The notes under the pieces were generated by a model. That model searched no databases, was not told where the DNA came from, and saw only the letters and a program-made list of their open reading frames with translations. The position numbers and the translations under genes are program-made. A DNA stretch of 64,000 nt from Macrostomum lignano (lineage: Eukaryota): the NCBI GenBank assembly GCA_002269645.1, contig NIVC01002829.1, forward strand, positions 29,794 to 93,793, given 5' to 3'. This document shows positions 1 to 64,000 of the stretch, piece after piece (the stretch's first letter is position 1; each line of letters starts with the position of its first letter).

Positions 1-816
1 GGCTGCGTGCTGTTCGCTGACGGCCGCGCCAGCCTGCTGGCTTTTGGCGGCCGGCTTGGCGGGGGCCGACTGAGCGACAAGCTGTTTCGTCTGGATCTTC
101 GCCAGCGTCGGTGGATGCTCGCGGCACAAGTCGGTCCGGATCGTCCAGCGCCTCGTTCCGGCGCCCTGGCCTGCGGCGTCGGCCACCGGCTGTACCTGAT
201 GTCCGGCGACGCGGGTGGCGAACACGGCGGCGGCATCGGATGCTCCCGGCGAAGCGCCGACCTGTGGCAGCTGGACGCCGCCCAGTGCCGGTGGACGCGC
301 CTGCCGGATCCTCCAATTGAAGTCGCCGAGTCTGCCGACTGTCTGTCCGGTGTCGGCGCTGACTGCCTGTTCGCCGTTGGCGGCGGCTGCTGCTGGCAGT
401 TTGACTTGTTCACCAGACGGTGGAGCCGGGTGCCGGTGTCCCGTCCTGCAGGCTGGGGTGACGATTGCTTCATCATCTTTGACGATGAGGAGACTGGCAG
501 CCATAGGTCGCGTAGGCTGTTGGCGGCAACTGCGGGTGGCGGTCGGCAGCTGTTCGTTCTTGGTTGCGATGGAGCCGTTGACAGCTTGGACACCTGCCTA
601 GCAACTGCCTGGCAACCGGTGCCGCCTGCGGATTCAGCTGCTGTGGCCGGCCTTCCGCGATACCTGGCGGCTGCGTGCACCTACACCGCCGATGCCGCCG
701 ACGCTTCGGACAGTGCCGGCAGCTTCGGCCTGCTGGTGCAGGGCGGCCTCGCCTGGCCGAGTGGACGGCCGCTGGCCGACCTGCAGCTGCTGCGATTTCG
801 CGAGCAGATCGTTTGA
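1..816 (+). CDS. Kelch-repeat (beta-propeller) protein, terminal exon, 5' partial
   Basis: Open frame from window start to TGA at 814-816. Kelch-like GG...W units (AFGGRLGGGRLSDKLFRLDLRQRRW; PAPRSG..LYLMSG; LFAVGG..W; LLVQGG). Confidence 0.75.
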   Translation, partial: GCVLFADGRASLLAFGGRLGGGRLSDKLFRLDLRQRRWMLAAQVGPDRPAPRSGALACGVGHRLYLMSGDAGGEHGGGIGCSRRSADLWQLDAAQCRWTRLPDPPIEVAESADCLSGVGADCLFAVGGGCCWQFDLFTRRWSRVPVSRPAGWGDDCFIIFDDEETGSHRSRRLLAATAGGGRQLFVLGCDGAVDSLDTCLATAWQPVPPADSAAVAGLPRYLAAACTYTADAADASDSAGSFGLLVQGGLAWPSGRPLADLQLLRFREQIV

Positions 817-844
817 GATTTTTTTACTTTGCCGGTTGCTGATG

Positions 845-1345
845 GGCAAGTTGCAGAGTGGACAGGTTGCGGAGTGGACAGGTTGCCAAGTGGACAGGTT
901 GCCAAGTGGACAGGTTGCCGAGTGGACAAGTTGCCGAGTAGACAGGTTGAAAAGTGGACAGGTTGCGGAGTGGACAGGTTGCGGAGTGGACAGGTTGCGG
1001 AGTGGACAGGTTGCCGAGTGGACAGGTTGCAGAGTGGACAGGTTGCAGAGTGGACAGGTTGCGGAGTGGACAGGTTGCGAAGTGGACAGGTTGCCGAGTG
1101 GACAGGTTGCCGAGTGGACAGGTTGCGAAGTGGACAGGTTGCGGAGTGGACAGGTTGCGGAGTGGACACGTTGAGAAGTGGACAGGTTGAGAAGTGGACA
1201 GGTTGAGAAGTGGACAGGTTGCGGAGTGGACAGGTTGAGAAGTGGACAGGTTGCGGAGTGGACAGGGTGAGAAGTGGACAGGTTGGGGAGTGGACAAGTT
1301 AGGGAGTGGACAGGTTAGGGAGTGGACAGGTTGGGGAGTGGACAC
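845..1345. repeat. 16-bp minisatellite (GAGTGGACAGGTTGCG)n, ~30 copies
   Basis: Direct reading; overlapping ORFs repeat every 16 aa (3 x 16 nt). Confidence 0.95.
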
Positions 1346-1965
1346 AAGTTAATACTTTCTATATATTAATTAAACAGGTGTATTATTCATCTAAAGAAGC
1401 ATTATTTGTTATAATTAAGCTTGAATCTATTTTTATATCTTTATCTGTGATTGTATATGCATAGTCTATTATTGCTCCTATATGCATTATTAGCCTTAAA
1501 TTGACTTTTATTCATATTGCGCATGCGAAATGTATAATTTCAAACGTTCTTACTCTTACAGCTTGATATGCGCGTTAATATTGTTCAGTATTGGTTACTC
1601 TTTTATTACGAGCTTAACTCTAACTCTGCCTTTACTGGTAGCAGTTGCATTGCACTGCTGCTTGCTGTACTAACTTATAATAAGATTATCATAATAAGTA
1701 AAATCCCTAGCATTGTTAGCAACATTTTTATAAACATTCCTTTTTCCATTTTTATCAACTAGATGTCTTACTATTATTTTAATGTCTTTTAATGGTTTAC
1801 AAATACATTCATATAAGCTTTGTATACTACTAATAGTCAACTTGATTCATTTGATCCATTTTAACTTTTTAGAGCTTAAAAAGAGAAGCTTTAGCTTTAG
1901 CACCAATCTATCGCTTGAGTTTGGTTAAGCAAAGTTTTACTTTGGCCAGTACGCAATGAATAACG

Positions 1966-2089
1966 GGCAGACAGACAGACAGACAGACAGGCAGACACAG
2001 ACAGACACTAAAACAGACAGTCAAGCAGACACAGACAGACAGACAGACAGACACCAAGACAGACAGACAGACGGACAGACAGACAGACG

Positions 2090-2129
<40 letters not shown>

Positions 2130-2195
2130 AACACACAGACAGACAAACACACAGACAAAGACAGACAGGCAGACAGACAGACAGACACACAGACA
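1966..2195. repeat. (CAGA)n microsatellite, imperfect
   Basis: Direct reading. Confidence 0.95.
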
Positions 2196-2231
2196 GTCCC
2201 CACCTGCCCCACCCGAACCCGCAGCCAGCCG

Positions 2232-2672
2232 ATGCCGTCAGCTGTCCCAGCCGTGCAGCTCCTGCCTCGCCTTTGCGCCGCCCGGCGCGCCACCGCCGCC
2301 GCCGCCATGGCCGCCTGGCGCCGCGGCCTCAGCAGCTCCAGCGGTGCCGTCACCACCACAACAGCCAAGGCTGCGGCAGTGGACATGCCCGACTCCGCCT
2401 TCGAGGAGACGCACACCGGGCAGCGCTTTGAGCCGGGCGACTACCGCCTGGCCAGGTTCGTGGGCAAGCAGAAGCTGATCAACAAGCAGCAGGCCATCGA
2501 CCTCGTGCACGAGGTGCCCCCAATCCCCAGTCAGGACCGCGTCGTCCACTGCGACGGCGGCGACCCGGCTCTCGGGCATCCGCGGGTGTACATCAACCTG
2601 GACGGGCCGGGGCCGCACATCTGCGGCTACTGCGGCCTGAGGTACTTCTACGAGGACAAGCACCACCACTGA
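2232..2672 (+). CDS. NDUFS6: NADH dehydrogenase (complex I) Fe-S protein 6, intronless. Start is ATG 2232 or the strong-Kozak ATG 2307 (GCCGCCATGG, 121 aa).
   Basis: THTGQ..DYRLARF..K.IN...AIDL..EVP...[20 protein letters not shown]...CGYCGLRY is the NDUFS6 zf-CHCC signature. The N-terminus is Arg/Ala/Ser-rich like a mitochondrial presequence. Confidence 0.93.
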
Positions 2673-3029
2673 GCGTGCGGAGTATTGGCTTGGCTGGGCC
2701 TGCAGCATGCCTAGCCTTGACTATGCATAGAAACCTATTATCATTACTATTAACTAGCTAAAGTCCCTCAGTCCCTGCCGTTTTGCGACTGTGTACAATT
2801 TAGTTCCCCATGTCCATGCAAATATATGAGGATTCACGGAGCATAGCAACAGCTTCCCGTGCGATAAATCCCGCTTAGAGATTCTCTAAATGCACGCGAT
2901 TTTGTTGGGAATATCTTTTCTAATCTGCCCTCCTAATGCTCTGATATTTGAGCTGATGTGTATCTGGAATATCTCCCATAGGTTTGTCTTCGTAGGCCCC
3001 TTGACTCTCATTTGCCCTCTTCATCTCAC

Positions 3030-3760
3030 TATTGATATCTTCTTCATCTCACCTACCTTGATTCCCTTTTATTTCACATTGATTCCCCTTCATCTCACCT
3101 TGATTCCCCTTCATCTTACCTTGATATCTTCTTCATCTCACCTTGATTCCCCTTCATCTCACCTTAACTCCTCATCATCTCACCTTGATTCCCCTTCATC
3201 TCACCTTGATTTCCCTTCATCTCACCTTGATTTCCCTTCATCTCACCTTGATTCCCCTTCATCTCACCTTGATTCCCTCTCATCTCATTTTGATTCCCCT
3301 TCATCTCACCTTGATTTCCCTTCATCTCACCTTGATTCCCCTTCATCTCACCTTGATTTCCCTTCATCTCACCTTGATCCCCCTTCATCTCACCTTTATT
3401 TCCCTTCATCTCACCTTGATTTCCCTTCATCTCACCTTTATTTCCCTTCATCTCACCTTGATTCCCCTTCATCTCACCTTGATTTCCCTTCATCTCACCT
3501 TGATTCCCCTTCATCTCACCTTGATTCCCCTTCATCAGTGGTTCGCCTTCATATCACATTGATTTCCATTCATCTCACCTTAACTCCTCATCGTGTTACC
3601 TTGATATTTTCTTCATCTCACCTTGATTCCCCCTCATCTCACTTTGATTCCCTTTCATCTCACCTTGATTCCCCTTCATCGGTGATTCGCCTTTATCTCA
3701 TATTGATTCCCATTCATCTCATCTTGATTTCCATTCATCTCACCCTGGTTCCCATTCGTC
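3030..3760. repeat. 21-bp pyrimidine-rich minisatellite (TTCATCTCACCTTGATTCCCC)n
   Basis: Direct reading; 7-aa periodic ORFs. Confidence 0.95.
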
Positions 3761-3921
3761 TGACCTCGCCTCCCCATCATCACTCCCCAACCCGAGAGAA
3801 GCTGGTTGCTTCCTACAAATGCAATCCGAAGGCCAGCCCAGCCAGTGCATCCGCCGCCCACCCTTGCTGCGCTGAGCGGCTCGCCCACTAACCGGCTGCA
3901 ATCGCACGCACAAGAAGAGCA

Positions 3922-4491
3922 ATGCTGAAGGCAGTGCCGCATCTGGTCCGCTGCGCCAACTGCCAGGCGCGAGCGCTCACCTTCTACCGTCTCTACTGTC
4001 AGGGCGGCACCGGTGGCAGCAGCGGCGGCGGCGGGCGCCGGCCGAAAGGTTTTGACAAATTCTTCGACAAAGCCAAGCAGAGCGGCGCCGCTGCCAAGCA
4101 GCCGCCGGCAGCCGAAGGCGAGAAGCCGCCACCGAAAAGTGCTCAATCGGCGTCTTCATCGAAGTCGTCCTCGAAGCCGCCGCCGCCGCCGCCGCCTCCG
4201 AAGAAACCGTCGACGTCCGGGTCGCCGCCGGAGGGATTCGACGAGTTCAAGCGGCAGCTTAACGAGCAGTGGTCGAAGTTTTTCTCTAGCGGCAGCGCCG
4301 GCGGCGGCAGTGGCGGAGGTGGCGGCGGAGGCGACGGCTCAGACCTGCTGAGGTCGGCGATGATGCTGGTGGGAGCCGCGGGCCTGGTCGGCCTGGTGTA
4401 CGCGCTCAACTATGCGGGACAGTTCAAAGAGATCACCTGGAAGGAGTTTGTTAACGACTACCTGTCTAAGGGGCTTGTCGGTCAACTGGAG
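3922..4491 (+). CDS. AFG3L2: AFG3-like m-AAA protease, exon 1 (presequence, first TM, EITWKEFVNDYLSKG)
   Basis: ATG 3922; donor GAG|GT at 4492, phase 0. Motif matches the AFG3L2 FtsH-ext region. Confidence 0.9.
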
Positions 4492-4799
4492 GTGCGTCTT
4501 TAAGCAGCAGGAGTGTCCAGTTCATTTTTAGCTACTTAGTTAGTAGTATAATGCTCAGTTTTTCTGGATTTTTAATGCTATTTTATAATCGTGCGATTTA
4601 ATAGCTAATAAAATGTCTTGTAAATCTGTCTATGTAGCTCGTACATAGTTTGAACAAAAGGGTCACTAGCGGAGTGAAATAGTGCATTCGCCCGCTAGCG
4701 CTGTAAGTTAAGCAGGAAGTTGGCTGGGGTTAGCAGTAATTTAAGATAAGCAGCTTGTTGAGTCACGTCTCCCAAATCAGCAACCGTATGCAAATTTGC

Positions 4800-5350
4800 A
4801 GTGAGATTTGGTAAGGAGTAGGCTGAGATTTTATGGGGGGTGGGTGAGATTTGGTGAGGGGTGGGGTGAGATTTGGTGAGGGGTGGGGTGCGATTTGGTG
4901 AGGGATAGGAGTGAGATTTAGTGAGGGATAGGGTAAGATTTGGTGAGGGGTGGGGTGCGATTTGGTGAGGGATAGGAGTGAGATTTAGTGAGGGATAGGG
5001 TGAGATTTGGTGAGGGGTGGGGTGGGTAAGATTTGGTGAGGGATAGGATGAGATTTAGTGAGGGATAGGGTGAGATTTGGTGAGGAGTGGGGTGGGTAAG
5101 ATTTGGTGAGGGATAGGATGAGATTTTGTGAGGGGTGGGGTGAGATTTGGTGAGGGATGGGATGAGATTTTGTGAGGGGTGGTGTGAGATTTGATGAGGG
5201 ATATGGTGAGATTTGGTGATGGATAGGGTGAGATTTGGTGAGGGATAGGATGCGATTTAGTGAGGGATAGGGTGACATTTGGTGAGGGATAGGATGAAAT
5301 TTGGTGAGGGGAGGGGTGGGTTGAGATTTGCTGAGGGGTGGGGTGAAATT
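4800..5350. repeat. ~22-bp minisatellite (GTGAGATTTGGTGAGGGRTRGG)n in AFG3L2 intron 1
   Basis: Direct reading. Confidence 0.9.
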
Positions 5351-5531
5351 TTCATAAGGCGCATGGGGTAAGACTCAAGCAGAGGAGTGGAGTAAGTTTC
5401 ATAAATTCTCTAATACCTTAATAACTTTCTAATCAAGCTAATTTTCAGACAGTAGAAATGTGATGGTTTTGAAGCCCTGCAACCTCCTTAGTCATAATGA
5501 TAATAATAGCATTAATATTAATAACCCGCAG

Positions 5532-6318
5532 GTGGTCAATCGCGAGTGGGTCCGCGTGGTGCCCACCGAGGCCAGCCCGGACGGCCTGGTCCGCTGGTTC
5601 GCCCTCGGCTCCGTTGAATCGTTTGAGAAAAGCCTTCGGGCAGCCGAGGACTGGCAGCAGGTGTCGCCGGAGCAGCGGATCAGCGTGGTGTACAAGAACA
5701 ACAGCACCTCGCAGTCCAGCGCCATGTCAACGCTGAGCACCGGCTTCTTCATGCTGCTAAGCGCCTGGTTCGCCATGCGCATCCTGAGCGGCATGCGCGG
5801 CGGCACCGGCGGCTTCCGCTCCGGCAAGCAGGGCGGCGGCATGTCCCGCTTCAGCCCGTTCGGCAGCTTCACCCAGTCCACCGTCAAGCTGGTGGAGAAG
5901 GACCAGATCAAGGTCGGCTTCAAGGACGTGGCCGGCTGCGACGAGGCCAAGACGGAGATAATCGAGTTTGTCAACTTCCTGCGCCGGCCGGAGCAGTACC
6001 GGGCGCTTGGCGCCAAAATCCCGCGCGGCGCCATTTTGAAAGGCCCGCCGGGCACCGGCAAGACTCTGCTGGCCAAGGCCACCGCCGGCGAGGCCAACGT
6101 GCCGTTTCTGTCTGTCAGCGGCTCCGAGTTCCAGGAGATGTTTGTCGGCGTCGGGCCCAGCCGGGTGCGCGACATGTTCGCCACGGCGCGGCGCAAGGCG
6201 CCCTGCATCCTGTTCATCGACGAGATTGACGCCATCGGGCGCAAGCGGTCTGGCCGGAGTTTCGGCGGCAGCAGCGAGCAGGAGAACACGCTGAACCAGC
6301 TGCTGGTGGAGATGGACG
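5532..6318 (+). CDS. AFG3L2: AFG3L2 exon 2 (second TM, AAA domain)
   Basis: Acceptor CGCAG| at 5531. Walker A GPPGTGKT, Walker [21 protein letters not shown]. Donor G|GTGAG at 6319, phase 1. Confidence 0.97.
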
Positions 6319-6484
6319 GTGAGTAATATATAAATCCTGTGCTCGAATCCTGCACGGTTGAGCAGTCTCACTTTGTTTTGCGTGCGTGCGATGGGTTTTC
6401 GTGCGATCCACAGCCATGGGGGCCAACACCCAAAACGCACAGGGAGTGAATTGACAGAATTGCCTCAGAGCTGGTTGTAGCACA

Positions 6485-6580
6485 ATGTGGCTTAACTTAG
6501 TGATTAGAGCATCTGACTCACGACTGAAAGGTCGGGGGTTCGATTCTCGACCCACTTGTGTCCTTGAGCAAGACTCTTTA
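6485..6580 (+). mobile_element. Truncated tRNA-derived SINE head with a conserved-domain-like stretch, in AFG3L2 intron 2
   Basis: A-box-like TGGCTTAACTTAGTG, B-box GGTTCGATTC, then TGTGTCCTTGAGCAAGAC resembling CORE/Meta-type SINE central domains. The anticodon stem does not pair. Confidence 0.55.
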
Positions 6581-6657
6581 TTATACTTTATAGTATAATT
6601 ATACGAGTATTATCTATTGAAGCGACCTAAAATTGGACCTCTTGCCCGGGCCCGCAG

Positions 6658-7022
6658 GCTTCGACACCAAAGCCAACGTGGTGGTGCTGGCCGCCACGAA
6701 CCGCATCGACGTGCTGGACCCGGCCCTGCTGCGGCCCGGCCGGTTCGACCGCCAGGTCTACGTCGAACTGCCTGACATCAAAGGCCGGGCCGCCATTTTC
6801 CGTGTCCACCAGAAGCCGTTGAAACTTGACGACGGTCTGGACACCAAGGATCTGTCTCAGAAGCTGGCCGCCAGGACTCCCGGCTTCTCTGGGGCGGACA
6901 TCGCCAATGTGTGCAACGAGGCTGCGCTGATCGCCGCCAGGGACTGCAACCAGGCCATCTACTGGAAGCACTTCGAGGCCGCCATTGACCGCGTCATTGC
7001 CGGCCTGGAGAAGAAGACTCAG
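6658..7022 (+). CDS. AFG3L2: AFG3L2 exon 3 (second region of homology, AAA lid)
   Basis: Acceptor CGCAG| at 6657. [36 protein letters not shown]. Donor CAG|GT at 7023. Confidence 0.97.
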
Positions 7023-7089
7023 GTGGGCATTGCCGGAGATATTAGGAGACCTGATTGAGTTCTTTAGAGGGGCTGGGGTGTATTGGACC

Positions 7090-7550
7090 TTCGGGACCCG
7101 ATTGAGGACCTTTGGGACCTGATTGAGGATCTTAAGGACCTGATTGAGGACCTTTGAGACCCAATTGAGGACATTTAGGACCTGATTGAGAACCTTTGAG
7201 ACCCAATTGAGGACCTTCGGAACCCGATTAAGGACCTTCGGAACCCGATTGAGGACCTTCGGAACCCGATTGAGGACCTTCGGAACCCGATTGAGGACCT
7301 TCGGAACCCGATTGAGGACCTTCGGAACCCGATTGAGGACCTTCGGAACCCGATTGAGGACCTGATTACATTAAGAATCTGATTGGGTTTAGCGGAGAGT
7401 CCTGATTGAGGACCTTTGGGACCCAATTGAGGACATTTAGGACCTGATTGAAGACCTTTGAGACCCAATTGAGGACCTTCGGAACCCGATTGAGGACCTG
7501 ATTACATTAAGAATCTGACTGGGTTTAGCGGAGAGACCTGATTGAGGACC
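7090..7550. repeat. 21-bp minisatellite (GATTGAGGACCTTCGGAACCC)n in AFG3L2 intron 3
   Basis: Direct reading. Confidence 0.9.
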
Positions 7551-7642
7551 TCGATGGATGCGCTTAGCCTAGAATCCTAGCCTGTATCCTAGTCTTAGGA
7601 ATGCAGGTGAGCACAGAGCACTCTCCATCTCACCCCCGCCAG

Positions 7643-7915
7643 GTGCTGTCCCCGGAGGAGAAGCGCACAGTCAGCGTGCACGAGGCCGGTCACGCCGTGG
7701 CCGGGTGGTTTCTTGAACACTGCTATCCGCTGCTTAAGGTCAGCATCATTCCCCGGGGCAAAGCGCTTGGCTACGCCCAGTACCAGCCTAGGGACGTGTA
7801 CCTGATGACCCCGGAGATGATGCACCAGCAGATGGTGATGACGATGGGCGGCCGGGCTGCTGAGCAGGTGTTCTTCAACAAGTTCTCGAACGGTGCCCAG
7901 GACGACTTGCAGAAG
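7643..7915 (+). CDS. AFG3L2: AFG3L2 exon 4 (M41 peptidase, HEAGH zinc motif)
   Basis: Acceptor CCAG| at 7642. HEAGH and GGRAAE. Donor AAG|GTGAG at 7916, phase 0. Confidence 0.97.
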
Positions 7916-8114
7916 GTGAGTTACCATTATTGAGTTTAATTCTCAGATATTTATATCTCTGTACTCCTAGGCACAGGGGTTTGCACACTGCCTGACGACA
8001 GCACCGCTGTGCACCCTGTGTGAGCGTGTGCCTGCGTGAGTACACATGAGTGCGTGCTCGGCGGTCAGCGGATTAAAGGTCTACGAAAATTGACTGCCAC
8101 AAATCTACTGCAGA

Positions 8115-8640
8115 CCCTAACCCGAACCTAAACCCTGAGCTTAACCTAAACTCCAACCTAAACTTTGACACTAATCTCAACCCTAACCTAAACCTAAACC
8201 TAAGCCAACCAAAATACCAACCTAGACCTAAACCCCAACCTAAACTCCAAACTAAAGCCAAACCTAAACCTAACCCCAGCCTAGACCCTAACCTAAACTC
8301 CAACCTAAACTCAATCTAAACTCCAACTTAAACTCAGCCTAAACCCCAACCTAAACCCCAACTTAAACCCAACTTAAACCCAACCTAAACTCCAACTTAA
8401 ACTCAACCTAAACCCCACCTTAAACCCAACTTAAACTCAACCTAAACCCCAACCTAAACCCCACCTTAAACCCACCTTAAACCCAACCTAAACCCCAACT
8501 TAAACTCAACCTAAACCTCAACGTAAACCCCAGCCTAAACCCCAACGTAAACCCCAGCCTAGACCGCAGCCTAAACCCCAACTTAAACCCAGCCTAAATC
8601 CCTACTTAAACTCAACCTAAACCCTAACCCTAACCTAAAA
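8115..8640. repeat. Degenerate telomere-like (CCTAAA/CCCTAA/CCCAA) array in AFG3L2 intron 4
   Basis: Direct reading; a perfect CCCTAACCCTAACC occurs near 8622-8635. Confidence 0.8.
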
Positions 8641-8807
8641 TCTCGGCAGGCAATGGCCTCGCTGCCGCGTTCGACTGTCCCCTCGATTTGCGGCAGCGCA
8701 CCAAAGTACACAAATTTATCTAAGCTCCAGGACGTTCACCTTGCATGGTGATGATGGAAACCAGCCTCACATTTCCTGCTCACTGCCCCCGTCCCCTCTC
8801 CCTACAG

Positions 8808-9272
8808 GTGACGAAGTCCGCCTACACTCAGGTGGCTCAGCTGGGCTTCAGCGACAAGCTCGGCCACCTGAGCTACTCGCAGGAGCAGGAGGGCTTCCAG
8901 AAGCCGTTCTCCGAGGCCACCGCCGCCCTCATTGACGAGGAGGTGAAGCTGCTGATCAGCCGGGCTTGGCAGGACGCGGTGGCGCTGCTGACTGAGAAGC
9001 GAGCCCAGGTGCAGGCCGTGGCTGACCGCCTGCTGGAGCGGGAGAGCATCGACAAGGAGGACCTCATCCAGCTGCTTGGCGAGCGCCCATTTGTCGAGAA
9101 GGTCACCTACGAGGAGCTGACGGCGGGCACCGGCGCGGACGGCGAGTTGGAGCTGCCGGAGGGCCTGAAGGACTGGAATAAGCCGGTTGAGGAGCCCGCC
9201 GACAAGGAGCAGAGGGCGGACTCGCCGCCGCCTCCGACCCGTCCCAGTGTTAACGGTGGCGGCGGCAGCTGA
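8808..9272 (+). CDS. AFG3L2: AFG3L2 exon 5 (end of the M41 domain)
   Basis: Acceptor TACAG| at 8807. VTKSAY..FSEATAALIDEEV..LLERE.I..EDL..LLG.RPF; TGA at 9270-9272. Confidence 0.95.
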   Translation: MTKSAYTQVAQLGFSDKLGHLSYSQEQEGFQKPFSEATAALIDEEVKLLISRAWQDAVALLTEKRAQVQAVADRLLERESIDKEDLIQLLGERPFVEKVTYEELTAGTGADGELELPEGLKDWNKPVEEPADKEQRADSPPPPTRPSVNGGGGS

Positions 9273-9368
9273 TTGTTATAGCTCATTTGATTGATTGCTA
9301 TGCATTACTTTCAGTAGTCTATCGTTAACCGATGTGCTGTTTTTTAGTCCCGTCTGTTTGTCCTGTCA

Positions 9369-9374
9369 AATAAA
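9369..9374 (+). promoter_or_regulatory. AATAAA polyadenylation signal of AFG3L2
   Basis: Canonical hexamer ~97 nt after the stop codon. Confidence 0.6.
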
Positions 9375-9419
9375 GAGCATGCGGCTATATTAAGATTTTT
9401 GTTACTTTTCTATTACAAG

Positions 9420-11215
9420 CCAGTGCGCGCTTATTATCAATGCGCTGTTAAAACCAGTGCGCGCTTAGCATCAATGTGCTCTTAAAACCAATGCGCTCTT
9501 AGAACCAGTGCGCGCTTAAAACCAATGCGCTCTTAGAACCAGTGCGCGCTTAAAACCAATGCGCTCTTAGAACCAGTGCGCGCTTAGCATCAATGTGCTC
9601 TTAAAACCAATGCGCTCTTAGAACCAGTGCGCGCTTAGCATCAATGTGCTCTTAAAACCAATGCGCTCTTAGAACCAGTGCGCGCTTAGCATCAATGTGC
9701 TCTTAAAACCAATGCGCTCTTAGAACCAGTGCGTGCTTAGCATCAATGTGCTCTTAAAACCAATGCGCTCTTAGAACCAGTGCGCGCTTAAAACCAATGC
9801 GCTCTTAGAACCAGTGCGGGCTTAAAACCAATGCGCTCTTACAACCGGTGCGCGCTTAAAACTAGTGCGCTCTTAAAACCAGTGCGCGCTTAAAACCAAT
9901 GCGCTCTTAGAACCAATGCGCGCTTAGTACCAATGCACTCTTAGTACCAATGCACTCCTAGTACCAATGCACTCTTAGTACCAATGCGCGCTTAGCATCA
10001 ATGTGCTCTTAAAACCAGTGCGCGCTTAAAACCAATGCGCTCTTAGAACCAGTGCGCGCTTAAAACCAATGCGCTCTTAGAACCAGTGCGCTTAAAACCA
10101 ATGCGCTCTTAAAACCGGTGCGCGCTTAAAACTAGTGCGCTCTTAAAACCAGTGCACGCTTAAAACCAATGCGCTCTTAGAACCAATGCGCGCTTAGTAC
10201 CAATGCACTCTTAGTACCAATGCACTCTTAGTACCAATGCACTCTTAGTACCAATGCGCGCTTAGCATCAATGTGCTCTTAAAACCAGTGCGCGCTTAAA
10301 ACCAATGCGCTCTTAGAACCAGTGCGCGCTTAAAACCAATGCGCTCTTAGAACCAATGCGGGCTTAGTACCAATGCACTCTTAGTACCAATGCACTCTTA
10401 GTACCAATGCACTCTTAGTACCAATGCGCGCTTAGCATCAATGTGCTCTTAAAACCAGTGCGCGCTTAAAACCAATGCGCTCTTAGAACCAGTGCGCGCT
10501 TAAAACCAATGCGCTCTTAGAACCAGTGCGCGCTTAAAACCAATGCGCTCTTAGAACCAGTGCGCGCTTAAAACCAATGCGCTCTTAGAACCAGTGCGCG
10601 CTTAGCATCAATGTGCTCTTAAAACCAATGCGCTCTTAGAACCAGTGTGCGCTTAGCATCAATGTGCTCTTAAAACCAATGCGCTCTTAGAACCAGTGCG
10701 CGCTTAGCATTAATGTGCTCTTAAAACCAATGCGCTCTTAGAACCAGTGCGTGCTTAGCATCAATGTGCTCTTAAAACCAATGCGCTCTTAGAACCAGTG
10801 CGCGCTTAAAACCAATGCGCTCTTAGAACCAGTGCGCGCTTAAAACCAATGCGCTCTTAGAACCAGTGCGCTTAAAACCAATGCGCTCTTAAAACCGGTG
10901 CGCGCTTAAAACTAGTGCGCTCTTAAAACCAGTGCACGCTTAAAACCAATGCGCTCTTAGAACCAATGCGCGCTTAGTACCAATGCACTCTTAGTACCAA
11001 TGCACTCTTAGTACCAATGCACTCTTAGTACCAATGCGCGCTTAGCATCAATGTGCTCTTAAAACCAGTGCACGCTTAAAACCAATGCGCGCTTAAAACG
11101 AAAGCGCTATTAGAACCAATGCACACTTAGTACCAATGCGCTCTTAGAACCAATGCGCGCTTAATGCCAGAGCGCGCTTAGTGACAGCTTGCTCCAGTAC
11201 CAGTGCGCGCTTAGA
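9420..11215. repeat. 17-bp CpG-rich minisatellite (CTTAAAACCAATGCGCT / CTTAGAACCAGTGCGCG) with higher-order structure
   Basis: Direct reading; block 10021-10290 recurs at 10801-11070. Confidence 0.95.
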
Positions 11216-11819
11216 AAAATGTGCGCTAGTTTCCGGTGCGCACTTCGTGCCATAGTAGCTAATGAATTTGAGTAGCAGCGTATTCAACTGCTTGTTTATC
11301 CCGAACTCTGCACTTCTGTCGCAAGTAGATGATACTCTTCACTATCACTTCGCTACTGACAGACAGAAGTGAGGCTATAACTAATTTAAATGCGTCCTGC
11401 TCTGTTAAACGATGATATAATTTTAAAGCATTCTGTTCTCTGTAAATGCGTTTAGTTTGTCGGTTTTAGTGGCTACTGCAAGTAGCGAGAATAGAGCATT
11501 GATTTGTACCGGCAATTCTATCTATTTTGTCTCTATACAGACTGAAAGAGTGCTGATACAGATTCCTGCTCAGCCTTTGCCAGGGAATGCCTGTCTGTCC
11601 GGCAGTTCGGATTTGAAAATGGAAATCAATAAATCCTAGCGAACACCGGAACTGTGCCGTGCATTTTTGCTGCCTCATCTGCGACAAAAGCTTCCCGTTC
11701 TGATGATAAGGCAACAAATTGTCTGCTGGCTTTTTATGCTTTTTTCACTGTTTTTCTATTGTTAGTCAAATTCAGTTCAATTTCAGCAAGTCTACCTGGG
11801 TCGTAGTTTGAATATTAGT

Positions 11820-11998
11820 GCCCACACAAATTTGGGAGAGAGGTAGACTGAGAGTTGAGACGAGAGGTAGGCTGAGATTAGGGCAGAAGAGTAGACTTGA
11901 GATTTGGGGACAAAGGTAGGCTGAGATATGGGGAGAGAGGTTGGCTGAGAATTGAGGAGAGAGAGAGAGAGAGAGAGGGGGGGTAGGCTGGATTTTAG

Positions 11999-12029
<31 letters not shown>

Positions 12030-12770
12030 TAGGCTGGATTTTAGGAGAGAGAGAGAGAGAGAGAGAGGGGGGGTAGGCTGGATTTTAGGAGAGAGGTAAG
12101 GCTGAGATTTTAGGAGAGAGGTAGGCTGAGATTTGAGGAGAGAGGTAAGGCTGAGATTTTAGGAGAGAGGTAGGCTGAGATTTGAGGAGAGAGGTAAGGC
12201 TGAGATTTTAGGAGAGAGGTAGGCTGAGATTTGAGGAGAGAGGTAAGGCTGAGATTTGGGGAGAGAGGTAGACTAAGATTTGGGGAGAGAGGTAGACTAA
12301 GATTTGGGGAGAGAGGTAGACTAAGATTTGGGGAGAGAGGTAGACTAAGATTTGGGGAGAGAGGTAGACTAAGATTTGGGGAGAGAGGTAGACTAAGATT
12401 TGGGGAGAGAGGTAGACTAAGATTTGGGGAGAGAGGTAGACTAAGATTTGAGGAGAGAGGTAGACTAAGATTTGGGGAGAGAGGTAGACTAAGATTTGGG
12501 GAGAGAGGTAGACTAAGATTTGGGGAGGGAGGTAGACTAAGATTTGGGGAGAGAGGTAGACTAAGATTTGGGGAGAGAGGTAGACTAAGATTTGGGGAGA
12601 GAGGTAGACTAAGATTTGGGGAGAGAGGTAGACTAAGATTTGGGGAGAGAGGTAGACTAAGATTTGGGGAGAGAGGTAGACTAAGATTTGGGGAGAGAGG
12701 TAGACTAAGATTTGAGGAGAGAGGTAGACTAAGATTTGGGGAGGGAGGTAGACTAAGATTTGGATAGGTC
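11820..12770. repeat. 24-bp purine-rich minisatellite (GAGAGAGGTAGACTAAGATTTGGG)n with (GA)n runs
   Basis: Direct reading; 8-aa periodic ORFs. Confidence 0.95.
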
Positions 12771-13124
12771 GCGGCAGAGAAATCGGTGTTCAACTTGAGG
12801 ATTACTGGTACTTGTCATTAATACTGAAGCTTGAAACCATCGCTATTCATTACAAGCATTTAGTGCGAAATTTGATCCACATGCTGTGTGACATCTGGTG
12901 CAGTGGCACTTTTCTGCTCCCTAACTGCGCTTGTTAGGCTGGTGCTGCACTGCGCTTCGCATTTCTTTTAATTGAATTGCGATTCTCGATTGCTTTTTTA
13001 TCGTTCTTTATGGTGCGAAGTGTCTGTCTGTAAATATGATAGAATACTTTGCACTGCATCATTTTTTCATCTTTTTAAAAAATTTAGCTCGTGTTCGTCT
13101 GAAGTGCATTGCTGTCTGACCAAC

Positions 13125-13525
13125 TCCCACTGACCTCCTCTCTGACCTCCTCTCTGGCCTCCTGTCTCTGATCTCCCCTCTCTGATCTCTCTGACCTCCT
13201 CTCTGACCTCCTCTCTGGCCTCCTGTCTCTGATCTCCCCTCTCTGATCTCTCTGACCTCCTCTCTCTGACCTCCCTCTATGACCTCCCCTCTGACCTCCC
13301 CTCTCTGACCTCCTCTCTCTGATCTCCCCTCTGACCTCCTTCTCTGGCCTCCCCTCTCTCTGATCTCTCTGACCTCTCTCTCTCTCTCTCTGATCTCCCC
13401 TCTGACCTCCTTCTCTGGCCTCCCCTCTCTCTGATCTCTCTGACCTCTCTGACCTCCTCTCTGATCTCCCCTTATTCGACCTTGACTTGCCCTCTCCGAC
13501 CTCCCCTCTCTGGCCTTCTCTCTAA
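13125..13525. repeat. CT-rich low-complexity repeat (CTCTCTGACCTC-like)
   Basis: Direct reading. Confidence 0.85.
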
Positions 13526-14529
13526 TCTCCGGGCCTCTCCTGGCAATGTACTGCCAGTGCAATATCTTGCAATGTGCATCGTGCTTGAATCTGATTAGTT
13601 AGGCCGGTCCGTCCTGCGACCTCTCGTCTGAAAGCCCTTTTTCACAGCCACCGGGGGCGGCTGGGAGCGCAATGCTTGGCTGCCAACCCCCCCCTCCCCA
13701 GTCACACGGGTGAGCCTGAAGTGCAAAACGGTTTGGCAGGTTGGCGAGAAGGCTTGGCAAAACACTGGGGAGGCAGCCAAGCGAACTTCTTCTTTAGCCT
13801 TTGCAGAGTCTCTGGCCGGCGGTCCAAGTGGATTTTTATTGCCCCAGCCCGTCCGCCTGCCTGCCTGTTCCCGGGAGGCGAGCCCGCGCGGCTGCCTGCC
13901 AAACTGAATGGCAGGATTTGAATGCGAGGCTTTTTGGTGTCCGGTTCTCTTTTTAAGTGGAATCGCTGCGCTTCAAATCCTTGTTTGAGCGTCGCGCTGC
14001 GCCGCAGTTTTATTTTGCTATTCCTGTCTTCCTTCCAATGTCTGTCCGTTTGCACAATTGAGTGTCTGAGATGCTGCTTGTTAGTTGTTGGTTTGGGATG
14101 TCTCAGCGCCACCTATAGATCGCGGCACACCCCCCCCCCTACAATAATTAGCACTCTCGCAAATTCTGGCGCCCCAAGAAAATCCAGCGCTACTTAAAAA
14201 TCTGGCGCCCCAATAAAATTCTGGCGCCCCCAATGAAATCTGGCGCCCCCAAATATTCGCGTCAAATCCAGGTTTTCTTAGAACTGGATTAGAAAAATAT
14301 TTGTTAAAATATAGAATCAGCAGGCCACTGATATAAAATTTTTGCTTTTATTTATTGAAGAATTTTATATTCAAGACCGCCTCACCCGGCAACTACCCGC
14401 TCCAGACGGGCGCAGAAACCCGACATCAATTTTCCTGGGTGCAGGCGGACTTTTAACCTGTTTTACTCTGCTGTGAAGCATGCAGAATCGCTACAAGCTC
14501 TTTAACTCGCTTTTTGCCACCGTCTTCCT

Positions 14530-14800
14530 TCTGGCGCCCCTTGCCAGCCCCAGTTCTGGCGCCCCTTGCCAGCCCCCGTTCTGGCGCCCCTTGCCAGCCC
14601 CCGTTCTGGCGCCCCTTGCCAGCCCCAGTTCTGGCGCCCCTTGCCAGCCCCAGTTCTGGCGCCCCTTGCCAGCCCCAGTTCTGGCGCCCCTTGCCATCCC
14701 CAGTTCTGGCGCCCCTTGCCATCCCCAGTTCTGGCGCCCCTTGCCATCCCCAGTTCTGGCGCCCATTGCCAGCCCCAGTTCTGGCGCCCCTTGCCATCCC
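14530..14800. repeat. 25-bp minisatellite (CTGGCGCCCCTTGCCAGCCCCAGTT)n
   Basis: Direct reading; ~11 copies. Confidence 0.92.
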
Positions 14801-15324
14801 CAGGAGCAGCAACACAAGCAATGCTTGAGTCAACAGAAAATGACGCGGCAAAAACCGTCTCCAATTTCATGGCGCCATCAGTGAAGACCGGGCGACCTCT
14901 CCTGTTTTTGTTGCCAGCCACCTCCAGCTTGGCAACAATCGCAAAATACTGAATTATCTTGGCCGGGGGGGGGGGGCGACCTCGCCGGCTGAACCAGAAA
15001 CGAAATGTTCCAAAGAAAATAATCGCTCGCAAATGTCTGCGCAGCTCGCGGCATTGGGCTCGAATTTTGGCCAGCCTGCCGGGTGTTCCCCGGATTGAGG
15101 CGGCTCTGTTTGCTTTTTCTGTTCTACCGACAGAAGCGCCTTGGCTGCCGCAGCTGTTCTGGGCGAGCGCCGCACCGGCACGCATCTGAAGCAAGCGGCT
15201 CCTCCCTGCTTCTGCATGATTAATGCTCCCCACTTTGATAGTGGGAGTCCCATGGCAGCTCCCAGCCCGCCTGTCCTTTCTACTTGTCCTTGAATCCGCC
15301 TCTCCTTTCTACTCGTCTTCCCTC

Positions 15325-16465
15325 AGGCATTGGATCCGTCACTCCTTCAGGCATTCGATCCGTCACTCCCTCAGGCATTCGATCCGTCACTCCCTCGGGC
15401 ATTGGATCCGTCACTCCCTCTGGTATTGGATCCGTCACTCCCTCTGGCATTGGATCCGTCACTCCCTCAGGCATTGGATCCGTCACTCCCTCTGGCATTG
15501 GATCCGTCACTCCCTCAGGCATTGGATCCGTCACTCCCTCGGGCATTGGATCCGTCATCCCCTCAGGCATTTGATCCGTCACTTCCTCAGGCATTGGATC
15601 CGTCACTCCCTCAGGCATTCGATCCGTCACTCCCTCAGGCATTGGATCCGTCACTCCCTCAGGCATTGGATCCGTCACTCCCTCAGGCATTCGATCCGTC
15701 ACTCCATCAGGCATTGGATCCGTCACTCCCTCAGGCATTGGATCCGTCACTCCTTCAGACATTGGATCCGTCACTCCCTCAGGCATTGGATCCGTCACTC
15801 CTTCAGACATTGGATCCGTCACTCCCTCAGGCATTGGATCCGTCACTCTCTCGGGCATTGGATCCGTCACTCCCTCTGGTATTGGATCCGTCACTCCCTC
15901 TGGCATTGGATCCGTCACTCCCTCGGGCATTGGATCCGTCACTCCCTCTGGTATTGGATCCGTCACTCCCTCTGGCATTGGATCCGTCACTCCCTCAGGC
16001 ATTGGATCCGTCACTCCTTCAGACATTGGATCCGTCACTCCCTCTGGCATTGGATCCGTCACTCCCTCGGGCATTGGATCCGTCACTCCCTCTGGCATTG
16101 GATCCGTCACTCCCTCGGGCATTGGATCCGTCACTCCCTCTGGCATTGGATCCGTCACTCCCTCGGGCATTGGATCCGTCACTCCCTCTGGTATTGGATC
16201 CGTCACTCCCTCTGGCATTGGATCCGTCACTCCCTCAGGCATTGGATCCGTCACTCCCTCTGGCATTGGATCCGTCACTCCCTCGGGCATTGGATCCGTC
16301 ACTCCCTCTGGTATTGGATCCGTCACTCCCTCTGGCATTGGATCCGTCACTCCCTCAGGCATTGGATCCGTCACTCCCTCTGGCATTGGATCCGTCACTC
16401 CCTCGGGCATTGGATCCGTCACTCCTTCAGACATTGAATCCTTCACTCCGTCAGGCATTGGAGCT
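15325..16465. repeat. 24-bp minisatellite (GGCATTGGATCCGTCACTCCCTCA)n, ~47 copies
   Basis: Direct reading; 8-aa periodic ORFs in several frames. Confidence 0.97.
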
Positions 16466-17084
16466 ATGAATCAGTGCAGTGAGCTGAGATTAATTACTTG
16501 ACAAAGGACCGCCAAAGTCTCAGCTAACTCTGTCCTTTTAGCCTGAAATTGGCGGCCGATAGCGCACTGATTGGGTTTCCGGCCGCTCTGATCAGACCAG
16601 TCTAGGGTCCTTGAGCAGCTCGAGAGCCCTTTATCTCCTATGCTGTTTGACCTCGCGGCTCGATTTCCGCATCAAACCCAGCAGCCTGGCATTCTGAGCA
16701 GGCGGACTCGAAGCGACTCAATTTGAATATTCGGCACTCGATTTGCATGCTTGAGCTGGAAAATGAAAAATTCGATTCGACAATTTAGTCTTAAGTAGCA
16801 GAGGCTGCGGCAGACTCAATTATTATTCACCAAGTATTTTATTGAGTTGTTCGACAAAAAGCTGTACCGTAAATCAATAAAGTGCGCGCAGCTGGACTGA
16901 ACTTTTAGTAATTGGTTATGAAAATCGGTGAAGAATTGCAATCTCTAGAGCGTTATGGACAAGCATACAAACCTTAGAGATTTAGTATATTTGGATTAGA
17001 ATTTATAGCTATTGAGATCGACACGCCAGCATTTACCCCTTAGGAGCCAAAAAATTAAAATATGTTTTGGCTTTTGGAGTTATG

Positions 17085-17320
17085 ATATTTCGGGTTTGTG
17101 ATATTCCAGGTTTGTGATATTCCGGGTTTGTGATATTCCAGGTTTGTGATATTCTGGGTTTGTGATATTCCGGGTTTGTGATATTCCAGGTTTGTGATAT
17201 TCCGGGTTTGTGATATTCTGGGTTTGAGATATTCCGGGTTTGTGATATTTCGGGTTTGGGATATTCCAGGTTTGTGATATTCCAGGTTTGTTATATTTCG
17301 GGTGTGTGATATTCCGGGTT
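17085..17320. repeat. 16-bp minisatellite (TTTGTGATATTCCRGG)n
   Basis: Direct reading. Confidence 0.9.
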
Positions 17321-17479
17321 CGTGATGGCGACCCACGCAATGGCACAGAGTTTTGAGTTTGCCTTGGTTATTCACTTGGACGTCGGTGAGGCGGCCATTC
17401 GAGGATGCGGAACGGGAATAGACAATTGATTCGATTCCCCACCAGGCCATCGATCACCACCAGGGAATTAATTGGCCCT

Positions 17480-19692
17480 CTACCTGCTGGCCCACCCGGA
17501 AATCACAGTAAGCAGCAGACAGCAGGTCAGCGCTGGCGCCCCCATCCGCCCGACGCCACCAGTCGCCGCGGGAGTCGGCGGCAGGCGCGGGTTCCAGGGC
17601 CAGCTGCACACGAGCGAGATCTGCAGGCTGCTGGTGAACTTGGCGACTTCGCCATGGGCGCGGCACAGCTCCACTGGCGCCGGCGCGTCCAGCCACTGCA
17701 GCTGCGGCGCCGCGGCCAGCGCCAACTGCGCCAAGCCGGACGGGACGGCGGCGGCCGCCTCGGCTGCCAGGGAGACGCAGCCGGACAGGGAGAGGCGGCG
17801 CAGGCGCGGGAAGGCGGCTAGCAGGCGGGCCAGCTCGGGCAGCCGCAGCTCCGCCCGAGTGTCGCAGGGCCGCCTCGCCAGCCGCAGCGCCAGCGACTTG
17901 GTCGAGTTCACCGGCTGGCGCGGCAAGAAGCGCAGCAGCGAGTCGCCCGGGGCCTCCCAGCGCGGCATGAGCAGCTCGATCTGCAGCTCCGGCTGCATCG
18001 CGTCGAACGCGTCCGCCTCCCCGCCGGAGCTTCCTGCCTCCGCCCCGCCGTCCCTCGTCAGCTCCGCCAGCTGGTCGGCCCCAAAACTTTTGCCACCGTC
18101 ATTCGCCAGCAGATCGACGCCGTCCAGGATGACGTGGCACAGCTTGCCGGACAGGCGGGCGAAGGCGCCGGGCTCCAGCAGCATGTGGCCGCCCTGGTGG
18201 GTGATGACGCGGAGCACCAGGGAGCGCAGGGAGGGCAGGTCGGCCAACGAGCCGTTTCTCAGGCGCAGCGTCCGCCAAGGACTGCCGACAAGGACCACCA
18301 GGGAGCGCAGAGCCGGCAGGCTGGCCACTGAGCCGGTCGGGATCGTCCAGGTCGGGCGGTCGCGCCGCATTAGCGCCAATTCCAGATGGCGCAGGCGGTT
18401 GGCACCGGCCAGGTCGCGCGGCCCGGGCGGCATCGGCAGCAGCAGACGCTCCAGGCCGCGCAGCACCGGCTTGAGTGCGAGGGCGTGCAGCCCCTTCAGG
18501 CGCATGCAGTTGAACCGCAGATCCAAGGAGCGCAGGCTGGCGAGGCCGGCAAAGGCGTTCGGGTCGAGCCGGGTGATCGGGTGGTGGCGCAGCGCCAGGC
18601 GCTCCAGCCCGGCTGCGCCGTCCAGCGCGCCGGCCTCGATGGCGGAGAGGCCGTGCGGGCAGCCGAACTGGCGACTGCCCAGCAGCAGGAGGCTGCGCAG
18701 GCCCCGCGCCTGGCGCAGGAAGCCGCCAGCGGTCAGTCGATATTTCCTCGGTGCCGACGCCAGCTCATCTGAATCGGTGGAGTTGCCGCTGCCGCTGCTG
18801 TCAGTTTCGTCGCCTTCCTCGCTGCCACTGTCGCCGGCGCCGCCGTCACCGCTAAACCGCAGGTCGAGATGCCGCGTCGCGGACGGCAGCGGCGGCTCCT
18901 GCAGGTCAAAGCCGGGGCCGGCCACGCAGGACAGGCTGCTGGCGTCCTGGAAGATGCCGCAGCTGCTGCCGTCGCCGAGACCGTTGATATGGCGGGCGAA
19001 TTTAACAACTTGCAGCCGGGCGCAGGCCTCGGCCGCCTCAGTCTCGTTCGCGATTGAGCCGAGCTCGTCCAGATTGGCGCAGGTCACCCTCACGGACGTC
19101 GCAGCGGCCGATTCCCCGGTCCCATCGGAGCAAACGCAGAGCTGCGCCCACAGCGACAGAACCGGCGGCGCTGATGCGGTATCTTCGGCACCTTCATCGG
19201 CTGCAGCCGCCGCCAGCACCGAGCGAATGTCCAGCCGCTCCTCCGGCTGCTCGTCCGGGCCGCTGCAGACGCCGCCCTCGAAGCCGTCAGTATCGTCATC
19301 TTGCAGCGGCTGGCGCCCCCAGCTGGGCGGCGGCTCAACCACCAGCGACTTCAGGCGCCGGCCGGGCCGCCGCGCCATCAGCAGCTGCAGGTTGCGCCAG
19401 GGCGGCCGGCAGATGGACAGCCGCACCTCCGTGGCGTTCTCGGCGAACGCGACGTCGGGCGGCAGCAGCAGCTGGAAGCGACCGGAGGCCATCAGCTGCA
19501 CCCGCTGGCTGGGGCAGCCGGCCGACGGCAGACAGCGCAGCAGCTGCGCGTTGGTGCCGGTGAGGTTGAGGCGGAGGCTGCCGCCCGCCTTGCTCAGGGC
19601 CCCCTGGACGCCCGTCGTCAGCCGGATGTCGCTCAGCGCCGACGAGTTGGCCGCGAAGGCTCCCGGAGCGAATAGGGAGCAGTGGCCGTCAG
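17480..19692 (-). CDS. Leucine-rich-repeat surface protein, exon 2 (LRRs, Cys cap, hydrophobic C-terminal tail)
   Basis: Acceptor CCTGCCCGCAG| at 19693; phase 1 joins exon 1 in frame with ORF 17480..19501. LRR units such as LERLALRHHPITRLDPNAFAGLASLRSLDLRFN. Confidence 0.8.
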
Positions 19693-19807
19693 CTGCGGGC
19701 AGGCGGCGGGAGGTGGGTGTTGATCAACTGCAGCTGTGCTCTCTGAGAGCTCTGCTTATCCCATGTTTATTTTGCAAGGTAAGCAAGCCAGCACGCTTAG
19801 TTCTGAT

Positions 19808-20060
19808 CCCCACCCCAATCCCCACCCCAATCCCCACCCCAATCCCCACCCCAATCCCCACCCCAATCCCCACCCCAATCCCCACCCCAATCCCACCCCG
19901 ATCCCCACCCTAAGCCCACCCTAATCCCCACCCCAATCCCCACCCCAATCCCACCCCAATTCCCACCCCAATCCCACCCCAATCCCACCCCAATCCCCAC
20001 CCCAATCCCACCCCAATCCCCACCCCAATCCCACCCCAATCCCCACCCCAATCCCCACCC
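19808..20060. repeat. (CCCCACCCCAAT)n array forming most of the LRR gene intron
   Basis: Direct reading. Confidence 0.92.
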
Positions 20061-20073
20061 GATCCTCTCTTAC

Positions 20074-20920
20074 CGCCCGCTCCGGTCACCAGGATCTTCA
20101 GGTGAATCCTTCGCAGCTCCGGCAAGTCGGAGAAGGCGCCGGCGCCAAGCGCAAAGCCTCTCGCACAGGGCGCCGCCAGGATGAGCCGCACGCTGGCAAG
20201 CCTCGGGAGGCCGGTGAACCGCAGCCGCTCCTCGAGGTCTCCCTGGCCGCCCCGCTGGTTGAGCTCGGCGAGCTCGGCGAGCTCCACCGCCAGCGTCAGG
20301 TTGGCCAGCCGGGGCGCCGAGCCAGCGATGCTGAGGCTGGCGGCCGGGCAGGCGGCCGACACGCGGAGCCGCAGCGCCTCCAAGCCGGGCAGCTGCGCCC
20401 TCACGAAGGCCGCCAAGCCGGCGCAGTTCCCGTCCCCAGGCTTGTCAACAACGTGCAGGTCGAGACTTCGGAGCGTCGGAGGCCGGCCGCAGCAGGCGCC
20501 GGAGAGGCCGGAGGTGACAGCTGAGAGGCTCAAGGCCTCCAGCGTGCTGTCTGCCAGGCTGCAGGGGCCCAGCGTCAAGCCTCTGGCGCTGTGCAGCACC
20601 AGGCGGCGCAGCCGCGGCTCGGCATTCGACAGACGCCGCAGGTCGCCGGACTCGAGCCGGGCCGCCGCTTCCGCCTCCACTCGCAGGTGCAGGCTGGCGA
20701 TGTCGGCGGCCCGGTCGGACCCGAGGCTGCGCGCGATCGCTCCAAGGTCGCGGAAGGCTGACGTCAAGTTGATGACGGTCGCCCGGCAGCTGAGGTCGCC
20801 GATGTCGCCGCTGACGACGCAGACAAGGCCGGGCCTGCGGAGCACCTGGCGCTGCTGCGCCCTCACCGGCGTCAGCAGCTGTAGCAGCGACACCGCAACA
20901 ATCAGGAGCGTCTTCGACAT
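20074..20920 (-). CDS. Leucine-rich-repeat surface protein, exon 1 (signal peptide MSKTLLIVAVSLLQLLTPVRA, LRRs)
   Basis: ATG 20920 (alternative 20950); donor G|GTAAG at 20073. LxxLxL units (LRSLDLH, LEALRLR, AFSDLPELRRIHL). The spliced total is 3060 nt. Confidence 0.78.
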
Positions 20921-21539
20921 GCCGGATGCTGACCGAATTGCAACGGGCATCCGGGATGAAGAGCAGAGAGTGGCAGCAGCGGGCGGCACCGAGGCCAGAT
21001 AAAGTCCCCTCCGGCCGCAACCTCCCGCCGCATTTCGGCCAGTCAAATCTCTCGCACCGATTTTCCGCTGGGTCCGGTTTCTCGCTGCGTCCTACTGACT
21101 AGCTGAGTGTCAGTAGTATGTCTAGCGGATGCTTTCGCTTAGTCAGAAATCTGAGAATGTCTTGGCTTTGGCGCAGTCTTAAGTGATGCAGGGCCCCAGC
21201 TGCCGTCTAAGAAGATAAGGAGGCAGAAGAGGCCGGGCGAGCCAATTAATCACCGAGGGGATGGGGGGGTTCGAGTGCCGGCCGGATTTGCTCAGCTCGC
21301 ATCAACAGGCAGCTGCGGCCGCCGCCAGGAATGTTGAGCAGCTCTTAAGTAGTCAGCTGCAGGCGCTCCTTGAGCCTCTTTTCTGCCGATCTCAGTTAGA
21401 AACTGCTGAGCAGATGGCTCAGCTGGGATCCCGAAGGCGGGCCTGCGATGATGAGGGGCCCGCGTGATTGCTTGCTCGTAATTGCACTGCTCTGCAGGGG
21501 GTGAGCTTGAGCTGAGCGGCTCAGCTGGCTTGAAAGACT

Positions 21540-22350
21540 TATTGGTCAGATCCAGTCTGTATTGGTCAGATCCAGTCTGTATTGGTCAGATCCAGTCTGT
21601 ATTGGTCAGATCCAGTCTGAATTGGTCAGATCCAGTCTGTATTGGTCAGATCCAGTCTGAATTGGTCAGATCCAGTCTGTATTGGTCAGATCCAGTCTGT
21701 ATTGGTCAGATCCAGTCTGAATTGGTCAGATCCAGTCTGTATTGGTCAGATCCAGTCTGTATTGGTCAGATCCAGTCTGTATTGGTCAGATCCAGTCTGT
21801 ATTGGTCAGATCCAGTCTGTATTGGTCAGATCCAGTCTGAATTGGTCAGATCCAGTCTGTATTGGTCAGATCCAGTCTGTATTGGTTAGATCCAGTCTGT
21901 ATTGGTCAGATCCAGTATGTATTGGTCAGATCCAGTCTGTATTGGTCAGATCCAGTCTGTATTGGTCAGATCCAGTCTGTATTGGTCAGATCCAGTCTGT
22001 ATTGGTCAGATCTAGTCTGTATTGGTCAGATCCAGTCTGTATTGGTCAGATCCAGTCTGTATTGGTCAGATCCAGTCTGAATTGGTCAGATCCAGTCTGT
22101 ATTGGTCAGATCCAGTCTGTATTGGTTAGATCCAGTCTGAATTGGTCAGATCCAGTATGTATTGGTCAGATCCAGTCTGAATTGGTCAGATCCAGTCTGT
22201 ATTGGTCAGATCCAGTCTGTATTGGTCAGATCCAGTCTGTATTGGTCAGATCTAGTCTGTATTGGTCAGATCCAGTCTGTATTGGTCAGATCCAGTCTGT
22301 ATTGGTCAGATCTAGTCTGTATTGGTTAGATCTAGTCTGTATTGGTCACA
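21540..22350. repeat. 20-bp minisatellite (ATTGGTCAGATCCAGTCTGT)n, ~40 copies
   Basis: Direct reading. Confidence 0.97.
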
Positions 22351-23783
22351 AACTGAGTTGCGGACGCAGTTGATTGGATGCAGCAGAATGCGTGACGGGT
22401 GTTCAGTTCACAAAGGTTTTACCGGCGGTTGCAATTTTTGCCTTTAATTTTTATTTATTTTTTTCGGCGGCCCGTCATTTCGCGGTGGGTCACTGAGTTC
22501 GAACATTTTTCTGTGCTCTTCGAAGCAACAGCAAGCAGTTTGGGTGCTGAATAAGTAATAAAAACTCTTCAACATTGCGCTGAGGGCGGCAGAGAAGCAG
22601 AATGTGCTAGCAAGGAGGAACAGCAAGGAGCGACAGCAAAAGCAGACGATAAAAAGCGGGAAATTTCTGCTACGAAGAGAGGAAAAAACTTCTAGAAAGA
22701 AGCGTTCGCCGCCTGTACACAGTATCACAAATATCTGCGCTGAGGTGGGCGTCGGGCCTCGGGCGGCTGACACGCACTTTTAAACACACAATTAATCATC
22801 ATCAATTAGAATAAGTGAAAAGTACACGCGATAAGAGCATAAAAATAGCTGATTATAAAGTACGCGTGCGATGGCTGTCTTTGATTTCAGCGGCGCTTTA
22901 AAAAATTTCCGGAATTTTCAAAACTTATGGAACGCCGTTCGAAAAAAATATATGTCAAGCAAAATCTATACGGTCAGTGTTGTGTTTTCCAGGAAATCTT
23001 TCTAATTCAAATTCGCGCCAGTTCGATAGAATTTTTAATCGGCACTCTCTGGATCTGCATATGGTATCTGTACTGTTATCTATATATATTATAATGTTAC
23101 AGAATAAATTATTTACTACAGATCGCTAGTTTAATTGAATTTTTAAAAATGTACGATTTCCGGAACTCTGGCGCGAATTTGACTTTTAACAAAATCCTCT
23201 GGCATGAAGTGCGTTAACTAAAATCGACTATCTAGGGTTACAACATGGGGACTTGATTCACGGCTGACTGGTTCAGCTTGGGGATTCGGGCTGCTTCAAA
23301 TAGCCTTTGCGAGCCTGAAAGTTTTGTAGCTTTTAGCTCTTAGATTCGTTTCATTTGCAGGTGGGCGCAGAGTTAGAAAGCAATAGACGGAGAGAATCTC
23401 GCGTTTAGACGGGGCCGAATCTAATAAAAAAAACAAACCGGGGGTCACGTGACCGACACATGCCTTGCGTGCAGGTTTGGAACTGCGAAGCGCAGGACGG
23501 GGAGGTGTTAAAACAGACCAAATATACGGATTTGCAATCACTGTGACGGACACGAAGCAACAGTAGCATGTTTCAGTAGTATAGAGCACTGGGCTAAAGT
23601 TGAAAATATATGTTAGCGATAATTGTCATCCTAATACATTGTTATTTTTAACTGTTAAAATAAGTAAAATCTGCGCATTGGTTCTACTAACAGTAGTCTG
23701 CTAACTTCTGCAACAGTTGAATAAAATAATGGGTTATGTAATTGTTATAATAAACGAATGCTCAGTTTAACAGTCAATCTGAT

Positions 23784-23899
23784 CGGTCACTCCAGCAGTC
23801 GGTCACTCCAGCAGTCGGTCACTCCAGCAGCCGGTCACTCCAGCAGCCGGTCACTCCAGCAGTCGGTCACTCCAGCGGTCGGTCACTCCAGCAGCCGGT
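23784..23899. repeat. 16-bp tandem repeat (CGGTCACTCCAGCAGY) x7 overlapping the synaptotagmin stop codon
   Basis: Direct reading; the unit is the reverse complement of the last codons plus TGA. Confidence 0.9.
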
Positions 23900-24193
23900 G
23901 CCACTCGGCGATCTGCTTCCTCGGGCAGTTCATCACCTCCTGCCAGTGCTTGTCAGGCAGGTCGCCCTTGGCTAAGCCGAGCTCCAGGCGGCCGATCACT
24001 TCGTTCTTAGTCACTCGGTCCCAGTCCAGCACCAGCAGCTCCAGGGACAGCTGGTGCAGGCCCTCATTTGGCGGCACCTCGAACACGAAGGACTCGTTGT
24101 ACACCGGGTTCAGCGTGCGCTTCTTCACGTGGGTCTTCTTCTTGGCGATCCGCTGTCCGTTGTACAGCAGGTACAGCTTCACGTACGGGTCAC
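23883..24193 (-). CDS. SYT4: Synaptotagmin-4/11 exon 4 (C2B)
   Basis: Acceptor CCCCACAG| at 24194. [54 protein letters not shown]; TGA at 23883-23885. Confidence 0.95.
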
Positions 24194-24215
24194 CTGTGGG
24201 GACGGTTTGAGTTCT

Positions 24216-24640
24216 GGCATCTCTCCCTGACTCTTTCTCTCCCTGACCCATTCTCTCCCTGACCCATTCTCTCCCTGACCCTTTCTCTCCCTGACCCACT
24301 CTCCCCCTGACCCTTTCTCTCCCTGACCCTTTCTCTCCCTGACCCATTCTCTCCCTGACCCATTCTCTCCCTGACCCTTTCTCTCCCTGACCCATTCTCT
24401 CCCTGACCCATTCTCTCCCTGACCCTTTCTCTCCCTGACCCATTCTCTCCCTGACCCTTTCTCTCCCTGACCCATTCTCTCCCTGACCCATTCTCTCCCT
24501 GACCCTTTCTCTCCCTGACCCATTCTCTCCCTGACCCATTCTCTTCCTGACCCATTCTCTCCCTGACCCTTTCTCTCCCTGACCCATTCTCTCCCTGACC
24601 CATTCTCTCCCTGACCCATTCTTTACCTGACCCATTCTCC
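24216..24640. repeat. 16-bp minisatellite (CTCTCCCTGACCCWTT)n in synaptotagmin intron 3
   Basis: Direct reading. Confidence 0.93.
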
Positions 24641-25914
24641 GTGACCCATTTTCTCAGAAATATTTCCCTGCCACAAATTTCCTGACTCATCAGGTCCTGC
24701 CAGTGCTCAGGTGTTGTTAATAACAATTTCTAGCAGGTAGCTTTTGGGTCTTATTTAATGAGCACCTGATACCCCAAACCGCAATAAATTCCTGGCTGAA
24801 ATTATTTTTAGCCAGCAATTGTCGAATCCTAATTTGGTTCCTCCGCAGCCACCGCTATGGGTTGCATTGTCCTTGGATTGCAACTGCCTGACAATGCGCT
24901 CAGTCTGTGGGTTTCTGAATCTGACAGTCCTGAGCGGGGGGACAGGGGGGGGGGCGCTGAGAGCCGCCAGCACTAATTGATTAACTTCCCAGCTCTGCTG
25001 AGGTCCGCATACCGGCTCCCGGAGTTGCCAGCTCAGGTCAGGAGTGAGGAGGGGAACAAATCCCAGTTGCCGGGACCCGAACTTCCCAGAATGCAAATTT
25101 TCGACCTCCACTTCAGTCTCGCGTTTCGCGGGCCCCGGGCATCTCAGCCTCAGTGCCGAGTGAATGCGGAACTGGGCTTTGGAGGGGGAGGGATGGTCGA
25201 GATGGCGAGACCGCGGAGGCTGGGAGGCCACATCTAAATTTAGCCGCATCAGCCCAGACGGCTGTGTAATGAAAAAAGCGAGGAGCGGAGCTGCTTGGCG
25301 TGGGGAGTTGGGAGCAGGGCTTGTTTGCGCGGCAAGGGCGGCCGCACTGCACTTTACTTTCGTGGAAATGGGAAGAAATAAGAGAAGAACTGATGGGAGT
25401 TAAGGGGGGTGGTCGCTGCGCCTCGCCGGCTCAGGCACGCGCGGGGACTGCAGCCTCAATTATTAATGGCCCACAGGCTCCTCCTTCCCCGTCTCAACCC
25501 CCCCCCCCCCCCAGGAGTCTGAGTCCCCAATTTCTCGTGTCTTGGTATTGATTTGAGGCTGGCGGGCTTGCGGTTTGCAGCTGAGATGGGGAACTGTGGG
25601 ATTTCAGCCCCCCCCCCACTGCTGCTCCTTTGTCCTCCCCTGTAGGTGTATCAGTGCTTGCCGCCCAGCCTCCCCCCGGTTCATCATTATGTTGCGTGTA
25701 CTTCAACGAAAATGCCAGCGGAAAATTCCATCTGTCAAGGTCGCAGAGAAAGCAAGAGGCAGGCTAACGCCCGCTGGGAAGGGTATTGAGTAAGGGGGAA
25801 GGGGGAGGAGGGAGAGGCTTGAGTAGGCCTGGCTCATCTGCGCCTCGTACGAAGTTTTTGAGTTTTCACTACAGAGCAAGCTTAGTACAGGTTTACAGGT
25901 TTACAGTTTTACAG

Positions 25915-26548
25915 TTGGATTGATGGGCGGATGGATGAGTAGATGGGTGGGTGGATGGGTGGGCGGATGGATGGGTGGGTGGATGGATGGATGGATGGGT
26001 GGGTGGGTGGGTGGATGGGTGAGTGGATGGATGGATGGATGGATGGATGGGTGGGTGGGTGGGTGAGTGGATGGGTGGGTGGATGGGTGGGTGGATGGAT
26101 GGGTGGGTGGATGGGTGGGTGGTTGGATGGGTGGATGAATGGATGGGTGGGTGGTTGGATGGGTGGATGAATGGATGGTGGATGGGTGGATGGGTGGGTG
26201 GATGGGTGGGTGGATGGGTGGGTGGGTGGGTGGATGGGTGGGTGGATGGGTGGGTGGATGGGTGGGTGGGTGGATGGGTGGGTGGATGGGTGGATGGGTG
26301 GGTGGATGGGTGGGTGGATGGGTGGATGAATGGATGGTGGATGGGTGGATCGGTGGGTGGATGGGTGGGTGGATAGGTGGATGGGTGGGTGGATGGATGG
26401 GTGGGTGGATGGGTGGATGGGTGGGTGGATGGGTGGATGGGTGGGTGAATGGGTGGATGGGTGGGTGGATGGATGGGTGGGTGGATGGGTGGGTGGATGG
26501 GTGGGTGGATGGGTGGATGGGTGGGTGGATGGGTGGGTGGATGGGGGA
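25915..26548. repeat. (GGAT/GGGT)n microsatellite in synaptotagmin intron 3
   Basis: Direct reading. Confidence 0.95.
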
Positions 26549-26570
26549 TCAGAGCCATTCGGCCACACAC

Positions 26571-26694
26571 CTGCCAGTCCGGTGACGTCCATCTTCGGCA
26601 GGTTCCTGGCCTTGAGCACCACGGCGGTGAGGCGGCTGGCGGCGGGCTGGTAGCAGAGGCTGACCAGCAGCTCTCCCCGGTTCTGATTGCGGAT
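26571..26694 (-). CDS. SYT4: Synaptotagmin-4/11 exon 3 (start of C2B)
   Basis: Acceptor TTGCAG| at 26695. [36 protein letters not shown]. Donor G|GTGTGT at 26570, phase 1. Confidence 0.93.
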
Positions 26695-26768
26695 CTGCAA
26701 GAAAGAAATGCAAAATAACAATGGAAAATTTTTGTACTGCAGGATAAGGCTCAGCTGAAGCCGCTCAC

Positions 26769-27547
26769 CTTGAACTGCCGGGGCTGAATTTCGCGGGTGA
26801 TGGAGAACGGGTCGTCCTGCGGGTCCATGTCGCCCAGCGGGAACAGAACCTCGCCGATGATCTCGTCGCGCGAGAAGCGGTCGAAGCTCAGCACCACGAA
26901 GTGCAGGCTGGTGGCGCGCATCTGGCCCGGCTTGACCCCGTAGAAGCTGAAGGTCTCCTCGTACACCGGACTGCAGGTGCGCCTGAGCACCCGCGTCTTC
27001 ACTTTGTGCCGCTTCTCCGGCAGCAGCTGCAGTTTCACGTAGGGATCGGCGGCGCCCGGCGCCTGCGGATCTCGCGAAGGCAGGTCGTCGCAGCGAATCA
27101 CCGTTACCAGCAGCGTCTGCTTGACCTTGTCGTAGAGGACAGAAAAGGTCAAGGTTCCCAGCTGCTGCTGTTCCCCCGGCTGCTGCGACAGTCGCTGCTG
27201 CCGCTGCTGTGGGTCGCCATCCGCCGGCGAGCTGCCCTCCGACATCATCTGCACCGGGTCCCTGGCGTCCGGCGACATCGACGAGGAGCTGCCACCGCGG
27301 CTGCCGCGGCCAGCCACCTTTTGCTGCTGCTGCTGTTGCTGCAACGACAGCGAGCGGCTGAGGCTGCGCTCACGGCTCTCCTCTGCCAGGCCGCGACGGA
27401 TCGCGCTGGTCAGCCGGCGGCCCGGCGCCTCCTCCCGGCGTCGCTTCAGCGTCCGGTAGCCGAAGGCGGCCAGGCCGGCCACGGCGAACACCGCCGCCAC
27501 CGTCAGGCCGATGATGGCACCGATGCTCAGGCCGCCGAGCTGAGCGG
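26769..27547 (-). CDS. SYT4: Synaptotagmin-4/11 exon 2 (TM helix, linker, C2A)
   Basis: Acceptor CACCCAG| at 27548, phase 1. [25 protein letters not shown] followed by RTLKRRR. C2A has LSFDRFSRD (the Asp-to-Ser change diagnostic of Syt4/11). Donor AAG|GTGAG at 26768. Confidence 0.93.
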
Positions 27548-27577
27548 CTGGGTGAGAGAGAGAGATGTGGTTAGTTA

Positions 27578-28347
<770 letters not shown>

Positions 28348-28420
28348 GCTAACTAACCAACTGACTGACTGACTGACTGACTGACTAGCTGACACGACAA
28401 TTCAGACTTGAGCCACTCAC

Positions 28421-28442
28421 CGCCTTGAGCCAGTGGGGCCAT
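28421..28442 (-). CDS. SYT4: Synaptotagmin-4/11 exon 1 (MAPLAQG, 22 nt coding)
   Basis: ATG at 28442 and donor G|GTGAGT at 28420. Phase 1 matches the exon-2 acceptor. Confidence 0.7.
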
Positions 28443-29391
28443 TCAGCTGCTAAAGTCGCTCTCTGCTCTGAGCAGCTGTCAATCTGAACCTGTCTGTAGC
28501 AGTAAGTCTCCGTCTTCGTCCTTAAAAGCCAATTCGATCGCTAGGGTGCTCAGCTCCAGTTGCTAGTCGACGACTTGAACTCGGGATGATGGAGCCGGAG
28601 GAGGGCAAGATGCACTGCGCTTATATTTATGGCGACGCTACCGAACTCTCGCGGGTGATCGATGTCTCACAGTGTGTGCAGCAGGGGGGGGGGGGGGGGA
28701 GGCGGCCTCCTCAGCGCGCCATGACTGATTGGATGGTGCGAAGGATTGGGCGGCGGGGCAGGCGCTGCACTTGGCGAGTGCCGAGCGATCGATTTTTTGA
28801 GCCTCGGAGGCCGGAGGAGCACCGAGGAACGCGGCGGGGGGGATGGCCAAGGCGAGACCGGCTCCTCCCGGTAAGAAGAGATGAAGAAGGCGAAACAGAA
28901 AGAGAGAGGCTGGAAGAGATAGATGGAGGAGCTTGGAGTGGCTGCGAGATTGAAGAGGGAGATGTAAAGAGTGAGCTGGCTAAAAATAGCTGCAGCAGGG
29001 CGGGGGGCAGTGAGAGCTCTCAGGGCTCAGGCCAGCAGGGAAGAGGGGAGCCCAGCCAAGCATGGCATCTCTGTCTCTCCTGAGCTTGGAGACGGGGAGC
29101 AGCAGGGTAGGGACTCAGCCCCCCCTCACTCATTTTTGCGTGTTTTTCTGGTGTCCCCAACGCAGCAGTGGGCCGGCTGCTCACCGGAGCAGCTTGATGG
29201 AGGCCAGCGGGGTGGAAAAAAGAGGAGCCCAAGTCCAACTGCTGAGGCCTGAACGGAAGAATTGGGGGCAGAGAGGCAGGCTGCGGCGCCCGTTCTCCAT
29301 CGCCTTGATGTCCGAGATAGGCAGCTGGGAGAGCCGCCGCCCTGCGGCAAACGATGGGGAAAGAGTGTTAATGAAATTACTGCTGTCTCTG

Positions 29392-29892
29392 CTCACTCAC
29401 TCACTCACTCACTCACTCACTCACTCACTCACTCACTCACTCACTCACTCACTCACTCACTCACTCACTCACTCACTCACTCACTCACTCACTCACTCAC
29501 TCACTCACTCACTCACTCACTCACTCACTCACTCACTCACTCACTCACTCACTCACTCACTCACTCACTCACTCACTCACTCACTCACTCACTCACTCAC
29601 TCACTCACTCACTCACTCACTCACTCACTCACTCACTCACTCACTCACTCACTCACTCACTCACTCACTCACTCACTCACTCACTCACTCACTCACTCAC
29701 TCACTCACTCACTCACTCACTCACTCACTCACTCACTCACTCACTCACTCACTCACTCACTCACTCACTCACTCACTCACTCACTCACTCACTCACTCAC
29801 TCACTCACTCACTCACTCACTCACTCACTCACTCACTCACTCACTCACTCACTCACTCACTCACTCACTCACTCACTCACTCACTCACTCAC
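29392..29892. repeat. Perfect (CTCA)n microsatellite, ~125 units
   Basis: Direct reading. Confidence 0.98.
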
Positions 29893-30464
29893 TTGTTCGA
29901 CATAAATCAAGTACCAAGTGGTGTAGAACAAGGTCAAACGGTCCCACACACCCAGAATCCCTTCAGCTCACAAATACCTCATCATTTGCAGGCCATCTAT
30001 TACTCATAGCTTGCGTCGGCAGTTGCCAGAGCCCACTGAAGTGAGCTGGGTGCTGGGATGTTCCACACGGCTCCCATGGCTGCAGAAAGCTTTATTGACA
30101 TTGGAACAGGTTTGTTAATGCATTTTTTTCTGACCCAAGCCCTTGGCTTTAATCTCTCTCCCAACAGTTAATCCACTGGGAGCTCTCTGAGCTGTGCTGA
30201 ATTCACAATATTGAGCGTCACCGCGTCAGTTCGCTCCATTTCTACCTGACGTGCGCAACGAAACAAGATAAAAATTGCAGCAATTTTCTCTGCCGAAATC
30301 GAATATAATTGGCCAATTACAGTTCGCTACCTCAATTTCAAAGCCGAATGCAGGTGGGCAGAGAGGCTCTGGCATCGCAGTCAGGCAATTTGGGAGAATT
30401 GGCTCTCGATCTGCGGGGCAATTTTTGCATTTAGGCTCACCGACATCCCACGTCAACACATCAG

Positions 30465-30680
30465 GACTCCCTCACTCAGGACTCAGTCGCCCAGGACTCA
30501 TTCAGTCAGGACCCACTCACTCAGGACTCAGTCAACCAGCACTCAGTCACTCAGGAGTCAGTTACCCAAGACTCAGTCACTCAGGACTCAGTCACTCAGG
30601 AGTCACTCACCCAGGACTCACTCACTCAGGACTCAGTCACTCAGGACTCAGTCACCCAGGACTCACTCACCCAGGAGTTG
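30465..30680. repeat. ~15-bp repeat (ACTCAGTCACTCAGG)n
   Basis: Direct reading. Confidence 0.85.
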
Positions 30681-31749
30681 CCCTCAGTAGACTCAAAAAG
30701 GCAGTTGAGCTCATGTGAAACAGGATCTTCAATAAGCAGTTTTTTCTTATCCAACTCGCATATTCCAGCAATACTACTTTCCAGAAAATAAGTAATAAAC
30801 TTGAATCCTGGCGTGATGCAAAATCGTACTTTACAATAACTGTGAACAACACTAGGAAGCCGCTTATCGCACGGGAAGCACTGGGTAGCAACAGAGATCC
30901 GCTCTTGTCCCCGTCTGCTCCCCCGCCGCTCTGCTCAGGGCTTGCCGATGGGATTCTAATTAGGGAAATTGCACCTGTGTCGCCTGCCGAGGCCTCGCCT
31001 TAATTATCCCAACCTCTTGCCCGGCCTGGGCGGCGGCTCACAGCAAGATGAAGCCTTTCAGCCTCCGGGATGAAGAAAATTACAGCTAGTAGGGGAGCGG
31101 CCGCCCCATCTCAGTCTTTTTTCACTCTCTACGTCTTTTGTTTGAAAGGAACTCCCGTTCTTTTCTAACAACCTCTGCTTCGCGCGGGTCATTGCGACTG
31201 TTTTAAACGGATTAAAACCCCCCCCGCAATTGCAGTGGGGATCAATGCAGCCGTCTGCTCCCCCCCCCCCACCAGCGCCGCGGATTCCCGCTGGATTCTG
31301 GAAGATCATCCCCGGTCCTGATGGCACTCGCACACGCGCAAAGAGTGTCAAGCGGTCCTAAGAATCGCATCTCAGAAGCTGCCCAGCTGCCGAGCCCCTC
31401 CCCAGCCAATCAGAGGCCCTCAAGCTCGAGCAGCCGCAGCCGCAGCCGCTGCAGAGGCGAAAAAGCGCAGGACGGAGGTCTCCAGTTCCCACCTTGCTGC
31501 CCCCCCCCTGCCGCTCACTCGGCAGAAAAAGCTTGACGGAGGGGGGTGGGCCGGGCCGATAGCCGGGCAGGATTTGAAGCCCCCTCAGAGAGAAGGAAAT
31601 CGCGCAGCTCTCAGCCACTACTTGGCCGCTTTGTCTTCGCTGACCACCCCGCCGCCCCGCCAGGCAAGCTAAATTGCACCTGTTGCTGCCGGCCCTCGCG
31701 CTGTCTAAGGAATTGCCCGCATTGTCGCCAGCTCGCAGCCACAGCCAGC

Positions 31750-32045
31750 ATGCAGTCTTGGGACTTCTGCGTGAAGCCGCGCCTGACCACGCTCACGAAC
31801 ACCCACAAGGTGGTCCGCGCCCGCCAGTCCACCTTCACGCCCAGCTGCCTGCAGAGGCTGAAGGCCTACCACGAGAGCTCCGCGGCGCACGTTGAGGCCA
31901 ACGAATTCCTGCTGCTGCCCAGCGAGATTCTCCTGCCAGACTTTGTCTGCGAGGTCCGGCGCGGACCGCTGGGTGAGCAGCGGCGCGGCGCCCTCCTGGT
32001 GCTGGCCGACGGACTCCTGCTGATAGCGCAGGCCGAGTCAGTCGC

Positions 32046-32081
<36 letters not shown>

Positions 32082-32616
32082 AGTCAACTGCGTTTCACCT
32101 GCGGGAGCTTCGTCGCCCGCTAGCGGCAGCGGCTCAGACGTGCTGGAGAGGTGGGCCACCCGCGGCGTCAGCCGCTCCGAGTGGCAGGCGGCCGCCCCCG
32201 GCCTCACGCCGCAGCTCACCCTCTGCCTGCACCGCTTCACCCTCGAGCTCATCAGCGGCTTCTCCATCCTGCTGGCCGCGCCCGGCCTCACTCTGGAGCT
32301 CACTCCCATCACCTACAACTCGCAGAGCCTGTTCGAGCTGCTGTGCGCTCACCGGGATCTGGACATCTGCGACCTGTTCATCAGCCTGCGGGGAGACGCC
32401 AAGCCCACCTACCTGGGCCTGGAATCACCGCGTCATGTCTCGCAGGCCTCCCTGCTGTCCCAGGTGCCGTTGTCGTCTAGCCCCTGCTCGACTAAATTCT
32501 TCAAGAAGAAATTTGACTCGCTCTGGGGCTACTTCAGCATCCGAGCCCCCATCAATGAGAACTCCAAGATGTTCTACGGGGCTATCGCCAACCCCGATCT
32601 GGAGGGCAACTTGCAG
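31750..32616 (+). CDS. PH-domain protein, exon 1 (possible N-terminal PH-like fold; upstream exons not excluded)
   Basis: GC-rich ORF from ATG 31750; donor CAG|GTAAAA at 32617, phase 0. LEGNLQ continues into PH strand 1 of the next exon. Confidence 0.7.
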
Positions 32617-32629
32617 GTAAAACAGGACC

Positions 32630-34650
32630 TACCCACACCCTGATCTACTCTGTCCCTCACCCTGATCTAGTCTGTCCCACACCCTGATCTAGTCTGTCCC
32701 ACACCCTGATCTAGTCTGTCCCACACCCTTATCTACTCTGTCCCTCATCCTGATCTAGTCTGTCCCACACCCTGATCTAGTCTGTCCTACACCCTGATCT
32801 AGTCTGTCCCACACCCTGATCTAGTCTGTCCCACACCCTGATCTAGTCTGTCCCACACCCTAATCTAGTCTGTCCCACACCCTGATCTAGTCTGTCCCAC
32901 ACCCTGATCTAGTCTGTCCCACACCCTAATCTAGTCTGTCCCACACCCTGATCTAGTCTGTCCTACACCCTGATCTAGTCTGTCCCACACCCTGATCTAG
33001 TCTGTCCCACACCCTGATCTAGTCTGTCCCACACCCTGATCTAGTCTGTCCTACACCCTGATCTAGTCTGTCCCACACCCTAATCTAGTCTGTCCCACAC
33101 CCTGATCTACTCGTAGTCTGTCCCACACCCTGATCTAGTCTGTCCCACACCCTGATCTAGTCTGTCCCACACCCTAATCTAGTCTGTCCCACACCCTGAT
33201 CTACTCGTAGTCTGTCCCACACCCTGATCTAGTCTGTCCCACACCCTGATCTACTCGTAGTCTGTCCTACACCCTGATCTAGTCTGTCCCACACCCTGAT
33301 CTACTCGTAGTCTGTCCTACACCCTGATCTAGTCTGTCCTACACCCTGATCTAGTCTGTCCCACACCCTGATCTAGTCTGTCCCACACCCTGATCTAGTC
33401 TGTCCCACACCCTGATCTAGTCTGTCCCACACCCTGATCTACTCGTAGTCTGTCCTACACCCTGATCTAGTCTGTCCCACACCCTGATCTATTCTGTCCC
33501 ACACCCTGATCTAGTCTGTCCCACACCCTGATCTAGTCTGTCCCACACCCTGATCTAGTCTGTCCCTCACCCTGATTTAGTCTGTCCCACACTCTGATCT
33601 AGTCTGTCCTACACCCTGATCTAGTCTGTCCTACACCCTGATCTACTCTGTCCCTCACCCTGATCTAGTCTGTCCCACATCCTGATCTAGTCTGTCCTAC
33701 ACCCTGATCTAGTCTGTCCCTCACCCTGATCTAGTCTGTCCTACACCCTGATCTAGTCTGTCCTACACCCTGATCTAGTCTGTCCCACACCCTGATCTAG
33801 TCTGTCCTACACCCTGATCAAGTCTGTCCCACACCCTGATCTACTCTGTCCCACACCCTGATCTAGTCTGTCCCACACTCTGATCTAGTCTGTCCTACAC
33901 CCTGATCTACTCTGTCCCTCACCCTGACCTAGTCTGTCCCACATCCTGATCTAGTCTGTCCTACACCCTGATCTACTCTGTCCCTCACCCTGATCTAGTC
34001 TGTCCTACACCCTGATCTAGTCTGTCCTACACCCTGATCTAGTCTGTCCCACACCCTGATCTAGTCTGTCCCACACCCTGATCTTGTCTGTCCCACATCC
34101 TGATCTAGTCTGTCCTACACCCTGATCTACTCTGTCCCTCACCCTGATCTAGTCTGTCCTACACCCTGATCTAGTCTGTCCTACACCCTGATCTAGTCTG
34201 TCCCACACCCTGATCTAGTCTGTCCCACACCCTGATCTACTCGTAGTCTGTCCCACACCCTGATCTAGTCTGTCCCACACCCTGATCTACTCGTAGTCTG
34301 TCCCACACCCTGATCTATTCTGTCCCACACCCTAATCTAGTCTGTCCCACACCCTGATCTAGTCTGTCCCACACCCTAATCTAGTCTGTCCCACACCCTA
34401 ATCTAGTCTGTCCCACACCCTGATCTATTCGTAGTCTGTCCTACACCCTGATCTAGTCTGTCCCACACCCTGATCTAGTCTGTCCCACATCCTGATCTAG
34501 TCTGTCCTACACCCTGATCTACTCTGTCCCTCACCCTGATCTAGTCTGTCCTACACCCTGATCTAGTCTGTCCTACACCCTGATCTAGTCTGTCCCACAC
34601 CCTAATCTAGTCTGTCCCACACCCTGATCTACTCTGTCCCACACCCTTAT
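32630..34650. repeat. 22-bp minisatellite (CTGATCTAGTCTGTCCCACACC)n, ~90 copies, filling intron 1
   Basis: Direct reading. Confidence 0.97.
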
Positions 34651-34696
34651 GTATACATGATTATATCACCTGCCCTTCCCTACTAAAATCTCGCAG

Positions 34697-35194
34697 GTGA
34701 CCCGCAAAGCCAAGTCGAAGCGCCAGAAGCTGTGGACGGTGCTGAAGGGCCAGACCGTGTACATGTTCAAGAAGCGATCGAGCGCTTGCAACGCCGAATA
34801 CGAGGTGAACCTGGAGAACCTGAGCCAGCTAGAGGTGCAGGACGAGCCGGCCAAGGATCAGAACAAGCGGGAGCAGCAGCTCGCCTCGGCCATGTCCATG
34901 AGCGGCGGCGGCATCAAGACTCTGGCGCTGCGCTTCGACAACTCAAAGAAGAGCGTCTACCTCACGCCGCTGGACCGGTTCGACTTCAAGCGCTGGGAGG
35001 AGGCGCTCAGGCGGGCGATGCTCGGCGAGAAGCGGCCGGACAAAGAGCGCTGCCTGGAGGGCGGCAGCAGCCTGCAGGCCAGGCGGATCTCCGGCCTGAG
35101 CAACTCCTTCCACAACTTGGCCTCGGCCAACAACAGCGGCCAGCAGTCACCGTCGTCGTACGCGAGGAAGGAGAGCAAACTGGGCCTGGGCATT
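34697..35194 (+). CDS. PH-domain protein, exon 2 (canonical PH domain)
   Basis: Acceptor CGCAG| at 34696. KRQKLWTVLKGQTVYMFK and the C-terminal helix RWEEALRRAM. Donor ATT|GTGAGT at 35195. Confidence 0.82.
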
Positions 35195-35844
35195 GTGAGT
35201 GGCTGCTGTATTTTCCAAGAAACCATTATCCAGTTTTTTAAAAATAGTACATTCGCTCTGTGAGGATTATGAATGGCTCTTTGATTTCTAAGAAATCCTT
35301 TGAAATGGGGGTTTCTAAGAAACACCATTATTTTATTGGATTTTGAAGAGCTAAACTGGGTTCTTGTTTCTAAGAAATCTTTTAAAATTCCTTTTTCTAA
35401 GAAACATCAAAACCCACTGTGTCTTATTTCTTTAAGTAAGATTCAAAAAGGAAATTGATCAAATAATAAAACACCCGATGCACTAAAACTAGACTCAAAT
35501 ATTTCATAAAGTTGGAAATATTCTCAGGCCGCCGAGCTGCTCTAAAAAATCTGAAGCCGAACAAACGAGCACTCGATGGCGTCGAGGAGCCCCGCTAATC
35601 CAGGCGCCTCGGGTCTGAGGAGCCTCCCGAGGGTCCAGGCCAGAATTTCGCGCTTGCAAATCCAATTCTGAGCCAACGGGCCTAATTAAAAGTGCATTGC
35701 GATCTGAGCTGCAAGATATGCATCTCCGAGCCTGATCCCTGCCCGCGTGATGATGAGGTTGCGACTTGGGGGTGGAGCTGACAATGTCCACTGGATTGAG
35801 TCGGCTGGGCTCACAAGTGCCTGGGCTGCTTGATGCTCGACTGT

Positions 35845-38800
35845 GGGTGCAGGAATAGAATGGATTGCTAATCTAGCCTATCATGGATGCAGGAATAGAA
35901 TGGATTGCTAATCTAGCCTATCATGGATGCAGGAATAGAATGGATTGCTAATCTAGCCTATCATGGGTGCAGGAATAGAATGGATTGCTAATCTAACCTA
36001 TCATGGATGCAGGAATAGAATGGATTGCTAATCTAGCCTATCATGGATGCAGGAATAGAATGGATTACTAATCTAGCCTATCATGGATGCAGGAATAGAA
36101 TGGATTGCTAATCTAGCCTATCATGGATTGCTAATCTAGCCTATCATGGGTGCAGGAATAGAATGGATTGCTAATCTAGCCTATCATGGGTGCAGGAATA
36201 GAATGGATTGCTAATCTAGCCTATCATGGATGCAGGAATAGAATGGATTGCTAATCTAGCCTATCATGGGTGCAGGAATAGAGTGGATTGCTAATCTAGC
36301 CTATCATGGGTGCAGGAATAGAATGGATTGCTAATCTAGCCTATCATGGGTGCAGGAATAGAATGGATTGCTAATCTAGCCTATCATGGGTGCAGGAATA
36401 GAATGGATTGCTAATCTAGCCTATCATGGCTGCAGGAATAGAATGGATTGCTAATCTAGCCTATCATGGGTGCAGGAATAGAATGGATTGCTAATCTAGC
36501 CTCATGGATGCAGGAATAGAATGGATTGCTAATCTAGCCTATCATGGGTGCAGGAATAGAATGGATTGCTAATCTAGCCTATCATGGATGCAGGAATAGA
36601 ATGGATTGCTAATCTAACCTATCATGGATGCAGGAATAGAATGGATTGCTAATCCAGCCTATCATGGGTGCAGGAATAGAGTGGATTGCTAATCTAGCCT
36701 ATCATGGGTGCAGGAATAGAATGGATTGCTAATCTAGCCTATCATGGATGCAGGAATAGAATGGATTGCTAATCTAGCCTATCATGGGTGCAGGAATAGA
36801 ATGGATTGCTAATCTAGCCTCATGGATGCAGGAATAGAATGGATTGCTAATCTAGCCTATCATGGATGCAGGAATAGAATGGATTGCTAATCCAGCCTAT
36901 CATGGGTGCAGGAATAGAATGGATTGCTAATCTAGCCTATCATGGATGCAGGAATAGAATGGATTGTTAATCTAGCCTATCATGGATGCAGGAATAGAAT
37001 GGATTGCTAATCTAGCCTATCATGGATGCAGGAATAGAATGGATTGCTAATATAGCCTATCATGGATGCAGGAATAGCATGGATTGCTAATCTAGCCTAT
37101 CCTGGCTGCAGGAATAGAATGGATTGCTAATCTAGCCTATCATGGGTGCAGGAATAGAATGGATTGCTAATCTAGCCTATCATGGGTGCAGGAATAGAAT
37201 GGATTGCTAATCTAGCCTATCATGGCTGCAGGAATAGAATGGATTGTTAATCTAGCCTATCATGGATGCAGGAATAGAATGGATTGCTAATCTAGCCTAT
37301 CATGGATGCAGGAATAGAATGGATTGCTAATCTAGCCTATCATGGATGCAGGAATAGCATGGATTGCTAATCTAGCCTATCCTGGCTGCAGGAATAGAAT
37401 GGATTGCTAATCTAGCCTATCATGGGTGCAGGAATAGAATGGATTGCTAATCTAGCCTATCATGGGTGCAGGAATAGAATGGATTGCTAATCTAGCCTAT
37501 CATGGATGCAGGAATAGCATGGATTGCTAATCTAGCCTATCATGGGTGCAGGAATAGAATGGATTGCTAATCTAGCCTATCATGGGTGCAGGAATAGAAT
37601 GGATTGCTAATCTAGCCTATCATGGGTGCAGGAATAGAATGGATTGCTAATCTAGCCTATCATGGGTGCAGGAATAGAATGGATTGCTAATCTAGCCTAT
37701 CATGGGTGCAGGAATAGAATGGATTGTTAATCTAGCCTATCATGGATGCAGGAATAGAATGGATTGCTAATCTAGCCTATCATGGATGCAGGAATAGAAT
37801 GGATTGCTAATCTAGCCTATCATGGATGCAGGAATAGCATGGATTGCTAATCTAGCCTATCCTGGCTGCAGGAATAGAATGGATTGCTAATCTAGCCTAT
37901 CATGGGTGCAGGAATAGAATGGATTGCTAATCTAGCCTATCATGGGTGCAGGAATAGAATGGATTGCTAATCTAGCCTATCATGGGTGCAGGAATAGAAT
38001 GGATTGCTAATCTAGCCTATCTTGGGTGCAGGAATAGCATGGATTGCTAATCTAGCCTCATGGATGCAGGAATAGAATGGATTGCTAATCCAGCCTATCA
38101 TGGGTGCAGGAATAGAATGGATTGCTAATCTAGCCTATCATGGATGCAGGAATAGAATGGATTGTTAATCTAGCCTATCATGGATGCAGGAATAGAATGG
38201 ATTGCTAATCTAGCCTATCATGGATGCAGGAATAGAATGGATTGCTAATCTAGCCTATCATGGATGCAGGAATAGCATGGATTGCTAATCTAGCCTATCC
38301 TGGCTGCAGGAATAGAATGGATTGCTAATCTAGCCTATCATGGGTGCAGGAATAGAATGGATTGCTAATCTAGCCTATCATGGCTGCAGGAATAGAATGG
38401 ATTGTTAATCTAGCCTATCATGGATGCAGGAATAGAATGGATTGCTAATCTAGCCTATCATGGATGCAGGAATAGAATGGATTGCTAATCTAGCCTATCA
38501 TGGATGCAGGAATAGCATGGATTGCTAATCTAGCCTATCCTGGCTGCATTAATAGAATGGATTGCTAATCTAGCCTATCATGGGTGCAGGAATAGAATGG
38601 ATTGCTAATCTAGCCTATCATGGCTGCAGGAATAGAATGGATTGTTAATCTAGCCTATCATGGATGCAGGAATAGAATGGATTGCTAATCTAGCCTATCA
38701 TGGATGCAGGAATAGAATGGATTGCTAATCTAGCCTATCCTGGCTGCAGGAATAGAATGGATTGCTAATCTAGCCTATCATGGGTGCAGGAATAGAATGG

Positions 38801-38893
38801 ATTGCTAATCTAGCCTATCATGGGTGCAGGAATAGAATGGATTGCTAATCTAGCCTATCATGGGTGCAGGAATAGAATGGATTGCTAATCTAG
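35845..38893. repeat. 40-bp minisatellite (TGCAGGAATAGAATGGATTGCTAATCTAGCCTATCATGGR)n, ~75 copies
   Basis: Direct reading; period 40. Confidence 0.98.
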
Positions 38894-38912
38894 AGCCTAA
38901 TTTTTGTTACAG

Positions 38913-38973
38913 CACCGAGGCAGCCGAGAACTCATGGCCTCCTGCACCAACCTGGACGAGATCAGCGCGATGC
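38913..38973 (+). CDS. PH-domain protein, exon 3 (61-nt small exon, HRGSRELMASCTNLDEISAM)
   Basis: TTTTTGTTACAG| acceptor and C|GTGAGT donor. Phases 0/1 fit the flanking exons. Confidence 0.72.
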
Positions 38974-39034
38974 GTGAGTACCGCTTGAGCAGCTGATGCT
39001 TTTACATGTAACTCGACATATTAGTGTGCTCCGG

Positions 39035-40035
39035 TTCTAATTGTGGCGCCCCGTCACTAATTGTGGCGCCCCGTCACTAATTGTGGCGCCCCGTCACTAA
39101 TTGTGGCGCCCCGTCACTAATTGTGGCGCCCCGTCACTAATTGTGGCGCCCCGTCACTAATTGTGGCGCCCCGTCACTAATTGTGGCGCCCCGTCACTAA
39201 TTGTGGCGCCCCGTCACTAATTGTGGCGCCCCGTCACTAATTGTGGCGCCCCGTCACTAATTGTGGCGCCCCGTCACTAATTTTGGCACCCCGTCACTAA
39301 TTGTGGCGTCCCGTCACTAATTGTGGCGCCCCGTCACTAATTGTGGCGCCCCGTCAGTAATTACTGCTTACTACCTGCCTACTACTCCCGTCACTAATTG
39401 TGGCGCCCCGTCACTAATTGTGGCGCCCTGTCACTAATTGTTGCGCCCCGTCACTAATTGTGGCGCCCCGTCACTAATTGTGGCGCCCCGTCACTAATTT
39501 TGGCACCCCGTCACTAATTGTGGCGTCCCGTCACTAATTGTGGCGCCCCGTCACTAATTGTGGCGCCCCGTCAGTAATTACTGCTTACTACCTGCCTACT
39601 ACTCCCGTCACTAATTGTGGCGCCCCGTCACTAATTGTGGCGCCCTGTCACTAATTGTTGCGCCCCGTCACTAATTGTGGCGCCCCTCCTAATTGTGGCG
39701 TCCCGTCACTAATTGTGGCGCCCCGTCACTAATTGTGGCGCCCCGTCAGTAATTACTGCTTACTACCTGCCTACTACTCCCGTCACTAATTTTGGCACCC
39801 CGTCACTAATTGTGGCGCCCTGTCACTAATTGTTGCGCCCCGTCACTAATTGTGGCGCCCCTCCTAATTGTGGCGCCCCGTCACTAATTTTGGCACCCCG
39901 TCACTAATTGTGGCGCCCTGTCACTAATTGTAACGCCCCGTCACTAATTGTGGTGTCCCGTCACTAATTGTGGCGCCCCGTCACTAATTTTGGCACCCCG
40001 TCACTAATTGTTGCGTCCCGTCACGGATTTTGGCG
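39035..40035. repeat. 20-bp minisatellite (AATTGTGGCGCCCCGTCACT)n with three copies of a ~30-bp interruption
   Basis: Direct reading. Confidence 0.95.
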
Positions 40036-40076
40036 CCCATGGAACGGCAGCGACTTGCCGCTCTCCCTGCCCGCAG

Positions 40077-40222
40077 CCTCGTCCCCGGTTCGCTCGCCAA
40101 AGTACGGCGGGCTTTTGGCGGCTGCCGCGGCCGCCGCCCCAGCCAGCCCGGCGCCCATCATCACCGTCAACTGCTGCCTGGATGACGCTGACGGAGACAC
40201 CGACCAGGATGAGGAGGCGGGC
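40077..40222 (+). CDS. PH-domain protein, exon 4
   Basis: CCTGCCCGCAG| acceptor (phase 1) and GGC|GTGAGT donor (phase 0). Confidence 0.7.
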
Positions 40223-40407
40223 GTGAGTCCGGGACGGACCCCTGCGGCTTCTGGCTTCTTTTGGCTAAGAAAATTTTTAACTTTATACTCAGACAGCCAG
40301 TTCAGCTAATTGCCATCAAATCTGTCACCATTTTCTCCATTTTACAGCAAAACTTCACCCTCAATTATTTTATTCCGTGAATTCCGATTAGATAACTTCT
40401 AGGTAGA

Positions 40408-41465
40408 CAGACCCAGTTTCCCTGACCCAGTTTCCCTGACCCAGCTTCCCTGACCCAGTTTCCCTGACCCAGTTTCCCTGACCCAGCTTCCCTGACCCAG
40501 TTTCCCTGACCCAGTTTCCCTGACCCAGTTTCCCTGACCCAGTTTCCCTGACCCAGTTTCCCTGACCCAGTTTCCCTGACCCAGTTTCCCTGACCCAGTT
40601 TCCCTGACCCAGTTTCCCTGACCCAGTTTCCCTGACCCAGTTTCCCTGACCCAGTTTCCCTGACCCAGTTTCCCTGACCCAGTTTCCCTGACCCAGTTTC
40701 CCTGACCCAGTTTCCCTGACCCAGTTTCCCTGACCCAGTTTCCCTGACCCAGTTTCCCTGACCCAGTTTCCCTGACCCAGTTTCCCTGACCCAGTTTCCC
40801 TGACCCAGTTTCCCTGACCCAGTTTCCCTGACCCAGTTTCCCTGACCCAGTTTCCCTGACCCAGTTTCCCTGACCCAGTTTCCCTGACCCAGTTTCCCTG
40901 ACCCAGTTTCCCTGACCCAGTTTCCCTGACCCAGTTTCCCTGACCCAGTTTCCCTGACCCAGTTTCCCTGACCCAGTTTCCCTGACCCAGTTTCCCTGAC
41001 CCAGTTTCCCTGACCCAGTTTCCCTGACCCAGTTTCCCTGACCCAGTTTCCCTGACCCAGTTTCCCTGACCCAGTTTCCCTGACCCAGTTTCCCTGACCC
41101 AGTTTCCCTGACCCAGTTTCCCTGACCCAGTTTCCCTGACCCAGTTTCCCTGACCCAGTTTCCCTGACCCAGTTTCCCTGACCCAGTTTCCCTGACCCAG
41201 TTTCCCTGACCCAGTTTCCCTGACCCAGTTTCCCTGACCCAGTTTCCCTGACCCAGTTTCCCTGACCCAGTTTCCCTGACCCAGTTTCCCTGACCCAGTT
41301 TCCCTGACCCAGTTTCCCTGACCCAGTTTCCCTGACCCAGTTTCCCTGACCCAGTTTCCCTGACCCAGTTTCCCTGACCCAGTTTCCCTGACCCAGTTTC
41401 CCTGACCCAGTTTCCCTGACCCAGTTTCCCTGACCCAGTTTCCCTGACCCAGTTTCCCTGACCTA
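40408..41465. repeat. Near-perfect 14-bp minisatellite (CCCAGTTTCCCTGA)n, ~75 copies
   Basis: Direct reading. Confidence 0.98.
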
Positions 41466-41605
41466 GTTTCCGTGACACACTTTTCCCCGATATATTCTCA
41501 CTGACCCAAATCTTCCTGTCCCACAATCTCTCCTGTCCCACAATCTCACTGACCCATTCCCCTGACCCAGCCAGCCGCCGAACCCAAGCTCGACTCCTCC
41601 CGCAG

Positions 41606-41872
41606 TTCCGCCGCTCCTCACTGGAGTCGGTGGATCAGCTCACGCCGGAAGCGATCGCCGAGCTGAGGCGCCGGCGGATATCCACCCAGATTCAGCTGAA
41701 TTCGCTGCACTCCGAGGTGAAGAAGCGAGAGTCGTGCCTGAGCCAGCAGCAGATTCTGAACCTCAACTCGCAGATGTCGGATCTGTACGAGGAGCTGCGC
41801 GACATGGATGTGACCATCTCCCGGATTGACAGGGGCAACCCGGCTGGCAGGAAGAAGAAGGGCAGCTTCTAA
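41606..41872 (+). CDS. PH-domain protein, exon 5 (C-terminal coiled coil); total model ~612 aa
   Basis: CCTCCCGCAG| acceptor, phase 0. Heptads in IQLNSLHSEV..LNSQMSDLYEELRDMD; TAA at 41870-41872. Confidence 0.72.
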   Translation, partial: FRRSSLESVDQLTPEAIAELRRRRISTQIQLNSLHSEVKKRESCLSQQQILNLNSQMSDLYEELRDMDVTISRIDRGNPAGRKKKGSF

Positions 41873-44597
41873 GCAGCTGCTGGATGGCGTCAACATCGGC
41901 AGTTAAAATTAGAGGCTGTTATAAAAGTCGGTATCAGTTTTACAGCTGGCAAACCAATGCCCGACAAGATAAAATCTACACAGAATAGTCGCAATTAAAA
42001 TATATACACGCAACTAATTATTATTATCATCGTTTAAAACAAATTGGGTACAAGCCCCTTTGGTATCATAATTTTCAGATTGAACCTTTAGATGGTGTTC
42101 GGCAAACAGACAATTCGCAAAGAAACAAAGTGTTTTTTCGATCGCTTTCAATGGCTTTTAATTCGTTAGCTTCGTACAAAAGTAAATAACTAAACGTTTT
42201 CTTTTTTGTTTTGTTAAAATTTAAAATACGATTGAGCCATTCAAAATGACCAATCCCGCTGTTGCTAAAATATAAAAAAGTTAAGTTTGTGTTTTCTAGA
42301 CAGAAGAAATCCCTTACCATAATCAGCCGATTTTAAAATAAATTGCGTATGCGTGCAAAAATACTTAATATAATTAGTAGGAAAAAACCGTACTGTCAGC
42401 TTCATCAAAAGTATTTTTATCGCTTACAATTTTTGTCTGAACTGAAAATATAAGGATGGGCACTGCAGCTTGTCAGGTCCAACGTTCTCTTTTGACAACC
42501 AAAACACTCGAACCTCAAGCTGCAGTTAAAAAGTATTATTCTGCTAATTGTCAAATTTTTTTTTAAATTAAATAATTTTTATTATTTGATATGTTTTAAG
42601 CTGCATAGAAAAATGCGAAAAAACTGTTTACGTTCACTATCTTTTGATCGTCCCTTTAGTTAACGAATTTCCACGTTAGTTTTTTTATTAACATTTGCCC
42701 ATGTCCTCGTGACTAACTTGTGCTGTAAAAATATAGGTCGTTAGCTATATTATTCTAGCGCATATTATATATATTACTAAATACTGTAGTTGTTTTTCAT
42801 AAGAGCTGTGTAATTTGTTTTTTTCAGATTTAATAACACATCTTTTTCTTGTCTTTTGCTTTTGTTAAAAGTTATAATGTATTTTTACGAGCTATTTAAA
42901 AATTATGACAAAAATATTACCATTTAATATCCTGCAAAAAATAGACATATACCCGGGACAGAAATTTCACGCTTTACTTGTCGTCTCTTCGCTTTTGGCA
43001 CAAGCTTGTGTAATTAACTTGCATATTTTTTGTCTTTTTTTACATGTCAGCGAGGCTGTTTTAGAGAACAGCTAGTAGAGTACCTATACTCACTGTGCAG
43101 CTCATTAGCATAATTTTATGCAATTTTCGACGGGAAAAATTAAAAGCATGGTGGAGGGCCGCGATGCCAGCAGTGAATGAGCCAGCCATAAAAGCGGCCA
43201 TCCACTTGGGCCTATTTTGTTATTCTGAAAAAAGGGCGAAATTCCATGGGGAGGCTGAAGCCCCCAGTTACAGTAGTGTTGGCATTAACTATAGCTGCAC
43301 TCTTGAGTACACTAGCGGCTCGTGCTCAAAAGAGTGAGATCCAGACAGCGCATAGCGGGCGCGAGGATCCGATAGCTAAGTCTTCTTCTTGCAGTGGATC
43401 TTTCTGTTTGTTTAAACGCGCGCGCGCATCCCGGGCCGAGGGGTCGGCAACTCGATGCTATGCCAGATGCCGCGCGAGGCCCTTGAGATGAATGGAAAAA
43501 GCAGAAGGCAAGAATCGCAAGAATTGCATGCGCTAGGCCGCTAGCCTTTTTGCGATAAAGAGGGGCAGGATGCAGGAACTGCAGGGCATGGACTCTATTC
43601 TGCAGCCTCATGGCTCGTACACTGCTACAGTGCCAACTCAATAGCTATATTTCTTGCTTACTGCACAAGCAACGAATACCCTTGAATATGCTCAGCTCAT
43701 TGCCAATAATTGCAATGGCTGGCCATCATCAATCCATATTCGAGGACAGGGACTGAGGCGCTGGTGCTGCACTGAATTCCAGATTAGGTTAATGCACGCA
43801 GAGGGGATTTTGGGGTGGGTAAAAGCGAAAGTCGGGTAGCGAAGAAGCAACGGAATTGCTAATTTCCGAACTTTCTTCTCAACTAGAGTCGATCCATGAG
43901 TCCCGGCTCAGCTTAGATGCATTACAGTCACGGATGTGGCTTTAGGCCTGCGCAGTCACGCAGATGAATGCACCAGTTAATACCTTATCTGTGCCAATCG
44001 AAAGCATTTCGCTAACATCACAAGCAAAGACAGCAATTAGTGATCTATCTGTTTTATCTGCCATATGGTGTGGCCTTCATGCACGATGATATTGATATTA
44101 TTGACTTTGAAAGAAGCAATGCTGGCCAATCGGACATTGACTTTGTTCCAGCTCTAATTATTATTTTTATCATTTGGTACGCACTTTAGGGCTTGTTGAC
44201 TGTGCCTGACTCATTCAATCGATGTCTAACCCCCACCCATTAAAAATTGAACACAGCGCAGCGCCACCTCCCCCACCCAAGGCCTAGCCAACCACCCCAA
44301 TTTCACACCACCGCACAGCGGGGAGTCCATGCTGCGCACAGGCTTAGATTTCTTACCCCTAAACACATCGATTTAAAGTCACCCACCTCTCTCCATTCTT
44401 ATTTTTCTACCCCTACGCACCCCTGATTGGCTGATGCATCGTCCTGCAATTCCTCCGCTTTTATCGTTCAACATTTAGGCCCTATGCATATTTTTACACG
44501 AGTCTAGGCTACTTACCAATCAACTTTCCAATCAACTTTGCCACTGTCGCCAAGGCGAGAATCTTGTCGTTCTAAGGAAGGAAAACAGATCCCAGGC

Positions 44598-44949
44598 ATG
44601 CCTCTGACAGCCTGCCAGAAGGCCGTGGCCGTATCCGCATCCGCGGCAGCAGTCGCCGCCGCCGTCCTGCTGTGGGGTGTCGGCGCCGAGGCGGTGTACT
44701 TCGGCGACTACCTGCACGGCAGCCTGCTGCTGACGGCCGCCATCTTGGCCAGCCTGCTCGAGTCTCTGACAGCCTGGCAGTACATCGACTGGCGGCGCAG
44801 TCGCTACCTGACCGAGGCCGCCCCGCCACGCTGTCGGTTACCGCAGAGGCTGCTGGCTGTTGACACCTACCGGCGGGCCGTGGCGTACGCCCTGCTCAGC
44901 GTTCCCTGCTTCATCCAGCTGCAGCGCCTGTGGCTGCCGATCCTGCCCG
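44598..44949 (+). CDS. TMEM72-like multi-pass membrane protein, exon 1
   Basis: AAAVLLWGVGAE..SLLE and AYALLSVPCF..W..I.PG resemble TMEM72 as I recall it (AAVLIGVGTE..SICE; AYLLLSVACF..W..TIPG). Donor G|GTGAGT at 44950. Confidence 0.7.
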
Positions 44950-45025
44950 GTGAGTTGCCTATTGTTTCTTCTATCTTTAATAAGCATCGCCCAATTCGTA
45001 ACCGCGTGTCAAACGCACCCTACAG

Positions 45026-45122
45026 GTGCAATGCTACTGCTTGGGGCCGCGCTGTACACTGCCAAGTACTTCTGCCTCGTCAGCAGGCAGAGAGCCATTG
45101 TCAAGGTGCCAACCTTTGTCCG
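45026..45122 (+). CDS. TMEM72-like exon 2 (last TM helix)
   Basis: CCCTACAG| acceptor (phase 1); AMLLLGAALY; CG|GTAAGT donor (phase 2). Confidence 0.75.
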
Positions 45123-45215
45123 GTAAGTGAACCACCAAGCGGCCTGAATTTTGTACGCCCATCCCAGCTTTGATTGGCTGTGCTCAGCCCCTCCCTGCCG
45201 CTCCTCGCACCTCAG

Positions 45216-45507
45216 CTTCAAGGATGAGGCGGCCGTGGCGGAGACCTCAACCCCTGCTCCGGCCTCCTCAGACACTGGCCGGCTGAGCCACCAGTCGTCA
45301 TTCGCCTCCACCCATTCCGCCTGCTCCGGCCAGCCCATCAGCGGCTCGAAGGACTCGGGCATCGAAGCCACTCAGCAGCAGGCCATGGGCGGCGATGAAG
45401 CGCCGGGCAAGGCCCGCCGAATCCGCGCGCTGACCCGCGCCTGCTCGAGCTCGCCCGATCGGCGCTGCCTCATCACGGAGGAGGACAGCCTCAGCCTGCA
45501 CGAATGA
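45216..45507 (+). CDS. TMEM72-like exon 3 (disordered tail); total 246 aa
   Basis: CCTCAG| acceptor, phase 2, in frame with ORF 45151..45507. Confidence 0.72.
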
Positions 45508-45592
45508 CTTCCCCAGATGCTGCCAATAGTATTGCCATATACTAAAAATAGAATTAGTCTCGCACTCTGCCTGCCTACTTACGAGCAGTACT

Positions 45593-46260
45593 AGTAGTGC
45601 GAGTGGAGTTTGTACATTGAAATTTGTGTAGAAAAGATTGCATACAGAGTTTTTTCTTTCCATTCCTGGAATGACGGGTCTTCCTGGTTGGCATTGTTTT
45701 AATGCATCTTCCTCGCGAATGCCCAACCAGTCTTACATTTCGGCAACACAAAATTGCCCCTACAACAAAGTAGAAGGCATGAGGGGGCTTCTGGGACAAA
45801 ATTTTTCACCTCCTCCATAATCCACCTAAATCCATCCATATTATCCCTGACAGAATCAGAAAAAAAGGGGGGTCGCACTCGCTAACAAAACGTCCTCCAT
45901 AATCCACCTAAATCCTTCCATATTATCCCTGACAGAATAAGAAAAAAAGGGGGGTCGCACCCGCTCACAAAACGTCCTCCATAATCCCATTAAATCCATC
46001 CATATTATCCCCGAAAGAATCATGAAAAAGGGGAGGGGCCGCACTTGCTCCGAAAACTTCGAACATAATCCACCTAAATCCATCCATATTATCCCTGACA
46101 GAATCAGAGCAGGTGTCCACTGATACCTGTTATGCTCACTGACACCGACATCCATCCATAGCATCTTCGAAACAATCAGAAAAAAATATGCATTCTTCTC
46201 CCCACATTCAATTCGCAACATGAAACCAGATCCCTAAAACTTTAAACCCCCTAACCCAGG
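45593..46260. repeat. Candidate left terminal (TIR) region with subterminal direct repeats (ATAATCCMYYTAAATCCATCCATATTATCCC...GAATCAG)
   Basis: Starts AGTAGT; 4-5 imperfect repeats at ~45815-46110. The partner TIR is not in the window. Confidence 0.5.
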
Positions 46261-46300
46261 GTCCTTACCCTTTGAAAAAAAAATTAAATTTTCTCTAAAA

Positions 46301-46540
46301 ATGTTTCCAGTTGTCTCTCCAGGTTCTTATTACAAAGCGCACGAGCCTAATTACAAGAGTAAGTACCGATGCAAACTAGAATGCAGCGAGTACATGAGAA
46401 AATATTGGCCCGACGTTGATATCAATGTCCCTAATATTAATCTAGCTCTCCAAAGACACTGGTTTCATAAGTATGGAGTAACCTACGTAAAATATTACGA
46501 CAGCTACTATAACTTTGTAGAAATCATTAGACAATTGTGA
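46301..46540 (+). CDS. Polinton 79-aa Tyr-rich hypothetical protein, copy 1
   Basis: Intact in both copies with one amino-acid difference; A-tract before the ATG as in other element genes. Confidence 0.6.
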   Translation: MFPVVSPGSYYKAHEPNYKSKYRCKLECSEYMRKYWPDVDINVPNINLALQRHWFHKYGVTYVKYYDSYYNFVEIIRQL

Positions 46541-46544
46541 TTTC

Positions 46545-47408
46545 TTACATTCTTTCAATGATCAACGTCAATACAAACTCTTCCCCATTAAAATCAACGC
46601 CCATCCCATCTTCAGTCTCAAACTGTAGCACAATCTCGTGAATCTCCTTATTACTCAATACAACTCTTTTCACTGGATTTGGTTTCTCTACCACCATCTG
46701 TCCTCCAGCTACAGAGTTGGAGATGTTGTACAAAATATTAGTTCGCTTTCCCTTAAATACCCAATCAAGACTGAGATTAGTTCTGATTAGAATATTCAAA
46801 CCCTTTACAATGTCTGCTATATTGGGTGCTAAGAACAAACCGCGTACACTTTCCCGGGCCATGCTAACGGCCCCCGATGCTTGAGTGACAGTCCGCGCTG
46901 TGGATTCTGCCTTATAAACTTTCTTCACGAATCCCAATTCCCTATACCAAGTGTCATCTTTAAACTCAACCTCCGCATCTTTGTGAACTTGCATGACCAC
47001 TCTCATTACAGTGAGATCATAGGTTAGTTTAACAGGGAACAGTTTCTTCTCTGGCTTACTCATATCAGGTGTCTCAAAATGGCCTCTTTTAGTAAAGACG
47101 TTTTCTAGAAAGTAATTGTAGGTATCCACACTTTGCGTGCTCACAGGGAATACCACAGGTTCTGCTGCTGCACCTTTCCATTTGTAATAAAACTTATTAT
47201 TTGCTGCCGTCACATTGGGAACGTTTGACCAACCAGTGAAGTCGTTAAGATAGACATGGTAATTAGCACCTGGATCCAGGCTAATCGCCTGCTCTAATTT
47301 TTGAACAAATATCCCGTTTGAGTCATTAATCCGCCCAGTTATTGTAATAGGAATGCTCTCCTTGGAGTGCGAAATAATATTGTTTAGTCTTTCGGCTATA
47401 GCTTCCAT
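46545..47408 (-). CDS. Polinton minor capsid (penton) protein, copy 1, 287 aa
   Basis: Size, beta-rich pattern, PN...NNKFYY and C-terminal I.LQFETEDG..VDFNGE...L.I typical of Polinton pentons; adjacent to the major capsid gene. Confidence 0.75.
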   Translation of the reverse strand: MEAIAERLNNIISHSKESIPITITGRINDSNGIFVQKLEQAISLDPGANYHVYLNDFTGWSNVPNVTAANNKFYYKWKGAAAEPVVFPVSTQSVDTYNYFLENVFTKRGHFETPDMSKPEKKLFPVKLTYDLTVMRVVMQVHKDAEVEFKDDTWYRELGFVKKVYKAESTARTVTQASGAVSMARESVRGLFLAPNIADIVKGLNILIRTNLSLDWVFKGKRTNILYNISNSVAGGQMVVEKPNPVKRVVLSNKEIHEIVLQFETEDGMGVDFNGEEFVLTLIIERM

Positions 47409-47432
47409 TTTTTTCACCCACAAAAAAAATAT

Positions 47433-48719
47433 TTAAACTTTACTGGATGAATTGTTGATCATGTTAAGCTTCACCTTCCTCTCAAATGCATAGATAATGT
47501 ACAGGTCCACGGGTGTTGCGACAGTCCTCTCAATGTTAGTCACGATATTCACAGGGCTGTTATCAGTAGGCATTTGTCTGGCAGACACATCAGCGCCAAA
47601 CATCGGATATAGAGTTCCATATTGAAGAGCAGTGATAGCAATTCCATTGTTCTCTTTCACAGCCAAGTCGACCAACTCGCTATAAAATTTGCTAATCTTG
47701 TTCTGACTGAAATCTCCATTTTGTGGCAGTGCAGGGTAAAGATTATCACTGATTTCATGCTGAATGGACCGCACGTCTCCATGCATGTAGCGTATAATGC
47801 TATTTGGGTTTCTCATATTAATAATGATATACCTTGGATTGCTGCATGATCCCTCTTTAATGCAGATGTTTGTTCTAGTTTCGTTTCGCTCATCTCGACA
47901 CATGTAGGCCGTGTATGCAACATCAATGTCCTTCTCTATTGCCTTAAGATAATCAGCTTTTAGTGCAGTCTTTGGCTCAATGACTTCCAAATACAGCTCG
48001 ATTCCGGTTAGCTTCACCTCCATCCTTGTGTGGTCCGCCCCAGTCCACAACACTCTACTGCGATCATCTCTAGTCATCCTAAAGGTGTAGCTAAAGTTAC
48101 TAGTCAGTCGATTAAATGTATTACAGAATCCACTCATGAATCTCAGTGGTACAAATACATCAACAGACCGATACAGCGGGTTTTTAGCAGCATCATCAGC
48201 ACCTTGCAATGCATAGTTGTATCTCTTCTTCCTATTTTTATAACCACTGTCATTGATATCTCCTTCTTTTTCGTCTGCAATAAAACCCGCACCACTTCCC
48301 AATTGAATAAAATCAGGATTCTCGATTAAACAATGAGCGTCATAGACAATTCCAAAGTTGGCGATTCGCTCCAACTCAGTGCTCCCATTCGATACACTAA
48401 ACTCCTTGAACATGTACGCCCAAAAGTTACTGATCAGAGCCACATCCGCATCATGCTTGTCAACGTTAGCACGAGCCGCATCCGCACCACCCTTTGTCTT
48501 GAATTGAAATGTCATATGGAAGCCGCTCTTAAGACTGTGCACACTAACCAAAGACGAACATCCATTGTATGTAAATGTCAGTGTTTGACCAGGACCAAGA
48601 TTAGTTTCATTCTGATTTTCCTGACTGGGAACTCTTACCTGAGTCGCTTTGATTGTGCTATTATCACTCAAAATAGGCTTGTTAATCTTGTAGAAAACTG
48701 GTGTCAGTGGGTCGTTCAT
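47433..48719 (-). CDS. Polinton major capsid protein (double jelly roll), copy 1, 428 aa
   Basis: ELERI.NFG, VPL..MSGFC..F, PRYIII, YPMF..DVS resemble Polinton capsid motifs; size and context fit. Confidence 0.78.
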   Translation of the reverse strand: MNDPLTPVFYKINKPILSDNSTIKATQVRVPSQENQNETNLGPGQTLTFTYNGCSSLVSVHSLKSGFHMTFQFKTKGGADAARANVDKHDADVALISNFWAYMFKEFSVSNGSTELERIANFGIVYDAHCLIENPDFIQLGSGAGFIADEKEGDINDSGYKNRKKRYNYALQGADDAAKNPLYRSVDVFVPLRFMSGFCNTFNRLTSNFSYTFRMTRDDRSRVLWTGADHTRMEVKLTGIELYLEVIEPKTALKADYLKAIEKDIDVAYTAYMCRDERNETRTNICIKEGSCSNPRYIIINMRNPNSIIRYMHGDVRSIQHEISDNLYPALPQNGDFSQNKISKFYSELVDLAVKENNGIAITALQYGTLYPMFGADVSARQMPTDNSPVNIVTNIERTVATPVDLYIIYAFERKVKLNMINNSSSKV

Positions 48720-48749
48720 TTTTTAACTAAAAATAAAATAAAATAAGAA

Positions 48750-49979
48750 ATGAAGCGAAAAAGTACACAGCAGATATCTGAATTGGAGAAGCTAGCACAA
48801 GCAGAGAAACGAGTTACCGGGCTAATAAATAAGGAGCAACAATCCTACAATGAGTTTGTCCAAGCAGCCACAGAGTTTCATAAGCCCGGGTATGGAGAAG
48901 CTAAGAAAAATATTGATCAGGTCAAAGAAACTATCGACGACATACAGGAAACCCAGGTGCAAAAGGCCTTGGGCAAAATTCCAGAAGCACCACAGATACA
49001 GCCGCAACCACAGACACAACCGCAACCACAACAATCACAACCACAACAATCACAACCACAACAACAGCAACTAAAAGTGACAGATAACATTTTTGGACCA
49101 GTAGAGCGTGTAGAACATGATGGGAAATATGTATTTGGAATAAGTGTGTGGAGAAGAAACATTTATAATGAACCAGTGGAATATTATATCGACATAAATA
49201 AGAAACATATTTCTGTTGTTAAAGGCTCGGAAACTAAGAGCATTCCTTTCACAGAAACCTTACTGAATTTTATGACCAAGAACCAAGAGAGAATCTCGGA
49301 CAAACAGCTAAATAACTATAGAGATCTAGTGACTTTTGCTCTTGCTAGAGATATAGAAATACTAAAGGCCCCAGAAGTCCTGAGACTTATGTATGATAAC
49401 GGTGTCAACCTGACTAGATTCAAAAAGTACAAACACTTTAAACAATGGTTCGGTTTGCCAGATCAGGCGGAAGTCATAAAATATCTAGAACAACCACAAC
49501 AACAACAACGACCGCCACAACAGCAGCAACATTTCACAGAAGAACAAGTACTCAGTCAACTCGAGCAGTTAGACCCTTTGAAAGTAGCTGAATATAAGAA
49601 ACAAAACCCAACAGACTGGCAACGCTTAGAACAACACTCTCCAGATCGAATGAACAGAATCAAGCAAAGAGTTTTCACACCTCAACAAAGACAGGCACCA
49701 CATGACAGTTCCATCTCTGAAAGTGAGCAGTCTTTTGCATCACCTCCCCAGCAGCTACAAGCCCAACCAACTCCACAACCCCAAGACCAACCGCCCTCAA
49801 CTGGAAAAGGAATTTCTGAAATCTACAAGCGAGTAGCGGTTCTTCTAGGAGCGGCAAAGACCGGAATGAAAGATGAAAATAGAAAAGAATTTGTCAACAT
49901 CCTCAATAAAATGCTTGAGAGAAAATACATCGATAAGAGGGCGAGAGAGCTTCTGCTTTCGCGGTTCAACAAAAAATAA
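48750..49979 (+). CDS. Polinton 409-aa Gln-rich protein with a TGKG motif and C-terminal helical domain, copy 1
   Basis: Intact ORF. C-terminal RVAVLLGA.KTG..EF.NI...ML..I resembles a recurrent Polinton ORF. Confidence 0.7.
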   Translation: MKRKSTQQISELEKLAQAEKRVTGLINKEQQSYNEFVQAATEFHKPGYGEAKKNIDQVKETIDDIQETQVQKALGKIPEAPQIQPQPQTQPQPQQSQPQQSQPQQQQLKVTDNIFGPVERVEHDGKYVFGISVWRRNIYNEPVEYYIDINKKHISVVKGSETKSIPFTETLLNFMTKNQERISDKQLNNYRDLVTFALARDIEILKAPEVLRLMYDNGVNLTRFKKYKHFKQWFGLPDQAEVIKYLEQPQQQQRPPQQQQHFTEEQVLSQLEQLDPLKVAEYKKQNPTDWQRLEQHSPDRMNRIKQRVFTPQQRQAPHDSSISESEQSFASPPQQLQAQPTPQPQDQPPSTGKGISEIYKRVAVLLGAAKTGMKDENRKEFVNILNKMLERKYIDKRARELLLSRFNKK

Positions 49980-49996
49980 ATATCTATTTAAAAAAG

Positions 49997-50386
49997 ATGC
50001 CAATTATTTTCGAAAAAGACATTGACAAATACTATGACAAAGAGGAACTTAATCTTATTAAACGCGGATCTGGACTTTTCCCTGCAGGCCACTATCCAAG
50101 AAAAGAACGCTCTGGGAATGGCCTTGCTGATTTGATCGCTCAAGGGGCCAAGATTTTTAAGGTCATTGGAGAGAACAAAGAGAACATCAAGAACGTTGCC
50201 GAAGCGGCTGGCAGTGTAGCCACAGCAGCCAAAAAGATAAAGGATACTGTAACACCTAAACAAGAGATTCAGCCTCCACTGGCCCCGCTGGCTCCATTGG
50301 CCCCAAATCCAGACAGTGTGGACCCTGCAGTCTATGAGAAGATGAGGGCTAGCATTAAAAAAGGAAGTGGTTTCAAATTTGACTAA
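49997..50386 (+). CDS. Polinton 129-aa GxG-motif protein with an amphipathic helix (candidate core or membrane-lytic precursor), copy 1
   Basis: KRGSG, SGNG and KKGSG motifs; helix GLADLIAQGAKIFKVIG. Confidence 0.68.
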   Translation: MPIIFEKDIDKYYDKEELNLIKRGSGLFPAGHYPRKERSGNGLADLIAQGAKIFKVIGENKENIKNVAEAAGSVATAAKKIKDTVTPKQEIQPPLAPLAPLAPNPDSVDPAVYEKMRASIKKGSGFKFD

Positions 50387-50414
50387 AGGGTACTTTCCGA
50401 GGGTACAAGACTAG

Positions 50415-50560
50415 TCCCGAAATGACACATCTAAGTCTCAAAATGACACATCTAAGTCCCGAAATGACACATCTAAGTCCCGAAATGACACAATTAAGTA
50501 CCAAAATGACACATCTAAGTCCCAAAATGACACATCTAAGTCCCGAAATGACACATCTAC
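50415..50560. repeat. 21-bp internal minisatellite (AAATGACACATCTAAGTCCCG)n upstream of the ATPase; shorter version at ~57965-58070
   Basis: Direct reading. Confidence 0.88.
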
Positions 50561-50598
50561 ATTATTTATTATTTAAATTTTTTTTCATCATAGAAAAA

Positions 50599-51399
50599 AT
50601 GGACTTTTCAAACGACTTCAATCCTCACTGGACACGTAATCAGATTAAGTTTTCTCATCATGAGTCAATCCCAAGTCACTTCAGATGCATTGTTGTTGGT
50701 TCATCAGGTTCAGGTAAAACATTCAGAGTCTTTAACATGCTTCTTAGACCTGGCTTTATCGACTATGACACTCTGCACATCTACTCTCCCACACTGTATC
50801 AAGATGAGTATAAAATGCTGATTTCTGGATTGCAAAACAAACTGAACAAAGAGGACATTATTCAATGTTTTAATAACCAACAAATCCTTCCCAGCAACCC
50901 AGAAATTGTAGCTGCTGAATATGCAAAGCACCTCAAAGACAATGAAAAATGGCAGAACATTAAAGTGTTCACCTATGGAGATCCACAGGCTGATCCAAAG
51001 ACCAAACTTCTACCCCAACCAGATGAGCTAGAAAAGGGGAGAAAGCATTTGATCGTCTTTGATGATTGTATGACAGGCCCACAGAAGCAGATAGAAAACT
51101 ATTTTACAAGAGGGCGACATAACAATTGTAATGTAATTTACATTGCACAGAACTGGTTCGAGCTCCCGAACAAAACAATTCGTGGGAACTGCAATCTGAT
51201 TCTCCTGTTTCCAACCATTCCACAGGACAGGTTAAAAAGATTTTACAATGAGGTCATTGCGCCTGCCTATTTCATAAATCCAACAAAAAACTCAAGCAGA
51301 AAGATTTCACAAGAGGAATTCGTTAATCTTTGCTATGACAAGTGGAATCAGCCTTACCAGTTTGTGATTATCAGCAAAGAAAAAAGAACTGTAATTTAA
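50599..51399 (+). CDS. A32-like (FtsK-HerA) genome packaging ATPase, copy 1, 266 aa
   Basis: Walker A GSSGSGKT, Walker B LIVFDD, FTRGRHNNCNVIYIAQ. Likely true ATG 50599 (MDFSND). Confidence 0.93.
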   Translation: MDFSNDFNPHWTRNQIKFSHHESIPSHFRCIVVGSSGSGKTFRVFNMLLRPGFIDYDTLHIYSPTLYQDEYKMLISGLQNKLNKEDIIQCFNNQQILPSNPEIVAAEYAKHLKDNEKWQNIKVFTYGDPQADPKTKLLPQPDELEKGRKHLIVFDDCMTGPQKQIENYFTRGRHNNCNVIYIAQNWFELPNKTIRGNCNLILLFPTIPQDRLKRFYNEVIAPAYFINPTKNSSRKISQEEFVNLCYDKWNQPYQFVIISKEKRTVI

Positions 51400-51415
51400 A
51401 ATTTGCTATTAAAAG

Positions 51416-52234
51416 ATGTCGATAAACTTTGCAGGTGAATCCATTTCTGGCAACAGCGCTCTTACATCAGCTCAGATATCCATCCTTGACAGGCGATATA
51501 TCAACAGCGACGAAAAGATCCCAGAGATCAAACTGAATAAAAACAGACTGAAAGCCCTAGAGCGCTCTATGCACCAGTTGCAAATAAACATGGAAGATCT
51601 CAGGCTTAAAGTAGCCAGGCAGAAGTTTGAAAGTGATAAGCTTTATATGCCGTTGTTAAACGAAACTAATGAACTTAGGTCAGAAATAACTTCGATAGTC
51701 TCGCTAATCAACGGCTTGAGATCATCAGTTAATCTTCTGGGAAATTCCACTGATAGACGGATGCGTATTCTCGAAGGAGGAGTTTTCGCAAACACAGCTA
51801 AAGTAAATAATTTAGAAGAGTTCATGAACCAGTCAACAGCGTTGCATGATAGAATTAAAGAAAACGTCGCAACCAACACAGTTAAAGTCAATAATTTAGA
51901 AGAGTTCATGACTCAGTCAACATCGTTGCATGATCGAATCAAAGAAAGACTTGAAGCATTAAAGAGAAAGGATGTATCACACAGTAGCTATCTAAACGGA
52001 ATGTATAGCTCCTGGGGTAAAATACTAAGGAGGCTTGATCGTCTGGAGAGAACACTCAATCTTCGTGACATTGCTATTGATGAAGCAGAATCTGCTGCTC
52101 GTCCGGTCATGTCTACAGATCGAGTAGAAGGAGCTCTGGACCCCGCCGGAGTAATCCGGCACGCTCTCAAACGTCAGCCGCCCAGCCGCTGCCTGCTGGA
52201 CTCGCGATCCTCCGGCGTCACGAGAGCCGCCTAG
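51416..52234 (+). CDS. Coiled-coil protein (candidate fibre/spike), copy 1, 272 aa
   Basis: Heptad pattern with an exact 28-aa (84-nt) tandem repeat at 51791 and 51875. Confidence 0.65.
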   Translation: MSINFAGESISGNSALTSAQISILDRRYINSDEKIPEIKLNKNRLKALERSMHQLQINMEDLRLKVARQKFESDKLYMPLLNETNELRSEITSIVSLINGLRSSVNLLGNSTDRRMRILEGGVFANTAKVNNLEEFMNQSTALHDRIKENVATNTVKVNNLEEFMTQSTSLHDRIKERLEALKRKDVSHSSYLNGMYSSWGKILRRLDRLERTLNLRDIAIDEAESAARPVMSTDRVEGALDPAGVIRHALKRQPPSRCLLDSRSSGVTRAA

Positions 52235-52401
52235 ACAACCGGCGGTGCAGATGGAATTATCAAAAAGAAAACAGATCTTTCAACCGGATAGTTTTATAAT
52301 TTTTTTATTATTTTTTCTAGAGAAAAAAAATGGCCTAACAAAATTCTCTATACGATCAGTCTCAATACGTTGAACCTAAAATACCGACAGCACCAAACTC
52401 A

Positions 52402-53043
52402 ATGGCACCGAATTCGAACACACAAAACCTGGCACCGAATCTGAATGCACCTCAATATTCAGACCGACTTTACCCCGTCATTACTTGTAACTCTCAGCAG
52501 TTTCGACTGGTGGAGATTCAAAAAATGCGAGATGATCTTGAAAAAAATATTTTCCACAACACAAAGAAAATTAAACGCTATGAAAGCCACTGTAAATTTT
52601 TCGACTACAGCAATATGATTCTAGGATCTGTGTCTGTTCTATCTGGATCTGCTGCAGCTGTCTCAACGTTGCCAGTCATCACAGCCCCAATCGCAATCCC
52701 GCTCGGCTCTGTGGGTGCTGCATGTGGACTTATTTCAGCAATTACTGGAGCAGTAGCGCGAAACAGGCGAAAAAAACTAAAGCAGCTACAGGAGAAGCAA
52801 GTAAAAGAGAAAGGGGTGCACACTTCAATCATAGGGTACATTTCAAGGGCAATCGATGATAAGTTCATTTCAGAGGATGAGTTCAAAACCATTCAGGATC
52901 TTTATGAACAATCAATTCGAATGAACTTGAACATGGTCGGTACTGATGACATGAGTCAGCTGAGAAATGAACTCGAGAAAGTTCTTCAACATTATGTGGA
53001 AAGAAGGACAACGAGAAGGACAACGAGAAATACACCACAATGA
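52402..53043 (+). CDS. Two-TM helical-hairpin protein, copy 1; the upstream in-frame ATG 52330 is blocked by TAA at codon 3
   Basis: Hydrophobic hairpin ILGSVSVLSGSAAAVS..IAIPLGSVGAACGLISAITGAV, then basic RNRRKKLK. Near-identical to 59775..60434 except at the N-terminus. Confidence 0.72.
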   Translation: MAPNSNTQNLAPNLNAPQYSDRLYPVITCNSQQFRLVEIQKMRDDLEKNIFHNTKKIKRYESHCKFFDYSNMILGSVSVLSGSAAAVSTLPVITAPIAIPLGSVGAACGLISAITGAVARNRRKKLKQLQEKQVKEKGVHTSIIGYISRAIDDKFISEDEFKTIQDLYEQSIRMNLNMVGTDDMSQLRNELEKVLQHYVERRTTRRTTRNTPQ

Positions 53044-53047
53044 ACCC

Positions 53048-53359
53048 CTATGAAACACAGCCAAGAATAATTTCCTTGTAGGTCTTTCGTGTTTTGGTCA
53101 TTGCATACAAAACAGTCATGCACAGCTCACCGCAAATATCACTGCTAAGACCTTGGAGAATAAAGTCTGAGCGATAAATTTTTTTATTATTTTTCCCCTT
53201 CATATAATTTCTTAGCTCTTCTGGTACTGCCGTTCCATAGCTATCGAAGTAATAACACTTGTGCTTGCGATCGGGATCAATCACCCAGCAAACCCAATGA
53301 GATCCTGGCTTATCGGTGGTGTCAAAGTTCATGATGCCGCATTCCTTTCTTAGAGGAAA
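53048..53359 (-). pseudogene. 5'-truncated adenain-like protease at the tandem junction
   Basis: Near-identical to the 3' part of 60438..60839; the first ~30 codons are replaced by terminal-region sequence. Confidence 0.88.
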
Positions 53360-53860
53360 GTAGAAGGCATGAGGGGGCTTCTGGGACAAAATTTTTCACA
53401 TCCTCCATAATCCCATTAAATCCATCCATATTATCCCCGACAGAATCAGAAAAAAAGGGGGGTCGCACTCGCTCACAAAACGTCCTCCATAATCCTATTA
53501 AATCCATCCATATTATCCCTGACAGAATCAGAGCATAACAGGTGTCCTAGTTGCTCCGAAAACTTCGAACATAATCCCATTAAATCCATCCATATTATCC
53601 CTGAATCAGAGCATAACAGGTGTCGCACTCACTTACAAAACTTCGAACATAATCCTCCTAACCTATCCTCCTTCCTCCACGACAGAATCAGAGCATAGCA
53701 GGTGTCCTACATAATCCACTGACATCCACCCATAGCATCTTCGAAACAATCAGAAAACAATCTGTATTCTTCTCCACACATTCAATTCGCAATTCGCAAC
53801 GCATCCCAAAGACTTTGAATCCCCTAACCCAGGGTCCTTACCCTTTGAAAAAAAATTAAA
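53357..53860. repeat. Internal, terminus-less copy of the left terminal region (matches from 45767 onward)
   Basis: AAAGTAGAAGGCATGAGGGGGCTTCTGGGACAAAATTTTTCAC matches 45767 ff.; the subterminal repeats are rearranged. Confidence 0.88.
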
Positions 53861-53872
53861 TTTTCTCTAAAA

Positions 53873-54112
53873 ATGTTTCCAGTTGTCTCTCCAGGTTCTT
53901 ATTACAAAGCGCACGAGCCTAATTACAAGAGTAAGTACCGATGCAAACTTGAATGCAGCGAGTACATGAGAAAATATTGGCCCGACGTTGATATCAATGT
54001 CCCTAATATTAATCTAGCTCTCCAAAGACACTGGTTTCATAAGTATGGAGTAACCTATGTAAAAGATTACGACAGCTACTATAACTTTGTAGAAATCATT
54101 AGACAATTGTGA
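53873..54112 (+). CDS. Polinton 79-aa hypothetical protein, copy 2
   Basis: Duplicate of 46301..46540. Confidence 0.6.
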   Translation: MFPVVSPGSYYKAHEPNYKSKYRCKLECSEYMRKYWPDVDINVPNINLALQRHWFHKYGVTYVKDYDSYYNFVEIIRQL

Positions 54113-54116
54113 TTTC

Positions 54117-54980
54117 TTACATTCTCTCAATGATCAACGTCAGTACAAACTCTTCACCGTTGAAATCAACACCCATCCCATCTTCAGTCTCAAACTGTAG
54201 CACAATCTCGTGAATCTCCTTATTACTCAATACAACTCTTTTCACTGGATTTGGTTTCTCTACCACCATCTGTCCTCCAGCAACAGAGTTGGAGATGTTG
54301 TACAAAATATTCGTTCGCTTTCCCTTAAATACCCAATCAAGACTGAGATTGCTTCTGATTAGAATATTCAAACCCTTTACAATGTCTGCAATATTGGGTG
54401 CTAAGAACAAACCGCTTACATTTTCCCGGGCCATTTTAACGGTCCCCGATGCTTGAGTGGCGGTCCGCGCCGCGGATTCTGCCTTATAAACTTTCTTCTC
54501 GAATCCCAGTTCCCTATACCAAGTGTCATCTTTAAACTCAACCTCCGCATCTTTGTGAACTTGCATGACCACTCTCATTACAGTGAGATCATAGGTTAGT
54601 TTAACAGGGAACAGTTTCTTCTCTGGCTTACTCATATCAGGTGTCTCAAAATGGCCTCTTTTAGTAAAGACGTTTTCTAGAAAGTAATTGTAGGTATCCA
54701 CACTTTGCGTGCTCACAGGGAATACCACAGGTTCTGCTGCTGCACCTTTCCATTTGTAATAAAACTTATTATTTGCTGCCGTCACATTGGGAACGTTTGA
54801 CCAACCAGTGAAGTCGTTAAGATAGACATGGTAATTAGCACCTGGATCCAGGCTAATCGCCTGCTCTAATTTTTGAACAAATATCCCGTTTGAGTCATTA
54901 ATCCGCCCAGTTATTGTAATAGGAATGCTCTCCTTGGAGTGCGAAATAATATTGTTTAGTCTTTCGGCTATAGCTTCCAT
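54117..54980 (-). CDS. Polinton minor capsid (penton) protein, copy 2
   Basis: Duplicate of 46545..47408; intact. Confidence 0.75.
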   Translation of the reverse strand: MEAIAERLNNIISHSKESIPITITGRINDSNGIFVQKLEQAISLDPGANYHVYLNDFTGWSNVPNVTAANNKFYYKWKGAAAEPVVFPVSTQSVDTYNYFLENVFTKRGHFETPDMSKPEKKLFPVKLTYDLTVMRVVMQVHKDAEVEFKDDTWYRELGFEKKVYKAESAARTATQASGTVKMARENVSGLFLAPNIADIVKGLNILIRSNLSLDWVFKGKRTNILYNISNSVAGGQMVVEKPNPVKRVVLSNKEIHEIVLQFETEDGMGVDFNGEEFVLTLIIERM

Positions 54981-55000
54981 TTTTTGTCCTAAAAAAATAT

Positions 55001-56287
55001 TTAAACTTTACTGGATGAATTGTTGATCATGTTAAGCTTCACCTTCCTCTCAAATGCATAGATAATGTACAGGTCCACGGGTGTTGCGACAGTCCTCTCA
55101 ATGTTAGTCACGATATTCACAGGGCTGTTATCAGTAGGCATTTGTCTGGCAGACACATCAGCGCCAAACATTGGATATAGAGTTCCATATTGAAGAGCAG
55201 TGATAGCAATTCCATTGTTCTCTTTCACAGCCAAGTCGACCAACTCGCTGTAAAATTTGCTAATCTTGTTCTGACTGAAATCTCCATTTTGTGGCAGTGC
55301 AGGGTAAAGATTATCACTGATTTCATGCTGAATGGACCGCACGTCTCCATGCATGTAGCGTATAATGCTATTTGGGTTTCTCATGTTAATAATAATATAC
55401 CTTGGATTGCTGCATGATCCCTCTTTAATGCAGATGTTTGTTCTAGTTTCGTTTCGCTCATCTCGACACATGTAGGCCGTGTATGCAACATCAATGTCCT
55501 TCTCTATTGCCTTAAGATAATCCGCTTTTAGTGCAGTCTTTGGCTCAATGACTTCCAAATACAGCTCGATTCCGGTTAGCTTCACCTCCATCCTTGTGTG
55601 GTCCGCCCCAGTCCACAACACTCTACTGCGATCATCTCTAGTCATCCTAAAGGTGTAGCTAAAGTTACTAGTCAGTCGATTAAATGTATTACAGAATCCA
55701 CTCATGAATCTCAGTGGTACAAATACATCAACAGACCGATACAGCGGGTTTTTAGCAGCATCATCTGCACCTTGCAATGCATAGTTGTATCTCTTCTTCC
55801 TCTTTTTATAGCCACTGTCATTGGTGTCTCCTTCTTTTTCATCTGCGATAAAACCCGCACCACTTCCCAACTGAATAAAATCAGGATTCTCGATCAAACA
55901 ATGAGCGTCATAGACAATTCCAAAGTTGGCGATTCGCTCCAACTCAGTGCTCCCATTCGATACACTAAACTCCTTGAACATGTACGCCCAAAAGTTACTG
56001 ATCAGAGCCACATCCGCATCATGCTTGTCAACGTTAGCACGAGCCGCATCCGCACCACCCTTTGTCTTGAATTGAAATGTCATATGGAAGCCGCTCTTAA
56101 GACTGTGCACACTAACCAAAGACGAACATCCATTGTATGTAAATGTCAGTGTTTGGCCAGGACCAAGATTAGTTTCATTCTGATTTTCCTGACTGGGAAC
56201 TCTTACCTGAGTCGCTTTGATTGTGCTATCATCACTCAAAATAGGCTTGTTAATTTTGTAGAAAACTGGTGTCAGTGGGTCGTTCAT
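55001..56287 (-). CDS. Polinton major capsid protein, copy 2
   Basis: Intact 428 aa with 3 amino-acid differences from copy 1. Confidence 0.78.
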   Translation of the reverse strand: MNDPLTPVFYKINKPILSDDSTIKATQVRVPSQENQNETNLGPGQTLTFTYNGCSSLVSVHSLKSGFHMTFQFKTKGGADAARANVDKHDADVALISNFWAYMFKEFSVSNGSTELERIANFGIVYDAHCLIENPDFIQLGSGAGFIADEKEGDTNDSGYKKRKKRYNYALQGADDAAKNPLYRSVDVFVPLRFMSGFCNTFNRLTSNFSYTFRMTRDDRSRVLWTGADHTRMEVKLTGIELYLEVIEPKTALKADYLKAIEKDIDVAYTAYMCRDERNETRTNICIKEGSCSNPRYIIINMRNPNSIIRYMHGDVRSIQHEISDNLYPALPQNGDFSQNKISKFYSELVDLAVKENNGIAITALQYGTLYPMFGADVSARQMPTDNSPVNIVTNIERTVATPVDLYIIYAFERKVKLNMINNSSSKV

Positions 56288-56317
56288 TTTTTAACTAAAA
56301 ATAAAATAAAATAAGAA

Positions 56318-57541
56318 ATGAAGCGAAAAAGTACACAGCAGATATCTGAATTGGAGAAGCTAGCACAAGCAGAGAAACGAGTTACCGGGCTAATAAATAA
56401 GGAGCAACAATCCTACAATGAGTTTGTCCAAGCAGCCACAGAGTTTCATAAGCCCGGGTATGGAGAAGCTAAGAAAAATATTGATCAGGTCAAAGAAACT
56501 ATCGACGACATACAGGAAACCCAGTGCAAAAGGCTTTGGGCAAAATTCCAGAAGCACCACAGATACAGCCGCAACCACAGGCACAACCGCAACCACAACA
56601 ATCACAACCACAACAATCACAACCACAACAGCAACTAAAAGTGACAGATAACATTTTTGGACCAGTAGAGCGTGTAGAACATGATAGGAAATATGTATTT
56701 GGAATAAGTATGTGGAGAAAAAATATTTATAATGAACCAGTGGAATATTATATCGACATAAATAAGAAACATATTTCTGTTGTCAAAGGCTCGAAACTAA
56801 GAGCATTCCTTTCACAGAAACCTTACTGACTTTTATGACCAAGAACCAAGAGAGAATCTCGGACAAACAGCTAAAGAACTATAGAGATCTAGTGACTTTT
56901 GCTCTTGCTAGAGATATAGAAATACTAAAGGCCCCAGAAGTCCTGAACTTATGTATGATAACGGTGTCAACCTGACTAATTCAAAAAGTACAAACACTTT
57001 AAACAATGGTTCGATTTGCCAGATCAGGCGGAAGTCATAAAATATCTAGAACAACAACAACAACAACAACAACAACACAACCACAACAGCAACATTCACA
57101 GAAGAACAAGTACTCAGTCAACTCGAGCAGTTAGACCCTTTGAAAGTAGCTGAATATAAGAAACAAAACCCAACAGACTGGCAACACTTAGAACAACACT
57201 CTCCAGATCGAATGAACAGAATCAAGCAAAGAGTTTTCACACCTCAACAAAGACAGGCACCACATGACAGTTCCATCTCTGAAAGTGAGCAGTCTTTTGC
57301 ATCACCTCCCCAGCAGCTACAAGCCCAACCAACTCCACAACCCCAAGACCAACCGCCCTCAACTGGAAAAGGAATTTCTGAAATCTACAAGCGAGTAGCG
57401 GTTCTTCTAGGAGCGGCAAAGACCGGAATGAAAGATGAAAATAGAAAAGAATTTGTCAACATCCTCAATAAAATGCTTGAGAGAAAATACATCGATAAGA
57501 GGGCGAGAGAGCTTCTGCTTTCGCGGTTCAACAAAAAATAA
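56318..57541 (+). pseudogene. Gln-rich TGKG protein, copy 2, frameshifted (decay or assembly errors)
   Basis: Several 1-bp deletions against copy 1 (e.g. CCAGTG vs CCAGGTG at ~56523; CTCGAAA vs CTCGGAAA at ~56792). Confidence 0.8.
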
Positions 57542-57553
57542 TTTATTTAAAAA

Positions 57554-57939
57554 ATGCCAATTATTTTTGAAAAGACATTGACAAATACTATGACAAAGAG
57601 GAACTTAATCTTATTAAACGCGGATCTGGACTTTTCCCTGCAGGCCACTATCCAAGAAAAGAACGCTCTGGGAATGGCCTTGCCGATTTGATCGCTCAGG
57701 GGCCAAGATTTTTAAGGTCATTGGAGAGAACAAAGAGAACATCAAGAACGTTGCCGAAGCGGCTGGCAGTGTAGCCACAGCAGCCAAAAAGATAAAGGAT
57801 ACTGTAACACCTAAACAAGAGATTCCCTCCACTGGCCCCGCTGGCTCCATTGGCCCCAAACCCAAACAGTGTGGACCCTGCAGTCTATGAGAAGATGAGA
57901 GCTAGCATTAAAAAAGGAAGTGGTTTCAAATTTGACTAA
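57554..57939 (+). pseudogene. 129-aa GxG protein, copy 2, frameshifted
   Basis: 1-bp deletions relative to 49997..50386. Confidence 0.78.
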
Positions 57940-58113
57940 AGGGTACTTTCCGAGGGTACAAGACTAGTCCCAAAATGACACATCTAAGTCCCGAAATGAC
58001 ACATCTAAGTCCCAAAATGACACAATTAAGTACCAAAATGACACATCTAAGTCCCGAAATGACGCATCTTCTAAATGATTTATTATTTAAATTTTTTTTC
58101 AATCATAGAAAAA

Positions 58114-58914
58114 ATGGACTTCTCAAACGACTTCAATCCTCACTGGACGCGTAATCAGATTAAGTTTTCTCATCACGAGTCAATCCCGAGTCACTTCAGA
58201 TGCATTGTTGTTGGTTCATCAGGTTCAGGTAAAACATTCAGAGTCTTTAACATGCTTCTTAGACCTGGCTTTATCGACTATGACACTCTGCACATCTACT
58301 CTCCCACACTGTATCAAGATGAGTATAAAATGCTGATTTCTGGATTGCAAAACAAACTGAACAAAGAGGACATTATTCAATGTTTTAATAACCAAATGTG
58401 CCTTCCCAGTAACCCAGAAATTGTAGCTGCCGAATATGCAAAGCACCTCAAAGACAATGAAAAATGGCAGAACATTAAAGTGTTCACCTATGGAGATCCA
58501 CAGGCTGATCCAAAGACCAAACTTCTACCCCAACCAGATGAGCTAGAAAAGGGGAGAAAGCATTTGATCGTCTTTGATGATTGTATGACAGGCCCACAGA
58601 AGCAGATAGAAAACTATTTTACAAGAGGGCGACATAACAATTGTAATGTAATTTACATTGCACAGAACTGGTTCGAGCTCCCGAACAAAACAATTCGTGG
58701 GAACTGCAATCTGATTCTCCTGTTTCCAACCATTCCACAGGACAGGTTAAAAAGATTTTACAATGAGGTCATTGCGCCTGCCTATTTCATAAATCCAACA
58801 AAAAACTCAAGCAGAAAGATTTCACAAGAGGAATTCGTTAATCTTTGCTATGACAAGTGGAATCAGCCTTACCAGTTTGTGATTATCAGCAAAGAAAAAA
58901 GAACTGTAATTTAA
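58114..58914 (+). CDS. A32-like packaging ATPase, copy 2, intact
   Basis: Same Walker A/B and RGRH motifs; 266 aa. Confidence 0.93.
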   Translation: MDFSNDFNPHWTRNQIKFSHHESIPSHFRCIVVGSSGSGKTFRVFNMLLRPGFIDYDTLHIYSPTLYQDEYKMLISGLQNKLNKEDIIQCFNNQMCLPSNPEIVAAEYAKHLKDNEKWQNIKVFTYGDPQADPKTKLLPQPDELEKGRKHLIVFDDCMTGPQKQIENYFTRGRHNNCNVIYIAQNWFELPNKTIRGNCNLILLFPTIPQDRLKRFYNEVIAPAYFINPTKNSSRKISQEEFVNLCYDKWNQPYQFVIISKEKRTVI

Positions 58915-58930
58915 AATTTGCTATTAAAAG

Positions 58931-59667
58931 ATGTCATAAACTTTGCAGGTGAATCCATTTCTGGCAACAGCGCTCTTACATCAGCTCAGATATCCATCCT
59001 TGACAGGCGATATATCAACAGCGACGAAAGATCCCAGAGATCAAACTGAATAAAAACAGACTGAAACAATTAGAGCGCTCCATGCACCAGTTGCAAATAA
59101 ACATGGAAGATCTCAGGCTTAAAGTAGCCAGGCAGAAGTTTGAAAGTGATAAGCTTTATGTGCCGTTGTTAAACGAACTAATGAACTTAGGTCAGAAATA
59201 ACTTCGATAGTCTCGCAAATCAACGGTTTAAGAACAAATTTAGCATCGACATTAATCTTCTGAGAAACTCCATTGATAGCGGATGCGCATTCTTGAAGAG
59301 GAGTTTTCACAAACACAGCTAAAGTGAATAATTTAGAAGAGTTCATGAACCAGTCAACACGTTGCATGATAGAATTAAAGAAAACGTCGCAACCAACACA
59401 GGTAAAGTGAGGAATTTAGAAGAGTTCATGACTCAGTCAACAGCGTTGCATGATCAAATCAAAGTAAGAATTACTGCAAATAAAGTCTTTGTAGATTTAG
59501 TTTTTACCGAATGGCAGAAATCGGTGAGAAGAATCGGTCGTCTTGAACGCTTGCATAATCTCAAAAACATTGACGCTGAAGAGGCACCACAGACCACAAG
59601 GGAAACAAGTGATCCAACCGACTTGTTTGAGATCATGCGTAGAATGGAGCTCACAGATAATGAATAG
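58931..59667 (+). pseudogene. Coiled-coil fibre candidate, copy 2, frameshifted in the 5' half, with a different C-terminal domain
   Basis: ATGTCATAAAC vs ATGTCGATAAAC in copy 1. ORF 59362..59667 diverges from copy 1 after LHD.IK. Confidence 0.72.
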
Positions 59668-59774
59668 GCAGATTCAGAGACCTGTTGCCGTCACTGCAGA
59701 CGAAGCAATCAACCGTAAAACAAATCTAACCACCACCAACTAGTTGCCGATTTTTTTTAAAAAATTCCCAAAAA

Positions 59775-60434
59775 ATGGATGCTCAAAATTCTCTTTATGA
59801 TCCGAACGCTCCCACAACACCTAGTGCACCTAGTGCACCCCAATATGAGCAACAAAAACTCTACCCTGTCATTTCTTGTAACTCTCAACAGTTTCGACTA
59901 GTGGAGATTCAAAAAATGCGCGATGATCTTGAAAAAAATATTTTCCACAACACAAAGAAAATTAAGCGCTATGACAACCACTGTAAATTTTTCGACTACA
60001 GCAATATGATTCTAGGATCTGTGTCTGTTCTATCTGGATCTGCTGCAGCTGTCTCAGTGTTGCCAGCCATCACAGCCCCAATCGCAATCCCGCTCGGCTC
60101 TGTGGGTGCTGCATGTGGACTTATTTCAGCAATTACTGGAGCAGTAGCGCGAAACAGGCGAAAAAAACTAAAGCAGCTACAGGAGAAGCAAGTAAAAGAG
60201 AAAGGGGTGCACACTTCAATCATAGGGTACATTTCAAGGGCAATCGATGATAAGTTCATTTCAGAGGATGAGTTCAAAACCATTCAGGATCTTTATGAAC
60301 AATCAATTCGAATGAACTTGAACATGGTCGGTACTGATGACATGAGTCAGCTGAGAAATGAACTCGAGAAAGTTCTTCAACATTATGTGGAAAGAAGGAC
60401 AACGAGAAGGACAACGAGAAATACACCACAATGA
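59775..60434 (+). CDS. Two-TM protein with PSAP/LYP motifs (candidate ESCRT-recruiting egress protein), copy 2, intact 219 aa
   Basis: N-terminal PSAPSAP and KLYPVI, coiled coil, hydrophobic hairpin, basic stretch and a DDKFISEDEF tail. Confidence 0.75.
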   Translation: MDAQNSLYDPNAPTTPSAPSAPQYEQQKLYPVISCNSQQFRLVEIQKMRDDLEKNIFHNTKKIKRYDNHCKFFDYSNMILGSVSVLSGSAAAVSVLPAITAPIAIPLGSVGAACGLISAITGAVARNRRKKLKQLQEKQVKEKGVHTSIIGYISRAIDDKFISEDEFKTIQDLYEQSIRMNLNMVGTDDMSQLRNELEKVLQHYVERRTTRRTTRNTPQ

Positions 60435-60437
60435 ACC

Positions 60438-60839
60438 CTATGAAACACAGCCAAGAATAATTTCCTTGTAGGTCTTTCGTGTTTTGGTCATTGCATACAA
60501 AACAGTCATGCACAGCTCACCGCAAATATCACTGCTAAGACCTTGGAGGATAAAGTCTGAGCGATAAATTTTTTTATTATTTTTTCCCTTCATATAATTT
60601 CTTAGCTCTTCTGGTACTGCCGTCCCATAGCTATCGAAGTAATAACACTTGTGCTTGCGATCGGGATCAATCACCCAGCAAACCCAATGAGATCCTGGCT
60701 TATCGGTGGTGTCAAAGTTCATGATGCCGCATTCCTTTCTTAGAGGAAAATCAGGCAGAGTGTCCCTCATAAATATTCCTCTAAAGTTTGGGATTTCCAG
60801 TTCGTTAGCCAAATCTTCAAGAAAGTTATTTGTCGTCAT
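60438..60839 (-). CDS. Adenain-like cysteine maturation protease, 133 aa
   Basis: Catalytic His (GSHWV), Asp (YFDSYG) and Gln/Cys (QGLSSDICG). Likely ATG 60839. Confidence 0.92.
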   Translation of the reverse strand: MTTNNFLEDLANELEIPNFRGIFMRDTLPDFPLRKECGIMNFDTTDKPGSHWVCWVIDPDRKHKCYYFDSYGTAVPEELRNYMKGKNNKKIYRSDFILQGLSSDICGELCMTVLYAMTKTRKTYKEIILGCVS

Positions 60840-60871
60840 TTTTTTGAGGTTTATTAAACTTTCTCTCAAAC

Positions 60872-63800
60872 CTAAACCCAATATCCACCTCCTAAACCTA
60901 ACCTCCAGTGCCCGAACGGTAGACTGTTAATATTGTCATCAAAAATGAATCTCTTGTTATCTGCACCTGACAGTCCAATCTTCTTTTGCTGAATTGTGTG
61001 AATAATATGGTTTTTAGATTGTAGCTTTGAGAACTCATGTGATGTCTTTTTGTTGCAATTCAAGGCGTCTCTGTATTCAGCTTCATTAATTTCCTTCCTA
61101 ACCACACGTTTCGGAATTCCCTTTGATTTTTTATTGGGTCTGACGACTCACATTTTATAAAATAGGACTTTGCTCTCAACCCAATGAATTCAGTGATTAT
61201 GTCACCAGCAATCTCGTCCTTCATTTTCCCAATCACTTTCTTGTTAGTGGCGTCAAACACTTGATCGCCATTCTGTGTCCTGCAAGATTCATCATACTCA
61301 GACAAGTCAAACAAATCTTTTTGCTGCAGCATGTCCTGATAAATGTCTTCTGTTTGAATGTCCATAATAAAACTGTCTGTGTCAGTGTACAAGAGTTTCA
61401 TTTTATCCTTGTACTGCTGCTTCATGCCATAGAAGAACTGGTACATCAGACGTTTTGATTCGTCGAGAACAGTGACACCTGTATAGATCGGCTTGCGCAG
61501 CGTCACCTTGGTTTTGTAAAATATGATCACACCTAAGTAGCTATTAAAGATATGGAGTTCTTTGAATGTTGGCTTTGACATATTTGCCTGAATAACATCA
61601 GGCTCTGATGAGGTAACAAGTTTCAGGTTTGTTCTTTTCCGCTCATTCTCAAGAGTCTTGCCATAGACAGAGTTGTTGGCCAACTTAAAGAGGTTCTTGT
61701 CAAAGTCGTTGGTTGCTTTGGTCCTAAACTGGGTGTTCTTATCAATGTAGGGTTTCATCCACGCTTCCTCTGTAAATGTAAGAGCCCGGTGAACTTTGGT
61801 GACCCTGCAACCAAGTGAGATAAAATACTGAAGCAGTTTGTAATGGATTTTGTAACGTGTCTTGTTGTTTAGATTCTGTGTTAGTTTCTCTGTATGTTCT
61901 TTTTCTGTTCCTGACAGGTGCCAAGTTCCATTATTATCATTGGGAGTTTCGATTATTTTCGGGCACTTGATGTTCTCTGGGAAGGGTGGAAAGTCAGAGA
62001 AATAGTCGTGAAGCTCTGGTGGAATGTAAACATCAACCTCATAAATGGCAGCCAATGAAAAGTCCCATTTGAATTCTGATGAGGGTAGCCATCGAAAATC
62101 TCTAACTGGAAGATCTTGACTCATCGCCCACCCGTAGAGATTATTAGCGTCCAAGTAAGTAATGTAGTTTGAGGGCTGCTCCTTATTGTAAGATTCAATG
62201 TAGGGATTGTTTGCTTTTGCATACCTGTTAACAAAATTGAGATTCCCCCTCGCTTTGACGATTCGACAAAATTGTACATGTCAATGTCTGTAAGAAGTTC
62301 AATGTACCAATCTGGATCTTGATCCCATTTCATTTTAAGCAAAGATTCCCAGCTAGTGGCGGGCAGAGACACATAATGTGCTGGATCGAGGCCATATGCT
62401 GTGTACCAGGTGCATCTGAAGGTTTCAAACACATCAGCCAGCAGAAACACATCTGTGAAGAGGTAAAGCAGGTGATACTGGAAGAAGTTTTGACAATTAA
62501 AGTAATTATAGACATGCTTCGCGTGCTCATAGTCTTTGTCAGAGATTCCAGAGTCTGTTAGCTTTGAAAAGAACTTCTCCTGTGGTGGTAAACCTTCTTC
62601 AAATACGTGATACCCAGTAATATTTTCATAGGGGTAGAAGCCTTTGTTCTCAGGAGTTTAAATGATTCATCACTGTTGTTAATTTTACTTGCAAACATCT
62701 TTGTATATGTACATTGTTCATCTTTTAGATTCTTGCTTAGTTCGTCTAGACTGGCAGCTAGAAATTGATATGAATCCTTCAGTCTTATTTTACCTGTACC
62801 CGAATTATCCTGTTTAATATCAACACACTTAAACTTCTCCTTGTTCTCTGCGATGCAATCAAGGTGTATGTCTGGAATCATGCCGATTTTTTCAACTATT
62901 AAATGCATGTCATAGTTCTTTGCGTTGTGACAAAATATCGTTAGATCATGAATGTTCGATTTTAGCTTTAGATTACAGGTGTTATGCGCTGCACCTCTAA
63001 ATTTCCCAGTAAGTGGCAGTGGTCCCTAACGGTGGGGTTTTTAATATTAGTGCAAGTTAAATGTTTCCTGCAGATGTGGCAATGAGTTGCTGATAGGAAA
63101 TTGCTTTCATCCTCCTCAGACATACTTATTGGAACAGGTTGAAGGGTGCTAATCACTTTTTGCAACTCTAACATTCTGGCAATAAACTGCTCCACACACT
63201 GCTCTCCAAAGAAATAATTATACTCAACAAGTCCTTTTGTATTAATAAAGGCATATGCTACTGAATTGGGGATATGTTTTGAGTTTGAGTTTGTTTTGAG
63301 TTGGATGTTTTTGAGTTGGAGTTTTTTGAGTTTCTGGCACGATTGAGCATTCGAAATCAGCATATACAACAAATGGGAGCTTCTCCATCTTGTGATAGTT
63401 CTTAAACCGGAGATACTTCTCTTCAGCTGAAGGAAGAGAGCAGTTTGTCGGGTGATCCTCGCATGATAATTCATGCTCTGCTAGTTTTTCAAAGCGTTCA
63501 GGTCCACTGTAATGCTTAAGGCACAAGCGGCAGATGGCAACAGCCTCGTGATGATTATTCAACTGCTTGTGAATGAGTCTTGAAAGATCTTTAATCCAAA
63601 CATAGTGAGCCTCCTCTAGTAAATTACCAATCACTAGAAGATCCACTTCAGTCCGCCTTTTCCCCTCGGATCTAAAACGTCTTTGCTACATCTGACCGGT
63701 TGAACTTTCTCAGTTTTTCACTCCACTCAAAGACTGTGATTCTAATTTTGTTATTAAACACTTCTTCTAGCTTTGGGATCTGAGAGATGCCAAGCCTCCT

Positions 63801-64000
63801 TTGTCAAACCTGATTCCCTTCTTTTCGCATTCAATGAGATAGTAGTTAAAATAATTTTGATAATTTGAGGTTCTTTCGGGGTGGTGAGGGACACTAAAAA
63901 GTGCAGAAAGAACTGCCATAGAGCACAGCAATTGTCTTTATTTTTAACATTTATGCAAGCTTTTTTACCGGCTAGCTTATGCGGGAGCTCTATATAAGAG
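60872..64000 (-). pseudogene. Protein-primed family B DNA polymerase (pPolB), multiply frameshifted, 5' end outside the window
   Basis: SYIELP..KKACINVKN, ExoI YADFEC, RDHCH domain, CHNAKNYD, ExoIII DVFLLADVFETFR, motif A LDANNLYGWAMSQ, motif B KLANNSVYGK, motif C YTDTDS, C-terminal LPFGH; spread over six or more ORF fragments. Confidence 0.93.

Follow-up and report, generated by a model that had tools for sequence, protein, structure and literature searches.

The best explanation of the window analysed here as a whole (64,000 nucleotides of a Macrostomum lignano contig), and one that we consider very probable, is that it carries two complete elements of a single Maverick/Polinton family, the second of which later inserted into the first (Table 1). 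The initial annotation had described a single near-complete element, starting at 45593 and pieced together from two copies; target-site duplications instead reveal two complete, nested elements, the stretch 45593-45768 is host sequence, and the true terminus lies at 45769, a start base shared by other copies. The outer element (copy 1) is ~16,629 bp long, and the inner element (copy 2), a complete Maverick of 15,759 bp with its own left terminus, interrupts the protease gene of the outer copy and is flanked by a 6-bp target-site duplication. The window ends at 64000 together with its contig; the integrase and the right ends, which the initial annotation expected in the adjacent stretch, were found instead in overlapping contigs, where both nested copies carry an rve integrase beyond the window. 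Contigs C1684 and C2806 recover the full nested layout, with the right end of the inner element leading into the second copy of its 6 target bases and then the remainder of the protease gene. A search for this right-junction pattern with the six bases left free returned 2 matches, both with exactly the bases of 53353..53358, and the control returned 0.

A host TMEM72-like gene carries the outer insertion in its 3' UTR, and the insertion is polymorphic. This gene has two GT-AG introns (44950-45025 and 45123-45215), both spliced in all three RNA runs; its last exon meets a stop before 45769 in all three frames, and host transcripts reach 45769 in 2 of the 3 runs. Contig C301 holds an empty allele in which the target 6 bases are present once and the flank corresponding to 45593-45768 is 99% identical; the same flank had no match among 60 fetched element-bearing loci. 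Both integrations are shown by duplicated target sites, the outer one also by the empty allele. The terminal repeats of the outer element differ by 1 substitution in 740 bp (left end compared with the right end in C2806), and the left one contains an 82-bp repeat array (45811-46108). Across the family, all 20 sampled copies have terminal inverted repeats, of 92-1124 bp, with termini AGTAG..CTACT. Terminal-repeat divergence was considered as an age clock for the inner copy and dropped, because this copy is younger than the outer one and yet its repeats are only 76% alike.

Table 1. Features of the window, in order of position
Feature	Copy	Positions	Strand	Observation
TMEM72-family gene and 3' UTR	Host	44598..45768	+	Pfam TMEM72 above cut-off
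6-bp target-site duplication	Outer	45763..45768	+	Same 6 bases after right terminus in C1684 and C2806
Left terminal inverted repeat	Outer	45769..46508	+	740 bp, begins AGTAG
Candidate Oncoid, 79-aa ORF with LxCxE motif	Outer	46301..46540	+	Lead only
Penton (minor capsid) candidate, 287 aa	Outer	46545-47408	-	Open; adjoins capsid gene
Major capsid protein, 428 aa	Outer	47433-48719	-	Open; double jelly-roll fold model
409-aa Gln-rich protein, GxG site near C-terminus	Outer	48750..49979	+	Open; putative core/cement protein
129-aa protein, three GxG sites	Outer	49997..50386	+	Open; putative protease-processed core protein
Packaging ATPase, A32/FtsK-type, 266 aa	Outer	50599..51399	+	Open
272-aa coiled-coil-like protein, 28-aa repeat	Outer	51416..52234	+	Open; likely the earlier fibre candidate
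213-aa hydrophobic-hairpin protein	Outer	52402..53043	+	Weak 2-TM Pfam match under cut-off
Protease gene, 3' part	Outer	53048..53358	-	Split by inner element; resumes in C1684 and C2806
6-bp target-site duplication	Inner	53353..53358	+	Same 6 bases at right end
Left terminal repeat	Inner	53359..53870	+	~76% like own right end beyond first ~120 bp
Penton candidate	Inner	54117-54980	-	Open
Major capsid protein	Inner	55001-56287	-	Open
Gln-rich and 129-aa genes	Inner	56318..57939	+	Frameshifted in this contig
Packaging ATPase	Inner	58114..58914	+	Open
Coiled-coil gene and 219-aa hairpin gene	Inner	58931..60434	+	Coiled-coil gene frameshifted; hairpin gene (59775-60434) open
Adenain-type cysteine protease, 133 aa	Inner	60438..60839	-	Open
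Protein-primed DNA polymerase B	Inner	60887..64000	-	Several frames; runs off contig end

That these are Mavericks/Polintons with a virion gene set, as initially annotated, is borne out by the capsid fold and by ATPase and protease matches over their Pfam cut-offs. A profile of the 428-aa protein gave 0 matches against PDB sequences, so a fold search was required. With its AF2 model (pLDDT 88.7), Foldseek returned Sputnik as the best match (E 2.9e-16), and alignment with the PBCV-1 capsid (VIA) gave Z 25.3 and rmsd 3.5 over 345 residues; on this modelling the protein is confirmed as a double jelly-roll major capsid protein, the fold that the earlier reader had proposed to check. Its match to Pfam PF21738 (E 5e-5) falls below the cut-off, its best relatives are unnamed proteins at 72% and 43% identity, with others mostly at 21-35%, and scans with the single protein against contigs from viruses and metagenomes, an insensitive approach, gave no close relatives. 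The neighbouring 287-aa protein is a penton candidate by position, size and selection, and has 13 unnamed relatives at 39-65% identity. It has no Pfam match, and a PDB profile search gave dynein only (E 0.009), taken as chance; its nearest ESM Atlas clusters, 93-100% viral (score 0.98, recognition just under threshold), also fit.

The uninterrupted frames reported for copy 1 (capsid, penton candidate, ATPase, GxG and 272-aa proteins) are indeed open, but the fibre label given to one of them is unsupported by Pfam or Atlas, the 272-aa protein having only weak coiled-coil Pfam matches and a top Atlas score of 0.79. The protease frame of copy 2 is intact, as noted before. The virion frames that the two copies were said to supply together are open too, but since copy 2 alone has penton candidate, capsid, ATPase and protease, both copies are unnecessary for these four core morphogenesis genes. 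The ATPase matches Pox_A32 (27.4 bits; cut-off 22.8) and has Walker A and B motifs, and the protease matches Peptidase_C5 (21.9 bits; cut-off 21.3) and has His49 and Gln99/Cys106 motifs. No Pfam family scored over cut-off for the 409-aa Gln-rich protein; in the inner copy, the Gln-rich gene has 6 frameshifts, 3 of them also seen in C1684, and the 129-aa gene has 3, of which 1 is also seen there. The 213-aa protein, whose 219-aa inner twin has a hydropathy peak of 1.85, is possibly membrane-active, to judge from its sequence. Other copies encode Phospholip_A2_4 (52.5 bits) and Adeno_PX (27.7 bits) domains over Pfam cut-offs, in separate ORFs. Oncoids are described for adintoviruses in PMC8502044, and the LxCxE motif of the 79-aa ORF is retained in 34 of 41 matches among fetched loci.

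The polymerase pieces are 28-47% identical to the PolB of a Corynactis coral adintovirus (E 1.6e-155), and the polymerase of another copy scores 30.9 bits for PF03175 (DNA_pol_B_2; cut-off 25.8). Exo I and Pol A/B/C motifs were found. An integrase in another copy matches rve PF00665 (34.4 bits; cut-off 32.6), and all 117 integrase genome matches among those scored are 90-100% identical. A polymerase ORF of >1,100 aa is present in only 1 of 20 sampled copies, and 3 of 116 polymerase genome matches lie in stop-free frames of >1,200 codons; in the window the gene has 10 frameshifts, 3 of them shared with C1684, which covers the locus a second time. The majority of the frameshifts resemble errors of long-read sequencing: lesions in 205 kb comprise 189 one-base deletions, 12 one-base insertions and just 10 stop codons, and comparison between contigs from one locus gives 12 one-base gaps with 0 substitutions in 3.6 kb, and 13 gaps with 1 substitution in 9 kb. 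Several separate insertions share a break close to the 3' end of the polymerase gene, so that true, inherited damage may account for part of the lesions.

This is a young family with many members, and its fresh, dispersed copies number well over a hundred. The census that had been suggested gave at least 352 exact terminus motifs in the redundant assembly (control 0), and an exact 6-bp duplication flanks 16 of 20 sampled terminus pairs. The capsid gene is open in 13 of the 20 terminus-sampled copies, and the best-scoring capsid matches are at 98-100% identity in 98 of 98 cases, 96 of them without a stop. Estimates of dN/dS, made from non-independent pairs against one reference and reflecting past selection only, are ~0.08 for capsid, 0.08-0.27 for the penton candidate, 0.03-0.14 for ATPase, 0.14 for protease and 0.17 for both polymerase and integrase; those for the 409-aa Gln-rich, 129-aa and 272-aa coiled-coil proteins are 0.21-0.37, 0.02-0.06 and 0.28-0.39. 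The recent activity proposed in the initial annotation thus finds support in the 6-bp duplications, the empty allele, the near-identical outer repeats, the number of termini and purifying selection on capsid genes. A search found no published Maverick/Polinton of M. lignano, most subscription papers and Repbase being outside its scope, and the family may already be catalogued.

Sequence comparison places this family within Mavericks/Polintons, closest, by polymerase and gene content, to alpha-type adintoviruses. Mavericks/Polintons (Orthopolintovirales) are given as 13-25 kb long, with terminal inverted repeats of 100-1500 bp and a target-site duplication of 5-8 bp, usually 6 bp (10.1101/2023.08.22.554363, PMC8097293). 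Our elements agree with animal members in length, terminal repeats (AG..CT), duplication, pPolB, rve integrase, ATPase, adenovirus-like protease, double jelly-roll capsid and purifying selection on morphogenesis genes, but differ in having nested and capsid-arm palindromic copies and a high copy number; published figures for vertebrates are a median of 8 elements, with no genome holding more than 38 intact copies. Alpha (Mayetiola-class) adintoviruses, as portrayed in PMC8502044, share a PF03175-type polymerase, a PLA2-like gene, a pX-like domain and an LxCxE Oncoid candidate, but there PLA2 and pX are fused as PLA2X, whereas here they are separate genes on opposite strands, and the capsid here is without a named close relative. 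The polymerase region is 40% identical to Corynactis PolB and has the same endonuclease-VII-like zinc insert; its PF03175 score is low here, and the named Corynactis PolB is itself without a PF03175 match. Pfam OTU was found in the polymerase N-terminus neither here nor in 6 relatives including Corynactis PolB; the N-terminal region aligns with that PolB, and a Cys and a His common to both may belong to an OTU domain. Nematode Mavericks with MFUS-1 (10.1101/2022.07.12.499685) share the core genes and capsid top matches to Sputnik, faustovirus and PBCV-1 (their capsid model has Z 24.4 vs 25.3 here). They differ in their fusogen, there being no 800-aa gB-like ORF in the 20 copies listed here, where putative entry proteins resemble PLA2/pX and the small hydrophobic-hairpin protein. 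Virophages (Sputnik, mavirus) share the capsid fold, and mavirus also integrates with an rve integrase (PMC8502044). Sequence identity to them is, however, only 9-10%, the nearest named polymerases come from molluscs and corals, and a giant virus acting as helper is not known here.

In the family model of Polinton self-synthesis reportedly put forward by Kapitonov and Jurka in 2006, a copy would leave the chromosome, the protein-primed polymerase would copy linear DNA from the terminal repeats, linear copies would recombine with sister copies, and the integrase would re-insert a copy in the genome, with defective copies mobilised in trans. Such trans-mobilisation is supported by palindromic copies (two capsid arms) that are without polymerase and integrase and still carry 6-bp duplications, and by one rearranged variant that occupies two different sites. 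Gene conservation further suggests that the lineage passed through capsids in recent history, in which case the ATPase would package DNA, the protease would cut GxG-bearing core proteins, and PLA2/pX proteins would breach membranes during entry; from these sequences, particle formation in the host appears plausible.

The family could be a working virus today, which we regard as possible but rather doubtful: free linear DNA would replicate, recombine, be packaged and re-enter germ cells, palindromic copies would be defective-interfering-like genomes, and the capsid arm would owe its unusually low rate of breaks to real selection acting on the capsid genes that each copy carries. There is a substantial chance, if one short of even, that it is now a purely intracellular self-synthesising transposon forming no particles, its capsid genes open only because the burst was too recent for decay. 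Copies so young, with that single mismatch in the outer repeats, would show slight neutral decay, and copies lacking capsid, polymerase or integrase genes integrated too. Evidence for transcription is also less than firm: three runs, taken as RNA because both introns of the TMEM72-like gene are spliced, cover the capsid arm, but DNA carry-over of 0.07-0.27x single-copy depth would account for this coverage, which in one of the three follows the DNA profile (rho 0.71), so expression is not taken as proven. Against an exclusively intracellular life, capsid dN/dS is also 0.08 among 14 close copies with dS <0.1, below that of polymerase and integrase, and frameshifts are fewest in capsid (0.16/kb) and penton (0.06/kb) vs polymerase (2.07/kb).

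That 10- to 30-fold difference in frameshift rate, like the recurrence of 3 of 10 polymerase breaks in a second contig, would also suit true decay, with nearly all copies replication-dead and the capsid arm alone kept open, perhaps for host benefit. This is improbable given the excess of one-base deletions, the few stops, the one-base gaps that separate contigs of the same locus, and the >100 dispersed fresh copies, which domestication would not predict. We consider it very improbable indeed that one decayed element was duplicated in tandem or collapsed in the assembly. Over 6.2 kb the copies run collinear at 95.5% identity, the locus is represented by three contigs of the assembly with many 1-bp errors, and no short-read contig among the matches listed bridges the 53359 junction, but neither process would produce a target-site duplication, and tandem duplication is ruled out by copy 2 being bounded by termini, beyond which two contigs show its 6 target bases again and the protease gene resuming.

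Mavericks that carry a complete set of virion genes are widespread among animals, and a preprint (10.1101/2025.04.19.649669) already mentions insertions in flatworms, so finding such genes here is unsurprising. Published work reports no observed animal Maverick particles, and indirect evidence for them comes from insect cell lines (PMC8502044). A family with well over a hundred fresh copies, one insertion that is polymorphic and capsid genes under strong conservation makes M. lignano a good place to seek such particles, and were the family a working virus, it would offer a culturable animal for a direct view of Maverick particles and their life cycle. A further lesson is that a family still alive may be mistaken for a dead one when frameshifts are counted in a long-read assembly.

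Two complete, nested elements of a young and abundant Maverick (Polinton) family, itself ordinary in kind, start in the window. At ~45.8 kb, repeat-rich host DNA of ~52% GC gives way to compact, intronless ORFs at ~40% GC, and two collinear blocks follow (45767-53359 and 53357-60749), with 95.5% and 98.2% identity in two pieces. The element starts at 45769, with AGTAG, and the matching base opens other copies; the same terminus recurs at 53359, within the protease gene of the outer copy. A search pattern made of right terminus, six unspecified bases and remaining protease sequence matched the genome twice, against 0 matches for the reversed control, and at both matches (2/2) the six bases after the inner right terminus are those preceding 53359. 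The two matched contigs, C1684 and C2806, are re-assemblies of the window locus, with C1684 showing 99.0-99.4% identity to window 49781-64000. The window ends where its contig ends; past that point C1684 reaches the inner right end by way of the polymerase, a pX-like gene, the integrase and a PLA2-like gene, and beyond it runs through the remaining outer-copy genes to the outer right end and the six-base sequence found just before 45769. The same right-hand part is present in C2806, and this layout gives lengths of 15,759 bp for the inner copy and about 16,629 bp for the outer. These termini and six-base duplications replace the single near-complete Polinton that the initial annotation had drawn from 45593; 45593-45768 is host DNA. 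The one lesion of the window that is certain lies in the outer protease gene, split by the inner copy.

The outer copy sits in the 3' UTR of a TMEM72-family gene, and a third contig carries this host gene without any insertion and with the target site in single copy. Both introns of the gene are spliced in three RNA runs; two of the runs reach 45769 and one continues into empty-site sequence. The host is an intron-bearing eukaryote, and searches with a host leucine-rich-repeat protein and COX1 gave no confirmation of a flatworm. The terminal repeats of the outer copy differ at 1 base in 740.

The ORFs named in the initial annotation are present, and its capsid assignment holds up at the level of predicted structure. 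An AlphaFold2 model of the 428-aa capsid protein (alignment of 56 sequences, pLDDT 88.7) best matched the Sputnik double jelly-roll capsid (E 2.9e-16) and aligned with the PBCV-1 capsid over 345 residues (Z 25.3, rmsd 3.5); the first unrelated fold (Z 7.9) came only after 16 chains of viral capsid or scaffold proteins. Given these double jelly-roll matches, the objection that the candidate might lack a jelly-roll fold fails, and the capsid is real. In Pfam, the capsid reached PF21738 at E 5e-5, below the cut-off, while the packaging ATPase (Pox_A32, 27.4 bits, cut-off 22.8) and protease (Peptidase_C5, 21.9 bits, cut-off 21.3) passed; a Pfam search with the 287-aa penton candidate gave no match. 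The fibre label of the 272-aa coiled-coil-like protein found no support in Pfam or the ESM Atlas. A 21-bp tandem repeat adds in-frame ATGs ahead of the probable ATPase start. A 79-aa ORF with an LxCxE motif, retained in 34 of 41 hits, is a candidate Rb-binding Oncoid, though a single such motif somewhere in an element would not be far from chance level.

Elsewhere in the family, rve integrase, DNA_pol_B_2, Phospholip_A2_4 and Adeno_PX passed Pfam cut-offs, and the endonuclease-VII-like insert of the polymerase scored slightly below. The gene set is textbook for Mavericks, and every testable hallmark was found apart from the penton fold, the 287-aa protein being a penton candidate. The nearest named polymerases (40-43% identity) are those of Mytilus, Bradybaena, Oculina and Corynactis coral adintovirus. 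A PF03175-class polymerase, PLA2, pX and an Oncoid candidate are all shared with alpha-type adintoviruses, but here PLA2 and pX sit in two different genes; because of this and an unconfirmed OTU domain, we file the family under Mavericks/Polintons rather than in that subgroup. Comparison traits came from passages of PMC8502044, 10.1101/2023.08.22.554363, PMC8097293 and 10.1101/2022.07.12.499685; Orthopolintovirales insertions are reported in Rhabditophora (10.1101/2025.04.19.649669).

A capsid-protein search of the genome yielded 663 first-look candidates, the best-scoring 98 of which, a set biased towards open frames, were all 98-100% identical, with 96 stop-free. The terminus motif occurred 189 times in a 26-base and 352 times in a 19-base version (controls, 0). 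As the 764-Mb assembly is redundant, with the window locus in three contigs, an estimate of ~176 elements gives neither a clean lower bound nor an upper one. Pairing facing ends among the first 100 listed termini gave 30 pairs, of which 20 lying 12-19 kb apart were sampled, plus two longer ones, leaving 8 aside. Among the 20, an exact 6-bp duplication flanked 16, the capsid gene was open in 13 and a polymerase ORF >1,100 aa was present in one. In non-independent pairs against one reference per gene, dN/dS was 0.08 for the capsid (and had the same value in the 14 copies whose dS was <0.1), 0.08-0.27 for the penton candidate, 0.03-0.14 for the ATPase, 0.14 for the protease and 0.17 for both polymerase and integrase. 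Copy number, recency, polymorphic insertion and a conserved capsid arm together make the question of particle formation testable.

Same-direction termini 5-15 kb apart on four contigs (C27, C33, C827, C1604) suggest further nested copies. The 31-32-kb copies on C48 and C1203 (L053-L060) are single elements extended by DNA inserted in polymerase, capsid or integrase regions. Between the PLA2-like gene and right terminus, cargo ORFs 140-350 aa long differ from copy to copy (L015, L020, L023, L030, L043, L051, L052), none scoring above a Pfam cut-off. One copy has an LTR-retrotransposon-integrase-like ORF in place of its capsid gene.

Most breaks in the reading frames are assembly errors, as contigs of the same locus disagree and one-base deletions are in excess. 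Across 21 copies (205 kb) we counted only 10 stop codons but 231 isolated frameshifts; one-base deletions made up 189 of these and one-base insertions 12. Comparing same-locus contigs gave 12 one-base gaps without a substitution in 3.6 kb, and 13 gaps with a single substitution in 9 kb; 3 of 10 window polymerase frameshifts recur in C1684, which is broken in capsid and penton candidate where the window is not. Three observations count against assembly error: one break close to the 3' end of the polymerase recurs in several separate insertions, just 3 of 116 polymerase matches in the genome lie in stop-free frames >1,200 codons, and break rates run from 0.06-0.16 per kb in penton candidate and capsid to 2.07 in the polymerase. 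With error accounting for most breaks, the inner copy cannot be called decayed, nor any copy intact, from the assembly. The gradient in break rates we would attribute, short of proof, to uneven polishing. In the 20 sampled copies, frameshifts are sparsest at the capsid end and densest in the middle of the element, thinning out again on the way to the integrase end.

At least half of the capsid-arm words occurred in 20 read runs from 7 studies, 0 of them on record as RNA. Four of 24 listed runs were mapped on the window, and three proved to be RNA by splicing. Every capsid-arm bin is covered in all three, and two leave single-copy DNA at 42000-44285 uncovered. Summed over the element, DNA depth comes to ~520x the single-copy value, so that 0.07-0.27x DNA carry-over would yield the same picture; RNA and DNA profiles correlate at rho 0.71 in one run and at 0.28 and 0.23 in the others. 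Host-gene read-through, as at the window locus, is another possible source, and the coverage may reflect either transcription or such carry-over or read-through.

Palindromic copies at two loci have 4.7-kb arms 99.7-99.9% identical and lack polymerase and integrase. Two of the contigs concerned, C1652 and C276, share flanks around a flipped element body, an inversion isomer or an assembly swap. A rearranged variant with a penton-candidate fragment at its integrase end occurs, 99% identical, at two different insertion sites, on C1330 (L035-L036) and C819 (L043-L044). The inner copy, younger than the outer, has ends ~76% alike past the first ~120 bp, and its right end resembles that of the outer copy; this divergence points to a probable mosaic rather than to age. 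In the Maverick replication model, copies replicate as linear genomes, and template switching and recombination among these could generate palindromic, rearranged and mosaic copies, which would then be integrated by integrase supplied from elsewhere.

Locations of palindromic copies and minor features (window positions unless a contig or locus is named)
Feature	Location	Details
Palindromic non-autonomous copies	C1652:28604-39932, C276:289398-300645, C633:134497-147606 (L001-L006, assembly G000)	Two capsid and penton-candidate genes; exact 6-bp duplications
79-aa ORF	46301-46540, 53873-54112	Overlaps terminal repeat
21-bp tandem repeat	50413-50559, 57966-58069	7 and 5 units; just upstream of ATPase gene
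Integrase-like ORF	L011:3795-5252 (C70)	Integrase zinc-finger and rve domains
Minisatellite arrays	834-41547	Units of 4-40 bp
Host gene pieces	1-816, 3922-9272, 17480-20950, 26751-27278	Pfam
COX1-like fragment	C1982:179846-180208 (L061)	Short

The host gene pieces encode a Kelch repeat, an FtsH/AAA protease with M41 domain, a leucine-rich repeat and a C2 domain. Host DNA in the window is dense in unrelated minisatellite arrays of up to 2.8 kb, and several Maverick copies elsewhere in the genome lie within such arrays. The COX1-like fragment, in nuclear DNA, is probably a mitochondrial insertion.

Follow-up and report, generated by a model that had tools for sequence, protein, structure and literature searches.

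A Polinton gene family with ESCRT late-domain motifs encodes a candidate adaptor for non-lytic particle exit

How Polintons leave the cell, and whether they are enveloped outside nematodes, is stated as open in the accessible part of 10.1101/2023.08.22.554363. An open reading frame (ORF) of 219 amino acids (aa) in a Polinton capsid module of the flatworm Macrostomum lignano, located on the plus strand at positions 59775 to 60434 of the stretch of 64,000 nucleotides analyzed here (the window), raises the question of whether these elements use the ESCRT machinery of their host for this step. Our literature search, with subscription journals mostly outside its range, turned up no paper describing Polinton late domains, and the papers naming both polinton and ESCRT dealt with other subjects, judging by their titles. 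In its accessible part, PMC8502044 names PLA2X, GasderminX, cupiennin, Adintoc, and SLATT, with 0 occurrences of ESCRT or late domain, and that of PMC8097293 gives PW, PZ, and PM as proteins of uncertain function. The words membrane, envelope, egress, and ESCRT have no occurrence in PMC11161782, nor does SLATT in 10.1101/2022.07.28.501842. The gene may already carry a neutral name, for example in adintovirus or preprint supplements, in Repbase, or in GenBank.

The Polinton and its capsid module

From about 45769 onward, the window consists of two Polinton arms lying about 7.5 kb apart. Their left ends, at 45769 and 53359, have the same first bases, and the second lies inside the protease gene of the first, so that the arrangement looks like the insertion of one copy into another. 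The main features are the following.

45769 to 53358, no strand: Polinton copy 1, left arm, with terminal repeat, penton-like gene, major capsid gene, packaging ATPase, coiled-coil ORF, late-domain gene, and part of the protease (ORFs, Pfam, repeat comparison)
53359 to 64000, no strand: Polinton copy 2, starting inside the copy 1 protease gene and ending with the contig, several genes frameshifted (ORFs, repeat comparison)
54117 to 54980, minus strand: putative penton-like minor capsid protein, so named from size and position, with no Pfam match
55001 to 56287, minus strand: double jelly-roll major capsid protein; its near-identical twin at 47433 to 48719 matches PF21738 (E = 5e-05, below the cut-off)
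58075 to 58914, plus strand: A32-like packaging ATPase; its twin at 50422 to 51399 matches Pox_A32 (E = 5e-06)
59775 to 60434, plus strand: late-domain hairpin protein (P0001), open copy, an ORF with 203 relatives at E <= 0.001
60438 to 60839, minus strand: adenovirus-type maturation protease, in part (Peptidase_C5, E = 2e-04)
61060 to 63999, minus strand: fragments of protein-primed DNA polymerase B, with no Pfam match of their own and 83 to 98% identical to locus L112

Of the capsid module, the ATPase and the protease are above the Pfam cut-off and the capsid protein (E = 5e-05) is below it. The polymerase fragments lie within the window, while the integrase end of copy 2 falls beyond the end of the contig. 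The polymerase ORF of L112 matches DNA_pol_B_2 at E = 2e-10, and the sister copies in the genome give both DNA_pol_B_2 (E = 2e-10) and the integrase family rve (E = 7e-09). Terminal inverted matches of 185 to 472 bp are present in four of five sister elements and were not found in the fifth pair; in the window, left ends alone are present. In all five sister elements, the late-domain gene has the coiled-coil ORF on one side and the protease on the other. Across the four element stretches that were scanned, no other sense gene encodes a long hydrophobic hairpin, and none of the ORFs looked like a fusogen.

Some further features of the region deserve mention. The coiled-coil ORF just 5' of the late-domain gene encodes 272 aa and contains 84-bp repeats (51416 to 52234), a 21-bp tandem repeat array directly precedes the packaging ATPase in both copies (50392 to 50580 and 57924 to 58091), and, at two other loci, an ORF of 151 to 155 aa near the integrase (L111:3901-4353, minus strand; L112:5182-5646, plus strand) has an amphipathic end that is pX-like by the description in PMC8502044. 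Positions 1 to 44500 hold intron-bearing host genes among many simple repeats, labeled by eye as an FtsH/paraplegin-like protease, C2-domain synaptotagmin-like exons, a mitochondrial zinc-finger subunit, and leucine-rich-repeat ORFs. Contigs of four runs guessed to be RNA, which may be DNA, cover 30 of 30 bins of 53300 to 64000, the gene included; none of the listed source records is annotated as RNA.

Architecture, topology, and fold of the protein

The start of the ORF agrees with the N-terminus quoted in a preliminary description of the locus, and the motifs reported there, PSAP twice at 59820 to 59840 and LYP at about 59859, are both present. All parts of the protein listed here are on the plus strand.

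59820 to 59840, plus strand: PSAPSAP (aa 16 to 22), i.e., overlapping PSAP units at 59820 to 59831 and 59829 to 59840, of the TSG101-UEV ligand type (sequence, family enrichment)
59859 to 59873, plus strand: LYPVI (aa 29 to 33), a YPx(L/I) motif of the ALIX V-domain ligand type (sequence)
59883 to 59990, plus strand: long charged helix or coiled-coil arm (aa 37 to 72), basic beside the hairpin (AlphaFold2 model, charge profile)
59997 to 60149, plus strand: uncharged Gly/Ala/Ser-rich hairpin of 51 residues (aa 75 to 125) with a short proline-containing turn, the predicted membrane anchor (model, hydropathy)
60150 to 60173, plus strand: basic flank RNRRKKLK (aa 126 to 133), with K131 kept in 127 of 138 members (sequence, family alignment)
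60249 to 60275, plus strand: conserved D-x-x-I-S-x-x-E-F loop (aa 159 to 167), with the D in 127 and the E in 134 of 138 members (family alignment)

The last of these, which resembles the back half of an EF-hand or a TerB-type loop, could be a metal or partner site.

The AlphaFold2 model built from an alignment of 138 sequences (pLDDT 85.7, pTM 0.67) is non-helical over residues 1 to 36 and continues with a helix (37 to 94), a short turn, a second helix (101 to 159), and two more helices. The 219-aa protein has no signal peptide. None of the 138 members has an N-terminal hydrophobic stretch, basic residues exceed acidic ones on the N-terminal side of the hairpin in 118 and on its C-terminal side in 132, and the two best hydropathy windows lie at most 15 residues apart in 131. 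The turn region is constant at 15 to 16 residues, with a sequon in 1/138. From hydropathy and charge, a hairpin whose two termini face the cytosol (or nucleoplasm) is predicted, and the absence of a signal-like N-terminus, the basic flanks, and the short turn all fit the cytosolic side on which the motifs would have to lie. The coiled coil, two-transmembrane hairpin, and basic stretch of the preliminary description reappear here as the long helix, the uncharged hairpin, and RNRRKKLK, with the qualification that two membrane passages are only partly secured, given the moderate hydropathy of the second helix: of the 138 members, 23 have both 19-residue windows at a Kyte-Doolittle value of at least 1.6, and 97 have both at 1.2 or more. 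In view of the high Gly, Ala, and Ser content of the hairpin and the marginal nature of its weaker helix, a re-entrant wedge and a double crossing of the membrane are equally plausible.

Among viral models, Foldseek returned five matches at E <= 0.001, all resting on long helices and of low specificity: three invertebrate iridovirus proteins, one unnamed protein, and one SLATT-labeled protein. The best is a protein of invertebrate iridescent virus 22 (E = 9e-07), and the best SLATT-labeled giant-virus protein has E = 7e-04. Against solved structures, Foldseek gave no match at E <= 0.001, the VIA rows being generic coiled coils (Z <= 11.7), and the best match by sequence is AopB (E = 0.001). 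No Pfam family exceeded its cut-off in a scan of the hairpin domain. SLATT_5 came closest, in one member (E = 3e-06, 27 bits versus a cut-off of 29.5), SLATT_1 was matched by 4 of 138 members at E >= 0.002, and a SLATT profile was matched at E <= 0.0005 by 1 of 128 members, none above the cut-off. The weak hairpin matches (RTX, ApoL, SLATT_5, AopB) are to toxin or pore hairpins. The model places a two-helix hairpin between helical arms as in SLATT 2TM proteins, an arrangement common enough to be a weak criterion; the late-domain protein may be a distant protein of this type.

Two other identities were considered and rejected. The best match to Orbi_NS3 (PF01616) has E = 0.053 and 13.5 bits versus a cut-off of 27, in one member (P0003), and this family is not among the 25 commonest Pfam families of the 138 members. 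For GasderminX and PLA2X, no gasdermin or PLA2 match is listed, the protein is set apart from those of PMC8502044 by their description in its accessible part, and a pX-like ORF and a PLA2 ORF exist apart from the late-domain gene in elements that carry it.

The second copy and the copies across the genome

The other copy of the gene in the window, of a type with a longer N-terminus, is broken.

52330 to 53043, plus strand: second gene copy, longer N-terminal type, with a stop at codon 3 and the next ATG at 52402 (ORF, sequence)

It does contain PTAP (52384 to 52395) and LYPVI (52468 to 52482), as the preliminary description had it. However, PTAP falls outside its ORF, since the next ATG lies downstream of this motif, and the copy by itself would yield no PTAP-bearing protein. 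A genome search with P0001 gave at least 151 matches (best 150 of 617 candidates scored). We examined 89 of these loci, namely the 30 best-scoring ones, which favor the N-terminal type of the query, and 59 hand-picked lower rows; 85 have the anchor, and 68 are open from the usual start, 17 copies having been left out for a frameshift, a lost start, or an early stop. LYP together with one to four P(S/T)AP units is found in all 68 open copies, half of which (34) have the short N-terminus and half (34) the long one that is broken in the window. The P(S/T)AP units sit in a short tandem repeat, and its expansion and contraction vary their number from 1 to 4.

Counting every distinct variant over residues 29 to 175 of 65 genomic copies yields a pN/pS of 0.64, as expected from neutral decay of many copies, versus 0.22 (26 synonymous, 19 non-synonymous) for variants present in at least three copies, which suggests purifying selection while the elements were spreading, followed by decay. 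With the distant member P0117 as the query, the 150 matches listed (25 to 31% identity) fall mostly at the places found with P0001, with no sign among them of a second family in this genome.

Late-domain motifs are a trait of the family

According to our analysis, the late-domain motifs are a family trait that recurs in well over 100 distant relatives and, judging from the sequences, is under selection. Relatives were collected with phmmer against 1.84 billion representatives, and late domains were scored in the N-termini or first 70 aa. P0001 gave 203 matches at E <= 0.001, of which the best 150, mostly 22 to 35% identical, were used; upon rescoring with the core only, 124 of these 150 stay significant, 44 of them with P(S/T)AP and 102 with the YP motif in the first 70 aa. 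Among the 123 of 150 with a located anchor, P(S/T)AP occurs in 53 N-termini versus a shuffle mean of 0.7 (maximum 4), and (L/I/M/V)YPx(L/I/V) in 100 versus 0.6 (maximum 4). The bias of the query was removed by a second search with residues 19 to 200 of P0117, which is without PSAP. It gave 105 matches, 92 with an N-terminus of at least 10 aa, which are 42 to 100% identical to P0117 and so are not independent of one another. In this set, P(S/T)AP is present in 57/92 N-termini (shuffle mean 1.6, maximum 6), the YP motif in 87/92 (mean 0.4, maximum 3), and at least one of them in 90/92, whereas neither occurs in the rest of the 92 proteins. Reversed motifs were found in 0 N-termini of either set (123 and 92), and PPxY is at or near chance (5/123 versus 2.8 in shuffles; 7/92). 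The comparison with shuffled controls proposed in the preliminary description thus places the motifs far above chance.

The near-universal motif of the family is YPx(L/I), not PSAP. P(S/T)AP is absent from 70/123, 35/92, and 39/52 N-termini, the last figures being those of the metagenomic family ORFs, 52 of 60 of which were counted (P(S/T)AP in 13, YP motif in 42). By comparison, among 374 other ORFs from these loci, spurious frames included, the first 70 aa contain P(S/T)AP in 0 and the YP motif in 1. Position +3 of the YP motif is L in 80, I in 12, and V in 11 of 110 cases; the M. lignano motif is LYPVI versus the canonical LYPxL, and Ile is tolerated at the last position of YPx(L/I). A quick FastTree tree of the core, with support not assessed, implies no fewer than 9 switches in motif order for 50 proteins and no fewer than 26 gains or losses of PSAP for 116. 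Such shifts are the modular behavior of docking motifs (PMC7923801, as far as accessible).

Relatives occur in Polintons with two capsid types

Of the 78 metagenomic loci fetched, 20 are longer than 5.9 kb and were read for context, the 58 shorter ones being outside this count. With 76 of 182 ORFs scanned against Pfam, at least one Polinton hallmark was found in 19 of the 20, several of which are near-duplicates, and at least two in 14. In these metagenomic loci, the late-domain gene accompanies two capsid types that show no significant mutual similarity. The coral Oculina patagonica is the source of one named relative, and in locus L158 the late-domain gene is joined by one for a phospholipase A2 (E = 7e-12). 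Five of five scans of viral contigs returned no relatives. Three contigs of metagenome-assembled genomes (MAGs) matched in the genome collections, and the one inspected, L193, is a Polinton with integrase, ATPase, capsid, and late-domain genes that was probably mis-binned in a bacterial MAG; it gives no sign of a true bacterial family member. The ESM Atlas offers, as a lead only, unnamed clusters at 0.93 to 0.94 and one at 0.92 made up to 58% of viruses, most commonly Preplasmiviricota.

Several of these loci have further peculiarities. A fibre-like ORF lies 5' of the late-domain gene in several metagenomic loci, as at L134:8669-9943, which matches a phage tail-fibre domain. At L164:4585-8466, a member with PSAP and YPxL stands beside a 1040-aa polymerase B in an unusual gene set with no Pfam capsid or integrase match, and L170:44-1033 in a Polinton-like locus has a TATA-binding-protein-like match (E = 3e-06).

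Host receptors

Both receptors are encoded in the M. lignano genome, TSG101 (E = 7e-39) and ALIX-type V domains each at three near-identical loci. The residue on which LYPXnL binding depends in the accessible part of PMC5995805, F676 of the human protein by a count along the PDB chain, is conserved in the host ALIX. Of the six TSG101 pocket residues listed in the accessible part of 10.1101/2024.11.15.623737, Y68, I70, P139, and S143 are kept, and Y63 is replaced by H and F142 by V. The host ALIX has a PSAP of its own just behind the V domain (L103:2304-2717), which fits a functional PSAP-TSG101 link in this animal. Prediction of a complex between the host TSG101-UEV and residues 1 to 40 scored 0.00, with a tool whose performance on peptides is unproven, and was given no weight in either direction. 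On sequence grounds, we consider genuine binding of ALIX or TSG101 by these motifs highly probable.

Proposed mechanism and comparison with known systems

A widespread Polinton gene family with ESCRT late-domain motifs kept by selection is, as far as sequences can tell, real and well supported. As for its role, we favor that of an ALIX/TSG101 adaptor for the non-lytic, quasi-enveloped exit of Polinton particles, to which we assign a probability of roughly 0.6. The hairpin protein would anchor in a host membrane and recruit ALIX and TSG101 for the ESCRT-mediated pinching-off of particles. By analogy with known late domains, the main contact would be that of YPx(L/I) with the V domain of ALIX, and P(S/T)AP, variable in number (1 to 4 here) and position, would bind TSG101-UEV as an optional booster; both routes would lead to scission by ESCRT-III/VPS4 away from the cytosol. 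The long helices or the C-terminal part may hold the capsid as NS3 holds VP2, the sole link to the capsid here being the position of the gene. The plasma membrane, the multivesicular body, and the inner nuclear membrane are candidate membranes, the last if capsids assemble in the nucleus, an assumption based on adenovirus. No gene of the fusogen type turned up in the element, which makes a quasi-envelope or vesicle the expected product rather than a fusing envelope. The enrichment of the motifs, their near absence from the other ORFs, their modular shifts, their retention in 68 of 68 copies, the pN/pS of 0.22, the position in the capsid module, the topology features, the host receptors, and the NS3-like layout all support exit, although egress as the purpose, as opposed to another ESCRT-dependent job, is itself deduced as the simplest reading. 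Counting against it are the N-termini free of P(S/T)AP, the departure of LYPVI from LYPxL, the two altered TSG101 pocket positions, the moderate hydropathy of the second helix and its resemblance to toxin or pore hairpins, and the neutral decay of many copies. The broader proposition, that animal Polintons of both major capsid lineages share a conserved SLATT-like hairpin ESCRT adaptor and exit as quasi-enveloped particles or vesicle cargo, is tentative, and we put it slightly below even odds.

ESCRT-dependent quasi-envelopment of a non-enveloped capsid has precedents in hepatitis E virus, through ORF3, and in hepatitis A virus, through the recruitment of ALIX/HD-PTP, both RNA viruses with proteins unrelated to the Polinton protein. 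Retroviruses have the same motif pair, position independent and variable in copy number (PTAP and LYPXnL in HIV-1 p6; YPDL in EIAV p9), but carry it on the capsid polyprotein, whereas in Polintons the carrier is a hairpin membrane protein of its own, with the ALIX type dominating. The closest layout is that of orbivirus NS3/NS3A (bluetongue virus), a protein of about 220 aa with a PSAP among its N-terminal late domains, a coiled coil, and a basic stretch before two hydrophobic helices. Its PSAP binds TSG101, and budding of the non-enveloped capsid requires this motif (PMC6949946, accessible part). An iridovirus that buds via ALIX, TSG101, and Nedd4 (PMC4880917) provides a second analogy. The NS3 design invoked in the preliminary description holds as an analogy of layout (PSAP, coiled coil, hairpin) and not as kinship, since the fold points to viral SLATT-like two-helix proteins. 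Moreover, NS3 belongs to a dsRNA virus and not to a dsDNA element, pairs PSAP with PPxY instead of YPxL, and has a glycosylated loop between its helices where the Polinton family is without a luminal loop. The same helix-hydrophobic hairpin-helix fold is seen in the SLATT 2TM proteins of Polinton-like and giant viruses and in the uncharacterized iridovirus proteins S6DF61, A0A068QKD3, and A0A5B8RH66. SLATT labels appear on adintovirus and Polinton-like virus (PLV) maps in the accessible parts of PMC8502044 and 10.64898/2026.06.19.733378, and such proteins are interpreted in print as pores serving entry or cell suicide, with late domains unmentioned in the accessible parts; the Polinton protein has no Pfam SLATT match above the cut-off. 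In nematode Mavericks, the fusogen MFUS-1 points to membrane-wrapped Polinton particles (10.1101/2022.07.12.499685, accessible part). This gB-like entry glycoprotein is silent on how the membrane is acquired, and none was seen in the M. lignano element.

Alternative explanations

The resemblance to SLATT proteins raises the possibility of a pore or viroporin, whose motifs would sort it to endosomes or vesicles or would sequester ESCRT repair and so time lysis. The Foldseek matches to SLATT-labeled giant-virus proteins, the single near-threshold SLATT_5 member, the G/A/S-rich hairpin akin to RTX, ApoL, and AopB, and the suggestion in the accessible part of PMC6949946 that NS3 itself is perhaps a viroporin speak for it. 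We nonetheless judge it unlikely, as SLATT is significant in so few members, the structural matches have low specificity, and a near-universal ALIX-type motif is more simply a budding handle. Less probable still is a protein packaged in the virion whose hairpin breaches the endosome while its motifs engage endosomal ESCRT on entry: the gene does lie in the capsid module, and SLATT pores are hypothesized to serve endosomal escape where lipases are absent (PMC12220804, accessible part), but the PLA2 gene of L158 and the pX-like amphipathic protein of the M. lignano element indicate that entry tools exist separately, and the motifs of an incoming luminal protein would be on the wrong side for cytosolic ESCRT.

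An adaptor that feeds host membrane proteins into ESCRT degradation, or makes capsid-free vesicles, with no role in particle release, appears to us just as improbable as the entry protein. ESCRT also sorts cargo and makes exosomes (PMC7923801, accessible part), and it is gene position that connects the late-domain protein with the capsid; against this stand the lack of a luminal target-recognizing domain, given the short turn with its near absence of sequons, and the retention of the gene with two highly divergent capsid types, which suggests a core life-cycle role and not a host-specific one. Chance motifs in a proline-rich, repeat-prone N-terminus, a notion prompted by the tandem-repeat nature of the PSAP units in M. 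lignano, can be set aside as extremely improbable, for shuffles reach at most 6/92 for PSAP and 3/92 for YP versus the 57 and 87 observed, and reversed motifs are not found at all.

Implications

For the question of how Polintons exit, the late-domain family provides a named gene and two four-residue motifs. If adaptor-driven exit is true, it would suggest a reason why Polinton particles are hard to find, with vesicle fractions as the place to look, and late-domain budding would extend to a large group of small dsDNA viruses. Two-helix "SLATT" genes on the maps of such viruses would acquire a rival function. ESCRT-adaptor exit may be common to invertebrate iridoviruses as well. It would let these endogenous viruses, which have never been isolated, reach germ cells and other hosts without lysis.
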